From a virus (taxonomy: Duplodnaviria; Caudoviricetes): a stretch of DNA of 64,000 bases. Numbering within the stretch: position 1 is the first letter of the stretch; every line of letters begins with the position of its first letter. The translations under genes and the position numbers were made by a program. Under the pieces are notes generated by a model. It saw only the letters and a list, made by a program, of their open reading frames with translations, had not been told where the DNA came from and made no database searches. The stretch covers positions 1-64,000 of the IMG/VR virus record IMGVR_UViG_3300014205_000212. One strand, written 5' to 3'. Shown here piece after piece: positions 1-64,000 of the stretch.

Positions 1-462
1 ATAAGCAAGTGAATCGTTTGTGTGTGCTTGGATAGTATCGACATAATTGATAGTAACGACTTTCAATGAGTCGGAATAATCATTAGCGTGAGCTTCTGCT
101 GTATCGACATAATTGATAGTAACCACCTTCAATGAATCGGAATAGTTATTAGCGTGTGCCTCTGCTGTATCAACATATGATAAAGTAATTGCATTTAAAG
201 AATCTATATAAGATCGAATTGCCGCAATAGAATCCTGACTGGTTATCTCTACTTTATTAGTCCCCATACTTTGTAGGGTGCTATCAGTAGCCCCTTTAAG
301 TGTTAATCGCCATATTTTATTATCTTGTGTATTAAGAATAGGTTGTTTGATTGTAACTATTTGTTTAAAGGTAGCCATACTATCTGTTATAACCATAATC
401 GGATATTGTGAAAACCCACTTAATCCAATCAACAAACTTAGTATAAATAATATATTTTTCAT
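1..462 (-). CDS. Signal-peptide-bearing protein with 22-aa repeats, truncated by the left window edge
   Basis: Not in the ORF track. Translated by hand from ATG at 462: MKNILFILSLLIGLSGFSQYPIMV..., open to base 1. About 3 copies of YVDTAEAHANxYSDSLKVVTIN (66-bp period). Confidence 0.8.
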   Translation of the reverse strand, partial: MKNILFILSLLIGLSGFSQYPIMVITDSMATFKQIVTIKQPILNTQDNKIWRLTLKGATDSTLQSMGTNKVEITSQDSIAAIRSYIDSLNAITLSYVDTAEAHANNYSDSLKVVTINYVDTAEAHANDYSDSLKVVTINYVDTIQAHTNDSLAY

Positions 463-469
463 TTTTTAT

Positions 470-760
470 TTATTTAAATGTTGAAACTGTTTCACCATCT
501 GTTAAACCTCCTGTAAAAGTAATCTTTCCTACTGTAGGTGAATTTAATGTTATTCCTGTATAAAAATAAATCCCCTGTTTAAATACTTTAATATTTAATG
601 GTAGAGCAGTTGCTTGTATCGTTATATATCCGTTACTTTCGTCAGTAGCATTTGCTACTATATTTACAGGAGTAGAACTACTTACATAATCACTTATATC
701 TTCTAATTTATGATCATGTAGTAATACTTTACCTAATAATTTATCATATGTTACACTCAT
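470..760 (-). CDS. Hypothetical protein, possibly virion-associated
   Basis: 96-aa ORF in a tightly packed minus-strand operon. Confidence 0.65.
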   Translation of the reverse strand: MSVTYDKLLGKVLLHDHKLEDISDYVSSSTPVNIVANATDESNGYITIQATALPLNIKVFKQGIYFYTGITLNSPTVGKITFTGGLTDGETVSTFK

Positions 761-764
761 ATAC

Positions 765-1058
765 TTAAGAATTAAATATTACATAACTATATGATGCTCT
801 TCCTGCATAAGTTTTATTAAAAGATAAAGAATCGCTGGTTCCTGCTGTTTGAGCTACATATCTATCTATAACATCACTTGTTCCTACTACTGATGTAATA
901 ACTGTTTTAAATATAACTCCATTAATCAATTCTGATGATTGACATGAAGGATCTCTATAAAATTCATAGATTGTAGTTATACCAGTAGAAGGACTATTAT
1001 ATAATACTTCTGTTTTTGTTGCTGGTAAATCTGATTTTGTGTAATACTTATGTGTCAT
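765..1058 (-). CDS. Hypothetical protein
   Basis: 97-aa ORF, 4-bp gap to the next gene. Confidence 0.65.
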   Translation of the reverse strand: MTHKYYTKSDLPATKTEVLYNSPSTGITTIYEFYRDPSCQSSELINGVIFKTVITSVVGTSDVIDRYVAQTAGTSDSLSFNKTYAGRASYSYVIFNS

Positions 1059-1080
1059 TTATTTATTTATTTATTGTACA

Positions 1081-1353
1081 CTATTTCTCTACATTATATC
1101 TTCTTAGTTCTCTTGAATGGAATTTATGCACTTGTAATTTTTTTTCTCCTTCTTTATTTGTTTCCCACCAATGACATTCTATACCTATCATTCTTATTCC
1201 TTTTTCTTTTATTGGAGATCCATCTTTATTTACTCCTTTTATAAATTCACTACTCTCTTTTAAGATTCTAGAAACTATCATTTCAAGTTTTAGGTTCTCT
1301 TTATGACAAACACTTTCTCCTTCTTTAAATATTATTTTCTCTTCTTCACTCAT
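1081..1353 (-). CDS. Hypothetical protein resembling YodC/DUF2158
   Basis: Start reassigned to MSEEEK. Pattern FKEGESV...MIVSRI...ECHWW...FHSREL resembles DUF2158. Confidence 0.45.
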   Translation of the reverse strand: MSEEEKIIFKEGESVCHKENLKLEMIVSRILKESSEFIKGVNKDGSPIKEKGIRMIGIECHWWETNKEGEKKLQVHKFHSRELRRYNVEK

Positions 1354-1402
1354 TTCTATAATCTTATTACAAATATATAACATAAATATATTAAAAAACA
1401 AA

Positions 1403-1429
1403 AAAGGACAGATTTTTTTTCTGTCCTTT
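1403..1429 (-). terminator. Intrinsic terminator
   Basis: AAAGGACAGA/TCTGTCCTTT stem with a U-rich tail on the minus strand, just after the 1438 stop. Confidence 0.7.
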
Positions 1430-1437
1430 CATTTTAA

Positions 1438-1944
1438 TTAGATAATAAAATCTCGTAGAATCATTCTCACATTAGGAGTTATATCATCTGTTATGTCATT
1501 TTCTTTTAAAGAAGAAAAGTTTATTTTTATATCTCCTTCCATAAAAGAATCCATATATTTAACATATTTATCTTGTTTAATAGCATCTTCTTTTATTACA
1601 TCTGTTGTCAATAAATCATTCTTTTCTTTATTAAATGCTTCTGTTTGTTCCGGACTTATACTTATCATTCCATCCGTTTCTTTTACTTTACCTGATTCAT
1701 CTTTAATAGCATATTTATCTATAATAGCTTTTTCTCTTGCTAGATATTCCTCTGATAAGATACCTCTAATCTTTAATTGTTCATTATCTACTTTATCTAC
1801 TTCTCTTAACTGTTCTAATATCTTACCTAAGTTAGATGTTACAAATTTAGAGTACTTAGCACCCTTTACATTCATTACAGTCTTATCTCCAAAGATTCTA
1901 GAAAATCTTCTTAAGTCTTTTCTTTTAATTATTTGTAGGTTCAT
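1438..1944 (-). CDS. Hypothetical phage protein
   Basis: 168-aa ORF overlapping the upstream gene (ATGA). Confidence 0.75.
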   Translation of the reverse strand: MNLQIIKRKDLRRFSRIFGDKTVMNVKGAKYSKFVTSNLGKILEQLREVDKVDNEQLKIRGILSEEYLAREKAIIDKYAIKDESGKVKETDGMISISPEQTEAFNKEKNDLLTTDVIKEDAIKQDKYVKYMDSFMEGDIKINFSSLKENDITDDITPNVRMILRDFII

Positions 1945-2357
1945 TCTTTTATATTTTTATGTTTATATTCTACTTTTTTTATTTCTAATGTTGTATTTAT
2001 ATTTTCATCTATCTTTTCTTCTTCAACTTTACAGATAATGTCATGCATAACTACTTTAAAATATTCTTTCTTATTCCAATATACTAAATCTCTAAAAGAC
2101 ATCTGTCTATTTAATAATATCCTATCTCCAATATTATAAAAATCATAAGACATATCAATTACTAATGGTGATTTACATACTATCCTTGCTTGGTATATAT
2201 GTTCCTCAAATGTTTCTATAAGTTCAGCTTTATCAGATATTTTTGTAATATCTTGATTAGGTTTTATTATTGATGAAGGAGATGTTACTATAGGTTTTAT
2301 CTCTATCATCTCTATAAGATAAGTACCTGGTGATGGTGTTAAATTTAGTTTATTCAT
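1941..2357 (-). CDS. GroES/Cpn10-like co-chaperonin
   Basis: LTPSPGTYLIE...SSIIKP...IGDRIL...HDIICKV matches the GroES layout. Phage-encoded GroES is common in large phages. Confidence 0.6.
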   Translation of the reverse strand: MNKLNLTPSPGTYLIEMIEIKPIVTSPSSIIKPNQDITKISDKAELIETFEEHIYQARIVCKSPLVIDMSYDFYNIGDRILLNRQMSFRDLVYWNKKEYFKVVMHDIICKVEEEKIDENINTTLEIKKVEYKHKNIKE

Positions 2358-2361
2358 ATGT

Positions 2362-2652
2362 TTAAAATTTAGGTGTTAATATTTTCTTTAATAAAAGGTC
2401 CATAAAACAAGTATAAGATATTTTAAGTTCTGCATATTCATATTCTTTTTCTTGTTCAATATAGGTCTTAGGAGAAGGTTCTAAGATATAATATTCTCCT
2501 TGTTCTTCTTTTTCTTTGCATTTAAAGATATATGAAAGACCATCCATATTTACAAAGACTAGATTAAAGACATCTCCTTGTTTAATATCATCTATAAACT
2601 TTAGTAAGTCTTTCTCTTCTAGTTCTTTTTTTACTTCTTCTTTATACATCAT
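2362..2652 (-). CDS. Hypothetical protein
   Basis: 96-aa ORF in operon. Confidence 0.65.
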   Translation of the reverse strand: MMYKEEVKKELEEKDLLKFIDDIKQGDVFNLVFVNMDGLSYIFKCKEKEEQGEYYILEPSPKTYIEQEKEYEYAELKISYTCFMDLLLKKILTPKF

Positions 2653-2842
2653 CTTTAATTTTTAAGTTTATATCTAGACTACAACCTATTGCCTCTACCA
2701 TTTTTTTCAACTTATCATCTGCTATATTACTTATTCCTCTTTCATAATTACTTATTGTAACTCTATTTATATTTGTTCTTTTACTTACATCTTCTATTGA
2801 ATAACCCATTAACTTCCTTACTTTTTTCCATTTGTCCTTCAT
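2642..2842 (-). CDS. XRE/Cro-C1 family HTH regulator
   Basis: KKVRKLMGYSIEDVSKRTNINRVTISNYERG is a typical HTH_3 pattern. Confidence 0.85.
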   Translation of the reverse strand: MKDKWKKVRKLMGYSIEDVSKRTNINRVTISNYERGISNIADDKLKKMVEAIGCSLDINLKIKDDV

Positions 2843-2874
2843 AATAGTTAATGAGAATCATTATAGATGTATAT

Positions 2875-2925
2875 TATTCTTTACATTTCTATGCAATTAT
2901 ATAAACTATTCTTTACATTTCCAAA
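2875..2925 (-). promoter_or_regulatory. Bacteroidota-type promoter overlapped by two 15-bp direct repeats (candidate operators)
   Basis: Minus strand TTTG (2925-2922), 20 nt, TATAATTG (2901-2894; one mismatch to TAnnTTTG). TATTCTTTACATTTC occurs at 2875-2889 and 2907-2921. Confidence 0.5.
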
Positions 2926-3290
2926 TATTTATTTTATAATATTTATTTGAGTTATGAACATAAAGGTTCTTTTTCCATGATAGAGAGTATCTGAGGCTAA
3001 TACGCCCAGACCTTTATCATGAAATATTATATATCCTTTAATACTCTTATGATATATAACAATAGCAGGCTAATCCGACCCCATTCCATAAGGAGTTACA
3101 TATGAGTCCTTCGTCAATGACGCGTATCATGGACCAGGGTGACAACCTTAAAGTCAGATCCTGGATTTGTTTAAATATGTAACTGGATTTTCTACAACAG
3201 AGTTTTACTAGTATATTAGAGTATTTTAGACTAGACCACCGAACTCCTGACCCCAAAGGTATATGTTTCATAATGGAAATTTTAACAGTA

Positions 3291-3320
3291 CAAATATAAA
3301 TTAAAATTTTATTTTACAAA
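3291..3320 (-). promoter_or_regulatory. Bacteroidota sigma-A-type promoter (leftward)
   Basis: TTTG-N18-TATATTTG on the minus strand; consensus is TTTG-N19-21-TAnnTTTG. Confidence 0.55.
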
Positions 3321-3324
3321 TATA

Positions 3325-3355
3325 TTTGGATATAATAATTATTAACTTATCTTTG
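3325..3355 (+). promoter_or_regulatory. Bacteroidota sigma-A-type promoter (rightward)
   Basis: TTTG (3325-3328)-N19-TATCTTTG (3348-3355), an exact match to consensus. Confidence 0.7.
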
Positions 3356-3571
3356 TAGTGAAATTTTTCCTGAACCCAAAGGTTTCAAATTAAACCCTCA
3401 AAAGGAGAAATCCCAAGAGGGTTTAAAATTTTAATAAGTACCCATTCCATGATGCGTAAATAACCAGAGGAGAAACATTTCTCAAAAATGTTCTCCTCTC
3501 TTGCATTTATATAAATAATAAATTATCTTTACAATAGTTTTTCATATAGTTTGTTTTATTGGTTAAAGTTA

Positions 3572-3607
3572 AAAGGTCCCGATGTCTTAATAAAGATCGG
3601 GACCTTT
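3572..3607 (-). terminator. Intrinsic terminator after the radical SAM gene
   Basis: 12-bp stem AAAGGTCCCGAT/ATCGGGACCTTT. Confidence 0.65.
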
Positions 3608-3630
3608 CCTATTATATATATTATCTATTA

Positions 3631-4386
3631 TTATTTAAGATATTTCTTTATTGATTCTTTAAAATATACGATAGGTCTATGTATTGGGGTTCTCATAATA
3701 TATTTCTCTACATCATTAACAAATTGAGAAACATCTTTCGAATCATATTGTATGAATGTTGATTCTAAACCTATTTTATATTCATCTGTTATATCTATAG
3801 TATCTCTTATGATATTTAAACCTTTTTCAAAAGATATTAAAGGTTCCATAGATATCCATGTATAATAATTTAATTTTGATAATTTTTGTAATGCTATCAT
3901 CCTATCTATATTAGGAGAAGCATTAGGTTCTAAAATATCTTGATTAGTGATAGTAAATCCAAACTTAATAAAATTCTTATAAGGTTTCATTATATCAAAA
4001 TAATAATTATCAGTAATCCATGAAGCATTTTTGGTAAGAATTCTTGTATAAATATCTTTCTTAGCATTAATTTTTATTATTTCTAAAGTTAGATTAACTG
4101 TTGTTTCTATGAAAGGATCTGTTACAAAAGAAAGAAATACAGATTTATCATTTGTAGATTTTATAAGACTTTCTTTCTTTATAAATTCTTTACGATATTG
4201 ATTTATAGCATCTGTATTGTCTTTAAAACATTTTCTTAACTTTGCTTCATTAGTAAATAGATTAGATAAATTTCCTGTCTTATTAAAGCAATAAGAACAG
4301 TTATGAGGACAACCAATATAACCATTAAATGCATATTCCCCATATTCTAATGCAGCACCTTTAGGTTTATAAATTAATTCTGACAT
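3631..4386 (-). CDS. Radical SAM protein (spore-photoproduct-lyase-like clade suspected)
   Basis: CxxxCxxC motif (GCPHNCSYCF), then LSFVTDPF, ILTKN and WISMEPL motifs. Confidence 0.8.
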   Translation of the reverse strand: MSELIYKPKGAALEYGEYAFNGYIGCPHNCSYCFNKTGNLSNLFTNEAKLRKCFKDNTDAINQYRKEFIKKESLIKSTNDKSVFLSFVTDPFIETTVNLTLEIIKINAKKDIYTRILTKNASWITDNYYFDIMKPYKNFIKFGFTITNQDILEPNASPNIDRMIALQKLSKLNYYTWISMEPLISFEKGLNIIRDTIDITDEYKIGLESTFIQYDSKDVSQFVNDVEKYIMRTPIHRPIVYFKESIKKYLK

Positions 4387-4391
4387 ATATT

Positions 4392-4589
4392 TTAGTTTAA
4401 TATTAATGACATATTTTCTAAATCATTTAATGATTTAATAGGTATACTTACACCTTCTCCACATATCGGACATCTAAGAAGTTTTCCTTTAGGAGTATTC
4501 CATATCTTATCATATCCTACATTAAAAATATTTCCACATGCAGGACATAATACTTCCGGCATAGTATAATATTTAATACTTGCACTCAT
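4392..4589 (-). CDS. Small zinc-ribbon protein
   Basis: CPAC...CPIC. Confidence 0.65.
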   Translation of the reverse strand: MSASIKYYTMPEVLCPACGNIFNVGYDKIWNTPKGKLLRCPICGEGVSIPIKSLNDLENMSLILN

Positions 4590-4822
4590 GATTTCTTTTT
4601 TATAAGTCTATAATCTTTTAATCTATTATTTTTAATTACTTTCTTATCTTCTTCTGTAAGTAAACTCTTCCATGTATTACCTCTACATACATCTCTAAAA
4701 GACCACCATCCTATAAGATAACTATAGTTTTTAAATATCGATTTATAACTATCTCCTTTCAACAATCTATCTCTTATGCATCTAACTTGAAAGTCTGTTA
4801 GTTTATATCTAAATTTATCCAT
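4586..4822 (-). CDS. Small HTH-like protein
   Basis: LTDFQVRCIR...RDVCRGNTWK resembles the HTH appended to HNH homing endonucleases. Confidence 0.5.
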   Translation of the reverse strand: MDKFRYKLTDFQVRCIRDRLLKGDSYKSIFKNYSYLIGWWSFRDVCRGNTWKSLLTEEDKKVIKNNRLKDYRLIKKKS

Positions 4823-4970
4823 TTTCTATTTTAACCATCGTTGAACATTTATTACAAATAATATATTTAGTCACATCATTAATACCTTCTCTAACACCTA
4901 CACTAAAGATGTCTTTCTTACTATATGATGTAGTCTTCTTACAATATGGACACACTATTTTTTTATACAT
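4815..4970 (-). CDS. Small zinc-ribbon protein (51 aa)
   Basis: Below the track cut-off; MYKKIVCPYCKK...CNKCSTMVKIENG; fills the gap between neighbours. Confidence 0.55.
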   Translation of the reverse strand: MYKKIVCPYCKKTTSYSKKDIFSVGVREGINDVTKYIICNKCSTMVKIENG

Positions 4971-5464
4971 TTTTCTGGAGTTAAAGGTTTAATTAACATT
5001 TGTAATGGCATTTTATTCTCTTCATCATTACATAAAAGATTTCTAATTTCTTTATTCCTTTCAAACATTTTTTGAACTTCATAATTTTGATCTAATATTT
5101 CATGTATTACCTTTCTTAATTTTTTTAGTTTTAATGTTCCTTTTGTATCTACAGCATGGTCTAATATTATTCCTATTACATTATAGAACATTTGTAAGTC
5201 TTTGAGAAAATTACTAATATTAAATTCATTTAAATAATTAACCTTTCTTATTATCATTCGTGAAAATATTTTTTTAATAGGAGACAATCCTAACTTACCA
5301 CCATCATCTATACAAATACAGAAACTTTTCAGCAAATGACATTTAGGACAATATCCAGCAAAAGATTCTAACTGTTTTTTACCTTTTTTACATGCTTCAC
5401 CCCAATTAACTTTAGGAACTTCTATTTTCCCAACACCATTTGTTTTTTCTACTTTAGTTTTCAT
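4955..5464 (-). CDS. Hypothetical protein
   Basis: 169-aa ORF with CPKC...CIC. Confidence 0.65.
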   Translation of the reverse strand: MKTKVEKTNGVGKIEVPKVNWGEACKKGKKQLESFAGYCPKCHLLKSFCICIDDGGKLGLSPIKKIFSRMIIRKVNYLNEFNISNFLKDLQMFYNVIGIILDHAVDTKGTLKLKKLRKVIHEILDQNYEVQKMFERNKEIRNLLCNDEENKMPLQMLIKPLTPEKCIKK

Positions 5465-5469
5465 ACTTT

Positions 5470-5754
5470 TTATTTTTTATTAAATTTAATATTACTATAA
5501 ATATCTTTATCATTTTCGAATACATCAATTAACTTTTTTTTTTCATAAATTTTCCAATCAATAACTTTAATTCTTTTATCTTGTCTTTGAAATTTAGGTC
5601 TTACTCCACCTAGTCTAGAGTCCCAAAATATAATCCCATTTACTTTAAATTCATACATCATTGTTTCATATGTAAATCCTAAAGGAATACTACATATATC
5701 TAAAATAACTCTACAATTCTTAATTGCTTTTTTTAATTTTCTTGGTTGTTTCAT
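5470..5754 (-). CDS. Hypothetical protein
   Basis: 94-aa ORF in operon. Confidence 0.65.
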   Translation of the reverse strand: MKQPRKLKKAIKNCRVILDICSIPLGFTYETMMYEFKVNGIIFWDSRLGGVRPKFQRQDKRIKVIDWKIYEKKKLIDVFENDKDIYSNIKFNKK

Positions 5755-6230
5755 AATTTATTTTTAAAATTAATTAATTTATATTTTAAATTCCATATTC
5801 TCATAGTTCCTAATTTAGCAACTTTAAATATTTCTTTATCTGTTAATGGTAAACTGTCTTTATTTATTTTAGCTTCTCTAACTATATCTGCAATATTTAC
5901 ATTATAATCTTTATGTTTATTTATTACTATTATACCACAGTCTTTAGGAATTAAAACTTTAGCTTTATCATATAACACATCCGGAATAGCATAATAAAAC
6001 TGTTTAATACGTTTATCTTTATGTCCATGACCTTTATCAAAGTCTTTCTTTAAATCACTTATAGACCTCTTTATTTCAACTTCTATTGCATGTCCTGAAG
6101 GTCTTACTATAAGTAAATCACATTCATGAATAAATAATCCCCATGATATATTAGGAACAATAATATTCTTTCTAATACCAAATCTCACAGATATTGCATA
6201 TTCTATTTCTTCTAAAGAAATTATTTTCAT
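5751..6230 (-). CDS. MmcB-like PD-(D/E)XK nuclease-fold protein
   Basis: ECDLLIV...EVEIKRSISDLKKD...FYYAIP. Confidence 0.7.
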   Translation of the reverse strand: MKIISLEEIEYAISVRFGIRKNIIVPNISWGLFIHECDLLIVRPSGHAIEVEIKRSISDLKKDFDKGHGHKDKRIKQFYYAIPDVLYDKAKVLIPKDCGIIVINKHKDYNVNIADIVREAKINKDSLPLTDKEIFKVAKLGTMRIWNLKYKLINFKNKL

Positions 6231-6577
6231 ATTTTATAACTTATTAGTTAAACAAATATAATAAATATATTCTTACACCCCCTGTATCTATAACTATTTA
6301 TTCAAACAAGTTATTAACCCAATAAAGAAACCCCACATATCATAAACATAATTAATAAATTTTCCAGTAATAATACCTTACAACATTTTATAATTGAAAA
6401 TTACTATACTTATACACATTATATAAATACCCCAACCATACTTAGTATATCATAACCTTCTCTATTTATCTATTTCTTATACCAATCTATTCAAATTCTT
6501 ACCCCCCTCATGAACACCTATATGTATCCCCCCCGATGTCTTAAGTTAAATAAAGTAATAATTAATAAATTAAACTT

Positions 6578-6931
6578 ATGAAAATTAAAGTAGTACCAGG
6601 ACAACAGTATGAGAAAGCTTCTTTCGAAGACTTCGATTTGCAGATTTGTAAGGAAGAGAAATTGGTATTGGGATCAAAATCCAAAGCCGAGTTTGCAATC
6701 ATCAGAGGTACAGTGGATGAAAGACTCCACATGCCAAGTGCAGCATCATTCTGCAAATTAGCAGAAGAAGGAGCACCAATACTATTGGATGATAACGGTA
6801 ATGTAGTTTCAAAACCTGCTATAGGAAGTAGCCTGAATATTAACTTCGACCTATTAATAGGTCAGGTTAACGGGTGTACCGTATGGTCTCATCCTGTAGC
6901 AGAAACTACAAAGAAAACTACAAAGAAGTAA
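6578..6931 (+). CDS. Hypothetical protein, first gene of the rightward arm
   Basis: 117-aa ORF followed by a terminator. Confidence 0.7.
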   Translation: MKIKVVPGQQYEKASFEDFDLQICKEEKLVLGSKSKAEFAIIRGTVDERLHMPSAASFCKLAEEGAPILLDDNGNVVSKPAIGSSLNINFDLLIGQVNGCTVWSHPVAETTKKTTKK

Positions 6932-6935
6932 GATT

Positions 6936-6969
6936 TATGGGATGATTAAGTTCATCCCATAATTTTTTT
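6936..6969 (+). terminator. Intrinsic terminator
   Basis: TTATGGGATGA/TCATCCCATAA stem followed by a T-tract. Confidence 0.8.
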
Positions 6970-7263
6970 AATTTTTTTTTATGTATAGGTGATGTGGTAA
7001 AGGACGAAAGTTACGACTATATCTTAATTGATGTACTTCAGCCTATATATTTCTCTCGCAAGTATTCTAGTTAAGCATTAACAAAAAGAGAGTGATGTCT
7101 CTGGCTACTAGAGCTCAAAACATTTATGAATATAATAAGTATTCTGCCGATTGACTATATAAGAGATATAGAATAACATCGAGAAGTTCCAAAAGGTTAC
7201 GGATGGAAGGAAGTGCGGACAGCTATGAGACAAAGGTTATTCTCAAACACCAATGTCATTTAA

Positions 7264-7311
7264 GGTATGTGCTAGTCGGTAGCGTAAGAGGTTCGACTCC
7301 TCTACATACTC
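7264..7311 (+). ncRNA. Minimal tRNA-like element (acceptor stem, one arm, T-arm; no anticodon arm)
   Basis: GGTATGT/ACATACT stem, GCTA-GTCGG-TAGC arm, AGAGG-TTCGACT-CCTCT canonical T-arm. Confidence 0.4.
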
Positions 7312-7513
7312 CTAATTTTTAATCTCAATATTATGTACGATGAAATAGTTATCTCAGTTAAGACACTATCTACATCTCTTGACATCCTTATTATGGATGT
7401 TGATGATGAATAGAGTGCATTAACTTAGATATATGAACATCCCTTTCCAAGCTTTAGGATGGTATAAACATGAAAGCTTTTCTATTGATTAATTAATTAA
7501 TAAACTAAATAAA

Positions 7514-7825
7514 ATGAGACAATTAAGATTCACAACTAAAAACCAAGTAGACTTAGAATGTATAAGGAAAACATATTTAACGTCTAATGTAAAATGTACT
7601 AAAGCTTATATCCATGGTGAAGCTGAGGATATAGCGGGATTTGATTGTCCTGACTTTATCGATGGTGATATGGAGCAACTAGAATTACCTATTGATAAAC
7701 AGGACATTCTTATGGTACTTCTTAATGGAGACTTCAAATGTAAAGCTGAATTTCTTCATCGTCCAAAATCTACTTCTTATTATCTTTTAACCCTAAAAGA
7801 TGAAAAATCTGCTTTAGAAGATTGA
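7514..7825 (+). CDS. Hypothetical protein
   Basis: 103-aa ORF. Confidence 0.65.
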   Translation: MRQLRFTTKNQVDLECIRKTYLTSNVKCTKAYIHGEAEDIAGFDCPDFIDGDMEQLELPIDKQDILMVLLNGDFKCKAEFLHRPKSTSYYLLTLKDEKSALED

Positions 7826-7828
7826 TAC

Positions 7829-8019
7829 ATATATATATTGTATAGGTATTTTGAGTTCTATAATATACTGTTTGCTTACATATTTTTGTCTCCAAGCGGG
7901 AGCACTTCGAATAACTGTAAGTATAATAGCCTTTATTAATTATAATATGTAATCATTTCACTTACATATTATAATATCATTATACTCCTAAATTCAAAAT
8001 ACCTATACAATATATATAT
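7829..8019. repeat. Long inverted repeat with a nested hairpin
   Basis: 7829-7857 vs 7991-8019 are 28/29 complementary. Inner perfect 14-bp IR at 7939-7952/7962-7975. Confidence 0.85.
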
Positions 8020-8063
8020 AGGATACTTTATTCTTGATAGTATTTACCTTAAATTTTAATATT

Positions 8064-8249
8064 ATGAATCTACATGTTAATTTCGACAGTCCTACTAAAA
8101 TGGATAATAATTTTATTATTCATTTTCCTAAAGGTTCTTTTCTTTATATTCAATATGAAGATAAAACCTTTATTGATAGAGTCTTTAACGAACTTAAAGA
8201 GGAAGGGTTTGATGGTAATATCACCATTAACTTTATAATGATTGTCTAA
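8064..8249 (+). CDS. Hypothetical protein
   Basis: 61 aa from the first ATG in the track ORF. Confidence 0.5.
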   Translation: MNLHVNFDSPTKMDNNFIIHFPKGSFLYIQYEDKTFIDRVFNELKEEGFDGNITINFIMIV

Positions 8250-8254
8250 TTCAT

Positions 8255-8298
8255 ACTAACCTTGTCCAATTGCTTTGCCATAGGATGAGGTTAGTTTT
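8255..8298 (+). terminator. Putative intrinsic terminator
   Basis: ACTAACCTTGTCC/GGATGAGGTTAGT stem (two G.T pairs) followed by TTT. Confidence 0.5.
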
Positions 8299-8702
8299 AC
8301 CCTATTTTCGTCTTGGACATACAACCACGTGCCTCTCAGAGGTCTACAAATACCCATTTTTACCATATTTCTACCTTTAATTAGATATCTTTATTAACCT
8401 ATTCTTATTCTCTCCAATTGCCCTCAATCCCTTACTGGTATTGACTTTCAGCTCTCTTAAAATGTGAATATATATTAAAGCTAGGTTGTTGATATAGTTG
8501 AGTATATGAGTTATAATAGGTGTATAAGTAGACTTATGGTAAGGTGGAAAATTTTAAATCATAAGATGGGAAAGATAAGAGTGGGAGGTGATGTTGCTGG
8601 AAGATTTAATAATGGATTATATAGATATATATGATAATGTTATATTTGTATGGTTATTTTAATTTGATTTTAAGTAATAAATATTTTTAAATATTTTATA
8701 AT

Positions 8703-8804
8703 GGAGAAGACTATCTATGTATACGCTGATAGGAGGTATCAATACAAGAGATGAATTATTTTCTGAATTGTATTTGATTGAAGGTTCGAATCCTTACTTC
8801 TCCA
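8703..8804 (+). ncRNA. tRNA-like element with an atypical long central arm
   Basis: 7-bp acceptor GGAGAAG/CTTCTCC plus A; CTATC/GATAG arm; long ATCAATACAA/TTGTATTTGAT arm; AAGG-TTCGAAT-CCTT T-arm. No D-loop GG and no normal anticodon loop. Confidence 0.4.
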
Positions 8805-8832
8805 CTAATTTTTATTGTTTAATTTTAATAAT

Positions 8833-9225
8833 ATGGAAAATAAATTTGATAAGATGACTATTCTCTTTAATAATATTTCTATTTTAAATAATGAAATTAA
8901 AGATATTGAAGATATAGCTATGAATGTAGCCAATGGAAATATTAAAGCTAAAATTAACCTACTTGTGGAAGATTTACGCAAGGTTAAAGATAATCTATTT
9001 GATAAAGATGGTTCTTTAATTAATAAAAATAATAATAATGAACAAGAAGAATATCATATGAGATTTAAAAAATTAGGATTTCTTCACTTCGATAAACCTA
9101 AAGATTTTTCTTTTAAATATGATATATCTGAAGAGATAACATTAAAAGTTCTTGCTATTGTTCTTAATGAGAAAAATAACATGAAGAATTCCTTACTAAA
9201 TGAATTAACTAAAATAAATCAATAA
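8833..9225 (+). CDS. Hypothetical protein
   Basis: 130 aa from ATG 8833. Confidence 0.7.
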   Translation: MENKFDKMTILFNNISILNNEIKDIEDIAMNVANGNIKAKINLLVEDLRKVKDNLFDKDGSLINKNNNNEQEEYHMRFKKLGFLHFDKPKDFSFKYDISEEITLKVLAIVLNEKNNMKNSLLNELTKINQ

Positions 9226-9235
9226 TATTAAGATT

Positions 9236-10048
9236 ATGGAAACATTTGAAACTTTAAAACCAGAAATTGTAAAAAGAGCTAAACAAGAAGGTGCTTGTGA
9301 ACCTGAATTTAAAAGAGTAATTAAATCTACTAATTCAAAAGAACTTTGTCAGGTTATAAAAGACAATTTCAATTGGGCTTATAAACACAAAATAATTGAT
9401 TGTGAATTAATAAAAAAATTTGAAGATATATTTTCTGAACAGGATATATATCAAAACCAATCTATAAGTACAGGCTATTTGCTTTGTGATTCTGCTAGTG
9501 TTGAAGCTTATGATTCTGCTATTGTTAAAGCTTATGATTCTGCTATTGTTAAAGCTTATGATTCTGCTAGTGTTAAAGCTTATGATTCTGCTAATGTTGA
9601 AGCTTATGATTCTGCTAATGTTGAAGCTTATAATTCTGCTAATGTTGAAGCTTATAATTCTGCTAATGTTAAAGCTTATAATTCTGCTAATGTTAAAGCT
9701 TATAATTCTGCTATTGTTAAAGCTTATGATTCTGCTAGTGTTAAAGCTTATGATTCTGCTAATGTTGAAGCTTATAATTCTGCTAGTGTTGAAGCTTATG
9801 ATTCTGCTAATGTTGAAGCTAATAATTCTGCTAATGTTGAAGCTTATAATTCTGCTAATGTTGAAGCTTATAATTCTGCTAGTGTTATAGCTTATGATTT
9901 TGCTAGTGTTAAAGCTTATGGTTTTGCTTATATAAATTGTATTAACACTATTGAAATAAAGATATCTGAAAATGCAATTTATAGATTACATGATGAAATA
10001 TATTATTCTAATCCAAATATGAAATTTAATCTTGTAAAAAATGAATAA
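9236..10048 (+). CDS. Protein with 18 tandem octapeptide repeats (predicted beta-solenoid)
   Basis: (D/N)SA(S/N/I)V(E/K)AY x18. Confidence 0.85.
   Translation: METFETLKPEIVKRAKQEGACEPEFKRVIKSTNSKELCQVIKDNFNWAYKHKIIDCELIKKFEDIFSEQDIYQNQSISTGYLLCDSASVEAYDSAIVKAYDSAIVKAYDSASVKAYDSANVEAYDSANVEAYNSANVEAYNSANVKAYNSANVKAYNSAIVKAYDSASVKAYDSANVEAYNSASVEAYDSANVEANNSANVEAYNSANVEAYNSASVIAYDFASVKAYGFAYINCINTIEIKISENAIYRLHDEIYYSNPNMKFNLVKNE
9488..9919 (+). repeat. 24-bp coding tandem repeat, 18 copies
   Basis: Unit (G/A)ATTCTGCTA(G/A/T)TGTT(G/A)AAGCTTAT. Confidence 0.95.
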
Positions 10049-10277
10049 GATACTTATTATAATAATAACTATTAATCTGTTTAGCTGGTTACTCCAGCTA
10101 GCAGATTATATGATGTATAAATCTTTTAATCGTGGTAACTACTATAGTGCTATTGATGAATCACTACATCATTATTCTATTAAGAAAGATAGATACTTCA
10201 TTAAAGGATTGTTTTTGTTTGATTTATTATCTATTATTGCTTTGTTTAGTCTATTAATTAATTTAATTTTAAAATAA
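10041..10277 (+). CDS. Small membrane protein
   Basis: Two hydrophobic segments. Confidence 0.65.
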   Translation: MNKILIIIITINLFSWLLQLADYMMYKSFNRGNYYSAIDESLHHYSIKKDRYFIKGLFLFDLLSIIALFSLLINLILK

Positions 10278-10618
10278 TTAAACCTACAGTTTCAAGATAT
10301 TGCCAATATGATAATAAATTAGAAAAGTATTATATCAAATATGTAGATGAGATATATGAAATTTTAAAAAAAGAATATCCTGAGATCACAAAAAAACAAA
10401 TAAACCATACACTTAAATTCTTTATAAGGAATATGGTTATTGTAATAAGAGGTAAATGGGATATTAATCTTTCTGGGTATTTTATTATCATAAGGAAATT
10501 GAAGATAAGACATATCGTACCTTTTAATATCATTAAATATTCTTTTGATATATATCAGAAACTATTTGGAGATGATGATGCTGTAATAAATATTAAAAAA
10601 TTAAGAAATAATGAATAA
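10277..10618 (+). CDS. Possible HU/IHF-like DNA-binding protein (start uncertain)
   Basis: The frame of track ORF 10433..10618 stays open upstream with no ATG. ITKKQINHTLKFFIRNMVIVIRGKWDINLSGYFII resembles the HU fold. Confidence 0.35.
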   Translation: MKPTVSRYCQYDNKLEKYYIKYVDEIYEILKKEYPEITKKQINHTLKFFIRNMVIVIRGKWDINLSGYFIIIRKLKIRHIVPFNIIKYSFDIYQKLFGDDDAVINIKKLRNNE

Positions 10619-10636
10619 TAATATAAAAATAATAAT

Positions 10637-10936
10637 ATGTCGATGTCTAAAGCACAAGGATTTTTAATTAAACAATGTTTAAAATCTCCTACTATAAAAT
10701 CCCCTTGGGATATAATTCATCAAGATAATATTGCTAAAGAAAAATTTCACAGAGGATATATTCCTTATTATGGTGATTCATTTAGTAATTGTACAGTATT
10801 TAAATCATATAAAACAAATATATCTTATGGATATACAAAAACTTTGATATCTGATAAATTACCTGAAAGAAATGAATTATGTATTTGTGGATCTGGAATT
10901 AAATTTAAAAAATGTTGTTTAACTAAATATAATTAA
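10637..10936 (+). CDS. SEC-C motif protein
   Basis: C-terminal PERNELCICGSGIKFKKCC. Confidence 0.8.
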   Translation: MSMSKAQGFLIKQCLKSPTIKSPWDIIHQDNIAKEKFHRGYIPYYGDSFSNCTVFKSYKTNISYGYTKTLISDKLPERNELCICGSGIKFKKCCLTKYN

Positions 10937-10938
10937 TT

Positions 10939-11199
10939 ATGATGCAGTCAATGAATAGTCCATACATTAAAATGTATGATGAAAAAGGATTTTTAACTAA
11001 TCCTATTAGTGAAGATTATAAATCTGAGTATCCAAATCGTACAAAGAGAAGAGAGGAAATGAATATACCCCGATTTAAAGGTAATAATAAGGGTGTATCA
11101 ATGACATATTCACCTCATGGTACATTTACTAAAGAAAATCAAAATATCACATTAAAAGATGGTTCTGTAAAGATTATTAATCATTATAGAACTAAATAA
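10939..11199 (+). CDS. Hypothetical protein
   Basis: 86-aa ORF in operon. Confidence 0.65.
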   Translation: MMQSMNSPYIKMYDEKGFLTNPISEDYKSEYPNRTKRREEMNIPRFKGNNKGVSMTYSPHGTFTKENQNITLKDGSVKIINHYRTK

Positions 11200-11272
11200 T
11201 AAATTAAGGCTTTAATTGTAGGTTTACCTTCTAATGAAACCTACTTATCTATTAATCTTAAATATTAAAATT

Positions 11273-11635
11273 ATGAAAAGAGTATTTAAATCATATTTTG
11301 ACAGATCTGTATTTTATGTATTCTTTGTAATATGTATTACTACAACAATATGTTCATTCTTCCCTTTCGATTTATTGAGTATATTAACTATTGGAACTTC
11401 TTTTATTATTCTTATATCTGTTTATTATCTTTCTACAAGAATAGAATATATGAAATATTATTATCCTATTGTACAAGAATATATAGATGGTCCTTTTAAT
11501 TATCCTTTAAAATGTAAAATTACAAAACATGGAATAGGTAGCTTATCCTGTAAATGTTGTAAGCATAATATAGGTAGATCACAAGATAAAACATATTGGA
11601 TTCAATGTTCTAAAATTTATAAAGCTATAAAATGA
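11273..11635 (+). CDS. Membrane protein with Cys-rich C-terminus
   Basis: Two hydrophobic helices; start reassigned to MKRVFK. Confidence 0.6.
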   Translation: MKRVFKSYFDRSVFYVFFVICITTTICSFFPFDLLSILTIGTSFIILISVYYLSTRIEYMKYYYPIVQEYIDGPFNYPLKCKITKHGIGSLSCKCCKHNIGRSQDKTYWIQCSKIYKAIK

Positions 11636-11928
11636 TTAAAGTACATTCAGAATATGGATTAAATGCCTATATTATTGATAAAGGTATTCTTAGTACTATT
11701 GGTGCATATCCTTTAAAAGAATGTGTCTATGATACCTTAAAATCAATAATTGATGATAATAAATATTATCCGGATGATATTAATGTTTATATAAGAAAAT
11801 ATAATCATAAACAATCTAAAGAATATTTAGATATAATTATATTCTTTATTAATAATAGTATCAAAAAGAATGAAATATTTTCTAATAAAATATCTGATTT
11901 TACTAGAGAATTAATAATTAATAATTAA
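11632..11928 (+). CDS. Hypothetical protein
   Basis: 98-aa ORF ending just before cassette array A. Confidence 0.65.
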   Translation: MIKVHSEYGLNAYIIDKGILSTIGAYPLKECVYDTLKSIIDDNKYYPDDINVYIRKYNHKQSKEYLDIIIFFINNSIKKNEIFSNKISDFTRELIINN

Positions 11929-11931
11929 ATA

Positions 11932-12174
11932 TTACGGCTGTGATATGCGATGTTTGGCGATTACGAGAACAAACCTATCAAAATACATAGAACGTGGACA
12001 ATACAATATTATGGAAACGATAAACTATTTATATGAATAAGAAAGAAAAAAGAATCCAAATTATCGCAATGCTTTACCAAAACATGGATAAAGTAGATGC
12101 AGATGAAACATTAAAACTTATTGATGAATTCAGCACTATGGCAGTAATAAATAATGCCGTATTACCGCATGTTA
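11932..12174 (+). repeat. attC-like site A0 (degenerate/chimeric; TTAC instead of TAAC; arms do not match)
   Basis: Right arm AATGCCGTATTACCGC-A-TGTTA is nearly identical to the right arm of site E0. Confidence 0.6.
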
Positions 12175-12293
12175 TAAACCGAAGGGAACTGTTAATTGAT
12201 TTTTCTATGAAAAGAAATAAAGCACCTGAAGAATTTAAGGCGCAATATGAGAAAGAAGTTGATGACTACTTAAAATCAATTAATAGTTTATAA
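12033..12293 (+). CDS. Cassette hypothetical protein (starts inside the A0 loop; stop is the TAA of TAAC)
   Basis: 86-aa ORF crossing GTTA in frame (NAVLPHVINR). Confidence 0.7.
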   Translation: MNKKEKRIQIIAMLYQNMDKVDADETLKLIDEFSTMAVINNAVLPHVINRRELLIDFSMKRNKAPEEFKAQYEKEVDDYLKSINSL

Positions 12294-12414
12294 CGGTTAC
12301 AAATATGAAACGGCAGGGATTACGTGCAAAACCCTATCAGCCGACTACAAATGATGAATAGTAGCACAAAGTATAAAATAAGCATTACGCCCTGCTGTTT
12401 TATATTTGATGTTA
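12291..12414 (+). repeat. attC-like hairpin A1 (124 bp)
   Basis: TAAC-GGTTA-CAAATATGAAACGGCAGGG...CCCTGCTGTTTTATATTTG-AT-GTTA; 19-bp stem with 2 G.T. Confidence 0.9.
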
Positions 12415-12435
12415 TGGTGCGTTTATTTTACTAAC

Positions 12436-12663
12436 ATGGTTGATTTTAACGGATTAGACACAAAAAAAAATGCTGTAAAACTTCAAGTAAAAACAGCAAC
12501 GATATTTATTTGGAAAGAAAGTAACTTAACTGCCCTTATTTCTGTTAGAGATAAAGATGGCAAAGCATTATGGCAAAAGGCGCATTGTGATGCTTCTGAC
12601 TTACCATTTGCTATTGAAGTTGCTAACAGAAATATACAGACTGGTATGTTTGAAACGGATTAA
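12436..12663 (+). CDS. Cassette hypothetical protein
   Basis: 75 aa from ATG 12436 within body 12411-12675. Confidence 0.65.
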   Translation: MVDFNGLDTKKNAVKLQVKTATIFIWKESNLTALISVRDKDGKALWQKAHCDASDLPFAIEVANRNIQTGMFETD

Positions 12664-12671
12664 ATGCACCA

Positions 12672-12759
12672 TAACGGTCGGCAATATGAAACGGTTGCCT
12701 TGTAAGACGTTTCAAATTTAGTAATAGCCTATCGGCAACTGTTTTTATATTGCTTGTTA
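12672..12759 (+). repeat. attC-like hairpin A2 (88 bp)
   Basis: GCAATATGAAACGGTTGCC/GGCAACTGTTTTTATATTGC. Confidence 0.9.
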
Positions 12760-12780
12760 GGCACAGTTAAATTTAAAACC

Positions 12781-12951
12781 ATGAAAAGAATAACTATTTG
12801 GTTAATGAAGCGCCAACTAAAAGCAGCAAAAAATTATCGTAATAATTTAGATAATAGTATTGTAATTAAAGCATATGACTACGTTATAAAGAATTACGAA
12901 GATACAATAATGTTTTTGCGTGCTGAACTTAAATCGAAGGCACGGTCTTAA
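12781..12951 (+). CDS. Cassette hypothetical protein
   Basis: 56 aa from ATG 12781 within body 12756-12962. Confidence 0.6.
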   Translation: MKRITIWLMKRQLKAAKNYRNNLDNSIVIKAYDYVIKNYEDTIMFLRAELKSKARS

Positions 12952-12958
12952 TTATGCC

Positions 12959-13084
12959 TAACGTTGATAATATGAAAAGTTGGGGGATTAAAAGAGCAAA
13001 AATATCGGGTCGCAACCGAAGCCTTGACGGTAGCTGGGAGGTAACATACACCGCTGCACCCCCAATTTTTTATATTATGTGTTA
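12959..13084 (+). repeat. attC-like hairpin A3 (126 bp)
   Basis: ATAATATGAAAAGTTGGGGG/CCCCCAATTTTTTATATTAT; 20-bp stem with 2 G.T. Confidence 0.9.
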
Positions 13085-13123
13085 GCAACTGGGCTTTATT
13101 TATAAACTTAAAACTAAATAAAA

Positions 13124-13330
13124 ATGGAAGTAAATGATTTAATAGACCTTAGATTCACTTCATCTACTAAGGGACCCATTCCTATCTCAAGAACTATAGA
13201 TGGGAAATTTGCCCTTATTAATGGAACATTCAGAGGTATAATTGACATAGGCTCTACTTGGAAATGTAGAATAGATAAAATAGAAAAGTTTAAAGTTATA
13301 ATAAGTCCAATATCATTACAGAAATTATAA
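13124..13330 (+). CDS. Hypothetical protein (TRAM-like beta-barrel possible)
   Basis: 68-aa ORF; PISRTIDGKFALI...GSTWKCRI...VII. Confidence 0.55.
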   Translation: MEVNDLIDLRFTSSTKGPIPISRTIDGKFALINGTFRGIIDIGSTWKCRIDKIEKFKVIISPISLQKL

Positions 13331-13354
13331 TAATAATTAATAAATTTCAATATT

Positions 13355-13747
13355 ATGGAAACAAAAAACAATGTATTAGTCGTTCTTAAATCTAAGTTAG
13401 ACTATAAAGAAAACAAATCAAATACAAGAGAGTTTACAAAAGAAGAGATAACTTTACTAAGAGAGTACTGTATCTCTTTAGATTACCATTTTTCAATTAA
13501 TAAGCAAAACAAGATAGTTAAGATATTCAATCCTATTACATTTAAATATGGATACCTTAAAGTTCTTAATAATGAGATATGCTATGGCTATTTCGTTAAA
13601 GAGAACGATAATTCTAAATTTATTGTAAAATATAATGTTCTCTTAGAGTTAAATAACTTTAAAAAAATAAAAGGTTATAATATAAGAGTAAATAGAATGA
13701 TCCAATCTGTTATGTTTGGTATATATGACTTAGAAATTTTAAAATAA
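13355..13747 (+). CDS. Hypothetical protein
   Basis: 130-aa ORF. Confidence 0.65.
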   Translation: METKNNVLVVLKSKLDYKENKSNTREFTKEEITLLREYCISLDYHFSINKQNKIVKIFNPITFKYGYLKVLNNEICYGYFVKENDNSKFIVKYNVLLELNNFKKIKGYNIRVNRMIQSVMFGIYDLEILK

Positions 13748-13755
13748 ATAGAATA

Positions 13756-14145
13756 ATGAAAAGAGATATTGATTGGAAAGGATTTCAAGAAAATGTAGAA
13801 ACCTATATTAAAAAAAATAGAGGCATAGGTGCAAAGTTTTTAAAAATATTATTCGATAATTATTCTACAAAGGGTATAAAAAATTTGAATATACAAAAAA
13901 CTGTAAAAAGTGATTTAGGTATTATTAGCGATAATACTTCTAACTTAGAAAATATTTTAGGAATGCTACACGAATTTAGGAATTGGAATAGGGAATGGGA
14001 TATTTACTTTGCAAAACACCCTAAAAATGTTGATGAGTTTGCAAAATTATTGTCAAAAAGATACAAAGTTAAACGTGTTAACGTTAATTATAAAAAATCG
14101 GTGAGGAGTTCGGAGCTACGGAACTATCAACTGATACAAAACTAA
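13756..14145 (+). CDS. Hypothetical protein reading into hairpin B0
   Basis: 129-aa ORF; the last ~22 codons are the left arm/loop of B0. Confidence 0.6.
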   Translation: MKRDIDWKGFQENVETYIKKNRGIGAKFLKILFDNYSTKGIKNLNIQKTVKSDLGIISDNTSNLENILGMLHEFRNWNREWDIYFAKHPKNVDEFAKLLSKRYKVKRVNVNYKKSVRSSELRNYQLIQN

Positions 14146-14203
14146 TTTAGTAGCAAGTGGTTTAAAATAAGCACGATACCCCACTGTTTTTTATAATGTG
14201 TTA
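14079..14203 (+). repeat. attC-like hairpin B0 (125 bp)
   Basis: TAAC-GTTA-ATTATAAAAAATCGGTGAGG...CCCCACTGTTTTTTATAAT-GT-GTTA. Confidence 0.8.
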
Positions 14204-14252
14204 TCGGCTGCCTTTTTAAAATTTAATTATTCACTTAAAAACTTAAATAACA

Positions 14253-14585
14253 ATGGAACAAATTAGAAATTCAGACCTTATCGAAGGTAAGACTATTGAA
14301 AGAACGGATTATTTAGATAATAAATTCTTTCTATTTTTTACAGACAATACCTTTTGTATAATATCAGGTTGTGGCTGGGATGAAAAAGATGTTGAATTTA
14401 ATGAAAATGAATTTGAAGTTGAACCTAATACAAGCAACTACGATGATCTTAAAAGTATTGGAATTATTGATGAAGCTACCTTCTTTAAATTTAAAGATCT
14501 TAAAGAACAAAATAGCAAAGAGTATAGAAAGCAACAAGACATTAAACAACTTAATGAATTACGCAAAAAGTATCCAGATGCGTAA
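14253..14585 (+). CDS. Cassette hypothetical protein
   Basis: 110-aa ORF after GTTATCGGCTG. Confidence 0.7.
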   Translation: MEQIRNSDLIEGKTIERTDYLDNKFFLFFTDNTFCIISGCGWDEKDVEFNENEFEVEPNTSNYDDLKSIGIIDEATFFKFKDLKEQNSKEYRKQQDIKQLNELRKKYPDA

Positions 14586-14666
14586 GGTTGCCGTATTAAA
14601 TACGAGAAATAAAATTTCAATTTACAACAAAACTACACGGGCAAAATGGCGTATGAGCCCGTGTTA
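14578..14666 (+). repeat. attC-like site B1, outer left arm deleted
   Basis: Remnant GATGCGTAAGGTTGCC; intact right arm GGCAAAATGGCGTATGAGCCCGTGTTA. Confidence 0.6.
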
Positions 14667-14701
14667 GCAGTTGTTTTTATTAATCTAAATATAAATTTAT
14701 T

Positions 14702-15079
14702 ATGAAATACGAAATTAAATATAAAGAACTTGAAAGTTATTTAACTTCTTTACCTGAAAAAGAATTTCAGGACAAAAAATATAATCCAAACGGAATTATT
14801 AAAGAGGCAGAATTGATGACAGATATTGACTTTTTTAAAAAAGATAAATCGAAATTCCCAATAAGTAAAGTTATTGATTACGGAATGCCATTTTTACTTG
14901 ATGCTTTAGGCAATGATTTATCTATATGTATTTTAACTAAAAGAAAATTTAAGCTACCAACTGGAAGACCAATACAAGCTAAATTAGACCGTACAATTAT
15001 ATCAAATTGTCGAAAAATATATGGAACACCTTTGAATGGATGCTGGGTAATACCTGAGCAGTTCGTGGTTTTAAAATAA
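14702..15079 (+). CDS. Cassette hypothetical protein
   Basis: 125-aa ORF filling body 14663-15087. Confidence 0.75.
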   Translation: MKYEIKYKELESYLTSLPEKEFQDKKYNPNGIIKEAELMTDIDFFKKDKSKFPISKVIDYGMPFLLDALGNDLSICILTKRKFKLPTGRPIQAKLDRTIISNCRKIYGTPLNGCWVIPEQFVVLK

Positions 15080-15083
15080 CTGC

Positions 15084-15207
15084 TAACCGTTGAAGCTATG
15101 ACCAGTAAAGGATTACGGAGCGATGCACTATCCACCGATACTAAGCTGGATGCGAGCTACAACGTTTGATTAACCACCACAACCTTTATTGGTTATAGCT
15201 TGTGTTA
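15084..15207 (+). repeat. attC-like hairpin B2 (124 bp)
   Basis: AAGCTATGACCAGTAAAGG/CCTTTATTGGTTATAGCTT; 2 G.T. Confidence 0.9.
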
Positions 15208-15253
15208 GTGCCAGTTATTTATTTGATTATCAATTTTTAAAAACAAAAATACA

Positions 15254-15820
15254 ATGAAGAAAATTAGCACACTTTACAAAAAAGACCCGAACGATTTAAG
15301 CAGGGTAATTAATGAAATTGCACCCGAAAATAAATGGGTAATTGATGGCGAAGGTATTCCGACACGCAAGTTTGATGGAACTGCAACCGCTATTATTGAT
15401 GGCGAATTATACAAACGATACGATGTTAAAAAAGGTAAGCAAGTGCCACTAAATGCGATACCATGCCAAGAGGCTGACGAAATTACAGGACACCACCCGC
15501 ATTGGATTAAATGCGACCGAAACAACCCAGCTGATAAATGGCATTTTGTTGGTTTTGATGCCTTAGAAAATAAAGAAGATGGAACTTATGAACTTTGTGG
15601 CGAAAAATTACAAGGCAACCCAGAACATTTAACTGGACACATTTTAGTTAAACACGGAATAGAAGTATTACCAGTAACCGACTTTTCATTTGAAGGAATA
15701 AAAAACTACTTATCAAATTCTGAATTAGATATTGAGGGTATTGTTTTTCATCATAAAAACGATGGGCGTATGTGCAAAATTCGCAAATGCGATTTCGGTA
15801 TCAAGCGGGCTGTTTTATAA
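15254..15820 (+). CDS. Cassette-borne RNA ligase-like nucleotidyltransferase (DUF5565/RLIG1-like)
   Basis: Motif I TRKFDGT, YELCG, motif IV EGIVFHH, motif V CKIR. Confidence 0.7.
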   Translation: MKKISTLYKKDPNDLSRVINEIAPENKWVIDGEGIPTRKFDGTATAIIDGELYKRYDVKKGKQVPLNAIPCQEADEITGHHPHWIKCDRNNPADKWHFVGFDALENKEDGTYELCGEKLQGNPEHLTGHILVKHGIEVLPVTDFSFEGIKNYLSNSELDIEGIVFHHKNDGRMCKIRKCDFGIKRAVL

Positions 15821-15827
15821 TTGGCAC

Positions 15828-15951
15828 TAACGGATTATATATGCGTTCGGTTGCTGACGCAAAACAGCACCAACTTAATTTAAAAAACAAAAGTAAAATG
15901 AAAGCACAAGACAACAAAAAAGAGAAAGCAACTGACGTATATACGTTGTTA
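15828..15951 (+). repeat. attC-like hairpin B3 (124 bp) containing a start codon
   Basis: TATATGCGTTCGGTTGCT/AGCAACTGACGTATATA; ATG at 15898 in the loop. Confidence 0.9.
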
Positions 15952-16107
15952 CCTGCCGTTTTAGATGAGATCATTGAATACATTGAAGATACTGAACAAA
16001 CCATTGATGGTGAATGGGGTTCGTGTAGAGACTTGAAAGAGTTGATTAGAGATAAACAAATGCCTGAATTATATGATAAGTTAATTGCTTTGAGAAATGG
16101 CAGGTAA
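15898..16107 (+). CDS. Cassette hypothetical protein (starts in the B3 loop; stop is the TAA of TAAC)
   Basis: 69 aa, MKAQDNKKEKATDVYTLLPAVLDE... Confidence 0.7.
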   Translation: MKAQDNKKEKATDVYTLLPAVLDEIIEYIEDTEQTIDGEWGSCRDLKELIRDKQMPELYDKLIALRNGR

Positions 16108-16141
16108 CTCACTTATATATACAGTTCAAAATATTGAAGTA
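16105..16141 (-). other. attI-like array-terminal site T1
   Basis: + strand TAACTCACTTATATATACAGTTCAAAATATTGAAGTA; homologous to T2 and T3. Confidence 0.7.
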
Positions 16142-16392
16142 TGCCAAAACTAATAGAATCGGTAGATATAAAAAATAGAATAATAGAACTGATTAATAAT
16201 AATAATTTATTTATTAATGATGAACTTCAAATTTTTGAAGCACTTATTAATAAATATAAACCTATATCCATTTCTAATTGTTCTAATCTTTTAGGAAAAA
16301 AATATAACTCTATAAAGTATATGGTTAACCATAATTCTTTACCTTTTATTTCTATTAATAATAGTAAACATATTTTAAAATCTTTAATATAA
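16141..16392 (+). CDS. Small HTH protein (excisionase/MerR-like HTH suspected)
   Basis: ISISNCSNLLGKKYNSIKYMVNHNSLPFISINNSKHIL. Confidence 0.5.
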   Translation: MPKLIESVDIKNRIIELINNNNLFINDELQIFEALINKYKPISISNCSNLLGKKYNSIKYMVNHNSLPFISINNSKHILKSLI

Positions 16393-16396
16393 TTAT

Positions 16397-16858
16397 ATGG
16401 AAATTTTAAATTTAATTTTGATAGGAGTAATATCAAGTGGTATTACTCTTATGTATCAAAGAGGATTTTTTCCGGGAATGATATTTCATTCTTGGTTTAG
16501 ATGGTTAATAATGACAAAGTATGAAATATTAGCTAAAATATTAGGCAAATGTCATTATTGTAATGGATTCTGGATAAATATTATTATAACCTTTTTATTT
16601 ACTCATAACTGGCTTTATTTCATCATAACTTCAGGTTCTTGGTATTTATGTACAGTTATCGTTTCTAATGTAATAGAATGTATTTATGTGCCAATAATAT
16701 ATAAATCAGCCTTAGATTGGTGGAACAGTTTAAATATATTCGAAAAAAGTAATTTAACTGAAAAATATAAAATTAATGTTCCTGATAATGGATTAAAAGG
16801 AATAAATCAATATATAATACAAGGAATAGCAAATAAAGAAAAAATATTAATAAAATAA
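16397..16858 (+). CDS. Membrane protein, DUF1360-like
   Basis: Hydrophobic helices and LGKCHYCNGFW. Confidence 0.55.
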   Translation: MEILNLILIGVISSGITLMYQRGFFPGMIFHSWFRWLIMTKYEILAKILGKCHYCNGFWINIIITFLFTHNWLYFIITSGSWYLCTVIVSNVIECIYVPIIYKSALDWWNSLNIFEKSNLTEKYKINVPDNGLKGINQYIIQGIANKEKILIK

Positions 16859-16877
16859 TAATATAATTAATTTAATT

Positions 16878-17159
16878 ATGAATTACGAAGAATATTTACA
16901 AAAAGGGAAAGAACTCGAATCAGAATTTGAGAATAAGAAAACAGAATTAATGAAAGAATTTGTAAAGGCAAATAATCCTTATAAAATTGGTGACAAAATA
17001 ACAGACCATATTGGCTCAATAATTATTGAAAAAATGGGGTTTGCGTGGGGTTTCGGTAATAAGCCATGTGCCACATATACAGGTTTAGAACTTAAAAAAG
17101 ATGGCACTCCAACTAAAAAAGAATCACGTAGACAAGTGTGGCAGTCAAATATTGTCTAA
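16878..17159 (+). CDS. Hypothetical protein, probable eroded cassette gene
   Basis: 93 aa; stop is the TAA of TAAC at site C0. Confidence 0.7.
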   Translation: MNYEEYLQKGKELESEFENKKTELMKEFVKANNPYKIGDKITDHIGSIIIEKMGFAWGFGNKPCATYTGLELKKDGTPTKKESRRQVWQSNIV

Positions 17160-17168
17160 CATATGTTA
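17157..17168 (+). repeat. Collapsed attC-like site C0
   Basis: TAAC-ATAT-GTTA: both boxes present with the interior deleted, followed by CCGCCAG like other body starts. Confidence 0.6.
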
Positions 17169-17207
17169 CCGCCAGTTTTTATTTATTAATCTTAATATCA
17201 AAACTAT

Positions 17208-17813
17208 ATGAAATCATGGAAAGAACCTACAAAAGAAAGATGGGGAATGGATTATCGTCCCGGAATTACAGAAGAATTTTCACAACTAATTAAATTAGCT
17301 AAAGAAAAGATTGAGCCATTTTCATATAAAGAAATTTCAAGATATACTTATTACTTTAAAGTAAAAGGTGAGGAAATTTCGAGTGAATTTGATTGCTGCG
17401 ATGATGAAAAATGTATCAAAGAAGCCAAAAAAGCTATAAGAAAACAATACGGGAAAAATACGCATATTGAAGAATGTTATTCGGATAATGACGAAGACCA
17501 TGAGAGTATTGAAATATGTAGTATTTGTGGAAAACCTATGAATGAATATCTTACTTGGTGTAATTCAGAATTAGAGTACTTAGAAGAAAATAAACCTTGG
17601 GACGCTCAATTTTTAGCTGATGAAGGTTTTGTAATTGGCGTTATTTTAGATAGTACTCCAACTATGGATTGTAATATTTCAGATTATGCAAAATATCAAA
17701 AAGGCGAAACACTTCAAAAGGCATTACAATCAAGAGAAGAATTTTTTCAAAGAATCGGTAAATTAGCTCAATCAGTAATTGATGCAGACTTCGCTGTCTT
17801 AAATGGACGGTAA
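17208..17813 (+). CDS. Cassette hypothetical protein (acidic, Cys motifs)
   Basis: 201 aa; stop is the TAA of TAAC. Confidence 0.8.
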   Translation: MKSWKEPTKERWGMDYRPGITEEFSQLIKLAKEKIEPFSYKEISRYTYYFKVKGEEISSEFDCCDDEKCIKEAKKAIRKQYGKNTHIEECYSDNDEDHESIEICSICGKPMNEYLTWCNSELEYLEENKPWDAQFLADEGFVIGVILDSTPTMDCNISDYAKYQKGETLQKALQSREEFFQRIGKLAQSVIDADFAVLNGR

Positions 17814-17934
17814 CGGTGAAGCTATGACCAGTAAAGGAATGCGGGCTTCGTGCCTGTCAAAATAGTAGAAACTTAATAGAAAATACAAAATGAAAATTAA
17901 CGCAGAAACCCCCAATTGCATAAACATATTGTTA
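17811..17934 (+). repeat. Chimeric attC-like site C1 (124 bp)
   Basis: Left arm shares 21 identical bp with B2; right arm CCCCCAATTGCATAAACATATTGTTA is not its complement. Confidence 0.75.
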
Positions 17935-18360
17935 TATGCTGCTTTTTCTTCTATTCCATTAGATATTGAAGGTTCAAATTTAGAAAATACTGGTTGGATT
18001 CCTTCCGAAAATGATAAAAAGTATATGGATGGAAAAAACTATTTACTTGCTATTGAAGAAGCTAATTCCAAAAATGCTAAAGTAATATTTAAAAATGTAT
18101 CTCTACAATGGGATAGTTGTGATTGCGGAGATTATTATGGTTGTTCGCATGGGAATTATGTTTATGATATTGACATAATAAATGAAAATAAAAAAATTAA
18201 CATAGAATATACCGATGGAGATTCTCTGGAATTTTATAACAATGGGAAGTCCTGTAAGATTCCAACAGCAGGAGCAACTATTTTTGATTTTATAAGAATG
18301 TGTCAAATTTGTGAAATTGAATTAGAGCTAACAGATTACGCAGAAACTCTTTTAAAGTAG
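17890..18360 (+). CDS. Cassette hypothetical protein (starts in the C1 loop)
   Basis: 156 aa, MKINAETPNCINILLYAA... Confidence 0.75.
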   Translation: MKINAETPNCINILLYAAFSSIPLDIEGSNLENTGWIPSENDKKYMDGKNYLLAIEEANSKNAKVIFKNVSLQWDSCDCGDYYGCSHGNYVYDIDIINENKKINIEYTDGDSLEFYNNGKSCKIPTAGATIFDFIRMCQICEIELELTDYAETLLK

Positions 18361-18393
18361 CATATAATTTATTTATATGTGCATAAAAAGTAA

Positions 18394-18401
18394 TACTTTT
18401 G
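18394..18401 (+). promoter_or_regulatory. Bacteroidota -7 promoter element
   Basis: TACTTTTG(CA) matches TAnnTTTG; no clear -33 TTTG. Confidence 0.4.
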
Positions 18402-18599
18402 CATACTAATCAATTGAAATATAGACTATTAAATAAAAGCATTAAATTAAGTAAAAACGAGTTGCATTACTTATATATTTTGAAATTTAAATACAAAATG
18501 AAAGTTAATCAATTTATCCGTGATGCTATCATCGAAAAATTAAAAAAAGATGTTCCAGTAATAAGAATAAATTTTAATAAAGAATATGAACCATTCTAA
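18399..18599 (+). CDS. Ribbon-helix-helix-like DNA-binding protein (start uncertain)
   Basis: KSIKLSKNELHYLYILK...KVNQFIRDAIIEKLKK. Confidence 0.5.
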   Translation: MHTNQLKYRLLNKSIKLSKNELHYLYILKFKYKMKVNQFIRDAIIEKLKKDVPVIRINFNKEYEPF

Positions 18600-18609
18600 C
18601 TTATACTAA

Positions 18610-18999
18610 ATGATAATAAAGATATGTTTAATAATATTATTTATTATGTGTAGTCTTTCTATTACTCATAATATGATAGTGTCTATTTATCCTGTTTATT
18701 TAAGTTTTAATGTTACTGTAACTATATATAATGCAGAATCAAATCAATGTGATGATACACCTCTTATTACAGCTTCTAATGATAAAATAAATGAAAATTC
18801 TATAAATTGGATAGCTTTATCTAGAGATTTAAAAAAAAATTGTAGATTTGATGATACAATAGAACTATTTATAAATGGTAGGTATAAAAAATATATAGTT
18901 AAAGACTTAATGAATAAGAGATGGACAAATAGAGTTGACATCTTAATTCATACTAAAAAACACTTTAAAGTAACTTCAGTTTTATATATAAAATTATAA
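18610..18999 (+). CDS. 3D-domain (double-psi barrel) putative lytic transglycosylase with N-terminal anchor
   Basis: VTVTIYN...QCDDTPLITAS...IALSRDL...VKDLMNKRWTNRVDIL. Confidence 0.75.
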   Translation: MIIKICLIILFIMCSLSITHNMIVSIYPVYLSFNVTVTIYNAESNQCDDTPLITASNDKINENSINWIALSRDLKKNCRFDDTIELFINGRYKKYIVKDLMNKRWTNRVDILIHTKKHFKVTSVLYIKL

Positions 19000-19180
19000 T
19001 TATGGAAACGTGGAAGATAATAACAATAATAATAGTAGTATCTATTATCTTTATTTTATGCTTTATGAAAGGTAAAAAAAGAGATGAAGAAGATTGATAT
19101 GATAATAACTTTATTTTTTTTAATAATATGTCTAATTATATTAGGCTTATATGCTAATGGAATATTAATAAATTAAAATT

Positions 19181-19381
19181 ATGGCATTAAATAAAATTAC
19201 GACAAAACCATCTAAACATAAGTTTTTTTATGTTGTTTTTAATATAAATGGAGATGTTATTGGAATAGCAGATTCTTTTGGTAAAGGATTATCTATTTAT
19301 GAACAACGGTATAATAATACACCTTCAGATTCTAGAAATAATATAATACCTTTTGAAATAAATAAATTTTATTATAAATAA
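19181..19381 (+). CDS. Hypothetical protein
   Basis: 66-aa ORF. Confidence 0.55.
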   Translation: MALNKITTKPSKHKFFYVVFNINGDVIGIADSFGKGLSIYEQRYNNTPSDSRNNIIPFEINKFYYK

Positions 19382-19540
19382 TAATTATGGTAATTAAATT
19401 ATTAGGAATATTATTTGTTATTATTTCTATATATATGATAAGTATTAGAATAAATTATAATGATTGGTTTGATACAATAGGATGGGTGTGTTCTTTTTTT
19501 TGGTGTGTTAATTCTACATTTTTACATAAATCTTAAAACA

Positions 19541-19843
19541 ATGAATTTTAATAGCTCAATTAGATGTATTTTACAAAAAGATAAAATAACACATCCTTTA
19601 TTTCCTAAAGAAATAAAATATATATATTTAAATAACAATAATTTAGTTAATTCTTTAGGAGAACAAATTAATATTAGTGATTATATATTTAATGATGATA
19701 ATTATCATATATATTATTCTGAAATACTAACTAAAGAAGATGAAATATTATTAGTAGCAGTATTTTGGGAATTATTTCGAATAAATTCTAAATATATAGA
19801 TAAATATACTAATTTAATTGATAAATTAAGAATTAAAAATTAA
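19541..19843 (+). CDS. Hypothetical protein
   Basis: 100 aa from ATG 19541. Confidence 0.6.
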   Translation: MNFNSSIRCILQKDKITHPLFPKEIKYIYLNNNNLVNSLGEQINISDYIFNDDNYHIYYSEILTKEDEILLVAVFWELFRINSKYIDKYTNLIDKLRIKN

Positions 19844-19847
19844 AATT

Positions 19848-20060
19848 ATGGTAACAGGAATATTAGATGAAGACTATCTCAATGAAGAGAGATTAAAGGA
19901 TCACATTAAAGAATTAGAAGAATATGATAAGATAAGAGAGGAAAGAAATAATGCTTTAGAATTATATTGTGTAGAATGTGATAAATATATTCCAAAAGAA
20001 AAAGTTATATGGAGAAATGATACTCCTTATTGTGAATGTGGTAATATATTAGAATTATGA
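19848..20060 (+). CDS. Small zinc-ribbon protein
   Basis: CVEC...CECG. Confidence 0.65.
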   Translation: MVTGILDEDYLNEERLKDHIKELEEYDKIREERNNALELYCVECDKYIPKEKVIWRNDTPYCECGNILEL

Positions 20061-20464
20061 TAGAAGAAGAAGCATTAGAAGAAATAATAAAGTTAGCAAA
20101 TGGTACATCAGACCCTGCTACAATAAAGGCTTATTATAAACAACAATTCTTTAATGGAAAGAAGATGCTATTTGATGGTACTATCATTACAGCACTACTT
20201 ATATTAGAAAAATACAAGGCTTACACAGATTATTGGGATTCTTCATTTGGAAATAAAAATCCTCAATATATAAAATCTGTAGATAAAAAAATGTCTATTT
20301 CTGATTTCTTAGTAAAAGGAGAATATAATAAAACATTTATTCTTCCGGCAAGAAATAGAGATATATATCTATTTGGTACTAATAGTCTTAATGAACTTAA
20401 AGTAAAATTAATTAATTTTAATAAAAGACTTAATGAAAGAAAGAACACTTCCCGAGGGAACTAA
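20057..20464 (+). CDS. Hypothetical protein upstream of the helicase
   Basis: 135-aa ORF overlapping both neighbours. Confidence 0.7.
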   Translation: MIEEEALEEIIKLANGTSDPATIKAYYKQQFFNGKKMLFDGTIITALLILEKYKAYTDYWDSSFGNKNPQYIKSVDKKMSISDFLVKGEYNKTFILPARNRDIYLFGTNSLNELKVKLINFNKRLNERKNTSRGN

Positions 20465-21815
20465 AATACCACCTCATGATTTAAGAATAGAAGAAACTAT
20501 ATTAGGTCAGTTAATGATAGAAGTAAATAAAAATACTATTAATGCTATTAGCATCATTAATGAAGATGATTTTTATAAAGAATCACATAAATTAATTTAT
20601 AGAACAATATCTTTATTATATAAACGAGATAATGTTTGTAATTTCATTATTGTATGTCATGAATTAATGAAGATTCAAGCATTAGAAATAGTAGGTGGTA
20701 GTTATATTATAAGTACTTTATCTTCTAATGTATCTTCTACTTTAAATGTTATTTATCATGCAAGAATTCTTAAACAGTTATCAATTGCTAGAAAATTAAT
20801 TGCTATTTCATATAATGTTCAAACTTCTGTATATGAAATGAAAGATGTAAAAGAGATAATAGATACTTTAAATAAAGACATTAATAATATCTATAAAGAT
20901 GTTGATAAAGAAGATTCTATTGTCTTAGCTTCTAAAGTATCTGATGAATTAATGAAAGATTTATTAAATGATAATTTTGTATTAAATAAAAAGAATACAG
21001 GATTTAAAATTTTAGATAAAATAATTGGTATTACATTAAATAAAATATTATTAGTTGCTGGTCCTGCAAAACATGGGAAAAGTAAGTTTATAAGTATGAT
21101 AATGATGAATATTTTAGAAAAATATTCTGATGTAAGTATATTTTGGATTACATTAGAAGATTCTGCTAAAGATATCATTGCCGGTTATATTGCTTCTAAA
21201 ATTTTAATTACTCCTAAAGACATCATTGAAAGAACATATTCTAAAGACTGTAATTCTATTATTAAACCTCATATAGAGAAGTTTAAAACCTTTGATATAG
21301 AATTCCAAGAAAAAAGTGCTAAAGTGTCTCAATTTGGCATTAAATTCATTGAATTCTGTAAAATGCGAAAAGGAAGATTTAATATTTTAATAATTGATAA
21401 TATGCTTTCATTATCTGATAAAGATGATTTTAAAGGTAATGATAATGGAATGTATGATTATATTATGCTTCAGTTATTAAATATTAAACAAAGGACTAAT
21501 GCTTTAATAATTCCTATTCATCATTATAGAGATGCTCAACAAGCAGAAGGAAAGATAGAAAGTGCATATAGACCAAGATTAATAGACATGAAAGGAACAG
21601 AAGCTTTTAGAAGAGTTCCTAATCAAGTATTACTATTAAATAATCCGGGAAAATATAAAGATTTAGTTATAGAATATAAAGGTCATAAAGACTTACTAAA
21701 GAGTATCTTTATATGTGATACTGGTGCTAATAGGAATGCTTCCGATGATGATGATAGTGCTTTAATAAGATTCTTTCACACACTAGAATTTAATATTTTT
21801 GAAGAAATAAATTAA
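20433..21815 (+). CDS. dnaB: DnaB-like replicative helicase
   Basis: N-terminal PPHDLRIEETILGQLM...EDDFYKESHKLIY, Walker A AGPAKHGKS, LIIDN, RPRLIDMKGT. Confidence 0.9.
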   Translation: MKERTLPEGTKIPPHDLRIEETILGQLMIEVNKNTINAISIINEDDFYKESHKLIYRTISLLYKRDNVCNFIIVCHELMKIQALEIVGGSYIISTLSSNVSSTLNVIYHARILKQLSIARKLIAISYNVQTSVYEMKDVKEIIDTLNKDINNIYKDVDKEDSIVLASKVSDELMKDLLNDNFVLNKKNTGFKILDKIIGITLNKILLVAGPAKHGKSKFISMIMMNILEKYSDVSIFWITLEDSAKDIIAGYIASKILITPKDIIERTYSKDCNSIIKPHIEKFKTFDIEFQEKSAKVSQFGIKFIEFCKMRKGRFNILIIDNMLSLSDKDDFKGNDNGMYDYIMLQLLNIKQRTNALIIPIHHYRDAQQAEGKIESAYRPRLIDMKGTEAFRRVPNQVLLLNNPGKYKDLVIEYKGHKDLLKSIFICDTGANRNASDDDDSALIRFFHTLEFNIFEEIN

Positions 21816-21839
21816 CGGTGAGCGTATGAAATCGTGTTA
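21813..21839 (+). repeat. Collapsed attC-like site D0 (27 bp)
   Basis: TAACGGTGAGCGTATGAAATC-GT-GTTA: left arm start joined to the last bases of a right arm. Confidence 0.7.
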
Positions 21840-21882
21840 GTTGCAGCCTTTTATTTAGTAATTAATTTTTAAAAACAAAAAT

Positions 21883-22230
21883 ATGAAAGTAACATTAAAC
21901 ATTGAAAACGATGCCGAAATGAGAGCATACGTTAAAGATTGCATTAAAGGACAAGTATTGTCAATTGTTCGTGAAGAAATGCAAGAAATGATTAAAGAAG
22001 AGTTGAACCGAAAAATAAAAGGGTTGAACGATTCCAATTTTCAGCGGATATTTACAGATGCGATGGTGAAGAATGTAAAAGACATTTTACAAGCAAATCA
22101 CAATGTGAAAAGCTGGGATAATAATTGGATTAAACCTATTATAGCTTCTTTAATGGAGCAATATGTAAAGCAAAACGAATCGTTAATTAATCAACTTGCA
22201 AAAGAGAAGGTTAAGTTGCTGGTTGGTTAG
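21883..22230 (+). CDS. Cassette hypothetical protein
   Basis: 115 aa filling body 21836-22242. Confidence 0.75.
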   Translation: MKVTLNIENDAEMRAYVKDCIKGQVLSIVREEMQEMIKEELNRKIKGLNDSNFQRIFTDAMVKNVKDILQANHNVKSWDNNWIKPIIASLMEQYVKQNESLINQLAKEKVKLLVG

Positions 22231-22238
22231 GTTGCAAC

Positions 22239-22444
22239 TAACGGCTGCGGGTGTGACATCGGTTTTTTTGCGGATTAACAACTAAAATTTAAAAATATGG
22301 TACAGATAGTAGAACAGACAAAGGAAGAAAAAATGGCAATGTATATGAAATTGTCTAAGAAGCAAATAGCAGAAATGCTTATTAATTGCAATAACATTAT
22401 AACAGCACTAACGCAAGCAAAAAACTGTGTTATACCTGCTGTTA
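22239..22444 (+). repeat. attC-like hairpin D1 (206 bp; loop encodes ~40 codons)
   Basis: GCGGGTGTGACATCGGTTTTTT/AAAAAACTGTGTTATACCTGC; 4 G.T. Confidence 0.85.
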
Positions 22445-22542
22445 TGGGTGAGTTAACTTGCGATAGTTGCGGTTGCCATCCAAATACAATATATCAAACA
22501 AGCAAGGGTCGGTTTTGTGAACGGTGCAATCCAGCAAGTTAA
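22297..22542 (+). CDS. Cassette zinc-finger-like protein (starts in the D1 loop)
   Basis: 81 aa; CDSC...CERC. Confidence 0.7.
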   Translation: MVQIVEQTKEEKMAMYMKLSKKQIAEMLINCNNIITALTQAKNCVIPAVMGELTCDSCGCHPNTIYQTSKGRFCERCNPAS

Positions 22543-22549
22543 TTACCCA

Positions 22550-22671
22550 TAATGGCTGCGGGTTTGAAATGTAAGGGATTTCAGAACGCTTCCGTATCAC
22601 ACGAGATAAATTAACTTAGTAGTAACCAGCTTTACAACAGATAAAACCCTTATATTTTAAACCCGTTGTTA
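22550..22671 (+). repeat. attC-like hairpin D2 (122 bp; TAAT variant)
   Basis: CGGGTTTGAAATGTAAGGG/CCCTTATATTTTAAACCCG; 2 G.T. Confidence 0.88.
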
Positions 22672-22689
22672 GGCACAGTACGGTAAATT

Positions 22690-22854
22690 ATGATACAATA
22701 TAAAACGAAGCAATTAATTCAAGTTCCTTGTAAAAATAAACTTACAGGTAGCATTGAAACATTTGAGATAATGGCTTATGATTTTTCAGATGCTAAAAAG
22801 GAACTTGAATGGGTTTTAGATTTACGATGGATAATTGGTTATGGTTCAATGTAG
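22690..22854 (+). CDS. Cassette hypothetical protein (54 aa)
   Basis: Below the track cut-off; MIQYKTKQLIQVPCKNK...GYGSM; fills body 22668-22867. Confidence 0.65.
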   Translation: MIQYKTKQLIQVPCKNKLTGSIETFEIMAYDFSDAKKELEWVLDLRWIIGYGSM

Positions 22855-22863
22855 TATTGTGCC

Positions 22864-22988
22864 TAACGGTTCGTGTATGACCCGTTTGGGATTAAATAGT
22901 ACAAACTTTCAAAATGGAACAAATGAATATAAATGACTTAGACTTTCAGCAAACTACCGAACCCCAAATGGGTTATGACACGGTGTTA
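22864..22988 (+). repeat. attC-like hairpin D3 (125 bp) containing a start codon
   Basis: CGTGTATGACCCGTTTGGG/CCCAAATGGGTTATGACACG; one bulged G on the 3' arm. Confidence 0.88.
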
Positions 22989-23156
22989 TCGGCAGGTATT
23001 TGTGATACTTGTTCTATTCCTAAAATGATGAATACAGGCGATGGTATAAATGAACCATCTGACCCTATTCTTTATTGTCATAAAATGAAACGTGAAATAT
23101 GTCCAGAACCACCAGAGGATAGGATGGTCGAATGTCGGTTTTATACTTGCCGATAA
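22914..23156 (+). CDS. Cassette Cys-rich protein (starts in the D3 loop; stop is the TAA of TAAC)
   Basis: 80 aa; CDTC...C...C...C. Confidence 0.7.
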   Translation: MEQMNINDLDFQQTTEPQMGYDTVLSAGICDTCSIPKMMNTGDGINEPSDPILYCHKMKREICPEPPEDRMVECRFYTCR

Positions 23157-23190
23157 CTCGTTTATATGTATAGTTCAAAAAAATGAAGTA
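23154..23190 (-). other. attI-like array-terminal site T2
   Basis: + strand TAACTCGTTTATATGTATAGTTCAAAAAAATGAAGTA; partial inverted partner at 23242-23258. Confidence 0.75.
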
Positions 23191-23302
23191 GTCTATATAT
23201 TAAATAGTTATATGTTTTATTGTATTCATTTTATATAATTATACTTCAATTTATTGAAATAATAGTAAATTAATAAATAATAGTAAACTAATAAATAATA
23301 AA

Positions 23303-23671
23303 ATGAAATATAAAGATTATGAAGGATTTACAAAAACATATGTTATTGTTTATGTAACAGGAACAGGATGTATGGAAGATAATTTTATTGACCATGATGT
23401 TGTTTTTGAAACAGACAACAAAGATGAAGCAGAATCAAAAGCAAATGAGTTAAAAATACACAATAACTCACCTGCTGATATAGAATCAACCTGGTATAGA
23501 AATAGATACCATGTAAATATTAATACACTTTCAGAAATGGGTAAAAAATTACTTGAAGAGTTTCGAAATGATTTTAATAAAACATTACAAAAAGGTTTAA
23601 AAGAAGGTATATATGATAAAGTTGAAGTTGACGATATAACTTTTTATATGGATAATAGACGTAAATTTTAA
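23303..23671 (+). CDS. Hypothetical protein
   Basis: 122-aa ORF. Confidence 0.7.
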   Translation: MKYKDYEGFTKTYVIVYVTGTGCMEDNFIDHDVVFETDNKDEAESKANELKIHNNSPADIESTWYRNRYHVNINTLSEMGKKLLEEFRNDFNKTLQKGLKEGIYDKVEVDDITFYMDNRRKF

Positions 23672-23689
23672 TAACTAATAAATAATAAT

Positions 23690-25132
23690 ATGGAAATAAT
23701 AATTGAAATACAAAATTTAGGATTACTTAAAGATTTTAAAGCAGAATTTAAGTCAGGTAATCTCTATTACATACAAGGAAGTAATGGACAAGGTAAGACA
23801 ACTCTTTTAAAGGCTATAGAGACATTATCTACAGGTATAGTACCTAAAGGAGATAACTTAACTAAAGGAGAGACTAATGGGTCTGTAAAAGGAACATATG
23901 AACTTGATGGTGCTAATGGTGTTAAATATAAAGTTATATGGAACCTTACAGAAAAAACTAACACATTTACAATAATAGATCCTTCAACTAATGTTCTTAA
24001 ATCTACTTCAAGAAATAATGTTATAGCAGATATTTTTAAATATAATTCTTTTACTGTTGATGAATGGTTTGCTTGGGGATTAACTGCTGAAGGAAGAAGA
24101 AAGCAATGTGATATATTATTAAATTTATTACCGGAAGAAGCTAAACAAGAATATTTAAAAATAGATTCGGAGATAAATGAACAAGTAGGAACTCTTTATA
24201 TTAAAAGAACTACAGAAAATAAAGAATATGATAAGATTAAAGCTGTAGTAGATTCTAATAAATTATCAGAAGATGAAGAGAAATTATTATTAGAAAAAGA
24301 TAAAATAAATAAAGATTCCGAAGAAATAAATAAAAAATATGAATCAGCTTTATCTAATGATAGAACTACTTTAGAAACAGAACTATCTACATTAAAAGAA
24401 AGTCAAGAGACTAAATTATCTCAGAAGAATAAAGATATTCTATCTGAAGATACATCAATATTAGAACAACAAACTTTAATTAAAGAATATGAAGAGAAGA
24501 TAAAGACAGCTAATAAGAAGATTGAAGAATGTAATAATAAAAAGAAAATATCTATCGATATATTTAAATTAGATATAGCTAAAATAGCAAATAGAAAGAT
24601 AGAAATTGACGAAGCATTATCTAAACTTATTGTAGTAGATATAGAAACAATAAAAAAAGAAAAATCAGAAATAGATACTAAGATAACTAATATTACTTTA
24701 GCAGAAAATAAGAAGAATAATAATATTACTAATAATAAGAATCTGCAAACTAAATTTGATATTATAGAAGATCTAAATAAAACTATAGAAGATAAAAGAA
24801 AGAGGAAGAAAACTATCATCGAAGAAAATAAACTTCCTTCTGATTTGATTATCATAGAAAATGGAGAGGTGTTTTATAAAGTTAAAGATGGTAAAGTTCC
24901 ATTTATAGAATCTAATGTATCTTATTCAGAAGGAGGAATGATAGTTGCTAATTTGATGGCTAAAATCAATAAAACATTACCTATATGGTTAATAGGTAAA
25001 GCAAGTGAATATGATAATGATAGAATAAAAGAATTTGTTAAACTTGCTAAAGATAATAATGGAATTATTATCGCTGATAGAGTTATTGAAGAAGCAAACA
25101 CACCATTGACTATTAAATGTATTGAAAATTAA
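23690..25132 (+). CDS. SMC/Rad50-like ATPase with long coiled coil
   Basis: IEIQNLG..., Walker A GSNGQGKTT, central coiled coil, C-terminal YSEGG signature-like segment. Confidence 0.8.
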   Translation: MEIIIEIQNLGLLKDFKAEFKSGNLYYIQGSNGQGKTTLLKAIETLSTGIVPKGDNLTKGETNGSVKGTYELDGANGVKYKVIWNLTEKTNTFTIIDPSTNVLKSTSRNNVIADIFKYNSFTVDEWFAWGLTAEGRRKQCDILLNLLPEEAKQEYLKIDSEINEQVGTLYIKRTTENKEYDKIKAVVDSNKLSEDEEKLLLEKDKINKDSEEINKKYESALSNDRTTLETELSTLKESQETKLSQKNKDILSEDTSILEQQTLIKEYEEKIKTANKKIEECNNKKKISIDIFKLDIAKIANRKIEIDEALSKLIVVDIETIKKEKSEIDTKITNITLAENKKNNNITNNKNLQTKFDIIEDLNKTIEDKRKRKKTIIEENKLPSDLIIIENGEVFYKVKDGKVPFIESNVSYSEGGMIVANLMAKINKTLPIWLIGKASEYDNDRIKEFVKLAKDNNGIIIADRVIEEANTPLTIKCIEN

Positions 25133-25156
25133 TTATTAACTTAAATAAATTAAATT

Positions 25157-25813
25157 ATGCCACTAGTTGATCAAAGTAGTAGAAACACCATCTACTTAAC
25201 ATTTAAAAATCTTAGAAAGCCTGATGAAGCACCTTATATAGAAGCTTATCATGGTCCGGAAAACATTACAAAGCATATGGCTATAGTAGGAGAACTAGTT
25301 AAAATTAATTTTGGAGAAGGAGAATATGAAAAAAAGAAATTTCCAACTGTTGAATTAATATTAAAAGATGAAGATACCACATATAAATTAAGATGTGGTA
25401 TGGGTAAATGGACAGGAATAATGAGAACATTACTTAATAGTCTATTATCTTTAGAATCTTACGATAATCTTAATATAGCAATATTTGGAAAGAAAGATGA
25501 ATGGAAGAATGTATCAGTAAAACAAAATGATGAAAAAGTAGATTGGTTCCTTTCTTTAGATGAACAAAAAGAATTTAAAGAAACAGTTACTTTTAAAGGA
25601 GAAACACAGACTGATTATACCAAGTTAGAAAATAAATTAAAAGAACTATGTGAAAGTAAGATTAATGCTATATTAAGCATTACACATAAAAATGAACCTA
25701 AACCTTCTGAATCTATTCCTAAATTAGATATTCCTAACGAAGAACATGAACAGAAAGAAAGTATATCTAATGATTTACCTGATTTTAATACTGAAGATGA
25801 ATTACCATTTTAA
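25157..25813 (+). CDS. Putative single-stranded DNA-binding protein
   Basis: Acidic C-terminal tail ending EDELPF; located in the recombination module. Confidence 0.6.
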   Translation: MPLVDQSSRNTIYLTFKNLRKPDEAPYIEAYHGPENITKHMAIVGELVKINFGEGEYEKKKFPTVELILKDEDTTYKLRCGMGKWTGIMRTLLNSLLSLESYDNLNIAIFGKKDEWKNVSVKQNDEKVDWFLSLDEQKEFKETVTFKGETQTDYTKLENKLKELCESKINAILSITHKNEPKPSESIPKLDIPNEEHEQKESISNDLPDFNTEDELPF

Positions 25814-25824
25814 ATAAATAAATT

Positions 25825-26106
25825 ATGAATTTTGATAACAGTTCAGCTCGCGAAGTGGCTATAGAATGTGCAATTACATTTGCTAAACATAAGAAGTTAA
25901 CACCTTCATTAGATGATATAATAAAAATAGCAGAAGTAGTATTTGTAAAGTGGATTAATCCACAATCTATAAAAGATTATAATATGCATAGAAATGCTGC
26001 ATTAAAAAGAGCATTGATGCATTTAGATATCTCTAAAGAACCTATTGAATCAACTAAAGACATTTTAGTCTTAGCAGATAAATATTGGGAATATATAACT
26101 AAATAG
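25825..26106 (+). CDS. Hypothetical protein
   Basis: 93 aa with an internal duplicated helix motif. Confidence 0.7.
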   Translation: MNFDNSSAREVAIECAITFAKHKKLTPSLDDIIKIAEVVFVKWINPQSIKDYNMHRNAALKRALMHLDISKEPIESTKDILVLADKYWEYITK

Positions 26107-26108
26107 AT

Positions 26109-27170
26109 ATGCCATTAATAGATTTTAATGAAAGTAATATTTCAAAAGAATCTTTACCGGAGAAAAAGAAACATCTACAGGAAAATCTTGTAGATGTTTC
26201 TAATATCCTTCCTAAAGAGAATATTACTAAATCGAACATAAAAGATTATTATAGGAAAAAAGGGTTTATATTAATAAGTCAATCTCTTATTACAAAACTA
26301 ATTGATAAAAGACAAGAAGAAGTTATTTTCTGTCCTAGATATATACATGAATCATATATATTAAAATCAATTGATACTATAGCTACAGAACCTATGCAAG
26401 GAGGTAGTTATTTTGAAACAGGATGTCTTGGTAGTGGAGTAGGAGGAAAAAAGACTATTGACCTTCCTAGAAAGGTTTTAAGTAAAGCTAAGATAGCTCA
26501 ACTTATTGCCGAAGGAAAACCTTTAATAGGAGAAAAGAAAATTGACCAACTTAGAATAGATATACAAATCGAAAGATTTAAACTAAGATGTCAAGAACTA
26601 GGTATAAACATTATTCCAGATGTTAATACACAAATACCTATTATAAAAACTTATGATAATAAGTATCTTGTTTCCGGAGAATTAGATATATTTCCTACAA
26701 CTATTATGTATGAGAACTGCATTAGAGCAGCTATAATAGATTTAAAACTATCAGGTGATGTAAATAATACAAGTGGTCATTATTGTTGGGGAACACCTCA
26801 ATATATGGATCCTATTCAAGGTGACATGTATCATTATCTAATAAGAGATATAGATTTTAATCTTAATCCTCATCTTAAAGAAATAATAAATCAAGGATTA
26901 ATAGATGCTATAAAATTAAATCAAGTACTATTTCTATATTGGATATTTGGTAAGAAAGAACCTTTACATAACCAAGAGAAGTTTGTAGAAAGAGAATATA
27001 ATCCTATGAATATTCAAGAATTGAAAGAAAGGATTAGAAAGACTATCTATATAATAGAAAGAGAAGAACAGTTTGGATGGATAGAAAATCCATGCGATAA
27101 TTGCAATAACTGTGCATTAAATAAATCCTATGGTGGAGAATGTCAATCATCAATAATAAGAAAAGTTTAA
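26109..27170 (+). CDS. PD-(D/E)XK (Cas4/RecB-like) exonuclease
   Basis: GELDIFP...IIDLKLSG; N-terminal FCP and C-terminal CDNCNNC...C cluster. Confidence 0.75.
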   Translation: MPLIDFNESNISKESLPEKKKHLQENLVDVSNILPKENITKSNIKDYYRKKGFILISQSLITKLIDKRQEEVIFCPRYIHESYILKSIDTIATEPMQGGSYFETGCLGSGVGGKKTIDLPRKVLSKAKIAQLIAEGKPLIGEKKIDQLRIDIQIERFKLRCQELGINIIPDVNTQIPIIKTYDNKYLVSGELDIFPTTIMYENCIRAAIIDLKLSGDVNNTSGHYCWGTPQYMDPIQGDMYHYLIRDIDFNLNPHLKEIINQGLIDAIKLNQVLFLYWIFGKKEPLHNQEKFVEREYNPMNIQELKERIRKTIYIIEREEQFGWIENPCDNCNNCALNKSYGGECQSSIIRKV

Positions 27171-27187
27171 TTAAATAAATAAAAATT

Positions 27188-28018
27188 ATGTGTACAAGAG
27201 TATTAGAGTTTAAAGAGAAACAAGAAGTTATTACATTAGATGAATTAAAATTATCTGTAACAGCTAAAGCAGCAGGAGTAAAGAGACAAATAGAGCATTT
27301 TAATATCTTTGATGATATATTAGAAAAATGTGTTAAACAAAATTATAATACATTAGTTAGTCCTATTTATGTTGCAGGAGGTGTATCTGCAAAAAAGATT
27401 CCTGCATTAGAACCTCACGTTGGAGTAAATAATATTCAAGCTTGGTATTTAGATAAAATAACAGGAACAATAACCTTTCCTTCATTTAATAATGAACTTA
27501 CAACTTGTAAAATTAATATTGAACATAGTGATAGAGGTTTATCTATTGCATTTGGTAAAGTTGTTTTGATCTGCAGTAATGGAATGACTGCATTTAGAAG
27601 TGATATAGTAACTACATATGGTGAAGGTAAGTTAAACTATAATCAATGTTTAGAACTTGTAGAAAAATGGTTATATGAACTTCCAGAGAAAAACGAACAA
27701 TATGATAATCTAATTACACAAATGATTAATAGACCTATCATTAAAGAAGCAATACCTGAACTTATAGGTAAGTTAGAACTTAAAGCTGTAGAACAAGCAT
27801 ATTGTAAAGGTGATGAAGCTCCATTTAATATTTCTCAAGTATCTAATTTCTCTAAAAATATTATCACATCTTATAAAGAAGAAAAACCTATTACTAATGT
27901 TTGGGAATTATATAATGCAGGAACATTAATTCAAAAACCAAACTTAATGGATATTAGTACTATAAATAATACTAACTTCCTTCTTACAGATTTCTTTATG
28001 AAAGAATATTTAAATTAA
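27188..28018 (+). CDS. DUF932-like protein
   Basis: LSIAFGKVVLICSNGMT...WELYNAGT. Confidence 0.65.
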   Translation: MCTRVLEFKEKQEVITLDELKLSVTAKAAGVKRQIEHFNIFDDILEKCVKQNYNTLVSPIYVAGGVSAKKIPALEPHVGVNNIQAWYLDKITGTITFPSFNNELTTCKINIEHSDRGLSIAFGKVVLICSNGMTAFRSDIVTTYGEGKLNYNQCLELVEKWLYELPEKNEQYDNLITQMINRPIIKEAIPELIGKLELKAVEQAYCKGDEAPFNISQVSNFSKNIITSYKEEKPITNVWELYNAGTLIQKPNLMDISTINNTNFLLTDFFMKEYLN

Positions 28019-28031
28019 GTTATTTAACTTT

Positions 28032-28068
28032 TAGAGGAATATCTTTAATAAGGTATTCCTCTATTTAA
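28032..28068 (+). terminator. Putative intrinsic terminator
   Basis: TAGAGGAATA/TATTCCTCTA stem. Confidence 0.6.
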
Positions 28069-28080
28069 TAAATTAAAATT

Positions 28081-28338
28081 ATGCCTACAAGTATATTCAT
28101 AGAAAGTTTAACTAAAAGAAATATTTTAGTTAAAAACGGTAGAGAAGATTTAATATTTCATGTTGGTTCAAGTTCTAAAAATACACATAAATTTATTTCT
28201 ATATCTATTAAAGAAAAAATAATTGGAAACAATAAACATTTCTATTTTTATTTAGATGGAATATTAAAAAAAGAATCAGTTTGGGAATGTAAAAATAATA
28301 GAGCAACAATTCATATAATAGATATAAATCATGTATAA
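28081..28338 (+). CDS. Hypothetical protein
   Basis: 85 aa in a run of overlapping small ORFs. Confidence 0.6.
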   Translation: MPTSIFIESLTKRNILVKNGREDLIFHVGSSSKNTHKFISISIKEKIIGNNKHFYFYLDGILKKESVWECKNNRATIHIIDINHV

Positions 28339-28534
28339 AAGATTTGCAATAATTGACGATTATGGAACAATACATTCTAGTACCGAAGAAGAAATGAGAT
28401 TAGCAATTACTGCCATGACAGATTCTGATTCTTTAGTAGGCACTAAAAGTGATATATTAAAATTAAAAGCTAAATATTATTCTCCTTGGGTTGGAGATTT
28501 AAAATTAGTAGAAATTCATAAATTATATAAATAA
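28331..28534 (+). CDS. Hypothetical protein
   Basis: 67 aa, coupled to neighbours. Confidence 0.6.
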   Translation: MYKRFAIIDDYGTIHSSTEEEMRLAITAMTDSDSLVGTKSDILKLKAKYYSPWVGDLKLVEIHKLYK

Positions 28535-28737
28535 TGAAAAAAAGAATAACTAAAGAAGATAATAATACATTAGATAATGTAGAAAAGCCACTTTGGAAAG
28601 ATATAGATGGGAAACCTGTATTGCCTATGAATCATAAAAAGATTTGTGCTAATGCTACTTGGGATTACATTATTGTCTATTTTGATCTTAAAAAATCTCC
28701 TGAAGTATTTAATATTTCTAAACCTAAAAATAAATGA
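28534..28737 (+). CDS. Hypothetical protein
   Basis: 67 aa, TAATG coupling. Confidence 0.6.
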   Translation: MKKRITKEDNNTLDNVEKPLWKDIDGKPVLPMNHKKICANATWDYIIVYFDLKKSPEVFNISKPKNK

Positions 28738-28976
28738 AAACATTTTATTATACAAGAAATCAAAAAGAAGGACATAGTGGATATATAGTTACATTAGAAA
28801 TTTATAAAATAGAGAAAAAAATACCATATCATTTATGTTCTCACACTTTTAATACTGCATCTACAAGAGGAGAAGAATCAGAAGTATTTAATGGATTAGC
28901 AAAAAATGGTTTTCTTCCAAAGAAATATCAAGATAAGTATGCTAGAGAAATTCCACATAAAGCTTATAGATTATGA
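28734..28976 (+). CDS. Hypothetical protein
   Basis: 80 aa, ATGA coupling. Confidence 0.6.
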   Translation: MKTFYYTRNQKEGHSGYIVTLEIYKIEKKIPYHLCSHTFNTASTRGEESEVFNGLAKNGFLPKKYQDKYAREIPHKAYRL

Positions 28977-29221
28977 AATATTACAATAATAAAGGAGCAT
29001 TAGTAGATAGTCATAATGGAGATGCATTATTTATATTAATAGAATTAGAAAATAATTCTTTTATGTCAGTAGAATATAGTTCTGAAGATTATCCTTCGAC
29101 AACAATATTATTCTATAAAAATTTAAAAGAAGTAAAAGAATCATTAAAAAATAATCCGGAATGGATATTAAATGGTATTAAAAATATAAAATTAAAGAAA
29201 TGGTTAAAATCAATCCAGTAG
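28973..29221 (+). CDS. Hypothetical protein
   Basis: 82 aa, ATGA coupling. Confidence 0.6.
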   Translation: MKYYNNKGALVDSHNGDALFILIELENNSFMSVEYSSEDYPSTTILFYKNLKEVKESLKNNPEWILNGIKNIKLKKWLKSIQ

Positions 29222-29418
29222 AAGTTGCAAGTGTATTAGCTACAAATGCAACTTTTGATGAAGTAAAAGTTAATCCTGCAAATAATGTACAGGAAGAAGA
29301 TGATATGTATGAAGAAATAAGTAAAAATGAATATAGATTTAAAGGTATTTTTCAAAATATATTTAATATTCATTATGATTATTATTATAATATTTTAATT
29401 GCCCATAATTATGAATAA
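29200..29418 (+). CDS. Hypothetical protein
   Basis: 72 aa. Confidence 0.6.
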   Translation: MVKINPVEVASVLATNATFDEVKVNPANNVQEEDDMYEEISKNEYRFKGIFQNIFNIHYDYYYNILIAHNYE

Positions 29419-29501
29419 TTCTAAATTTTAAATAGTAATTAATTGTATAGAATAAATATCTTATTTTAAAAGAATTGTTTGTTTAATTAAATAATTGTCA
29501 T

Positions 29502-30122
29502 ATGAAAATGTTAAAAGAAATAGCTGAAAATTATTCAGCACTAAATTACAACTCTGATAACTATTTTATAGGAGGAGGTTTAGATGGCTCAAAATTCGCT
29601 TCTAATCGGCACGAGGATGCACGTAATGATTCAGGAAAGCTTACACTTGGGGAATTAACTGCACTTCTCAAGAAGGTCACAAAAATAGACATAGATGTTA
29701 TAAAGTCTGTAATTAATTACGCAGTGCCTAACATGGAATGGCATCATGCCGGGAAATTGCCAAAACAATACGGTGGAGGCATGAAGAAGACATATTTTTT
29801 AAATGCAAAAGAAATTTGTGATATTGCAACTAATTTCGAAGATTATAAAAATAAAGTTGAAATTGCAATTGTTACTAAAAAGGCTGAGGCAGAGGCACAA
29901 AATACATTAGTCCAACGTCAATTAGACTACCTTAAAGGAAATGCCACTAAATTTAGCAGAGTGTCAAATTTACCTCAATTTTACACAATTACTGAAAGCG
30001 AAATGAACGGTAAATATGGGTGGTTTGATGCTTCCGGAAAGTCGTATAGTTTACCGATATATTACTCCGGTTGGGAATTTAAAAATCAAGAAGATTTAAA
30101 TAACTATCACTTAATTCGTTAA
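29502..30122 (+). CDS. Hypothetical protein (GC-richer than flanks)
   Basis: 206-aa ORF with EWHHAG motif. Confidence 0.75.
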   Translation: MKMLKEIAENYSALNYNSDNYFIGGGLDGSKFASNRHEDARNDSGKLTLGELTALLKKVTKIDIDVIKSVINYAVPNMEWHHAGKLPKQYGGGMKKTYFLNAKEICDIATNFEDYKNKVEIAIVTKKAEAEAQNTLVQRQLDYLKGNATKFSRVSNLPQFYTITESEMNGKYGWFDASGKSYSLPIYYSGWEFKNQEDLNNYHLIR

Positions 30123-30283
30123 TATGAAAGTTACTGTGACTTATATCAAAGTAATCAAGAAAGTTATAAAAGCGAAAGACAACGCAGAACTTTTAATACT
30201 TATTGATGAAAAGTGCCCTAAAGGTTATATTTTACAAAAATTTTAATTTTATAATTTAGTAATAATTTTTAAAACGAAATAAA

Positions 30284-30724
30284 ATGAAAAATACTATTGA
30301 TAAATTAAAATTGAAAAAATATCATTCTAAAATAATAAAAGCTAAAATAATAACTAGTAAAAATGCATACGATTATATTAGACAGTTTTACTTTGATGAT
30401 ATAGATATTTATGAAAGTGTTTTTATATTACTCATAGATGCCTCTAATACAACAATAGGATATGCTAAAATAAGTCAAGGAGGAGTTATAGGAACAGTTA
30501 TAGATGTTAAGTTAATATGTAAATATGTTATAGATAGTTTAGCGATGGGAGTTATATTAGCTCATAACCATCCTACAGGTAACCTTAAAGCAAGTGATTC
30601 TGATATGCAAATAACATCTAAAGTAAAAGATGCTTTAAATATCTTTGATTGTAAATTATTAGATCATATTATACTTAGTTCTAATAAATATTTATCCATG
30701 GCAGATGAAGGAATTTTAATTTAA
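30284..30724 (+). CDS. RadC-like JAB/MPN domain protein
   Basis: ESVFILL...ISQGGVIGTVID...AHNHPTG...SDSD...LLDHII. Confidence 0.9.
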   Translation: MKNTIDKLKLKKYHSKIIKAKIITSKNAYDYIRQFYFDDIDIYESVFILLIDASNTTIGYAKISQGGVIGTVIDVKLICKYVIDSLAMGVILAHNHPTGNLKASDSDMQITSKVKDALNIFDCKLLDHIILSSNKYLSMADEGILI

Positions 30725-30730
30725 AATATT

Positions 30731-30958
30731 ATGAAAAATAAATATGTTTATTATATAATGGAAACTGATATATGGCAATCAAATTATTCAGAAACTCTAT
30801 TTGGTATTTATGATGATTATGATATAACTTTTAAAGAGTTTAATAAATTATCAGAATTTTATAATAAAGAAAATATTAATGGAGATATTATTATGTATTA
30901 TACTATTATAAATCAAAAACATGAATCTATAAAAATTATGTCTAAATCTGGTAATTAA
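30731..30958 (+). CDS. Hypothetical protein
   Basis: 75 aa. Confidence 0.6.
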   Translation: MKNKYVYYIMETDIWQSNYSETLFGIYDDYDITFKEFNKLSEFYNKENINGDIIMYYTIINQKHESIKIMSKSGN

Positions 30959-31188
30959 TGAATAAAGAAGAAAAAGAATTATTTATAAATAATTTTATAA
31001 ATAGTATAAAAGAAGATTTATTATCTAAATTAGATTCTATTCCTGAAAATTGGGATGGATTTGAATTAAGACATTATATTAATATTAAATTCGAACAAGA
31101 AAATTTATGGAAAAGAAAAATATTAAGTAATACAGATAAAATAAGAAAACAAAGATGTCTTAATGATATTTATAATAATGGGTTGTAG
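30958..31188 (+). CDS. Hypothetical protein
   Basis: 76 aa, TAATG coupling. Confidence 0.6.
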   Translation: MNKEEKELFINNFINSIKEDLLSKLDSIPENWDGFELRHYINIKFEQENLWKRKILSNTDKIRKQRCLNDIYNNGL

Positions 31189-31393
31189 TGTATTAAATTG
31201 GAGTAGGGAGTTACATAATAAAAAAGTAACTCCTGACCGTAATGATGGTAAAATAACAGTTAAAATACCAAATGGATATATCACATTTTCCACTGAAGAA
31301 GAAAAACAAGATTGGCTTAAAAGATATTTAAATAAACAAATTGTTGAAAATAAACCTTTAAAATTTAATCGTTATAAAAAAAGAAATAAATGA
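31163..31393 (+). CDS. Hypothetical protein (start uncertain)
   Basis: 76 aa. Confidence 0.5.
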   Translation: MIFIIMGCSVLNWSRELHNKKVTPDRNDGKITVKIPNGYITFSTEEEKQDWLKRYLNKQIVENKPLKFNRYKKRNK

Positions 31394-31815
31394 AAGCAGA
31401 AGAATATAAAGACATTTTAAATCATTATATGTATCGTTTTAAATTAGAACATACAGATGAATATCATAATTATATAAAATTAAAATATTTCTATACAAAA
31501 AATTCAGAAATTACAGTAGATAATATTATAAAACTTGTATGTGAAGGAGAGAAAGTAGATATAGAAGATATGAAAAGAACCGGAAGAAATAGAAATTTAA
31601 ATATTCAACCTAGACAAATAGCTTCTTATCTTATTACTAAACACATTAAAGGACTTACATTAGAATCAATAGGTAAAGCTTTAAGAAATGAACCTTTAGA
31701 TCATGCAACAGTTATTCATGCTAATAAAACTATTAATAATCTTATAGATACAGATAAGAGAATGAAAAATAAATTAATTCATTATGAAGACATCATTAAA
31801 GCTTGGAAAGAATGA
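31390..31815 (+). CDS. Protein with DnaA C-terminal (domain IV) HTH
   Basis: RQIASYL...TLESIGKAL...DHATVIHANKTI matches the DnaA domain IV signature. Confidence 0.8.
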   Translation: MKAEEYKDILNHYMYRFKLEHTDEYHNYIKLKYFYTKNSEITVDNIIKLVCEGEKVDIEDMKRTGRNRNLNIQPRQIASYLITKHIKGLTLESIGKALRNEPLDHATVIHANKTINNLIDTDKRMKNKLIHYEDIIKAWKE

Positions 31816-32468
31816 CAGAGATAGAAAAGTTCTTTAAAGATACATATGTTAGAAATACACCTATAATAGAATATCTAAGAGAAGCTACAAGAAATAAATT
31901 AGCATATTTTATTCCTCTTAATACACCATCATTAAAAAATAGTAAACAGATACAACAGATATTTACTAAGAATTCTACTTGCTGTCATTCTAGAGGTGGA
32001 TTGGTTATTAAAACATCTACAGGAGGATTAATTTGTTCTCATTGTCAACAACCTTGTGGAAGACATACAAGACCTATTTTAAATGCTTCAGATGGCGTAC
32101 AGGAATATGAAAAAAATATATTACCTTTTGTAAATGTCTTTAAAGGTATATTTAAAGAATGGAAAGTAGGAAAGACAGAACCTTTAGTTATGTGTTTTTA
32201 TTTTATAAGAAACCAATATAGAGATTTTGATTATGGAAACGCTTCTGAGGTACTTTTAGATATGTTTAAAGACCAAACTGATAAGAAGACTAAAGAAGTT
32301 ATACCGAGATTAATTACTGATGATTGTATGCGTTTTGTAAAACCTTTCTTTCTAGGTTGTCATTATTCACAAGATAAACCTGGTACTATCATTACTTTAC
32401 TTACAAAAGAACTACTTGAAATATATAGTAAAGTATATTTAGATTATAAACCTAATACATTATTCTAA
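31803..32468 (+). CDS. RusA-like Holliday junction resolvase with a zinc-ribbon insertion
   Basis: IPLNTPSLKNSK, FYFIR...DFDYGN...DM...ITDD; inserted CC...CSHC. Confidence 0.6.
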   Translation: MERMTEIEKFFKDTYVRNTPIIEYLREATRNKLAYFIPLNTPSLKNSKQIQQIFTKNSTCCHSRGGLVIKTSTGGLICSHCQQPCGRHTRPILNASDGVQEYEKNILPFVNVFKGIFKEWKVGKTEPLVMCFYFIRNQYRDFDYGNASEVLLDMFKDQTDKKTKEVIPRLITDDCMRFVKPFFLGCHYSQDKPGTIITLLTKELLEIYSKVYLDYKPNTLF

Positions 32469-32740
32469 TGAAAACATATAAACCAATAACTAAAAAAATA
32501 ATAATAGATATATTAACCGATGTAGAACATTATAATCAAAGTCCATTAAATTTAATAATTAATGGATATAATATTGATGAAAATATCACTTGTAGAAAAA
32601 TATGTGTTAAAAAAGGTAGAATAGAATATTTCTATTATAAAGATTCTCCTGAAAGTATGGAAAGATTTAAAATGTTACTTAACCAAATATTAAATAGAAA
32701 TGAAAAAAGTAAGTATAGTAATAGTATCAAGAATGTATAA
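32468..32740 (+). CDS. Hypothetical protein
   Basis: 90 aa. Confidence 0.6.
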   Translation: MKTYKPITKKIIIDILTDVEHYNQSPLNLIINGYNIDENITCRKICVKKGRIEYFYYKDSPESMERFKMLLNQILNRNEKSKYSNSIKNV

Positions 32741-32888
32741 TGTAATACATGAAGATGATTTATCTGAAACAGGAATATTAAGATTAGCAGAAAACAACTT
32801 TGATAATGAAATTAACCTATTAACTTCTAATTTAGAAGATGGTGATTTTGCTTATGAAATAAAAAGTACTAACGATTATAAAGTTTGA
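32700..32888 (+). CDS. Hypothetical protein
   Basis: 62 aa. Confidence 0.55.
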   Translation: MKKVSIVIVSRMYNVIHEDDLSETGILRLAENNFDNEINLLTSNLEDGDFAYEIKSTNDYKV

Positions 32889-32889
32889 T

Positions 32890-33225
32890 ATGGAACAGTC
32901 ATTTATAGAAAAAAGAATTGCAAGTAAAGCAACTGAAAGAGTAGATAAAGATTATAGAGAATTTATAGATTTTTGTAATAAAAATCCTTTTGCTAAACAA
33001 ATACAAATTAAAGTAAATAATATAAATATTTTTTTAACTGGTAATAATTATAATAATCAAGAATTATTTTCTCCTCATAATACAAATAATAAAAATAATG
33101 ATTTTACCAACTATATAGATATATTCAATAAGCTTCAAAAAAAATATGAAAAAGAAGAAACAGAAATTTTACTTGATAAATTAGATAGTGTAAAATATTT
33201 ATTTGATAACTTAAATAACATATAA
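32890..33225 (+). CDS. Hypothetical protein
   Basis: 111 aa. Confidence 0.65.
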   Translation: MEQSFIEKRIASKATERVDKDYREFIDFCNKNPFAKQIQIKVNNINIFLTGNNYNNQELFSPHNTNNKNNDFTNYIDIFNKLQKKYEKEETEILLDKLDSVKYLFDNLNNI

Positions 33226-33230
33226 TTAAT

Positions 33231-33596
33231 ATGCAAAAACATACAGAAATATATTTAAATCATTTTCATCTTCATCAAGGAGAAGTTATAGTAAGTGAGA
33301 TATCCGGAACTACCAATGGTATAAACATTCATCATTTAGATTCTAAAAAGATGGGTGGTAGTGATACTAAAGATTATATAGAGAATCTATGTGCTATTAC
33401 CATTACAGAACATGAGTTATGCCATAGATATAAAGAATATAATGAATATGTAAAGAAGATACATGAATTATTCTTAACTATTAATCCTTATTCTTATCCT
33501 CATCTCTTTCTTGATAATACAATTTATAAAAAATATCAAAAAGATTTATATCAGATACTTAAAGAATGTGGACATTATAAAAAATATAGTAAATGA
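33231..33596 (+). CDS. HNH endonuclease-like protein
   Basis: NIHHLDSKKMGG...IENLCAITITEHELCH. Confidence 0.7.
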   Translation: MQKHTEIYLNHFHLHQGEVIVSEISGTTNGINIHHLDSKKMGGSDTKDYIENLCAITITEHELCHRYKEYNEYVKKIHELFLTINPYSYPHLFLDNTIYKKYQKDLYQILKECGHYKKYSK

Positions 33597-33611
33597 ATAT
33601 AGATAATAATG

Positions 33612-33739
33612 TAACGGCTGGCGGTATGCGGTCGTTGCCGAACTATCAAATTAGTAATAACTTAAATACGAGAACAAAATTATGAATACAGAAAAAAGTA
33701 TCAACGAAGCGGAAGGCAATGCCGTATTACCGCTTGTTA
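33612..33739 (+). repeat. attC-like hairpin E0 (128 bp) containing a start codon
   Basis: GCGGTATGCGGTCGTTGCC/GGCAATGCCGTATTACCGC; ATG at 33682. Confidence 0.85.
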
Positions 33740-34050
33740 CCACCCGTTTTTTATTGCTCAGTCTGAAATGGACTAACAAAAAAGATAAGTGGTTTACGTT
33801 TTGGCGTGAAAATTCAGCAGGGTATTGCTGGTTCAAAGAATGGTGTGGACTTTATGATATTGAAAAAGCAAGAGAAACGCACGGACACGACAATACTATT
33901 ATGGTTGATGGATTCCTTATTAAACACCTTTGGAAAGAAATTGAATACGAAGGTAAAAAACGTGAAATACTTCCAAATACGGAAGAGGTGCGTAAATTTT
34001 TATCTATTCAACTTCGAGATTTAAAAGCATTGCACCGCACTACTCATTAA
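33682..34050 (+). CDS. Cassette hypothetical protein (starts in the E0 loop)
   Basis: 122 aa, MNTEKSINEAEGNAVLPLVTTRF... Confidence 0.75.
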   Translation: MNTEKSINEAEGNAVLPLVTTRFLLLSLKWTNKKDKWFTFWRENSAGYCWFKEWCGLYDIEKARETHGHDNTIMVDGFLIKHLWKEIEYEGKKREILPNTEEVRKFLSIQLRDLKALHRTTH

Positions 34051-34058
34051 ATGGGTGG

Positions 34059-34148
34059 TAACGTTTTGCGTATATACGAGGTACGCCTTAACGATGAATT
34101 TTAAATTACAACAAACGCTTATAGGCGTATCTTGTATATACGCTGTTA
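34059..34148 (+). repeat. attC-like hairpin E1 (90 bp)
   Basis: GCGTATATACGAGGTACGCCT/AGGCGTATCTTGTATATACGC; 21-bp stem with 2 G.T. Confidence 0.9.
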
Positions 34149-34163
34149 GCACCAGTACGGATT

Positions 34164-34430
34164 ATGAGAACTGAACTAAATTTATATGATGACAAATTAA
34201 AACAAGCAATACTTGATTTGCCATACAATACAAAGATTGATGATAATGGTGTTGATTGCGATATGGTTTTCATCCCTGAAAGTGATTATGGATTTGCTGA
34301 AATATACAGAATGTACGATGATATTTTAGTTTTTTTAATCCCAACTTACGGAGGAACACCATCATTGCAATATCACGTTAGTAGACACGCTATTGATTAT
34401 CTGATTTCTGAATTGAAAAAGATAACGTAG
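34164..34430 (+). CDS. Cassette hypothetical protein
   Basis: 88 aa filling body 34145-34443. Confidence 0.75.
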   Translation: MRTELNLYDDKLKQAILDLPYNTKIDDNGVDCDMVFIPESDYGFAEIYRMYDDILVFLIPTYGGTPSLQYHVSRHAIDYLISELKKIT

Positions 34431-34439
34431 TATTGGTGC

Positions 34440-34476
34440 TAACTAGTTTATATATATAGTTCAAAAAAATGAAGTA
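34440..34476 (-). other. attI-like array-terminal site T3
   Basis: + strand TAACTAGTTTATATATATAGTTCAAAAAAATGAAGTA; perfect 21-bp inverted partner at 34536-34556. Confidence 0.75.
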
Positions 34477-34581
34477 ATAGATTTATTAAGGCTTTCAACT
34501 TAGTTTTTATAATTATTTTTATACCTATTATATTTTATTACTTCATTTTTTTGAACCTTTTAATAAAAATAAAAAAATTAA

Positions 34582-34767
34582 ATGAATAAACTTAAATTAA
34601 CACATAAAGAACAACTTATTAAGTTACTTAATGATTTCACAATGTCATATGTTGATGATGGGAAGAAAATAGTATTCTATAATCCTACAGTATATTTCTT
34701 ACATTATATAGACTTTAAAATAAATTTCATGAAAGGAGAATATTATTATGTGTATAAAAGAGGATAA
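34582..34767 (+). CDS. Hypothetical protein
   Basis: 61 aa. Confidence 0.5.
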   Translation: MNKLKLTHKEQLIKLLNDFTMSYVDDGKKIVFYNPTVYFLHYIDFKINFMKGEYYYVYKRG

Positions 34768-35002
34768 AAGTATTAAATATACAATAACTGATAAATCTTT
34801 TTATTATAGAATAATGTTTGCTATTTCTTATAAAAATGATATATTTACAGTAGAATGTTCTATGATAAATTCTTCTAAACTATTAAAATTAAATGATATT
34901 AATGTTGAAATACTTTCTACTAAGATACCTCAAAGAGTAAAGAATAAAATAACTAAAGATTTACAATTATTAGTTTATAATAAATATTATTTAAATAAAT
35001 AA
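34748..35002 (+). CDS. Hypothetical protein
   Basis: 84 aa. Confidence 0.55.
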   Translation: MCIKEDKSIKYTITDKSFYYRIMFAISYKNDIFTVECSMINSSKLLKLNDINVEILSTKIPQRVKNKITKDLQLLVYNKYYLNK

Positions 35003-35021
35003 TACTATAAATAATTTAATT

Positions 35022-35393
35022 ATGGAAACAAACTTATTTGAACTTATTTGGGATGATTGGGATGGAAGTGATAACTACTTGTTTTTACATTCCAATAAAA
35101 CGCAAGAAGAATTTAATTCTGATGTAAAATTATTGCTCAAAAAATATGGCAAAGAGTATATAGATAGTAATATTGACCAATTTGTAGGAGCGGATGGATG
35201 GATTAGTTTCATAGTACCTAAAATGTCCGAACTTGGATATATCCCTGCTATCCCGATGAGATAGATTTTCTCCTATGCTTCAATAATAAAAGATAAAGAA
35301 GATGAACAAGATAAAAAATGGGGTAATATTGTAGGTAAAAAACTATTAGAAAAAGCGATTCTGAAGAATAAAAAAATTATAGAAAGTCTTTAA
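35022..35393 (+). pseudogene. Hypothetical gene interrupted by one in-frame TAG (35262-35264)
   Basis: 80 codons, TAG, then 42 further sense codons without ATG to TAA at 35391. Confidence 0.45.
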
Positions 35394-35467
35394 AAATGAA
35401 ATTAGACTATTCAACTAATATATTAAATAATATAAGAAATATAAAATTTGAAAAAATATTAGAATAA

Positions 35468-35821
35468 ATGGATGATAAAATTATAATAAATATAGATAAA
35501 AACAAGGTTGATAATATATCAGTTTTAATACCTATAAAAGATTTAAAAGAACTAACTGATTTTAGAAATAATTATCATAAAGATGAAATAACTGTAATAG
35601 AATATCCTAATATATATAATATAAATGAAAATAATTTTAATCCTCGTGATTGTTTAAGAGTTTATAAATTTATGTCTCCAGATGAATTTATGATTAAATT
35701 AAATAATTTTAATAATACTTTACTTAAAAATATTACAGAATTAATGAAGATAAAAAGTGTAGTTATTGAATACAATAAATTATCTTGGTATAGAAAAATA
35801 TTCTATAATATAAAATTATAA
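35468..35821 (+). CDS. Hypothetical protein
   Basis: 117 aa. Confidence 0.6.
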   Translation: MDDKIIINIDKNKVDNISVLIPIKDLKELTDFRNNYHKDEITVIEYPNIYNINENNFNPRDCLRVYKFMSPDEFMIKLNNFNNTLLKNITELMKIKSVVIEYNKLSWYRKIFYNIKL

Positions 35822-35842
35822 GTTTATTTTTATTTGACTATT

Positions 35843-35884
35843 AGAAGGGTTTGAACTATGACAGTTCAAACCCTTCTTTTTTTT
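35843..35884 (+). terminator. Intrinsic terminator
   Basis: 15-bp perfect stem AGAAGGGTTTGAACT/AGTTCAAACCCTTCT followed by a T-tract. Confidence 0.85.
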
Positions 35885-35910
35885 AATATATTTGTATAAA
35901 GATAATTACT

Positions 35911-36603
35911 ATGAAAAATTTAACATTTATTATTCCTTATCAGAAGGATTCAGAAGAAAGATTTAAAAATCTACTTTGGAATATTCAATATCTTCATTCT
36001 CATTTTAACAGTCCAATTTTAATATCTACAACAAAAAAGGATTATCAGGATATAAAAGAATGGAAAGATGTAGAAATAACCTTTATTGATGATATAGAAG
36101 GTAGTTATAGAACATTATTAGGTAACGAAGGTTATAAACATTGTAAAACTAAATATTTCTGTCTTACAGATGTAGATGTCTTTACAGAATATAAACATTA
36201 TATATCCTCATATTGTGCATTAGATGATTATGATTTCTCTATTCCATACTATACAAAGATGTATGATGTGAAATTTAATAATCTATGGTCTAAAGATATT
36301 ATTAAGTATGAAGGTAGTATTGGAGGTTTATTCTTTGGTAGATTAGATAAGATATTAGAAGTAGGTGGTGAGAATATTAATATGAAAGGTTGGGGTTATG
36401 AAGATTTCGAAAGAGTAGAAAGATGTAAAAGACTATTATATAATATTCATCAAACTAACTATGACCTATATCATCTATACCATCCGGAATCGAAAAATCC
36501 TGAACAAGTTAAACTTAATCATGATTATCTCAATAAACTTTATAGATTTAAATACCATCAATGGTATAAACTTGCTGAAGAATTAAAAATTAATTTCCAG
36601 TAA
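35911..36603 (+). CDS. GT-A fold glycosyltransferase (GT7/galactosyltransferase-like)
   Basis: FIIPY...RFKNL, DVD motif, GGENINMKGWGYED, YHLYH. Confidence 0.8.
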   Translation: MKNLTFIIPYQKDSEERFKNLLWNIQYLHSHFNSPILISTTKKDYQDIKEWKDVEITFIDDIEGSYRTLLGNEGYKHCKTKYFCLTDVDVFTEYKHYISSYCALDDYDFSIPYYTKMYDVKFNNLWSKDIIKYEGSIGGLFFGRLDKILEVGGENINMKGWGYEDFERVERCKRLLYNIHQTNYDLYHLYHPESKNPEQVKLNHDYLNKLYRFKYHQWYKLAEELKINFQ

Positions 36604-37381
36604 TCACTATAGGTAATGTTCTTGTTATCTTAATTTCTTCAGATGTCATTCTAAACTCATTAATAAAAGGTGGATTACTTTCTATAGTAGTTTTAATATT
36701 TAAGGTTCCATCTGTTCCTTCTACATAAGAGAAAGAATTATAACATAAAGAATCTGAAAAATCTTGATTTATTCCATTAGGATCATAATCATCTACAATT
36801 TTTACATAAGCTTGTGTAGTACTTATTAAATCAATAATCATAACATATTTATGCATCTCTGTAGCAGGATCTAAATCTGAACCTTTAGTAAATAGAAATG
36901 GGAATGTTTGATTACTTCCTAATGTCAATTTAAAATCTACTTTATTAATCCCACTAACAGAATAATAAATAGAACTTCCTGCTAACATAGTTATTACTAT
37001 TCTATTTCCTGTTCTAAAATAAGAACCAGGTATAGTTAATGTTCTATCTAAAGGACTAGAATTTGTAAATAGGGTACACGGAGATATATGTCTTAATGTA
37101 GCTATATCTAAAGGTAATTGATGAGGTTGTACAAATCTTATAAAAGAATCTGTATATCCATTATACCTTATAGCCACTTCATTATCTGTAGCTGTCTTAG
37201 CATGACCAGCATCTGTTAAACTAGCACTATTATCTGAATCTTTACTAAATAATAAAGATTCAAATAGATATCTAAATGTCGTTTCATCAGGATAGTTACC
37301 TTGTTTAAATCTTTTATAAGCAGAACCTTTAGGAAGTAATGAACTCCAAAAGAAACTTCTATTTTTTCTATTTAATGACAT
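36590..37381 (-). CDS. Tail fibre/spike-like protein (paralog of 37393-38634)
   Basis: Shares an ~90-aa N-terminus ending VQPHQLP with the next gene; beta-rich C-terminus. Confidence 0.6.
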   Translation of the reverse strand: MSLNRKNRSFFWSSLLPKGSAYKRFKQGNYPDETTFRYLFESLLFSKDSDNSASLTDAGHAKTATDNEVAIRYNGYTDSFIRFVQPHQLPLDIATLRHISPCTLFTNSSPLDRTLTIPGSYFRTGNRIVITMLAGSSIYYSVSGINKVDFKLTLGSNQTFPFLFTKGSDLDPATEMHKYVMIIDLISTTQAYVKIVDDYDPNGINQDFSDSLCYNSFSYVEGTDGTLNIKTTIESNPPFINEFRMTSEEIKITRTLPIVITGN

Positions 37382-37392
37382 ATCTTTAATTT

Positions 37393-38634
37393 TTAAATAT
37401 TACTTCCTGTACAACCTACATACATAGCATAAAATACTACAAATGATTTCTGTCTTATATCTACATCTACACTTGCTACTTGTGCAGATGATTCATCTGT
37501 ATATCCTGATATTGTATGTCCATGCATCTCTGTCGCTTGACTTCCTGTTGCCATAGTAGGTGCATTAATTATATTTGCTGTTCCTGTAGTTGTATATATA
37601 AATCCTGCATCTGTTCCAGCAGTGGCTATTACTGTTTGAATTCTATGTACATGTTTAGAATAAATATTTGTTGCTGATACTTGCAAAGGATCATAAGGAG
37701 TTGTTGGTTCCACAAGTCCACTACCTGGTGTATTTTTATGTCTATGTGCATCTAATGGAATATTTGCTTTTACTAATGTCCTTCCATCTGCTCCAGATAA
37801 ATCAAATCCTTTATTAGAAGAATATCCTATAGGAACTCTAGATGTTGTATCAGGTGCTGTATATGTATTAAGAGCAGGATTATAAAATATATTTTTTACT
37901 ATATCATCATTATAACCAGGGAAACTTCCTTGTCCTTGTCCTTTTATTATAATCCATCCTACCCAATCTCCTTTTGCTCCATCTATTCCTATATTTCTTC
38001 CTACACCATTAACATCAAATTCAAATAAAGAATCTCCTAATGTCCTATTATAAGAAGAATACATTCTTACTTCTCCTATTTTACCACTATCTACTTTATT
38101 TGATACTGTAGTAACTGATGCTATTGTTGCAGGAGTTCCTACTTGACTTGTTATCTTTGCCCCTATTAATGTATCTAATGCTGTATTATTAACATCTAAA
38201 ACAACATCATTCCCTGCTCCTCCTGTTTGTGTAACATCAAGAATAGAACCTGATGCTTTTGTAACAGACATATTATTACTTACTGTATATCTATTACCAT
38301 TACCTCCTGTTCTTCCTGTTGCATTACTGTTTTTTGCCACAGAAACACCATTTCCTGCATCTATAATAGGTAGTTGATGTGGTTGTACTACTTTAGCATA
38401 TTGTCTTGTTGTATGCTTTGTAGAATCACAATTAGCTGCATCAACATCTCCGGATAGTTCTACAAACCCTTGTTGAGTTATTGTAGCTGTATCATCGCTT
38501 TCTTTAAGAAATCCTAAACTCTGAAATAAATTATTAAACATACTCTTATCAGGTTTATTACTTGTAGAGAATTTCTTATATGATTCTCCATCTGGTCCAA
38601 AGAAATAACTTCTTAATCTTCTTGTTAATGACAT
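37393..38634 (-). CDS. Tail fibre protein with tail-collar-like region
   Basis: KIGEVRMY...GWII...APDTTSRVPIG and repeated H-x-H motifs typical of collar/needle fibres. Confidence 0.65.
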   Translation of the reverse strand: MSLTRRLRSYFFGPDGESYKKFSTSNKPDKSMFNNLFQSLGFLKESDDTATITQQGFVELSGDVDAANCDSTKHTTRQYAKVVQPHQLPIIDAGNGVSVAKNSNATGRTGGNGNRYTVSNNMSVTKASGSILDVTQTGGAGNDVVLDVNNTALDTLIGAKITSQVGTPATIASVTTVSNKVDSGKIGEVRMYSSYNRTLGDSLFEFDVNGVGRNIGIDGAKGDWVGWIIIKGQGQGSFPGYNDDIVKNIFYNPALNTYTAPDTTSRVPIGYSSNKGFDLSGADGRTLVKANIPLDAHRHKNTPGSGLVEPTTPYDPLQVSATNIYSKHVHRIQTVIATAGTDAGFIYTTTGTANIINAPTMATGSQATEMHGHTISGYTDESSAQVASVDVDIRQKSFVVFYAMYVGCTGSNI

Positions 38635-38650
38635 ATTCTTAATTTTTTAA

Positions 38651-39148
38651 TTATCTAACTTTAAATATTCTCTTTCCTGTCTCACATAAAGGATTACTAC
38701 TTCCTCCTATCATCATATATCCTATTCCATCTAATCCTTGTAGATCTGGATTCAATCCAAAGACATCTAATGCTTCTTGTATATCATATCCTTGTCCCAT
38801 ACAACTAAAATGTTTCTGTATGCAGTCTAAATTATATTTATCAATATAATATTGAGTTCCTTGGTCAACACCACAACCATCATCTATTAATAGATTAACT
38901 CTAGCATCATTAACTCTTTCTATATATATTATCATCAACAATCCAAATAGATAATGAAAATCATTAACCATATTATATAATGTCTCTGTCTCCTTACCAA
39001 AAAGTTCTGCAGAATAAATATTAGATAATATTTTCTGTAAGTTTTCTTTCATAGCACTATAATAGTCTTTAGCTAAATAATGTTCTGTCTCTGCATTTAC
39101 AAAATGAAAGTCAGTATTATGAAATGGTTGTAAAATATTAGTTGCCAT
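38651..39148 (-). CDS. Putative virion structural protein
   Basis: Start reassigned to MATNILQ (coupled to the upstream micro-ORF). Confidence 0.65.
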   Translation of the reverse strand: MATNILQPFHNTDFHFVNAETEHYLAKDYYSAMKENLQKILSNIYSAELFGKETETLYNMVNDFHYLFGLLMIIYIERVNDARVNLLIDDGCGVDQGTQYYIDKYNLDCIQKHFSCMGQGYDIQEALDVFGLNPDLQGLDGIGYMMIGGSSNPLCETGKRIFKVR

Positions 39149-39201
39149 TATTTCCCACAATTACAAGGTTTTGTACTCTTTTTAGTTATCTTCTTAGCCA
39201 T
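39148..39201 (-). CDS. 17-aa micro-ORF MAKKITKKSTKPCNCGK
   Basis: Fills the gap after the 39213 stop; its TAA overlaps the next ATG (TAATG). Confidence 0.5.
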   Translation of the reverse strand: MAKKITKKSTKPCNCGK

Positions 39202-39212
39202 AATATTTTATT

Positions 39213-40646
39213 TTATAATTTATTATATATATTTTTATTTAGATATAATCTATTTAATGGTGTTGAATTATTATTATAATTATATTTTAGTGCATATTTT
39301 AAAACTTCATTAGTATAATCAACATCTTTATTTTTAGCATAATCATTTTCATTTTTAAATTTACCTATTGATCTACTTTTTGCTGGAGAATTATGTTTTG
39401 TAATAGCTCTATATAAGGCTGATGGATTATCATAATTTTTGTTTTTAAAATATTTATAATTATCAGATAATAATTTCATTGTATAAATATATGAACCATA
39501 TTCATTATCTATATCTTTTATATTAAAATATTGTTTTATATTGTTTAAAGTAGAAGGATCAAAATTAGTATCATATTTTATTCTACTTAATCCTTGAGAT
39601 GTTTCGCTATATTCTTCATTTTTTGGTAAAAAAGTATTTGCAATTGTTTTATATAATGAAGACATTGTTTCATAAGGTTCTCTTAAATCAATTCCTATTT
39701 TAGTAAATGATTCATCAAATTTTGTTTCTTTATTTATAATACCTAATGTTGCACGTGTTAAATCTTCAAATTCTGAATCAGATATATTTAAATAAGAAGC
39801 TATTTTATTTTTATTTGCATTCGCATAATTTATAATATTATTTTCATATTTATTTGATGATGTATTAGTTAATTTTTCTTTATCATAAATATAATTTGTT
39901 GATGATAATTGATTATAATCAGGTCGTATTACTTTTGCTACTTTATAAAATGGAAAATTATTTAATTCATTATTTTTAACTGTTGAAGTATAAACATGAC
40001 CTTCATATTTATTACTTAGATTATTCATTTTATGTATATTATGTTCAATATCATATGTTCCATCATTATTTATTTTAGATATAAAAGCTGTATGAGTATT
40101 TCCATCTCCATATTTATTAGCTTCTTTTTGATAATTACTATAACCACCAGTATTAATTAGTACTACATCTCCTACTTTATAATCTTTATCTATTAATTCA
40201 CCATTTTTTATATTTTGTGATAATTGCCAAGCATTTCCATATAAACCTAATTTTTTTCTAAAGTCTTCTTGTGATATATTTGAATTACTAATTCTATAAA
40301 TTTCTTTTTGTACATAATCAGAACATTGTCCTTCTGTGCATTTTGTGCCATTATCTTTTTTTACAGGTTTCAATTGTAATTTTCCAGTATAGGGTTTATC
40401 ATTATTTTTATTTGCGTTTATTTTATTAACTAAAGATGTAATATATTCTTTTTTATCTTGAATTAAAATAGGAACAGAATTATTTACATAAGTTTTATCT
40501 CTTATTGATATTTCTTTTTTTGGTATAATATTATTATATAATTCTTTCTTTGGAATTTGATAATTAGAAGTATTTAATTTAAAATTAATAAATATATCTT
40601 TATTACTCAAATCAATTCCTTTATTTTTTAATATTGGCTCTGGCAT
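39213..40646 (-). CDS. Virion-associated peptidoglycan hydrolase (CHAP/amidase-like plus lysozyme-like)
   Basis: QCSDYV...GNAWQ...KVGDVV...HTAF (Cys/His dyad); second region LGIINKETKF...SQGLSRIK...AITKHNS. Confidence 0.65.
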   Translation of the reverse strand: MPEPILKNKGIDLSNKDIFINFKLNTSNYQIPKKELYNNIIPKKEISIRDKTYVNNSVPILIQDKKEYITSLVNKINANKNNDKPYTGKLQLKPVKKDNGTKCTEGQCSDYVQKEIYRISNSNISQEDFRKKLGLYGNAWQLSQNIKNGELIDKDYKVGDVVLINTGGYSNYQKEANKYGDGNTHTAFISKINNDGTYDIEHNIHKMNNLSNKYEGHVYTSTVKNNELNNFPFYKVAKVIRPDYNQLSSTNYIYDKEKLTNTSSNKYENNIINYANANKNKIASYLNISDSEFEDLTRATLGIINKETKFDESFTKIGIDLREPYETMSSLYKTIANTFLPKNEEYSETSQGLSRIKYDTNFDPSTLNNIKQYFNIKDIDNEYGSYIYTMKLLSDNYKYFKNKNYDNPSALYRAITKHNSPAKSRSIGKFKNENDYAKNKDVDYTNEVLKYALKYNYNNNSTPLNRLYLNKNIYNKL

Positions 40647-40650
40647 AGTC

Positions 40651-41793
40651 TTAACAATTACAAGGTTTAAAACTTCCTGATGTATTAGTAGTAGAAGTAG
40701 TTGTTGTCTGCCATGCCCCTTGACATAGTTCGCATCTCTCTAGTATATCATTTATCTTATCCATTAACATATCTATCTGTTCAGCATAGTCATATCTTGT
40801 CTGGTCATATTCTATAAATCCTAAATAAGAAATAAACTCTTCATTAATATATGCTAGTAATAAAGGATATAAAGCAACTATCTGATTTAAAGACTGTCTT
40901 TGTCTTATCTTCTTCTGTTTTGCTTCTTCATCACAATTATCACAACATGGATCCCAATTATTACACATTACCGACTGTACTAAATAATTATAGCAAGTCT
41001 TTAACTTACAATAACTATAAAGAGGAAATTGTGCAACAACACTATTCGTTCCTGTAGTAAAATCACTACTCGTTGCATTCTCTTCTATGGTTATGATAAA
41101 GACACCATCACTAGGTATTGTAATGTCTGCAATAGTACCTGTAGTCAATCCATTATAGTAAACAGGAACTAATGTACTATCATTAGTAACCATTGTATCT
41201 ATATCATCTCCTATTGCTATATCATAACCAGTAATTAAATATCTTTTATAATATCCTGTTGTTGTATGGTCTATTAATTTAAAACTATCATCACATTCTA
41301 TTAAAACAGTTTCATAATCTACATGAGGAAATACACTCTCATAGATAGTTTCTGAACTAAGAGTTGTATCTGTAGCAAATATAGTTGCTATTGCCCCTGT
41401 TCCTATAACTGTCCATTCTGTTCCTGTTCCCGGTTCTTCTGTTGAACTTGCTACATTACAATAATAAAATGTATCTACTAAGAATACAACAGTATTTAAT
41501 GTATATGTTCCTGCTATCCATACCGGACACCAATAAGCAATTATCTCATAGTTAACTCTTGAATTTGGAAATGCAATGTCCCATGTTCCTGCAGTACCTG
41601 TAATACCAGGATTAGTTATATCATTTAAAGATGTATCTTCTGTATATGTCCCACTACCTGGATCTGTTTTAACTATTAAAGCTATACCATAGTCTTCTCT
41701 TATTGTAGGACTACTATATGTAGAACCATCTATTACTGTTATAAATCCTTCAGTAGTTGTCTGATTCGATGTTAATGATGTTGCTAGTGCCAT
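40651..41793 (-). CDS. Putative virion structural protein
   Basis: 380-aa acidic, Thr-rich ORF in the virion module. Confidence 0.7.
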   Translation of the reverse strand: MALATSLTSNQTTTEGFITVIDGSTYSSPTIREDYGIALIVKTDPGSGTYTEDTSLNDITNPGITGTAGTWDIAFPNSRVNYEIIAYWCPVWIAGTYTLNTVVFLVDTFYYCNVASSTEEPGTGTEWTVIGTGAIATIFATDTTLSSETIYESVFPHVDYETVLIECDDSFKLIDHTTTGYYKRYLITGYDIAIGDDIDTMVTNDSTLVPVYYNGLTTGTIADITIPSDGVFIITIEENATSSDFTTGTNSVVAQFPLYSYCKLKTCYNYLVQSVMCNNWDPCCDNCDEEAKQKKIRQRQSLNQIVALYPLLLAYINEEFISYLGFIEYDQTRYDYAEQIDMLMDKINDILERCELCQGAWQTTTTSTTNTSGSFKPCNC

Positions 41794-41795
41794 AA

Positions 41796-44700
41796 TTATT
41801 CTGTTTTAAAAATTTCTTCAATATTATAATAATTTCTCGTTAATCCAAATTGTCTTGCTACTTTTTCCATATCTCCAGTTCCTATAGACTTAAACATCCT
41901 ACCATAGATAGAGAATACTGTAAACGGATTCATGCTTAATTGTAAAGCTGTAGGACCAGGAGTTAAATCTTTTCCATATTCCCATAATACAGATATTAAT
42001 TTTTTCTTTTTATCTTCATCATCACTTCCTGCAAAAAAGAATATAGCTATTAATGTTAACATAGTAGTTTGAATACTCATTTTAGCAAGATTAAATTTAG
42101 TCATAGTATCTAAATCACCTCCATAGATTAATTTATTAGCTAATTTAGTTACTGACTGAAGCATACCTTCTATTTTAATAATTTCCTTTTCTGTAATCCA
42201 ATTACCATCTTCATCCTTTATAGCTCTATAGCCTACTCCTTTTGTAGTATTTCTAGTTCCTGCAAATATTCCTAAATTTTCTAATCTAGTTAACATGAAT
42301 GTTTGAAATTGACTTATCATCATACCTAAAAACATAGAACCTAGAAATGCTTTATTTGTAGGATCCATTGCTCCAATAATAAACTTATCAGCATACCATT
42401 TAAAAGAACCATCAGATTCTTCAAATGAATATCCTAATATAGGATTCTTTTCAGTTTCATCCTGTTGTCCTTCTTCTATTAGTCTTTGTCTTAATGATTC
42501 TAATAATACATGTTCTCCATTTTTGGTTTTTGCTTTTCCATTTGTGTCATAGTATCTACCATCTTTAGTTTTATCATATATAACTTCACCAGTTTGTTTA
42601 TCTATACTAAATGCCTTATATGAATCATCTTTAATCATTATTGCAGCCATTGAAATAACCCTTGCCATTTCATCACCTGCTTGATTCATTAAGTGCATAT
42701 AATATGTCTGAAAAATATTATTCTTATTAACTTTAGTCATTCTTGGATTGTCGATTAAATCTTTATCCTGACTTAATATTAAATTGTATCTCTTTCCTAA
42801 TTTATAAATTAATTCAAAGTCTTTTGTATCTCCTATCATTACATTTGCCATTCTTATCATTGCTTCATTAATATGTGTAATTCCCGGCATTGCTATATTG
42901 GATTTTGATGCTCCTGATAATGTAGCTGATAATGAATTAGTAAATAAAGCTATATTATTAAATACAGCAGACTTAATAGCTGATTTAATATTATATGCTA
43001 ATATCCATGAAGACGAAGAATGTATCATTGACTTACCGAATTGAGATAAATTCATACCTCCTCCTATTTGAAATCCCGGCTGTATAATTTGTCCATCTGC
43101 TGCAACTTTTTGCTTAAATACTATAGAAGGTAGATTAAGATTTAACTTCTCATCTTTATCTTGCTTGAAAACATTACGTTTTAAGTATGCTTCTAAATAT
43201 TCTTTATTATTTAGCAAATCAGTATGAGGGTACATTTCCATTATAGACAATGTAGCATTATAAATAGGTATGATTTTATTTTCAATAATTTCTTTTCTAA
43301 TAGAAGATAACATAAACATTCCATGTATCTTTTCTAAATCTAAAGACATAACTTCATTAAGATAATTATCTTTAATAATATATCTAGGTTTATCTGAACC
43401 TTTATCATATTCAACATTTAATCCTGCTCTTGATAATATTTCAGCATGGTTAACTTGATTTCCTAATTTAGCAAAAATATTCTGATAATTATCATTATTC
43501 CTATTTATATCTTCTTCTATTAATTCCGATGAATTTCCTGTTACTTTAAAATATTTCTTTATAGAATCTGATATGTGTCCAGATACAAGCAATTCATTAA
43601 TCGTTTTATCCATTACCGGTATATATCCTCTTTCATATCCTGATGACTTAAGAATATTTAATGCATCTTCTCTAGTTCTTTCTACTTTATTATTTAATGA
43701 TTCATTATGAAGAATATTATCTATATATCTTTCTTCTAATAAATCTAAAAATAAATTAGCAAACTTTAGATCATCTTCAGTAAGTGTCTTTCCTATTTCA
43801 TTCTTAGTATCTAAATTTGATTTATCCCAATGGATATAAGGAATAAATATTTTTTTAACTTCTTTACCAATACCTTTACTTGCTTCTACTGTTTTAAATA
43901 AATGTTGAAATGTATTACTTCCTTGATCACTTACATATTTTCCTATTGTACTTCTATTTACTGAACCTTTAATAACTTTATCTATTAATTCATCTTTTCT
44001 TAATTTCTTAATAGCTTCTTTAGTCTTAAATATTATTTCATTGTTTGACTTAATATAGTTATCTCTAAACCATTGTAATATAGAATCGGATATCATATGT
44101 GCAGATTGGAAATACTTTTGCATAGAACCCATATCTTCAACTTTATTATATAACTCTGTAAAGCCTGAAGTTTTCTCCATTACAGCTCTAGCCAATAATT
44201 GATATTCTTCATTCTTATACACTTCTTCTAAAGACATTAGCTTTTCTAAATATCTCATTCTATTAATTAAGACTTTTGTAATATCTCTATTGCTAATATC
44301 ATCTCTTGTAAGAATGTTATATTGCTTTAACTCAAATGCTCTTCTTGCATCTGTTAAAGAACTATCAGTAGATAAGTCTTTTATATGATTAGTTAATATT
44401 GCAAAATAATTCTGCTTGTATTTTATATTATATAATGTGTCATTATTGATAGTAGCCAATATAGCTTCGTTCTTTATCAAATTTAAAAATACAGGAAACT
44501 TCTTTAATATCTTAACTTGTTCAACCATCATAGATAGTTCTGTTATCATTCTAGATTGAATAAGTTTATATGAAGGTGATACAACACCTATATTTCTAAT
44601 CTTTATCTTTGATTCATTATTTGCTATCATGTTAGACTGCATATTCATCATAGTCAACGTAAGAAGTAAATTTCTTATATCTCCATTGCTATTATTTAAT

Positions 44701-45959
44701 GTTCCTCCTAGTGCTTTATATTTACTATCTGATGCTACTATACTTATTATATTTTTATTGAACTCTGCTGCATCATTTCTTTCAAAGATATGTTTAGTGG
44801 ATATATCAATTAATGATAAGTCAATATGACCATCTGAATCTATATTATGAATTATTACTAATGGATTAAATCCTTTCATGTTTTTATTATATAAAGCCCT
44901 GAATCTTGCATCCGTTGATTTTTCTAAATCCGAATACTTCATTGCTTTATAAACATTCAAATTAACCCCTAAAACTGTCAACAACTCCTTTATAGTTCTT
45001 TCACTAAATCTCTTATCTCCAAATACCTCTTTAGTTAATTCTTTAATGTCTAATTCTGATTTATCGATCTCAGCTATTCTATTTATAAAATTTACAAATA
45101 AATCTTTTTCTTGTTCTCCAAATGCAAACTTCAAAGGAATAATATCTTGTCTAATCTTACTTCTTAATTCTTCTTCTGTTAATGATGTAGCATAAGTGAA
45201 TTTCTGTTCCTTATCATATACATAATCATTATCTATCTTATTCTGATATAAACTTCTTAATACCTGATTTTCTATTTTAGTTTTTTCAGCTTCAATAGTT
45301 TTTTCATTTTCGCTTTCTGAATTATTAAGTAGATTAAATAATTCTCGTACATCATCTTTAACTACTTCTAAACTATATCTTAAATTATTATCCGGTATAG
45401 CTACTATTTTTACATTATCTTTATCATAAACTACTAATCTAGTCTTAATACCATAATCTCTTTCTATAATCCATGATGTTGCTACTGCATCTTTATTTGG
45501 TACTATAGCTAAATCATAATTATTCCTATTATTCTGAAATATAAACCTTGCATTTTGAGAAACACCTTTTGTAGAAATATTATTTTGCGTTATCATATTA
45601 CTATTAGCAAAATACTTCTTAATGTTTTCTCTAGCTTTTATCTCTGTTTCAGAACCTAATGTATATACTTCATTTAAAGATAAAAATTTTGATTTTCTAT
45701 ATGATTCTATTTTATCTTCTAATGTATTCTCTTTATAGCCCATTATTTTATAGGAAGATGTACTATCTATACCTTTACCTACTAAACCAAATGCCATTCC
45801 TTTAAATAAGCTAGTCATGTTTAATTCAGCTATTAGCTTTTCATTTATAGAGGAACCGTATTGTGATAAATTAGTATCATCGAATATTTTCCGTAATCCT
45901 TCTTCTGAATATTTATCAGGACTTAATTCATTTCCTATTTTTATTTTATAACATGCCAT
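41796..45959 (-). CDS. Large virion/ejection (cargo) protein
   Basis: 1387 aa, adjacent to the RNAP polyprotein, hydrophobic C-terminal segments; matches the crAss-like cargo gene layout. Confidence 0.7.
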   Translation of the reverse strand: MACYKIKIGNELSPDKYSEEGLRKIFDDTNLSQYGSSINEKLIAELNMTSLFKGMAFGLVGKGIDSTSSYKIMGYKENTLEDKIESYRKSKFLSLNEVYTLGSETEIKARENIKKYFANSNMITQNNISTKGVSQNARFIFQNNRNNYDLAIVPNKDAVATSWIIERDYGIKTRLVVYDKDNVKIVAIPDNNLRYSLEVVKDDVRELFNLLNNSESENEKTIEAEKTKIENQVLRSLYQNKIDNDYVYDKEQKFTYATSLTEEELRSKIRQDIIPLKFAFGEQEKDLFVNFINRIAEIDKSELDIKELTKEVFGDKRFSERTIKELLTVLGVNLNVYKAMKYSDLEKSTDARFRALYNKNMKGFNPLVIIHNIDSDGHIDLSLIDISTKHIFERNDAAEFNKNIISIVASDSKYKALGGTLNNSNGDIRNLLLTLTMMNMQSNMIANNESKIKIRNIGVVSPSYKLIQSRMITELSMMVEQVKILKKFPVFLNLIKNEAILATINNDTLYNIKYKQNYFAILTNHIKDLSTDSSLTDARRAFELKQYNILTRDDISNRDITKVLINRMRYLEKLMSLEEVYKNEEYQLLARAVMEKTSGFTELYNKVEDMGSMQKYFQSAHMISDSILQWFRDNYIKSNNEIIFKTKEAIKKLRKDELIDKVIKGSVNRSTIGKYVSDQGSNTFQHLFKTVEASKGIGKEVKKIFIPYIHWDKSNLDTKNEIGKTLTEDDLKFANLFLDLLEERYIDNILHNESLNNKVERTREDALNILKSSGYERGYIPVMDKTINELLVSGHISDSIKKYFKVTGNSSELIEEDINRNNDNYQNIFAKLGNQVNHAEILSRAGLNVEYDKGSDKPRYIIKDNYLNEVMSLDLEKIHGMFMLSSIRKEIIENKIIPIYNATLSIMEMYPHTDLLNNKEYLEAYLKRNVFKQDKDEKLNLNLPSIVFKQKVAADGQIIQPGFQIGGGMNLSQFGKSMIHSSSSWILAYNIKSAIKSAVFNNIALFTNSLSATLSGASKSNIAMPGITHINEAMIRMANVMIGDTKDFELIYKLGKRYNLILSQDKDLIDNPRMTKVNKNNIFQTYYMHLMNQAGDEMARVISMAAIMIKDDSYKAFSIDKQTGEVIYDKTKDGRYYDTNGKAKTKNGEHVLLESLRQRLIEEGQQDETEKNPILGYSFEESDGSFKWYADKFIIGAMDPTNKAFLGSMFLGMMISQFQTFMLTRLENLGIFAGTRNTTKGVGYRAIKDEDGNWITEKEIIKIEGMLQSVTKLANKLIYGGDLDTMTKFNLAKMSIQTTMLTLIAIFFFAGSDDEDKKKKLISVLWEYGKDLTPGPTALQLSMNPFTVFSIYGRMFKSIGTGDMEKVARQFGLTRNYYNIEEIFKTE

Positions 45960-45962
45960 AGC

Positions 45963-48900
45963 TTAACAATTAACTTTTTGTGTATTTGTGTTTTTAAATT
46001 CTGCAAATGATATTTCAGTATTTAATATTCCATCTTTATTCATTGTATTATTTAAAGCATTATATATTTCTCCTCTTTTATTTGCAATATAATTCCATAT
46101 TTCATTTATAGCTTTAGAATCATTAAACTTTATATTATTATTATTTAACATAAAATCTCTTACTGCTTTTTCAGATGATAGTCCAGCAACTGTACAAATT
46201 ATTTCTTCAACTAAATCTCCAGGAGTATATTTAATATTATTCCTTTCAAATTTCTGTTTTATCATTTCAGATAATTCATGATTTTCATTTATCATAGTTA
46301 CAGCTTCTTCTACTAATTCATTATATTTTGATTTATCTGAAATACGTAATGTCTTAAACCATAAATGTGCTATTTCATGTACTAAATCTGTCGTTAATAC
46401 AATATCGGAATTAACATATATTTCTCCATTATGAACTAAAGCTCTTGTATTAATAGGTCTTCCTAAATGTTCATTCATTTGTTCTGTAGTAAATATATTA
46501 ATCTTTAATCCTGGTACCATGCTTTGTAAATATTGTATAAACATAGTTAAATTTTCTCTATTCAATCTTAATCCATCCATAAATTTCAAGTCAGTACTAT
46601 CTAAAGAGAATTTACTATTTAATTCTTTTATCTTCTCTAATAGATTAGCAGATTCTTCATTTACATCTGCTTTAACAAATTTAACTGTTGTATTATCTAT
46701 TGGAACAGCTTTAATTAAAACTCCTGTCTTTGTAGAATAAACAGATTTAGGATCATAATTATATCCATTTAAAAATGTCTTTATGATAGGAATAAAATTA
46801 TCCTTATTCATATCAGATTCTTCTTCTGCACTAAATACTTTTATTAATTCAAATGATGTAGCCTTTTTTATGACTTTATCTGTATCGACTTGATTATTAT
46901 TAACCCATACTGCATTAGTGTCTAAATACAAGTTATCTAGCGATTTCTTAATGTGTTTAAATTGATAAAGCTTTTTGTCTAAATAAACTTTCTTCAATAC
47001 TACATCAGGTCTTGCTCCATAAATATCTGTTGAATGTTTTTCTTTAGAATAGAAGTTAGAACCTCTATAACTATTAAACATTATATCTGATAATTGACTT
47101 GCTATATTATCTCTAAAATTCTTATCTGATAATTTAGATTCAAATGCTTTTATAGATTCTGAATAATTTTTCATCCAATCTACTCCCATCACATGAAGAA
47201 TACTTCCATTTATGAATTTTAAATCTCTTTGTATTATTTCATAAATCTGCATTAACTCTTTTATTTTATTTGGGAAACTTCTAAATTCATCTACATATTT
47301 CTTAATAGTATTTTCATTTATTTCCATACTATTTCTTAATATCAATGTCTGTGTTCCTTCAAAACCTGTAGTTTCTATTTGAGAAAAGAAATCACTTCTT
47401 CTTAATTTATTTAACTGATCAGGAGAAAAATTATATTCCGGATATTTTTCCATAATTTGTAAGTCAGTTAATTCTTTTACATCATCTCTAAATGTTATAA
47501 AGAATTCTGGAAACTTAGATATAAATAATTCTCTATCTGATAATAATGATAAATTTAATTTTTGTAAAATATTTTCATTAGAAGAATATTGTCCAAAGAT
47601 ATTTAGTTCTTTAGTAGATAAATCAAATGTTCTATCACTATAATATTGTTTAAAATATATATCATTTATAGGTTTTGCAAATAACTTCTGAAAGTTTATC
47701 ATATTATTTTGATAATCCCATTTTTGTAATTCATTTCTTCTTAAATGATACTGTTCTATTTCTTTTATAGCATCTGAATACATATAGAAATAATCTTTTT
47801 CTAAATCTCTTTGTTGACGTATAAGAGAAATATTTTTCATAAAGTGTGGAAAACTTCTTGCTATCTCAACTAAATTACCATTTGAATAAATATTTCTTTC
47901 TCTTCTAATTAATGCTTCTGTTAATAATTCTCCTTTACCAATATTAGAAGGTCTTACTTTTATAACTCTATCAACATAAAATTTAGATTCATCATTAGTC
48001 CATTTTTTAACTGATATTATAGGTTTATCATTTATATCTGATATAACCCCTTGTTCATTATAAGATACTATTACAGGAAGAATATTAAGTCCAGATGTTT
48101 CTTTAGTTATATCAAAATTATTAACTGTAGAAACATTAAGATTAAGTAATAATAATTTATCATAAAGATTTAATTGGTCTTTATTAGCTTTTGCCTTTGA
48201 TTCATAAATAGCATTACCACTTTCATATTCATTATTATAATTATCATAAGACTTTTGTGTCATAGTTTTTAAATCATAAATTCTAAAACTACCTTTCTTA
48301 TCTACGGTAATAATATCTAACTCTCCAGCTACTCCGATATTATCGCTTTTTATTCCTTTAATTTCACCTTCTAATTCTCTGCTCTTTAACTTAATATTAG
48401 ATGCATAAACTTTCTCTCCACGTAATTCAAATCCTTCTTTTAATGATTTTAAATATGTAACATATTTATCAAATACATCTTTAGAAGTAAATGCAGATGC
48501 ATAATCTTCATATTTCAATGATACGCCATTAAAATACTTTCTTAATATTTCATCTGACATATTACCTACTTCAATTGCTACTGATTTTACAGAAGTTATT
48601 TTTTTACCTTTTATAGTAGATAGATAATCTGAACTCCTTTGATAATAATATTCTATTTCACCTTCTGTATTTCTATCTACATAATGAGTTTTATCTGAAG
48701 CCAAAGAAACATATTGTTGTTGCTCAATCATTTTCTTAACTACTTCTGTTGTATTATAATTATATGTATCTCTAACTATAGTAGTTCCTGAAGATAATCT
48801 TTCTTCTGCTAATTTAGCTCTGTAATATTCATTATCAGATAATTTAAAATTCTCTTCATGATTATTGGATTGCCATTCTTTATTATCTAATAAATCATCT

Positions 48901-51900
48901 ATCGACATACCCATCTTTTCTATCTCACTTATTGTCGAAGCAAATTCAAAATCATTAACTTTTAAACCATTTCTTGTACCTACTACTGAACCAAATCTTC
49001 TAATCCATTCTGATTTACTTACTATGTCTTGAAGTGTGGTTAGAAGCTCTGTATTCTCTTTTATGATATCATCAATATTTGATAAATCTTGTTCATCTAA
49101 TTCAATTTCTTCTTGTTCTCCCATTAGAGCAATTTTCATCTCATTGAATTTAGAATTAAGATATTTATAATGAAGTGGGAAAGTTTCTTTTATAGACTTT
49201 CCAAGTTCTTCTTTATGGAGAATAACTATTTTTCCTTCTTTAGATCTACTCAATACTTTATTAATTCGACTATCTACATGAGTTTTATAGGCTTCTATAT
49301 TCATTAAAGATAAATCACCACTATCTATAATGTTTAAAGCATTCTCCATGCCTCTTATACTCTTTATTCCTTTTCCTGGACCTATAGGACTTTCATAGTT
49401 TTCTATATTATCTCCAAATACATATAACTTATTTGGATTATTAATTACTACTTGTTTAGTTATAGTATCTCGAGTTACAAATATTTTAGCTTTATCATAG
49501 CTTTGTTTATATTCTTTCTCTCTTTCATAAATCCTTTTAGTATTAGATTCAATATTTAATAAATATCTATTTATAATATCTAAAATTCTATGTTCTTGTT
49601 TGCTCTCTAATACATTAAATCCTTCTTTAACATCTGCATAAACAGATTTTATTATAGGTTCATTGAGGAATAACTTTATTTGAATATCATTATATCCTAG
49701 CATTAATAAGATAGGAACTATTGGAGATGTTGTTTCATCTACTCCCATCTTACCTAATGATGAATTTTTAATATTATCAATAGCTAATACAAGATAATCC
49801 CCTATTCTGATAGGTATAGACTTTAACCCTTTTACTTTAGATAATGATACTATATCTTTAAATCCCGGCATTAAAGAAGATAATTGTTCTTCTTTTAACT
49901 GCATAAGATATGATACTGTAGATAATGATTTAGCAAGTATATCAATAGACCTTAATCCGGAATTAGTCATTTCATATTGACTAATCATCGTATTATAAAG
50001 ATTGAATGATTTATTTGCAAATCCTCTATCTCTTAATTTTAGATATTTTTTTTGTTCCTTTTCAGTAAGATTATTAAAATCTTCTGTTTCTGTTACCTTA
50101 ATACTATTATTAGCTATATCATTTATAGCATCTACTGATGATTCAAGTAAAATATTTTCAGCATTTTCTATATTATAAACTGATTTTATTTTCTCAATTA
50201 TGTAGTCATTCAACTTATTATATGAATCTAATTCTTTTATATCCGATAATATTGATATTCCAGATGCTTTTAATGAAGCAGAAGCTGACTTATAATATAC
50301 CTGTAATTGGTCAATGTCAAAGTCACTATCATTTAATATTGTCAATTTAGGATTTATATAAATAACATTTCCTTTATCTTGTATAAAACCAATAATCTTT
50401 GCAGGAATACCAAATCCAAGTCTTGAAGAAGGTACACGTACTAAATATAGATTTAAACTATCTTCAAATGTTTCTAATGCAGTTATATAATCTCCTAATG
50501 ATAATACTTCTTTATCTTCATTTCTTAATAAAATGGTCTTCTCTCTATTTATTACTGATGTTTTTAATTCTTCTACTATCTTTTCATCTATAAGTGTATG
50601 AGCAACTTTTTTTAGATCTCCTTCTTTAGTAGTGTAATATAAAAATCTTGCATCATTAATATTTTCTGTTTCTAAAAATCCATATTTCTTAAAATGTGAA
50701 TACGATGCCACTACTTCAGCTTCTTGTAAACCTTCTTTAGTTATGTCTAATGTCTTTAAATCTCTTACTTTAAATTCTCCAAAGGTTCCATTCTTTTTTG
50801 CTTCTGTCAAAGTAAGATTATCTATAGTGCCAAATTCCTTCTCTATTGAATTAAGAAGTCTTGTTTGACCATTTGCATCTTCAAAGATTAATATTCCATC
50901 TCCACTTAATTGTGTGCTTCTAATACCATTAACTTTCTGTCTTATTAATGATGATGTCATATAATTCCTTATAATTTGTATCAAAGGTATTCTTACATTG
51001 TTTGTCTGTAATGATAAAGTCTTTGTTGATAATACTTCTCCTAATGCTCCGGCATACTTACTTCTATTTATAGATGATAGTCCAGTAGTTCTTAACCAAC
51101 TATCGAAATCATTTCCTATTTCTTCTATGATATTTGCATTTTCCATATCATAGATTAAAGAGAATGCTGTAAATATATCATTAGCATTATCTTTATTAGT
51201 TTCTTCTCCTGTACCTATAATAGATAGTATCTGATGCATTAATTGAACATTCTTTGTATTCTCTATATCTTGATAAGGGTTTAATACAAATCCTAAATTT
51301 CTTGTATTGAATTCTCTTCCATATAATCTTTGAGTAACAACTTCGCCTTTATCATTTGTAGCATATATTCCTTCGAAATTAAATGGATTTACTATTTCGG
51401 TTCCAGATTTACTATTTGTGGTTCCGGCTATACCCCAAGGAATATTAGACTTAATGATTTTTTTATTTTCATCTTTATTTAAATCTTCAATAAGCATATC
51501 AGATGCTTTCTCTATAGATTTAGTAGATGCAAAATACTTCATGAATTTCGCTCTTCCATTAAATGTATATTCTCCTAAATCATTTTCCTTGAAACTATCA
51601 ATATTATCTTGATCCCATGAAAATAACATACTATCTAACTTAATTCTATCAAGTAGATTTATATTATATGATTCGGTGGTTATGTCTTCCGAAGAATGTT
51701 TAATTGTATGATGATTATCTGTTACATAATCATGATCAACTAATAATGTTTTATATACCTTACCTTGAAAAGGAACATTCGTTTCTCCACCAAAGTTTTT
51801 TATAATTAATCGTGAGAATATAGGAAAGGATGTCATACCACCATCGTTTCTAGGAATAGATTTACCTAACTTTTCATCTTTGATATATGTGTCATTATTA

Positions 51901-54900
51901 TATCCTTGATCATCTATGATATAATATTTTGCTTTTAACTCAATACCATCTTCCGATATACTTTCTCCTATATTAGCATAATTAGCCGGTGTAGTTGTAG
52001 GTCCTAAATATTTAGTTTGCTTTGATAAATCTGAAAATGCTGTTGTATGATTCATTATCAAAGGCATTATATTTTGGTTAGTAAACATATATGAAAAGAA
52101 ATGACCTTTTAATAAAGGATTTAAATTATTATTCTTATCATAATATACTCCACCATCTACTCCATTTAGACTTGCTACATCTTTAGGTAACATAGTCTTT
52201 AATTCATATAGTTTATTTGTATATTCTCTATATGTTAAAGCAAATAATTTATCTCTATTTGATGTTGATTTATCTGATTCCCATTTAACTGAATTCTCAT
52301 AGTTAAAGACTCTATTATAATTTAATTTAGAGTTTTTAATATATGATTGATATGTTAATGCTAATCCCGGAAGAATAATTGTTTTAATTTTTTCTTTACC
52401 TGTTATTTTATCTACTTCTTTAGTTTTAGAAACAATATAATCTTTACCATCTTTAAGATTTAATAATACTGCTTGATAAAAAGCTTTTTTATTTTCTTCT
52501 GATAATCTATTTTGAAAACTTTCAAAGGCATTATATAATAATAAATGATTACCTGGTTTAAATATATCTTTTTCGTCAGATAATAAATCAGTCATTTCAT
52601 TTGCTGAAAATAATTTAGTATCTAAAAGATATTTAGAAAATCGTTTCCATCTTCTTGTAGATAAAGAATTTTCTCTTTTTAATCTTTTAAATTCTAAATC
52701 TACATGATTGTTAATTAGATTATCATTTAATTTAATACTTTCTATTTGACCATTATTTAATACAGTATAGAACATTCTTTCAGTTCCATTATTATCAAAT
52801 ATAATTTCTGCTTTAAATAATGATTCTGTATCTGATACTGTATTCAAGGATAATGATAATCTTTCTAATTTTGATGCAGAAGATTTCTTTACACTCTCTA
52901 TAAACATTCCGAGCATCATTTTATTCAAATCTATAGATGTTGGCTGTAATGTACCTTTATATCCTTCTATTCCTTTAAATGGCTTTATATATTCTAAAGT
53001 CATAGTATTTTTATGATTAGAAGAAGTTCCTATGATAGGATATAATAATTCCCCATTGTCATCTACTAGATTGCTTGTTAATATTGCCTGTGTTTCATTA
53101 TCATTTAATTCAGTTTTTATATCTTCCATTACTTGTTTTGGATTATTCATAATCCTTGATAATGAATTTTTCTGTATCAACTTAAATTCTCTTGTGTTAT
53201 CTTTTCTTCTTATCATTGAGATTCTATCATATGGTCTAATTTGTAAATCCATATCTGCAATGACATTTAGAAATGTATATAGGTCTGTTGGTTTATGAAA
53301 ATCATTTCCTACGAAATTATCATACTCTGATGCTTCTTCATCCATCATTTTCTGTTTATCACTAACAGATGATTTCTCTCCATAAATACCTATAGTCTTT
53401 TTATATTCTTCTATTTCATCATTAAATACATTAAGATTTTTAACATCTTGATTATATAATTCTTTTATTGCATCAGACATTTCAGGAGCATTTTCTCCAA
53501 AATAATCTTTATATGTATCAGAATTTCTTAATTCTTCTATTCCTAAAGTTTGATTTATATTGTTATATGTTGCCTTAAACATATTTAATAAACCATTAGC
53601 TATGAAATTTTCACCTATCTTGTTTTTAGGTGCCATAGTTTTAAAATTAGGAATTATTTGTTTAACTCTTAATTCTGTTGCTTCGCTATCTTTTAATAAA
53701 TTAAGAAATGTTGTCGGAGCTATTCCATTTAATCCAAATAATTTCTTTAACTTTAATATGTAGAATAAAGCATTTGATTTAAATTCATCTGTTAATTGAA
53801 CAACTCCATCTTCAGTTGTAATTAATTTAATTACATTATTACCTAATATTATAGATAGTGAATCTGATGTAACAATAAATTGTTTATATTTTTTACTTAC
53901 AAATTTATTCATAATTGACTCATACATTCTATCATTGAATCCAAACATATGCATAATCATTTGTTGTGACATCTCATTAGTTAATGATGCAACATTTGTA
54001 TTATTAATATTAGTAGTAGTAACTATCTCTCCATTTTTAGTTTGTTTTACTTCTGCAGTAAATCCACTTTGTAAATGCAATGAATTATTCAATGAACCAA
54101 AATGATTTAATATATTTTCTAATTCATCTCTTCTTAATTTAGATTCCTTATCTTTTCTTATATCTGCTTGCATGATATATTTCTCAAAAGAAACCTTCTC
54201 TGTATCATTAATAACTACATTAGTATCAAATAACCTTGCAATTAAATTATATGCTACTTGTGCCCTTCTTGTAGTTATAGGTTGCTGTTTTACATATTCT
54301 AATATTTCATCTTTAAATTCTAATAAAAATGATTTTTCTTTTAATCCTCTTTTATTAATTCTATCAGATATTTCATTTATCAAAGATTCAATATCATGTT
54401 TAGAAAAGAATGTTTTATTATCCCATCTACCTAATTTAATTTTACCATTGAATGCTTCTATGTTTCTATATGGTAAAGTTTCTAATATAAGTTTTAGATT
54501 ATTTGAAATTAAATCAGCCGGTTTAAATTGTTTACTCCATGTCATTGCATCAGTAGTTTTCATTCTCTGCAATGTTTCCGGATTAGTATCTGATACTATA
54601 TCAAAGAAGATAGCATCAAAGACATCTTTTTTAGATAATTGAAATCTTAAATATTTTTTAAAATCTGAATCTGATTCAATATTTTTAGCTTGATCAAAAT
54701 TTAACTCATTTAAACTATATTCTTCAGAACCTATATTTACTTTATATTCAGCATCTACTTCATTATCTTTATAAAACTGTAATAGATTAGAATATATATC
54801 TGAAATATTATTTCCTTTTACACTAGATAAAGATGAATAGAATGATTGTTGAACAAAACTATGAGCTATTTCATTTCTTAAAGATTGTACATTTCTCCCA

Positions 54901-57900
54901 AGTAATTTATTTAATTCTTGATATGTTACTTTCTTTGACTTCTTTACTTTCTTATTTATTATTTCAGATGATTCTGTATCATATTCTTCTTCTAATAAAT
55001 GTTCTTCTTCATTCAATGTTTCATCAGAAGACATCTTTGTAACATGATGATTATTTATAATCGGTGATTTATCTTTATAGTATCCGGATTCTATTTCTTC
55101 AAGTAAATCATTTAATTTATTTGTTTGAAGAATGTATCTATTATAGACACCTTCTAACCACTTCATAAATCTTTGTAGTAATCCTTTTACTGTGTATATA
55201 GATTCAAACTTATCTGATTGATGTTTATATCCATATTTATTAGCCATCCATTCTTCAGCATGGTCTTTATTATCAATTCCTATTACTTCACTTACTTCTT
55301 CATATATTTCTGTTTTCTGTTCTTCAGTTAAATAATAGTTCCAAATAACGTGAAATATTTCATGTCTTATTGTTGGATTGTTTACTCCTCCATTTTGTAG
55401 TCTTAATCTAATACTTCCATCTTTTAATAAGCCAAAACATTTTCTACCTTTATTTACTAATTCATTTTCATATAAGGTATTCTTACCCCATAATTCTTCT
55501 CCTAGTATATTATTAATAATTGAATTAGATTCTTCTATTGAAGATGTTAAATTAGCTCTTAACATTTTATTTAATAATCTATCATCTATAACTTTTTCTC
55601 TAGTTAATTCTGCATCATAAGTATCATCATTTGATTTATTTTCATTATCAACTAGATTATTAATATTAAAGAAATTATAAGGCATGTGGATATCCTCTGC
55701 ATTTGTTATAACCTTCTCTTTTACTTCATCAGATGTTATGTCATAACCATCTTTACTAAATTTCAAGTAATCATATCTTTCATCTAATTTAGATGTCAAA
55801 TAAGATATTTCTAATTCTTCATTATTCTTTTTTCCTGTTTTATTTATTCCGGATTGAAGATTAATTAAAAATGCTTTTAACATTCTTACTTCAGCATTGA
55901 TTCCGGTAAATCCTTTAGCATATATATCTAATAATGAACTATTTTTTATTCCTTCATAATTAGTGTTTATTCTTGTAATAGAATTCAATCCCTGTACTAC
56001 ATTTAAATATTTAGATATAACACCTAATTCTTCACTACTAAATAATGATTTATTATTATTTAAAATTTGAATTATATGTAAGGAATTAATTATACTATTT
56101 ACTTGTGGAGTTATTTTATCTTTTAATATTTCCTCTATCATTAATAAATCTTCTTCGATATAATTATTAACGATAGATGTATTTAGTTTTCTTGTATTCG
56201 CAACAACCCAAGGAGAAGAATTATTTATTTGTCCATAATCCCATCTTACAATTAATCTTGTTCTTCCATTTAGTGAGTCAAATAAAACCTTAGTATTAAA
56301 TTTTATATCTGATTTACTTGTTTGGTTTTGTATAGATTCAATAAATGAACTTATAGGTTGTTCTTGTTTACCATATATAACTGTTCCTTTTACTGATTCA
56401 TTACTTGATAAATTAATTAAACCTAAAGATACTTGTTCAAGATTATCCTTTTTAGATAAATCAAATCCTTTTTTTCTTAATCTGGCTGTATTTAAATTAA
56501 GTTGATTTAAACTTGGATTGCTAGTTTGAAAACCATTATTAATTTCTTCTTCAATTTCTGCTTCTGTTCTATTATAATTAGTAATTCTATTTTCATTAGT
56601 TAATTCAGTAGATTTAAATGTGTCCATAAGAACTGTAAGAAATAGAAAATCATCATCTAATAATATATCACCATTAGCATCGGTAAACTTGTTAACTATA
56701 TAATCATGTAATTCTTTATTAGTCTTATTAAGTTTATACATATACTCTTTCAATTCTTGTTGATTAGGTACAAACTTTATTGCAAGTATATTTGAACCTC
56801 TAAATTTTGCATCTGCTAATGATGCTTCTTTTAGATATATTAATTCTAAATTATTAATATTTAAATTATCAAAGATGAATTTAGTGAAAAGTCTTTTATT
56901 ATCTTTTCTTTCTTGTGTAATAGGTTCTTTACTTAATCCTTCGATGTATGTAAAATTTGTTCCAAACACTAAATTGCTATCTGAAACTTTAAATACTTTA
57001 TTTAATTTACTTTCTAATGTTTTATCTACTTTAGGATTTATATAAGAAATAAATTCTCCTTGATTAAATATTTTACCATTAGTTAATTCAAATACAGGAA
57101 CAGTATTATTTAATTTGATAGATTTTAATTCTACCATATTACCATCATTAATAAAGAAAACATCTCCTACAGATATATCTACTTCTTCTTCGTTTATTTG
57201 TATTGATAATGAATCTTTATTAACTTCTTCTATATTTTTATTTTCCTTTTTTTCTAATAAATTATAGTTTATTAAAGATTTATCTGTTTCATTTCCTTTA
57301 TCATCATATAATTGAATAGATACTTCTCCATTTGAATTTACATCATCTGATAATATTTTACATGTTATATTATTTAATGAAGGAATTACATACCAATCTT
57401 CTTTATTAATATTTTCTTTTGCTTTTATAACTTCTGCATTTATTCCTTTTGAAGCATTCTGTTTTATATCTTTTACTTTATCATCACCATAAATAATCTT
57501 ATCTAAATATATAGCCTCTAATTTCTTTGTTTCAAGTGCTTTTTCTTTATTTAAAACATTTACTGATGCAATATCTGTTTTGATATCATCAATCCACCAT
57601 GTAGGCTTTTTATCGTATTTTAAAGATGTAATTCCTATCATAGATATATATCCATAATTAGATACTCTACTTAATGCTGTATAAAAAACATTACCTTTAA
57701 GTCTATCATCTGTATATTGAGAATATTTTGCATAGTTTGGAAAATCTATTGCAATATAAATATTCTTCATTCGTAAACCTTGTATATTCTTATATTTGGT
57801 TTGAGATTTATTTGGATCTATAACATATATAAAATCTTCTTTACCTACTAGTCCAGGATTACTTGCAATGAATTTATCTGCTTCTTCTTGATTTAAAAAT

Positions 57901-60900
57901 ATTATAGCCTTATCAACTGATGTCTGTGAAAGAAAATCATTTATTACATCTGTTTCTGTTAATGAATATTTAACTCCTCTACTTATTCTATCTACTACTT
58001 CATGATATACTCTTGGCATTATATCTCCTTGCAAAGTTGAATAATTACCATTAGTCAGTCCTGATACAGCCCAATTAGTCATAATTTTTAAAGCTGGATC
58101 CTCATTACTAAATGTGTATGTTAATGGAAATGTACTTAAACCGGTATATACATTATATCTATTTAAATCTAATGAATTTAGTGGTATCATCTGAGTTCTA
58201 TCCCCGGCAAATATTACTTTAGTATTTACACTTGCGAATTTATTTTTAAGATTAATTATATCTTCTTTTGTTAATGTAGAACTTTCATCTATTACTACTA
58301 CATCATATTTAGAAACATCAATCTTATTATCTTTTAATAAATCTTTAGTTAAAATTGTATCTATAGATGAACTATAAAATTTTAAACTATTTTTTGTTCC
58401 TGTTAATAAATCCTCAGTTAATGATACTACAGCAATTTTTAAATCTGTTTTGGTTAATGATTTATGCAATAATAAACTCTCTACTAATACTTGCATTGTC
58501 TTTCCTGAACCGTAGGCTCCTGATATGCTTAATGCGTTTTTAAATTTAATATTATTAGTTAAACCGGTATTATACATATCTAATACTGACATTCCATCAA
58601 TCAAATATGATACTATTAGTTTTTGAGATTCTTTCTGTTCTTCAGTAGATATATTAACTTTATCTTTAAGTTTTGATAATATAAGTTTATCTACATCATT
58701 TAAGTTAACTGCATTCATTTGAGTTAACAGATTTATAATATATTTACTTCTTGCACCAATTAATACACTAGATACCTCACTTGTAGATACTTCTCTTAAA
58801 CTTTCTAAAGTAGATACATTAGCAGTTTCACCTTTAACTAAATAATTAAATTCATTAGTAACATTTAATTGCTTTTTAATATTATCAATTAGTTCTTGCG
58901 TAACTAACTTTTTGCCATTTAGGAATTTATATAATGTATCAAATATTTGATTTAATAACTTATTATTTTCAAGTATTAACTTTGCATTATCATTAGATAT
59001 ATCTAATGCTTTATCATTTGATAAAACAATATCTTTTAATAATTCTACTGCACCTTTTAACCCAGCTTCATTAAATATGTCAGGAATAGCTTTTTGTATT
59101 TCTTTTATTGCATATACCTTATTCTTACAATGTATCTCTTTCGCTTTATTATTATAAGCATCTCTACTCTGTCCTAACTGTTTTACTTTATCAGATAATA
59201 CCTGTGCTTCTGATTCAAGTTCTATTAGTCTTTTAGATAATATTTCTAATTCTTGATTTGATAATGTTTTTTCTCCTAAATATAAATGCTTCTGTATTTG
59301 ATTACTTACTCCTAAAATATTTTTTGCTTTTATAAATTCATTCATAAAATGAATAAAATTCTGCAATCTATCTATTTTAAAATTTATATCATTTATATTG
59401 AAATTTTTATTATTTATTAATTCCTCTATAGATACTAATTCATTTTCTATTCCGGAAGTAATATAATTTCTATAATGTGTTTGTTCATCTATTAATTGTT
59501 CATCTGAAATTGTTAAAGCTGATTTATCAACTATAATTTCAGGATTATCTTTAGTTTCTACAATATACTTATTATCCTTCTGTAAATGCTTTCTAACTAT
59601 GGCTCTTTCAATTCCTTTTTCTGTTTTAACATTTACTATCTCTCCTGATGAAAAATCTGTTAATTCTCTTGTATTTGAGTTTCCAAGAAATGACTTAAAT
59701 CTATTTAATGTTTCTAATGTTGTTTTCACACTTGCATTAAAAGACATTAATTCTAATTCATCTGTTTCTTTAGATTCTGTTTCTTCAACTACTTTAGTGA
59801 TATTACTTATTATATTTTGTATCTTATTTGATAGTAATTGAGAAAAGTCATTCTTCATAGTTACTAATGGAACATTATCTGTTAATGTACCATCTGTATT
59901 AAATATATATGAATTTAATTCTTTATTTAACCTATCTAATTCATTTGTAGTTTCTTTTGTAGTTCCTTTTGTATTTATTATAGGATTAAACTCTGTAAGT
60001 TTAGTATTATAATTAGTTCTTTTAATTTGTAATGCATCTATATTCTCTTTAGTATTTAATTTACTTATATAGTTATTAAATTCTAAATCAAAATCCCTTG
60101 TATTTAAATATAACTGTTGATTTACAAAAGCAAATCTTTTATTATATTCCTTTAAGTATTTTGGACTATTCCTAAATTCATTCGTAATTTTTTCTTTTTG
60201 TTGTTCGAAATATTTATCCGTGGAATCCTTTACTGTTTCTGTTATAACTTTTAATTGTTTTCTTCTATCATTAATAAATGCAGGAAATGCTGTTCCTTTT
60301 TCTATAGTAGTCAGATTTTTATAATCATTTAATAATCCTCTTTTAAAAATAACATCTTTCCTTTGTAATTGATCGAGTTTTAAATATGCTTCTTTATTAC
60401 CATTTAAATCTTCATTAACCTTATCAATCTCTACTTCTATTTTTGCTTTCTCTTCTTCGGTCTTTGCTTCACTTAAAGATGTTGTTAATTCGTTTAATTT
60501 AGTTTTTGCTTTCTTTATATCTCTTTGTACATTTAATGTCTTAAATACATAGTTATCTTCATCTGATTCATTTGTTAATGCATTCCAAATTAAAGGATTA
60601 CTAGTTTTAAATTCTTCTCTATCTTCTAATCTCTCATTAATTCTTCTTCTATATAAATCATATAAATATTCATTCTGATTCTCTACAATATTTGTATTAG
60701 TATTTTTCCATGGAATATTATATTCAACTTCATATTTTTGTTGATTTGTCTTCTCTATAGTTATTGGTTCTCCATCAATATTTAATTCATTACTTCCTAA
60801 TAATCCTTTTGAACCTAATGTAGTTAAATGATCAATTAATTTAGTGGCTCCTGCTATTCCATCTTTATCAATTATTTTATCTATACTTTCACTTCTCTTT

Positions 60901-62507
60901 CTTCCTACATCTCCCATTATACCGTTTCCTATGGCACCTGTTAATCCTCCAATCCAAAATGATGAATTAATATCATCCCATGTGTTATACATAGAATATA
61001 AACCTTTACCTTCAGCTAAATCCTTTTTAGTTGAATATATCTTTTTAGCTTCATTAAATACATATCTTGATAATGCATTACCACCAGCTTCTGTACCTTC
61101 TTGTAATCCTTCTCTTACAAATCCTTCTACTATTTGCTTTCCTTTATTTAATACAGGATTCGACAACTTAATATATTCTGAATCTCCTTTTATAAATTCA
61201 ACAGCTTTCTTAATAAATGTTTGCTTACCTTCAATACTATTAATATTAATATTGTTTTGTTGCATATATTCTTTAGCCTTATTAACATCTTTAGTAAGTG
61301 TCTTCATTGCATCATCTCCAAGACCTCTCACTAACATATCAGCACTTATAAGTCTTTCACTTAGAAATACTGTTGCTGCATCAACCATTGACATATTTAA
61401 TGCTTCTTGATGAGATAATCCCATCGCTCTTGATGCATCATAAGAAGGACCCATAACTTGTAATGCCCCAGCTCCTGCAGTCATAGTAGCAAGAGATTTA
61501 GATGTCATACCTAATAATGATCCTCCATATCCTGCTATATACATCTGTGCTAAAGAACCTATTCCTTGTCCTACATTCTCTAATATCTTTGCATAGTCCT
61601 GATTCCATTTAGCATTTATTTGTTCTTCAGAAGGTATGTTTCTCCATTTATTTAGATAATCTATATTTTCATTGAAATATCCTTGTACTGATTCATTATA
61701 TTCGTTTTTAGTATCTTTATCTATTAGTCCTAATATAGGATCTGTAATAATTGGTTTTACTAAATATTCATTTAAAATCTGCATAGGTGTATAAGGCATT
61801 CTTACTATACCAGCTGTTACTTCATAAACACCTTTATATAATCCTTCTAATGACGTTATTCCATACTTATCATATGTACCTTCAAAATTATCAAATGCTC
61901 TATATCCAGGTATTGTATAAATATCTTTATCAGGATTATCTATTCTAGCATAATATTCACCAGAATTTTCATCATAAAATATTCCTGATTTATAATCTAT
62001 CTTTTCTTGTTGTGTCATAGGTCTATCAATCCATTCTCCTGTGGCACCATCATAGAATTTTGGTTTAGCTAATACTTTATCCAAATCATTGATATGACTT
62101 CCAAATTCATTAGTTATAGGATCAATATAATCATATTGAGATTTATCTGTATTTATTCTTTCATATCCTCTTCCTTGTATTCCTGTATTAAATATGTCAG
62201 AACCAGAAAATATTTTTTCTCTTGGACCTACTAATGACGGATTTTCTATAATATATGTTTTTAAATTATTTACATAACTATATAAACTTTCAAAATCTTT
62301 ATCTTGAATATCTGGATTTTCTGTTTTTATCTTATCATTAATACTTTTATAATAATCAAAATCATGTAACACTAATTCTTGATTAGTATTAAATGCCATC
62401 ATCAATTCATCTACAGTTGCATTTGGAGAACTAAATACTGTCTTATATAAATCTACTTTAGGTTTTTCTATTACTTCTTCTTTTGGTAAATTATCTTGCT
62501 CTGCCAT
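45963..62507 (-). CDS. Giant virion RNA polymerase polyprotein (with SF1 helicase, zincin and nuclease-like domains)
   Basis: 5514 aa. DFDID at 50310-50324; GAYGSGKT 58497-58520; VVIDES, FAGDRTQ, YTALSR; HEIFH 55350-55364; HEIAH 46365-46379; GELDII...IYDLKT ~48260-48340. Confidence 0.85.
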   Translation of the reverse strand: MAEQDNLPKEEVIEKPKVDLYKTVFSSPNATVDELMMAFNTNQELVLHDFDYYKSINDKIKTENPDIQDKDFESLYSYVNNLKTYIIENPSLVGPREKIFSGSDIFNTGIQGRGYERINTDKSQYDYIDPITNEFGSHINDLDKVLAKPKFYDGATGEWIDRPMTQQEKIDYKSGIFYDENSGEYYARIDNPDKDIYTIPGYRAFDNFEGTYDKYGITSLEGLYKGVYEVTAGIVRMPYTPMQILNEYLVKPIITDPILGLIDKDTKNEYNESVQGYFNENIDYLNKWRNIPSEEQINAKWNQDYAKILENVGQGIGSLAQMYIAGYGGSLLGMTSKSLATMTAGAGALQVMGPSYDASRAMGLSHQEALNMSMVDAATVFLSERLISADMLVRGLGDDAMKTLTKDVNKAKEYMQQNNININSIEGKQTFIKKAVEFIKGDSEYIKLSNPVLNKGKQIVEGFVREGLQEGTEAGGNALSRYVFNEAKKIYSTKKDLAEGKGLYSMYNTWDDINSSFWIGGLTGAIGNGIMGDVGRKRSESIDKIIDKDGIAGATKLIDHLTTLGSKGLLGSNELNIDGEPITIEKTNQQKYEVEYNIPWKNTNTNIVENQNEYLYDLYRRRINERLEDREEFKTSNPLIWNALTNESDEDNYVFKTLNVQRDIKKAKTKLNELTTSLSEAKTEEEKAKIEVEIDKVNEDLNGNKEAYLKLDQLQRKDVIFKRGLLNDYKNLTTIEKGTAFPAFINDRRKQLKVITETVKDSTDKYFEQQKEKITNEFRNSPKYLKEYNKRFAFVNQQLYLNTRDFDLEFNNYISKLNTKENIDALQIKRTNYNTKLTEFNPIINTKGTTKETTNELDRLNKELNSYIFNTDGTLTDNVPLVTMKNDFSQLLSNKIQNIISNITKVVEETESKETDELELMSFNASVKTTLETLNRFKSFLGNSNTRELTDFSSGEIVNVKTEKGIERAIVRKHLQKDNKYIVETKDNPEIIVDKSALTISDEQLIDEQTHYRNYITSGIENELVSIEELINNKNFNINDINFKIDRLQNFIHFMNEFIKAKNILGVSNQIQKHLYLGEKTLSNQELEILSKRLIELESEAQVLSDKVKQLGQSRDAYNNKAKEIHCKNKVYAIKEIQKAIPDIFNEAGLKGAVELLKDIVLSNDKALDISNDNAKLILENNKLLNQIFDTLYKFLNGKKLVTQELIDNIKKQLNVTNEFNYLVKGETANVSTLESLREVSTSEVSSVLIGARSKYIINLLTQMNAVNLNDVDKLILSKLKDKVNISTEEQKESQKLIVSYLIDGMSVLDMYNTGLTNNIKFKNALSISGAYGSGKTMQVLVESLLLHKSLTKTDLKIAVVSLTEDLLTGTKNSLKFYSSSIDTILTKDLLKDNKIDVSKYDVVVIDESSTLTKEDIINLKNKFASVNTKVIFAGDRTQMIPLNSLDLNRYNVYTGLSTFPLTYTFSNEDPALKIMTNWAVSGLTNGNYSTLQGDIMPRVYHEVVDRISRGVKYSLTETDVINDFLSQTSVDKAIIFLNQEEADKFIASNPGLVGKEDFIYVIDPNKSQTKYKNIQGLRMKNIYIAIDFPNYAKYSQYTDDRLKGNVFYTALSRVSNYGYISMIGITSLKYDKKPTWWIDDIKTDIASVNVLNKEKALETKKLEAIYLDKIIYGDDKVKDIKQNASKGINAEVIKAKENINKEDWYVIPSLNNITCKILSDDVNSNGEVSIQLYDDKGNETDKSLINYNLLEKKENKNIEEVNKDSLSIQINEEEVDISVGDVFFINDGNMVELKSIKLNNTVPVFELTNGKIFNQGEFISYINPKVDKTLESKLNKVFKVSDSNLVFGTNFTYIEGLSKEPITQERKDNKRLFTKFIFDNLNINNLELIYLKEASLADAKFRGSNILAIKFVPNQQELKEYMYKLNKTNKELHDYIVNKFTDANGDILLDDDFLFLTVLMDTFKSTELTNENRITNYNRTEAEIEEEINNGFQTSNPSLNQLNLNTARLRKKGFDLSKKDNLEQVSLGLINLSSNESVKGTVIYGKQEQPISSFIESIQNQTSKSDIKFNTKVLFDSLNGRTRLIVRWDYGQINNSSPWVVANTRKLNTSIVNNYIEEDLLMIEEILKDKITPQVNSIINSLHIIQILNNNKSLFSSEELGVISKYLNVVQGLNSITRINTNYEGIKNSSLLDIYAKGFTGINAEVRMLKAFLINLQSGINKTGKKNNEELEISYLTSKLDERYDYLKFSKDGYDITSDEVKEKVITNAEDIHMPYNFFNINNLVDNENKSNDDTYDAELTREKVIDDRLLNKMLRANLTSSIEESNSIINNILGEELWGKNTLYENELVNKGRKCFGLLKDGSIRLRLQNGGVNNPTIRHEIFHVIWNYYLTEEQKTEIYEEVSEVIGIDNKDHAEEWMANKYGYKHQSDKFESIYTVKGLLQRFMKWLEGVYNRYILQTNKLNDLLEEIESGYYKDKSPIINNHHVTKMSSDETLNEEEHLLEEEYDTESSEIINKKVKKSKKVTYQELNKLLGRNVQSLRNEIAHSFVQQSFYSSLSSVKGNNISDIYSNLLQFYKDNEVDAEYKVNIGSEEYSLNELNFDQAKNIESDSDFKKYLRFQLSKKDVFDAIFFDIVSDTNPETLQRMKTTDAMTWSKQFKPADLISNNLKLILETLPYRNIEAFNGKIKLGRWDNKTFFSKHDIESLINEISDRINKRGLKEKSFLLEFKDEILEYVKQQPITTRRAQVAYNLIARLFDTNVVINDTEKVSFEKYIMQADIRKDKESKLRRDELENILNHFGSLNNSLHLQSGFTAEVKQTKNGEIVTTTNINNTNVASLTNEMSQQMIMHMFGFNDRMYESIMNKFVSKKYKQFIVTSDSLSIILGNNVIKLITTEDGVVQLTDEFKSNALFYILKLKKLFGLNGIAPTTFLNLLKDSEATELRVKQIIPNFKTMAPKNKIGENFIANGLLNMFKATYNNINQTLGIEELRNSDTYKDYFGENAPEMSDAIKELYNQDVKNLNVFNDEIEEYKKTIGIYGEKSSVSDKQKMMDEEASEYDNFVGNDFHKPTDLYTFLNVIADMDLQIRPYDRISMIRRKDNTREFKLIQKNSLSRIMNNPKQVMEDIKTELNDNETQAILTSNLVDDNGELLYPIIGTSSNHKNTMTLEYIKPFKGIEGYKGTLQPTSIDLNKMMLGMFIESVKKSSASKLERLSLSLNTVSDTESLFKAEIIFDNNGTERMFYTVLNNGQIESIKLNDNLINNHVDLEFKRLKRENSLSTRRWKRFSKYLLDTKLFSANEMTDLLSDEKDIFKPGNHLLLYNAFESFQNRLSEENKKAFYQAVLLNLKDGKDYIVSKTKEVDKITGKEKIKTIILPGLALTYQSYIKNSKLNYNRVFNYENSVKWESDKSTSNRDKLFALTYREYTNKLYELKTMLPKDVASLNGVDGGVYYDKNNNLNPLLKGHFFSYMFTNQNIMPLIMNHTTAFSDLSKQTKYLGPTTTPANYANIGESISEDGIELKAKYYIIDDQGYNNDTYIKDEKLGKSIPRNDGGMTSFPIFSRLIIKNFGGETNVPFQGKVYKTLLVDHDYVTDNHHTIKHSSEDITTESYNINLLDRIKLDSMLFSWDQDNIDSFKENDLGEYTFNGRAKFMKYFASTKSIEKASDMLIEDLNKDENKKIIKSNIPWGIAGTTNSKSGTEIVNPFNFEGIYATNDKGEVVTQRLYGREFNTRNLGFVLNPYQDIENTKNVQLMHQILSIIGTGEETNKDNANDIFTAFSLIYDMENANIIEEIGNDFDSWLRTTGLSSINRSKYAGALGEVLSTKTLSLQTNNVRIPLIQIIRNYMTSSLIRQKVNGIRSTQLSGDGILIFEDANGQTRLLNSIEKEFGTIDNLTLTEAKKNGTFGEFKVRDLKTLDITKEGLQEAEVVASYSHFKKYGFLETENINDARFLYYTTKEGDLKKVAHTLIDEKIVEELKTSVINREKTILLRNEDKEVLSLGDYITALETFEDSLNLYLVRVPSSRLGFGIPAKIIGFIQDKGNVIYINPKLTILNDSDFDIDQLQVYYKSASASLKASGISILSDIKELDSYNKLNDYIIEKIKSVYNIENAENILLESSVDAINDIANNSIKVTETEDFNNLTEKEQKKYLKLRDRGFANKSFNLYNTMISQYEMTNSGLRSIDILAKSLSTVSYLMQLKEEQLSSLMPGFKDIVSLSKVKGLKSIPIRIGDYLVLAIDNIKNSSLGKMGVDETTSPIVPILLMLGYNDIQIKLFLNEPIIKSVYADVKEGFNVLESKQEHRILDIINRYLLNIESNTKRIYEREKEYKQSYDKAKIFVTRDTITKQVVINNPNKLYVFGDNIENYESPIGPGKGIKSIRGMENALNIIDSGDLSLMNIEAYKTHVDSRINKVLSRSKEGKIVILHKEELGKSIKETFPLHYKYLNSKFNEMKIALMGEQEEIELDEQDLSNIDDIIKENTELLTTLQDIVSKSEWIRRFGSVVGTRNGLKVNDFEFASTISEIEKMGMSIDDLLDNKEWQSNNHEENFKLSDNEYYRAKLAEERLSSGTTIVRDTYNYNTTEVVKKMIEQQQYVSLASDKTHYVDRNTEGEIEYYYQRSSDYLSTIKGKKITSVKSVAIEVGNMSDEILRKYFNGVSLKYEDYASAFTSKDVFDKYVTYLKSLKEGFELRGEKVYASNIKLKSRELEGEIKGIKSDNIGVAGELDIITVDKKGSFRIYDLKTMTQKSYDNYNNEYESGNAIYESKAKANKDQLNLYDKLLLLNLNVSTVNNFDITKETSGLNILPVIVSYNEQGVISDINDKPIISVKKWTNDESKFYVDRVIKVRPSNIGKGELLTEALIRRERNIYSNGNLVEIARSFPHFMKNISLIRQQRDLEKDYFYMYSDAIKEIEQYHLRRNELQKWDYQNNMINFQKLFAKPINDIYFKQYYSDRTFDLSTKELNIFGQYSSNENILQKLNLSLLSDRELFISKFPEFFITFRDDVKELTDLQIMEKYPEYNFSPDQLNKLRRSDFFSQIETTGFEGTQTLILRNSMEINENTIKKYVDEFRSFPNKIKELMQIYEIIQRDLKFINGSILHVMGVDWMKNYSESIKAFESKLSDKNFRDNIASQLSDIMFNSYRGSNFYSKEKHSTDIYGARPDVVLKKVYLDKKLYQFKHIKKSLDNLYLDTNAVWVNNNQVDTDKVIKKATSFELIKVFSAEEESDMNKDNFIPIIKTFLNGYNYDPKSVYSTKTGVLIKAVPIDNTTVKFVKADVNEESANLLEKIKELNSKFSLDSTDLKFMDGLRLNRENLTMFIQYLQSMVPGLKINIFTTEQMNEHLGRPINTRALVHNGEIYVNSDIVLTTDLVHEIAHLWFKTLRISDKSKYNELVEEAVTMINENHELSEMIKQKFERNNIKYTPGDLVEEIICTVAGLSSEKAVRDFMLNNNNIKFNDSKAINEIWNYIANKRGEIYNALNNTMNKDGILNTEISFAEFKNTNTQKVNC

Positions 62508-62508
62508 A

Positions 62509-64000
62509 TTATTTGTCTAAAATTAAATTTACAATATTTTGATTTTTTGGATTTGATAATAGTTGGGTATTATAATGATTTGCTACATCATTTCCTTTTC
62601 CTTGTAAATACCATGCTTCAGGAATTGGAATAAGAACTTCTATTGCATGATAACTACCTTCTGCATCAGGAGATGATGATACGGGCTGCATTTCATAATA
62701 TTTACTTCCATTATCTCTAGTTTTAGAAACTTTTTCATATACATCTTTTACTCCAAATGTATTTTTTAATATATCTGGTATTTCATCGAATGTGTCATCT
62801 GATTCCCATATAAAAGAACTTTCTTTTGCTTTACTATAATTTACTTTTTTTATTCCATCTACTGTTGTTACTATTTTATCTTCATCATCTTTCTTTAATT
62901 TAGCTTCTGGTATTTGAATATCCTCTATTAAATCTGAATTATCTTTATTAACTAAAACAGTTGCAGTTATATATTTTTCTATTACAAGATTTCCTTTATT
63001 ATCAACTTCGTAATCGTTTATTAATTTTCCTGTTTCCGGATCCTTTTTCCTTTTTGGTGCTTCTATTATATCAGTACCAAATTCTAATAATTCAACTGTT
63101 CCTGCTTGTTTGCCTTTTATATTTAAAACATTCCCATTAGTTTTAATTATAAATGAACCATTATTAAATTCAGAAGTCAATAAATCGGTAGAAGTTCCAT
63201 TTTCTTTTTGACTATTATTATAACCATAATCTTTATTTAATTTTGGAACTTCTTCATATGATGATGCACTTACAGTTCTAGCTTCATAATCTTCTGTTCC
63301 TATAAGTTTTCCATTTTCAAATACTGGAATTAATAATTTTTGAAGCTCTTTTGTTTTATCAAAATAACTTCCTGATGAAATTGCACCCCAGAAATTTACT
63401 TTTGGTTCTGTAGCATCATTTCCACTTCCACCTCTTTGTAATTTATTTAAATCCCAAAATTCATCTATACTTTCTGTATATTTAGTACTAACATTTTGTT
63501 CGTATTTTGATATTGCTAAATCTCTTATATATTTTTTAACCATATTATTATAACCAATTCTATCTTCTGATTTTGTAAAATCAAATGAATTAGTCATTTT
63601 TTTATACATCATATCATAATCTTCAAAATAATATCTATTTATATCTTCACTTGTTAAATTAACTTCCTCTTTAATCCCATCTTCATTAGTTTTAGATATA
63701 GTTGATTTACCATTTAAAGTTAATGTTTTTAAACTATTTCTATATTCTATTTCTATATCTTTTTTATTATCTATTAGCGTTTTTATTAATTCAGGTTTAT
63801 AATTAATATCATTTTTTTTATCAAATTGATGTGCTAAATCCAATTTCGCTGTTTCTGATAATTGATTGTATATATTATCTACTAAAGCTAGAAGTTCAGG
63901 TTCATTTGTTGTATATCCATTTTTAGCTAAATATGCTACTACTGCTCCATCATTAGCAGTTAAAGAAACATATGATTTTTTCCCATTTGCATCTGTAACT
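62509..64000 (-). CDS. Large virion/ejection protein, 5' part beyond the window
   Basis: The frame of track ORF 62509..63843 stays open to the right edge (VTDANGKKSY...). Confidence 0.75.
   Translation of the reverse strand, partial: VTDANGKKSYVSLTANDGAVVAYLAKNGYTTNEPELLALVDNIYNQLSETAKLDLAHQFDKKNDINYKPELIKTLIDNKKDIEIEYRNSLKTLTLNGKSTISKTNEDGIKEEVNLTSEDINRYYFEDYDMMYKKMTNSFDFTKSEDRIGYNNMVKKYIRDLAISKYEQNVSTKYTESIDEFWDLNKLQRGGSGNDATEPKVNFWGAISSGSYFDKTKELQKLLIPVFENGKLIGTEDYEARTVSASSYEEVPKLNKDYGYNNSQKENGTSTDLLTSEFNNGSFIIKTNGNVLNIKGKQAGTVELLEFGTDIIEAPKRKKDPETGKLINDYEVDNKGNLVIEKYITATVLVNKDNSDLIEDIQIPEAKLKKDDEDKIVTTVDGIKKVNYSKAKESSFIWESDDTFDEIPDILKNTFGVKDVYEKVSKTRDNGSKYYEMQPVSSSPDAEGSYHAIEVLIPIPEAWYLQGKGNDVANHYNTQLLSNPKNQNIVNLILDK

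Follow-up and report, generated by a model that had tools for sequence, protein, structure and literature searches.

What kind of site closes the cassette arrays of this crAss-like phage, and could it be the place at which new cassettes enter? The window analyzed here, a 64,000-nucleotide stretch of a phage genome of about 92 kb, carries four arrays in which GC-richer ORF modules, bounded by GTTA+N6 and N6'+TAAC, are separated by imperfect hairpins (Table 1). Ten exact 10-mer end pairs occur in the arrays. Like attC sites and CALINs (attC clusters without an integrase), the imperfect hairpins have an inverse core RYYYAAC and a core GTTRRRY, and each cassette start is complementary to its own inverse core (for example, GCCTAAC/GTTAGGC). 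The ORFs start inside the hairpin loops. There is no gradient of GC content or decay along the arrays with distance from their closing sites, and no Rfam family matches.

The left boundaries of the arrays consist of variable backbone followed by TAAC and a 5' arm (backbone-TAA^C-5'arm, with ^ marking the junction), and the right boundaries always consist of a terminal site, T (N6'-TAA^C-T). Of 11 hairpins, 9 have the more stable fold on the + strand (in total, -176.8 versus -148.0 kcal/mol), which would put T at the folded strand's 3' end, the position of attI in the established model of canonical integrons. The longer hairpin arm is the 5' arm of the + strand, whereas the bottom strands of canonical attC sites have their extrahelical bases placed the opposite way.

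That TAAC, where T joins, is a real recombination breakpoint follows from a comparison of G000 15202-15833 with L028 5966-6597: the two are 91% identical, and homology stops exactly at GTTA and TAAC(GG). This shared module encodes an RNA ligase, and the interiors of its flanking hairpins differ, so that hairpin and gene do not travel as one cassette. More generally, ORF modules and hairpin interiors assort independently, with a loop motif, TAAC and GTTA as the three kinds of short conserved sequence at which shuffling occurs. One hairpin is chimeric, its parts meeting in the loop. The single-crossover mechanism of integrons predicts neither the independent assortment nor the loop-joined chimera.

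Table 1. Arrays, terminal sites and neighboring features in the window (^ marks an array boundary)
Feature	Position	Strand	Remarks
Array A	11932..16108	+	left boundary AAATAT^TACGGCTG; contains AT-rich block 13100-14085
Array A, last ORF module	15948..16108	+	GTTACCTGCC at 15948 ... GGCAGGTAAC at 16108
T1, type I terminal site	16105..16141	+	final base is the A of the next gene's ATG
83-aa gene directly after T1	16141..16392	+	orthologues follow a type I site in two other phages
Second TTCAAAnnnnTTGAAG-type palindrome	16223..16240	.	97 bp from T1 core, inside next gene; weak
Array C	16878..18368	+	leftmost unit without upstream hairpin; mini element TAAC-ATAT-GTTA at 17157-17169
Array C, last ORF module	17931..18368	+	GTTATATGCT ... 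AGCATATAAT
TC, type II terminal site	18365..18404	+	TAAT-TTA-TTTATATGTGCAT-AAAAAGTAATACTTTT-GCAT; type matches two sites in relative G002
Array B	21815..23157	+	the TAA in its first TAAC doubles as the DnaB stop codon
Array B, last ORF module	22985..23157	+	GTTATCGGCA at 22985 ... TGCCGATAAC at 23157
T2, type I terminal site	23154..23190	+	
Inverted weaker copy of T2 core palindrome	23242..23259	-	fold z -1.4
Array D	33608..34443	+	12 nt after HNH-like gene; array absent from syntenic relative G002
Array D, last ORF module	34145..34443	+	GTTAGCACCA at 34145 ... TGGTGCTAAC at 34443
T3, type I terminal site	34440..34476	+	
Inverted copy of T3 core	34536..34571	-	21-bp perfect inverted repeat with 34459-34479, 56 nt apart; fold z -3.0

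The first-pass annotation had described a conserved 37-nt site that closes three arrays, and this description is borne out. The pattern TTATATNTANAGTTCAAAANANTGAAGTA has exactly three matches, all on the + strand (16113-16141, 23162-23190 and 34448-34476), and no match in any of 100 dinucleotide shuffles. A repeat finder places T1, T2 and T3 in one family aligned over 57 nt, and each begins at the TAAC that closes the last cassette, whose ends are reverse-complementary 10-mers. A fourth site, at 18365, had been called degenerate. It does close array C, which ends in AGCATATAAT^TTATTTATATGTGC, but it belongs to a separate type (II): the pattern TTTATAT-n6-AAAAAGTAATACTTTT is common to TC and two array ends in the related phage G002. 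Since the ends of this last cassette match at 9 of 10 positions, the R box of array C is TAAT, not TAAC, and TC begins at that TAAT.

The information in these sites lies in their position and in a long conserved part, the box itself being low in information: [TC]AA[CT]-n3-5-TATAT[AG]T is found 14 times in the AT-rich source genome, with 18 matches expected. In type I, the long part is TAGTTCA-A6-TGAAGTA, with a second copy 69-97 bp downstream (for T1, the copy matches at about 15 of 18 positions by eye and lies outside the 3-mismatch scan); types II and III contain compact palindromes. Nor do the sites look like half of a hairpin. With position weight matrices from 28 3' arms and 22 5' arms, the score of T falls below the median of the background, and the TAT box of T is shifted by one position relative to the arms. 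As was claimed from the start, the sites are not hairpins: 45-nt segments on their own fold no better than shuffles (z -0.5 to -1.5), as expected of a double-stranded site like attI.

The fold results also bear on the idea that T is a signal, at the RNA level or for termination, at which transcription or processing of the array stops, in which case the + strand polarity of the G.T pairs would reflect RNA folding. The better folding of the + (coding) strand, the 21-bp stem that T3 forms with its inverted copy and the compact palindromes would agree with this idea. However, T alone does not fold, the long-range stems of T2 and T1 are not significant (z -1.4 and -1.2), no Rfam family matches, and T lacks a GC-rich stem followed by a T run; a terminator scan found no intrinsic terminator at T1, TC or T2, and neither GC stem nor T run is seen at T3 by eye. 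Ordinary intrinsic terminators occur elsewhere in the same phage (28019-28080 and 35822-35910). A termination signal is very improbable.

How general is the terminal site? Twelve are present in at least eight phage-like genomes (G000, G002, L007/L104, L105, L075, L079, L103 and L027); one is untyped, and the others form three sequence types (I-III). All 12 lie directly after a cassette end, at a terminal (T/C)AA(C/T), and conservation begins at that very nucleotide, matching the G^TT/AA^C junction of the R box at which attI is joined. Type I sites precede orthologous genes in three phages; the adjacent proteins are 36-38% identical and the upstream cassettes differ.

In other viral contigs, the junction adjoins a recombinase gene. 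Relatives of the recombinase found beside the array end of L027 are encoded in 54 IMG/VR contigs, and in 28 of them a 266-267-aa Xer/IntI-like tyrosine recombinase lies downstream of a junction N6'-TAAC-TAY-TATAT(G/A)TA. The recombinase ATG is 51-52 nt after the junction at these 28 loci (36-46 nt in subgroups). Cassette pairs are found upstream of the recombinase at 24 of 34 loci and downstream at none, and 51 array ORFs versus 5 are on the recombinase strand, so that cassette genes point toward the recombinase. In an integron, attI occupies this very position. The box in the window is 2 nt further from TAAC than in the recombinase-linked consensus, an n5 spacing common only to L137. The linked recombinases lack the IntI-specific additional domain: their matches to TIGR02249 come in two stretches, with the middle of the model left out, and score 117-164 bits (cut-off 265). 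Xer models (XerA_Arch, XerC and XerD) score best, all below their cut-offs, with XerA_Arch highest at 182-197 bits (cut-off 220).

Because the site closes every array and a matching site adjoins a recombinase elsewhere, it is probably the docking point for new cassettes. We consider it somewhat likelier than otherwise that T is an attI-like resident site. The earlier proposal of a non-hairpin insertion platform gains from the one-ended position at every array and from the recombinase link in the 28 contigs, but the source phage has no tyrosine recombinase (by six-frame search of the 74-kb record and precomputed Pfam for the remaining ~18 kb), its sites do not lie between an integrase gene and the first cassette, and terminal sites of any type without an array are absent from G000-G003 and from the collection scans. 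The search for empty sites in relatives that had been suggested thus came back empty-handed; by the same token, the sites do not occur independently of cassettes. Nor could strain-variable cassettes be located next to T: arrays A, C and B are 99.97% identical across four samples/assemblies, with no indel and no cassette difference. Any present-day activity is accordingly putative, and the arrays might be fossils. Since no strain differs in its cassettes, entry beside T is something that we infer.

The genes behind the sites suggest a different reading, in which T is a backbone promoter plus operator of the downstream genes, with palindromes bound by a small HTH protein (for example, the product of 16141-16392), and cassettes accumulate upstream at a tolerated spot or at an attG-like GWT/AAC beside AT-rich DNA. 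T1, G002-Ta and the L007 site directly abut the ATG of the gene that follows, and in L105, L075, L079 and L103 the ATG comes within 1-7 nt; type I sites are followed by orthologous small genes in different phages, and so are type III sites; the second palindrome copy at 3 of 3 type I sites recalls operator pairs; the minimal box is not rare in the source genome; and integron integrases can insert cassettes at GWT sites in genomes (bioRxiv 10.1101/2022.09.11.507474). The 83-aa protein has excisionase/HTH_17-like neighbors in the ESM Atlas (TM 0.5-0.6) and might conceivably be a winged-helix/excisionase-like DNA binder, but the model of its fold is of poor quality (pLDDT 60), and no PDB entry matches it with E below 0.3. 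Considering that the junction is at the same nucleotide in 12 of 12 sites, it is difficult to see how tolerated insertion, which would scatter, could be responsible. Moreover, no T-type copy occurs without an array, T2 and T3 precede unrelated genes, a homologous box precedes the recombinase gene in the 28 contigs, and no sigma-70-like or Bacteroidota-type promoter can be read in T (a scan gave no more sites than in shuffles, and no TAnnTTTG box is seen by eye). We regard a purely regulatory site as unlikely. The long type-specific part, with its palindromes, downstream inverted copy and adjacent excisionase-like gene, may have a regulatory role, which, by analogy, would not exclude the attI-like reading: attI1 has DR1/DR2 and also overlaps promoters.

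Perhaps, instead, T is simply the right end of a larger mobile block (an array plus T, sometimes with the genes behind) that moves between phages by homologous or illegitimate recombination at short conserved sequences, with no site-specific reaction at T. Such events have been proposed for the PeSL (promoter-early stem-loop) modules of T4-type phages, where small accessory genes lie between repeated stem-loops that promote shuffling, by homologous recombination between the repeated promoter and stem-loop sequences. The segments that contain T2 and T3 are missing from the syntenic relative G002 (e.g. 33597-36589), and T1 alone has orthologues in other phages at a matching place in the backbone; on these grounds, the earlier suggestion that the platform itself has spread is plausible. 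The occurrence of type III in the otherwise unrelated L075, L079 and L103, the shuffling at TAAC, GTTA and the loop motif, the lack of an empty T and the stability of the arrays between samples would also suit a mobile block. Against it, the cassette-specific 6-nt end complementarity beside a core consensus is the signature of a site-specific reaction on a folded strand, not of homologous exchange, and in many contigs a dedicated gene for a tyrosine recombinase lies at a constant distance of 51-52 nt from the junction. The left array boundaries are not conserved, so that a second end of the block cannot be defined. This explanation is accordingly quite improbable. PeSL modules share small accessory genes separated by repeated stem-loop elements with the arrays described here, but they lack cassette-specific end complementarity, the TAAC/GTTA core and a dedicated terminal site.

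How might an attI-like T work? T would be the double-stranded resident partner of an integron-like cassette system in Bacteroidota phages, the mobile DNA being ORF modules (GTTA+N6/N6'+TAAC) separated by imperfect hairpins that read TAAC...GTTA. The + (coding) strand would fold, and a tyrosine recombinase would cut the TAA^C found at the hairpin's 5' foot. The left edge of T has a TAA^C of its own, and exchange between the two would bring the new unit (hairpin plus ORF) directly beside T and would give the observed boundaries, backbone-TAA^C-hairpin ... ORF-N6'-TAA^C-T. The core site would be the box common to all types, TAAC-n3-5-TATAT(G/A)TA, with the long type-specific part as an accessory or regulatory binding site, as in attI1. 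Because the source phage lacks a recombinase gene, its platforms would have to be served in trans, by the 266-267-aa enzyme of a co-resident phage or prophage. We tentatively suggest, at somewhat less than even chances, the broader view that Bacteroidota phages have an integron-like system (a recombinase without the insert, a TAAC-n3-5-TATATRTA site, hairpins of the coding strand and genes that point toward the recombinase), and that virulent crAss-like phages have recombinase-less docking copies filled in trans during co-infection or in lysogens.

The usual view of integrons is of bacterial platforms, with IntI and attI as their defining parts, and, to our knowledge, reports from phages have so far concerned borrowed integron fragments or attC clusters without an integrase. 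The present case differs in that a conserved terminal site closes every array in a crAss-like phage and that, in dozens of other viral contigs, the junction adjoins a small Xer-like recombinase. Should the site work in this way, the cassette-capturing family would be wider than IntI, and small accessory genes, probably with defense and counter-defense genes among them, would be exchanged by lytic phages of a dominant phylum; if filling occurs in trans, a lytic phage would gain a shared, exchangeable pool of such genes. A 267-aa enzyme would then form a simple testable pair with a ~40-bp site and a ~115-nt hairpin.

Like the attI of integrons, T is not a hairpin, is fixed at one array end, is joined through the AAC/GTT of its R box, has a variable cassette side and a conserved far side, and, in relatives, lies between array and tyrosine recombinase gene. 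Unlike attI, it has long type-specific palindromic extensions and no sequence likeness to any attI compared; the linked recombinase lacks the IntI-specific insert, the cassette genes point toward the site, not away, and a single virulent-type phage genome without a recombinase contains four sites, of two types. There is a precedent for an attI at an integrase-less array: in prophage M16-3, an array that has no recombinase begins with a Shewanella-type attI (Qi et al. 2023, PMC9892861). The same authors reported CALINs in virulent phages, such as Polaribacter phage P12002L, that likewise are attC-like hairpin arrays in lytic phages, one with a Flavobacteriaceae host, and have no integrase; that report does not mention crAss-like or Bacteroidetes phages and appears to describe a conserved terminal site only for the Shewanella prophage. 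Four arrays per genome, ORF starts in hairpin loops and independent assortment of ORFs and hairpins set the present arrays apart from those CALINs. The attG secondary sites of integron integrases, double-stranded non-att targets with a minimal GWT (Loot et al., bioRxiv 10.1101/2022.09.11.507474), resemble T in having GWT at the cut, as the minus strand of T reads G^TTA, but attG sites are many and unrelated, whereas T is a conserved family reused between and within genomes. The likeness to Xer/dif is limited to the best-scoring models of the linked recombinase: T has no 11-6-11 dif-like core, and its partner sites are folded hairpins with integron-type cores.

A final observation concerns the ends of the contigs themselves. 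Five recombinase-linked contigs start exactly at the TAAC of the junction, about 12 end within 200 nt upstream, and L104 starts 8 nt inside T; this clustering fits heterogeneity next to the terminal site.

The three type I terminal sites, T1, T2 and T3, which close arrays A, B and D, are real: the site pattern matches each of them (see table) and gave 0 matches in shuffles. The conserved stretch runs from the TAAC at the first base of each site to GAAGTA and ends within a few bases on either side. Each terminal TAAC closes an ORF module (cassette) that opens with 10 bases (GTTA+N6) reverse-complementary to its final 10. The first-pass annotation had placed a degenerate fourth copy at the end of array C. 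The same closing rule does apply there, with TAAT replacing TAAC, but the continuation is a different one, TTTATATGTGCAT-AAAAAGTAATACTTTT, and we treat this site (TC) as type II. The further proposal that T shares the spacing of the hairpin arms had to be abandoned, because hairpin-arm position weight matrices (PWMs) give T a score under the background median and the TAT box of T is offset, lying at +6 as against +7 in 3' arms and +10 in 5' arms. On the PWM result, the reading of T as a hairpin-arm copy was likewise rejected. The minimal box is not rare in the window genome.

The long part of type I sites, TAGTTCA-A6-TGAAGTA, has a second, inverted copy 69-97 bp downstream; at T3 the two copies pair without mismatch over a 21-bp stem (z -3.0), and at T2 and T1 the stem is weak. 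Compact palindromes are present in type II sites and in type III, a class found in relatives. One reading considered for the stretch from T3 to its inverted copy was an invertible promoter. Rfam gave no match. For the gene after T1, the ESM Atlas returns excisionase/HTH_17-like neighbours at TM 0.5-0.6; the fold model of its 83-aa product is poor (pLDDT 60), with no significant PDB match. Taken together, the palindromes or inverted copies and the neighbours of this gene point to a DNA-binding protein acting at T, be it an accessory factor or a regulator.

Within the arrays, ORF modules alternate with imperfect hairpins, mostly of 114-118 nt, with the layout TAAC-GG...TATG...stem...loop...stem...TATA...GTTA and with R boxes that match the integron inverse-core and core consensus (e.g. 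GCCTAAC/GTTAGGC). The GC content of the modules is 0.25-0.40, compared with 0.22-0.25 in the backbone. At the left boundaries, backbone is followed by TAAC and a 5' arm, for example between AAAT and TAACGGTGAG behind the DnaB stop codon, or between TAATG and TAACGGCTGG, while the right boundaries are always N6'-TAAC and then T. This asymmetry is what circular units would leave on inserting by exchange at TAA|C into a resident TAA|C-T. IS200/IS605-type single-strand transposition, a model prompted by units that abut a tetranucleotide, was set aside because the cassette-specific N6/N6' complementarity fits circular cassettes better. In the canonical integron, the folded strand is cut in the 5' R box, and attI lies at the 3' end of that strand. 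The + strand is the better folder in 9 of the 11 hairpins here, and T occupies the 3' end of the better-folding strand, as attI does in the integron model. A gradient of GC or of hairpin decay with distance from T was sought and not found. Two different ORF modules, one in array A and one in array B, begin with the same 11 bases, GTTAGGCACAG.

Where do the exchanges that build these arrays break the DNA? The RNA-ligase ORF module of the window is 91% identical to its counterpart in L028, a contig binned in a Lutibacter MAG; homology starts at GTTA and stops at TAAC(GG), and the flanking hairpin interiors are unrelated on both sides. TAAC is thus a true breakpoint. Since homology stops at GTTA/TAAC, T stands at an R-box breakpoint where a hairpin interior would otherwise be. 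Hairpin interiors, in turn, are shared between genomes separately from ORF modules, a departure from integrons, in which attC travels with its gene. One window hairpin is chimeric: its 5' half matches one L028 hairpin at 94% identity, its 3' half a second one at 82%, and the halves meet in the loop at the motif CAAAATAGTAGAA. A 20-mer of one hairpin, run against bacterial genomes, gave two real matches (L028 and a second contig, L027) and two chance matches in Syntrophus genes. The RNA ligase gene is also found in Cellulophaga phage phi10:1 (68% nt identity), whose genes are packed without hairpin-sized spacers.

Syntenic relatives were reached through DnaB homologues. One of them, G002 (26% GC), carries two arrays, both closed by type II sites; the compared genomes G001 and G003 have neither arrays nor T. 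The array end of contig L007 reads TAAC-TAAC-TTATTGGAACGC-TTCAAAAAC...ATG, and the gene that follows is an orthologue of the one after T1 (E 3e-16); a third orthologue, in L105, is preceded by CCGCTAAC-TTAC-TTATATGTTTAC-TTCAAAAATATGAA. The type III site, TATAAAC-n-CA-GTTTAAAAnTTnAAAC, is common to L075, L079 and L103 and lies directly 3' of the cassette end in each. In total, at least 8 genomes hold 12 terminal sites, all of which (12/12) lie behind a cassette. No orphan copy of T turned up in the window phage, G001-G003 or the collection scans, and no empty site in the relatives or those scans. Megablast against GenBank phages gave no close relatives, and single-protein scans of IMG/VR gave no relatives. 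The type I pattern produced only chance matches in IMG/VR and JGI metagenomes, in coding or unrelated AT-rich DNA, and a search of IMG/VR with the type II pattern yielded nothing beyond chance matches and G002 itself. In the relatives L075 and L076, the replication genes are followed by PRTRC_E, Prok_Ub, Prok-E2 and ThiF genes, which form a ubiquitin-like conjugation set.

The phage is also found in two sequencing runs, from landfill and groundwater. No cassette difference between strains was seen among contigs of these runs and one ENA assembly; at 99.97% identity, the ENA strain shows no indel in arrays A, C and B. Places where unitigs break or join within the arrays are indistinguishable from the contribution of other genomes with shared modules.

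The window phage encodes no tyrosine recombinase. In L027, a Prolixibacteraceae MAG contig, the array ends in TAAC-AAC-TATATGTAC about 50 nt before an Xer-like recombinase gene, which has an in-frame stop. This recombinase has 54 relatives in IMG/VR viral contigs (L106-L159). At 28 loci a variable N6' and TAAC are followed by a conserved TAY-TATAT(G/A)TA, with the recombinase ATG 51-52 nt on (36-46 in subgroups). Of 34 loci, 24 have cassette end pairs upstream of the recombinase gene and none has them downstream, and 51 array ORFs are on the recombinase strand versus 5 on the opposite one. Read in reverse, these loci have the integron layout of recombinase, site and array. Five recombinase contigs start exactly at the junction TAAC and about 12 end <200 nt upstream of it, which is what assemblers do where co-existing genomes differ next to a conserved site. 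The enzymes, of 266-267 aa, stay under the cut-offs of both the Xer and the IntI models; they align with the IntI model in two stretches that skip its middle. They make up a family of Xer/IntI-like tyrosine recombinases, of which a 267-aa example is encoded at L111:4001-4801. The window T sites have this box as well, at a spacing from TAAC that is 2 nt longer than in the consensus of the recombinase-linked sites; one such site, in L137, has the window spacing. Another recombinase contig, L135, and one copy of the window phage share a JGI sample. No canonical IntI scored above cut-off in two Bacteroidota MAGs, and of 15 generic homologues of the L027 recombinase detected across 400 Bacteroidia genomes, none lies beside arrays.

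Full-text literature searches turned up no account of this system with its linked recombinase, and none of crAss-like phages with such arrays. Clusters of attC that lack an integrase do occur in virulent phages, a Polaribacter phage among them, and a Shewanella prophage has an integrase-less attC array headed by its own attI (PMC9892861); GWT genome sites are also usable by integron integrases (10.1101/2022.09.11.507474). The early transcripts of phi14:2 have no common upstream motif (10.1101/2020.03.07.982082). T is, we think, probably an attI-like docking site that is served in trans. It may double as a regulatory site.

Locations of sites, genes and repeats (window positions unless a contig is named)
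Feature	Position	Remark
T1	16105-16141	pattern match 16113-16141
T2	23154-23190	pattern match 23162-23190
T3	34440-34476	pattern match 34448-34476
TC	18365	end of array C
Gene after T1	16141-16392	
RNA-ligase ORF module	15202-15833	L028 5966-6597
Chimeric hairpin	17814-17930	
Modules sharing 11 bases	12756; 22668	arrays A; B
+ strand module	~6.5-36.6 kb	
DnaB	20433-21815	
5514-aa ORF	45963-62507	
Tandem array	9388-10035	within ORF 9236-10048
Non-coding stretches	6932-8716	
Inverted repeat	7826-8063	at both ends
Terminators	28019-28080; 35822-35910	
Segment missing from G002	33597-36589	
Glycosyltransferase-like gene	35911-36603	
Ubiquitin-like set	L075 10564-13680; L076 14672-15999	
Recombinase locus, example	L111:736-4801	

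The IMG/VR record is 74,106 bp long, and the same phage is present in two metagenome contigs, one of 90.9 and one of 92.5 kb, the extra part of which encodes Crass_capsid (PF23898) and CrAss_Ring proteins; the window therefore belongs to a crAss-like phage of ~92 kb. The window has a GC content of ~26%. The minus strand module contains the 5514-aa ORF, which presumably encodes the giant RNA-polymerase-like virion protein known from crAss-like phages and is far longer than its phi14:2 counterpart. The + strand module has many small genes, DnaB and an AAA_23 ATPase. At its head are long, GC-richer non-coding stretches, which include a long inverted repeat; ARAGORN finds no tRNA in them, and they are reminiscent of intergenic regions that are highly transcribed in phi14:2. 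One ORF contains ~19 tandem copies of a 24-nt unit, whose number varies between strains and gives products of 270 or 214 aa. The segment missing from G002 comprises array D, T3 and five genes, among them the glycosyltransferase-like gene; in G002 the minus-strand module lies directly 3' of an HNH-like gene. Two intrinsic terminators are of the ordinary kind (GC stem and T run), and the second of them closes the + strand module.
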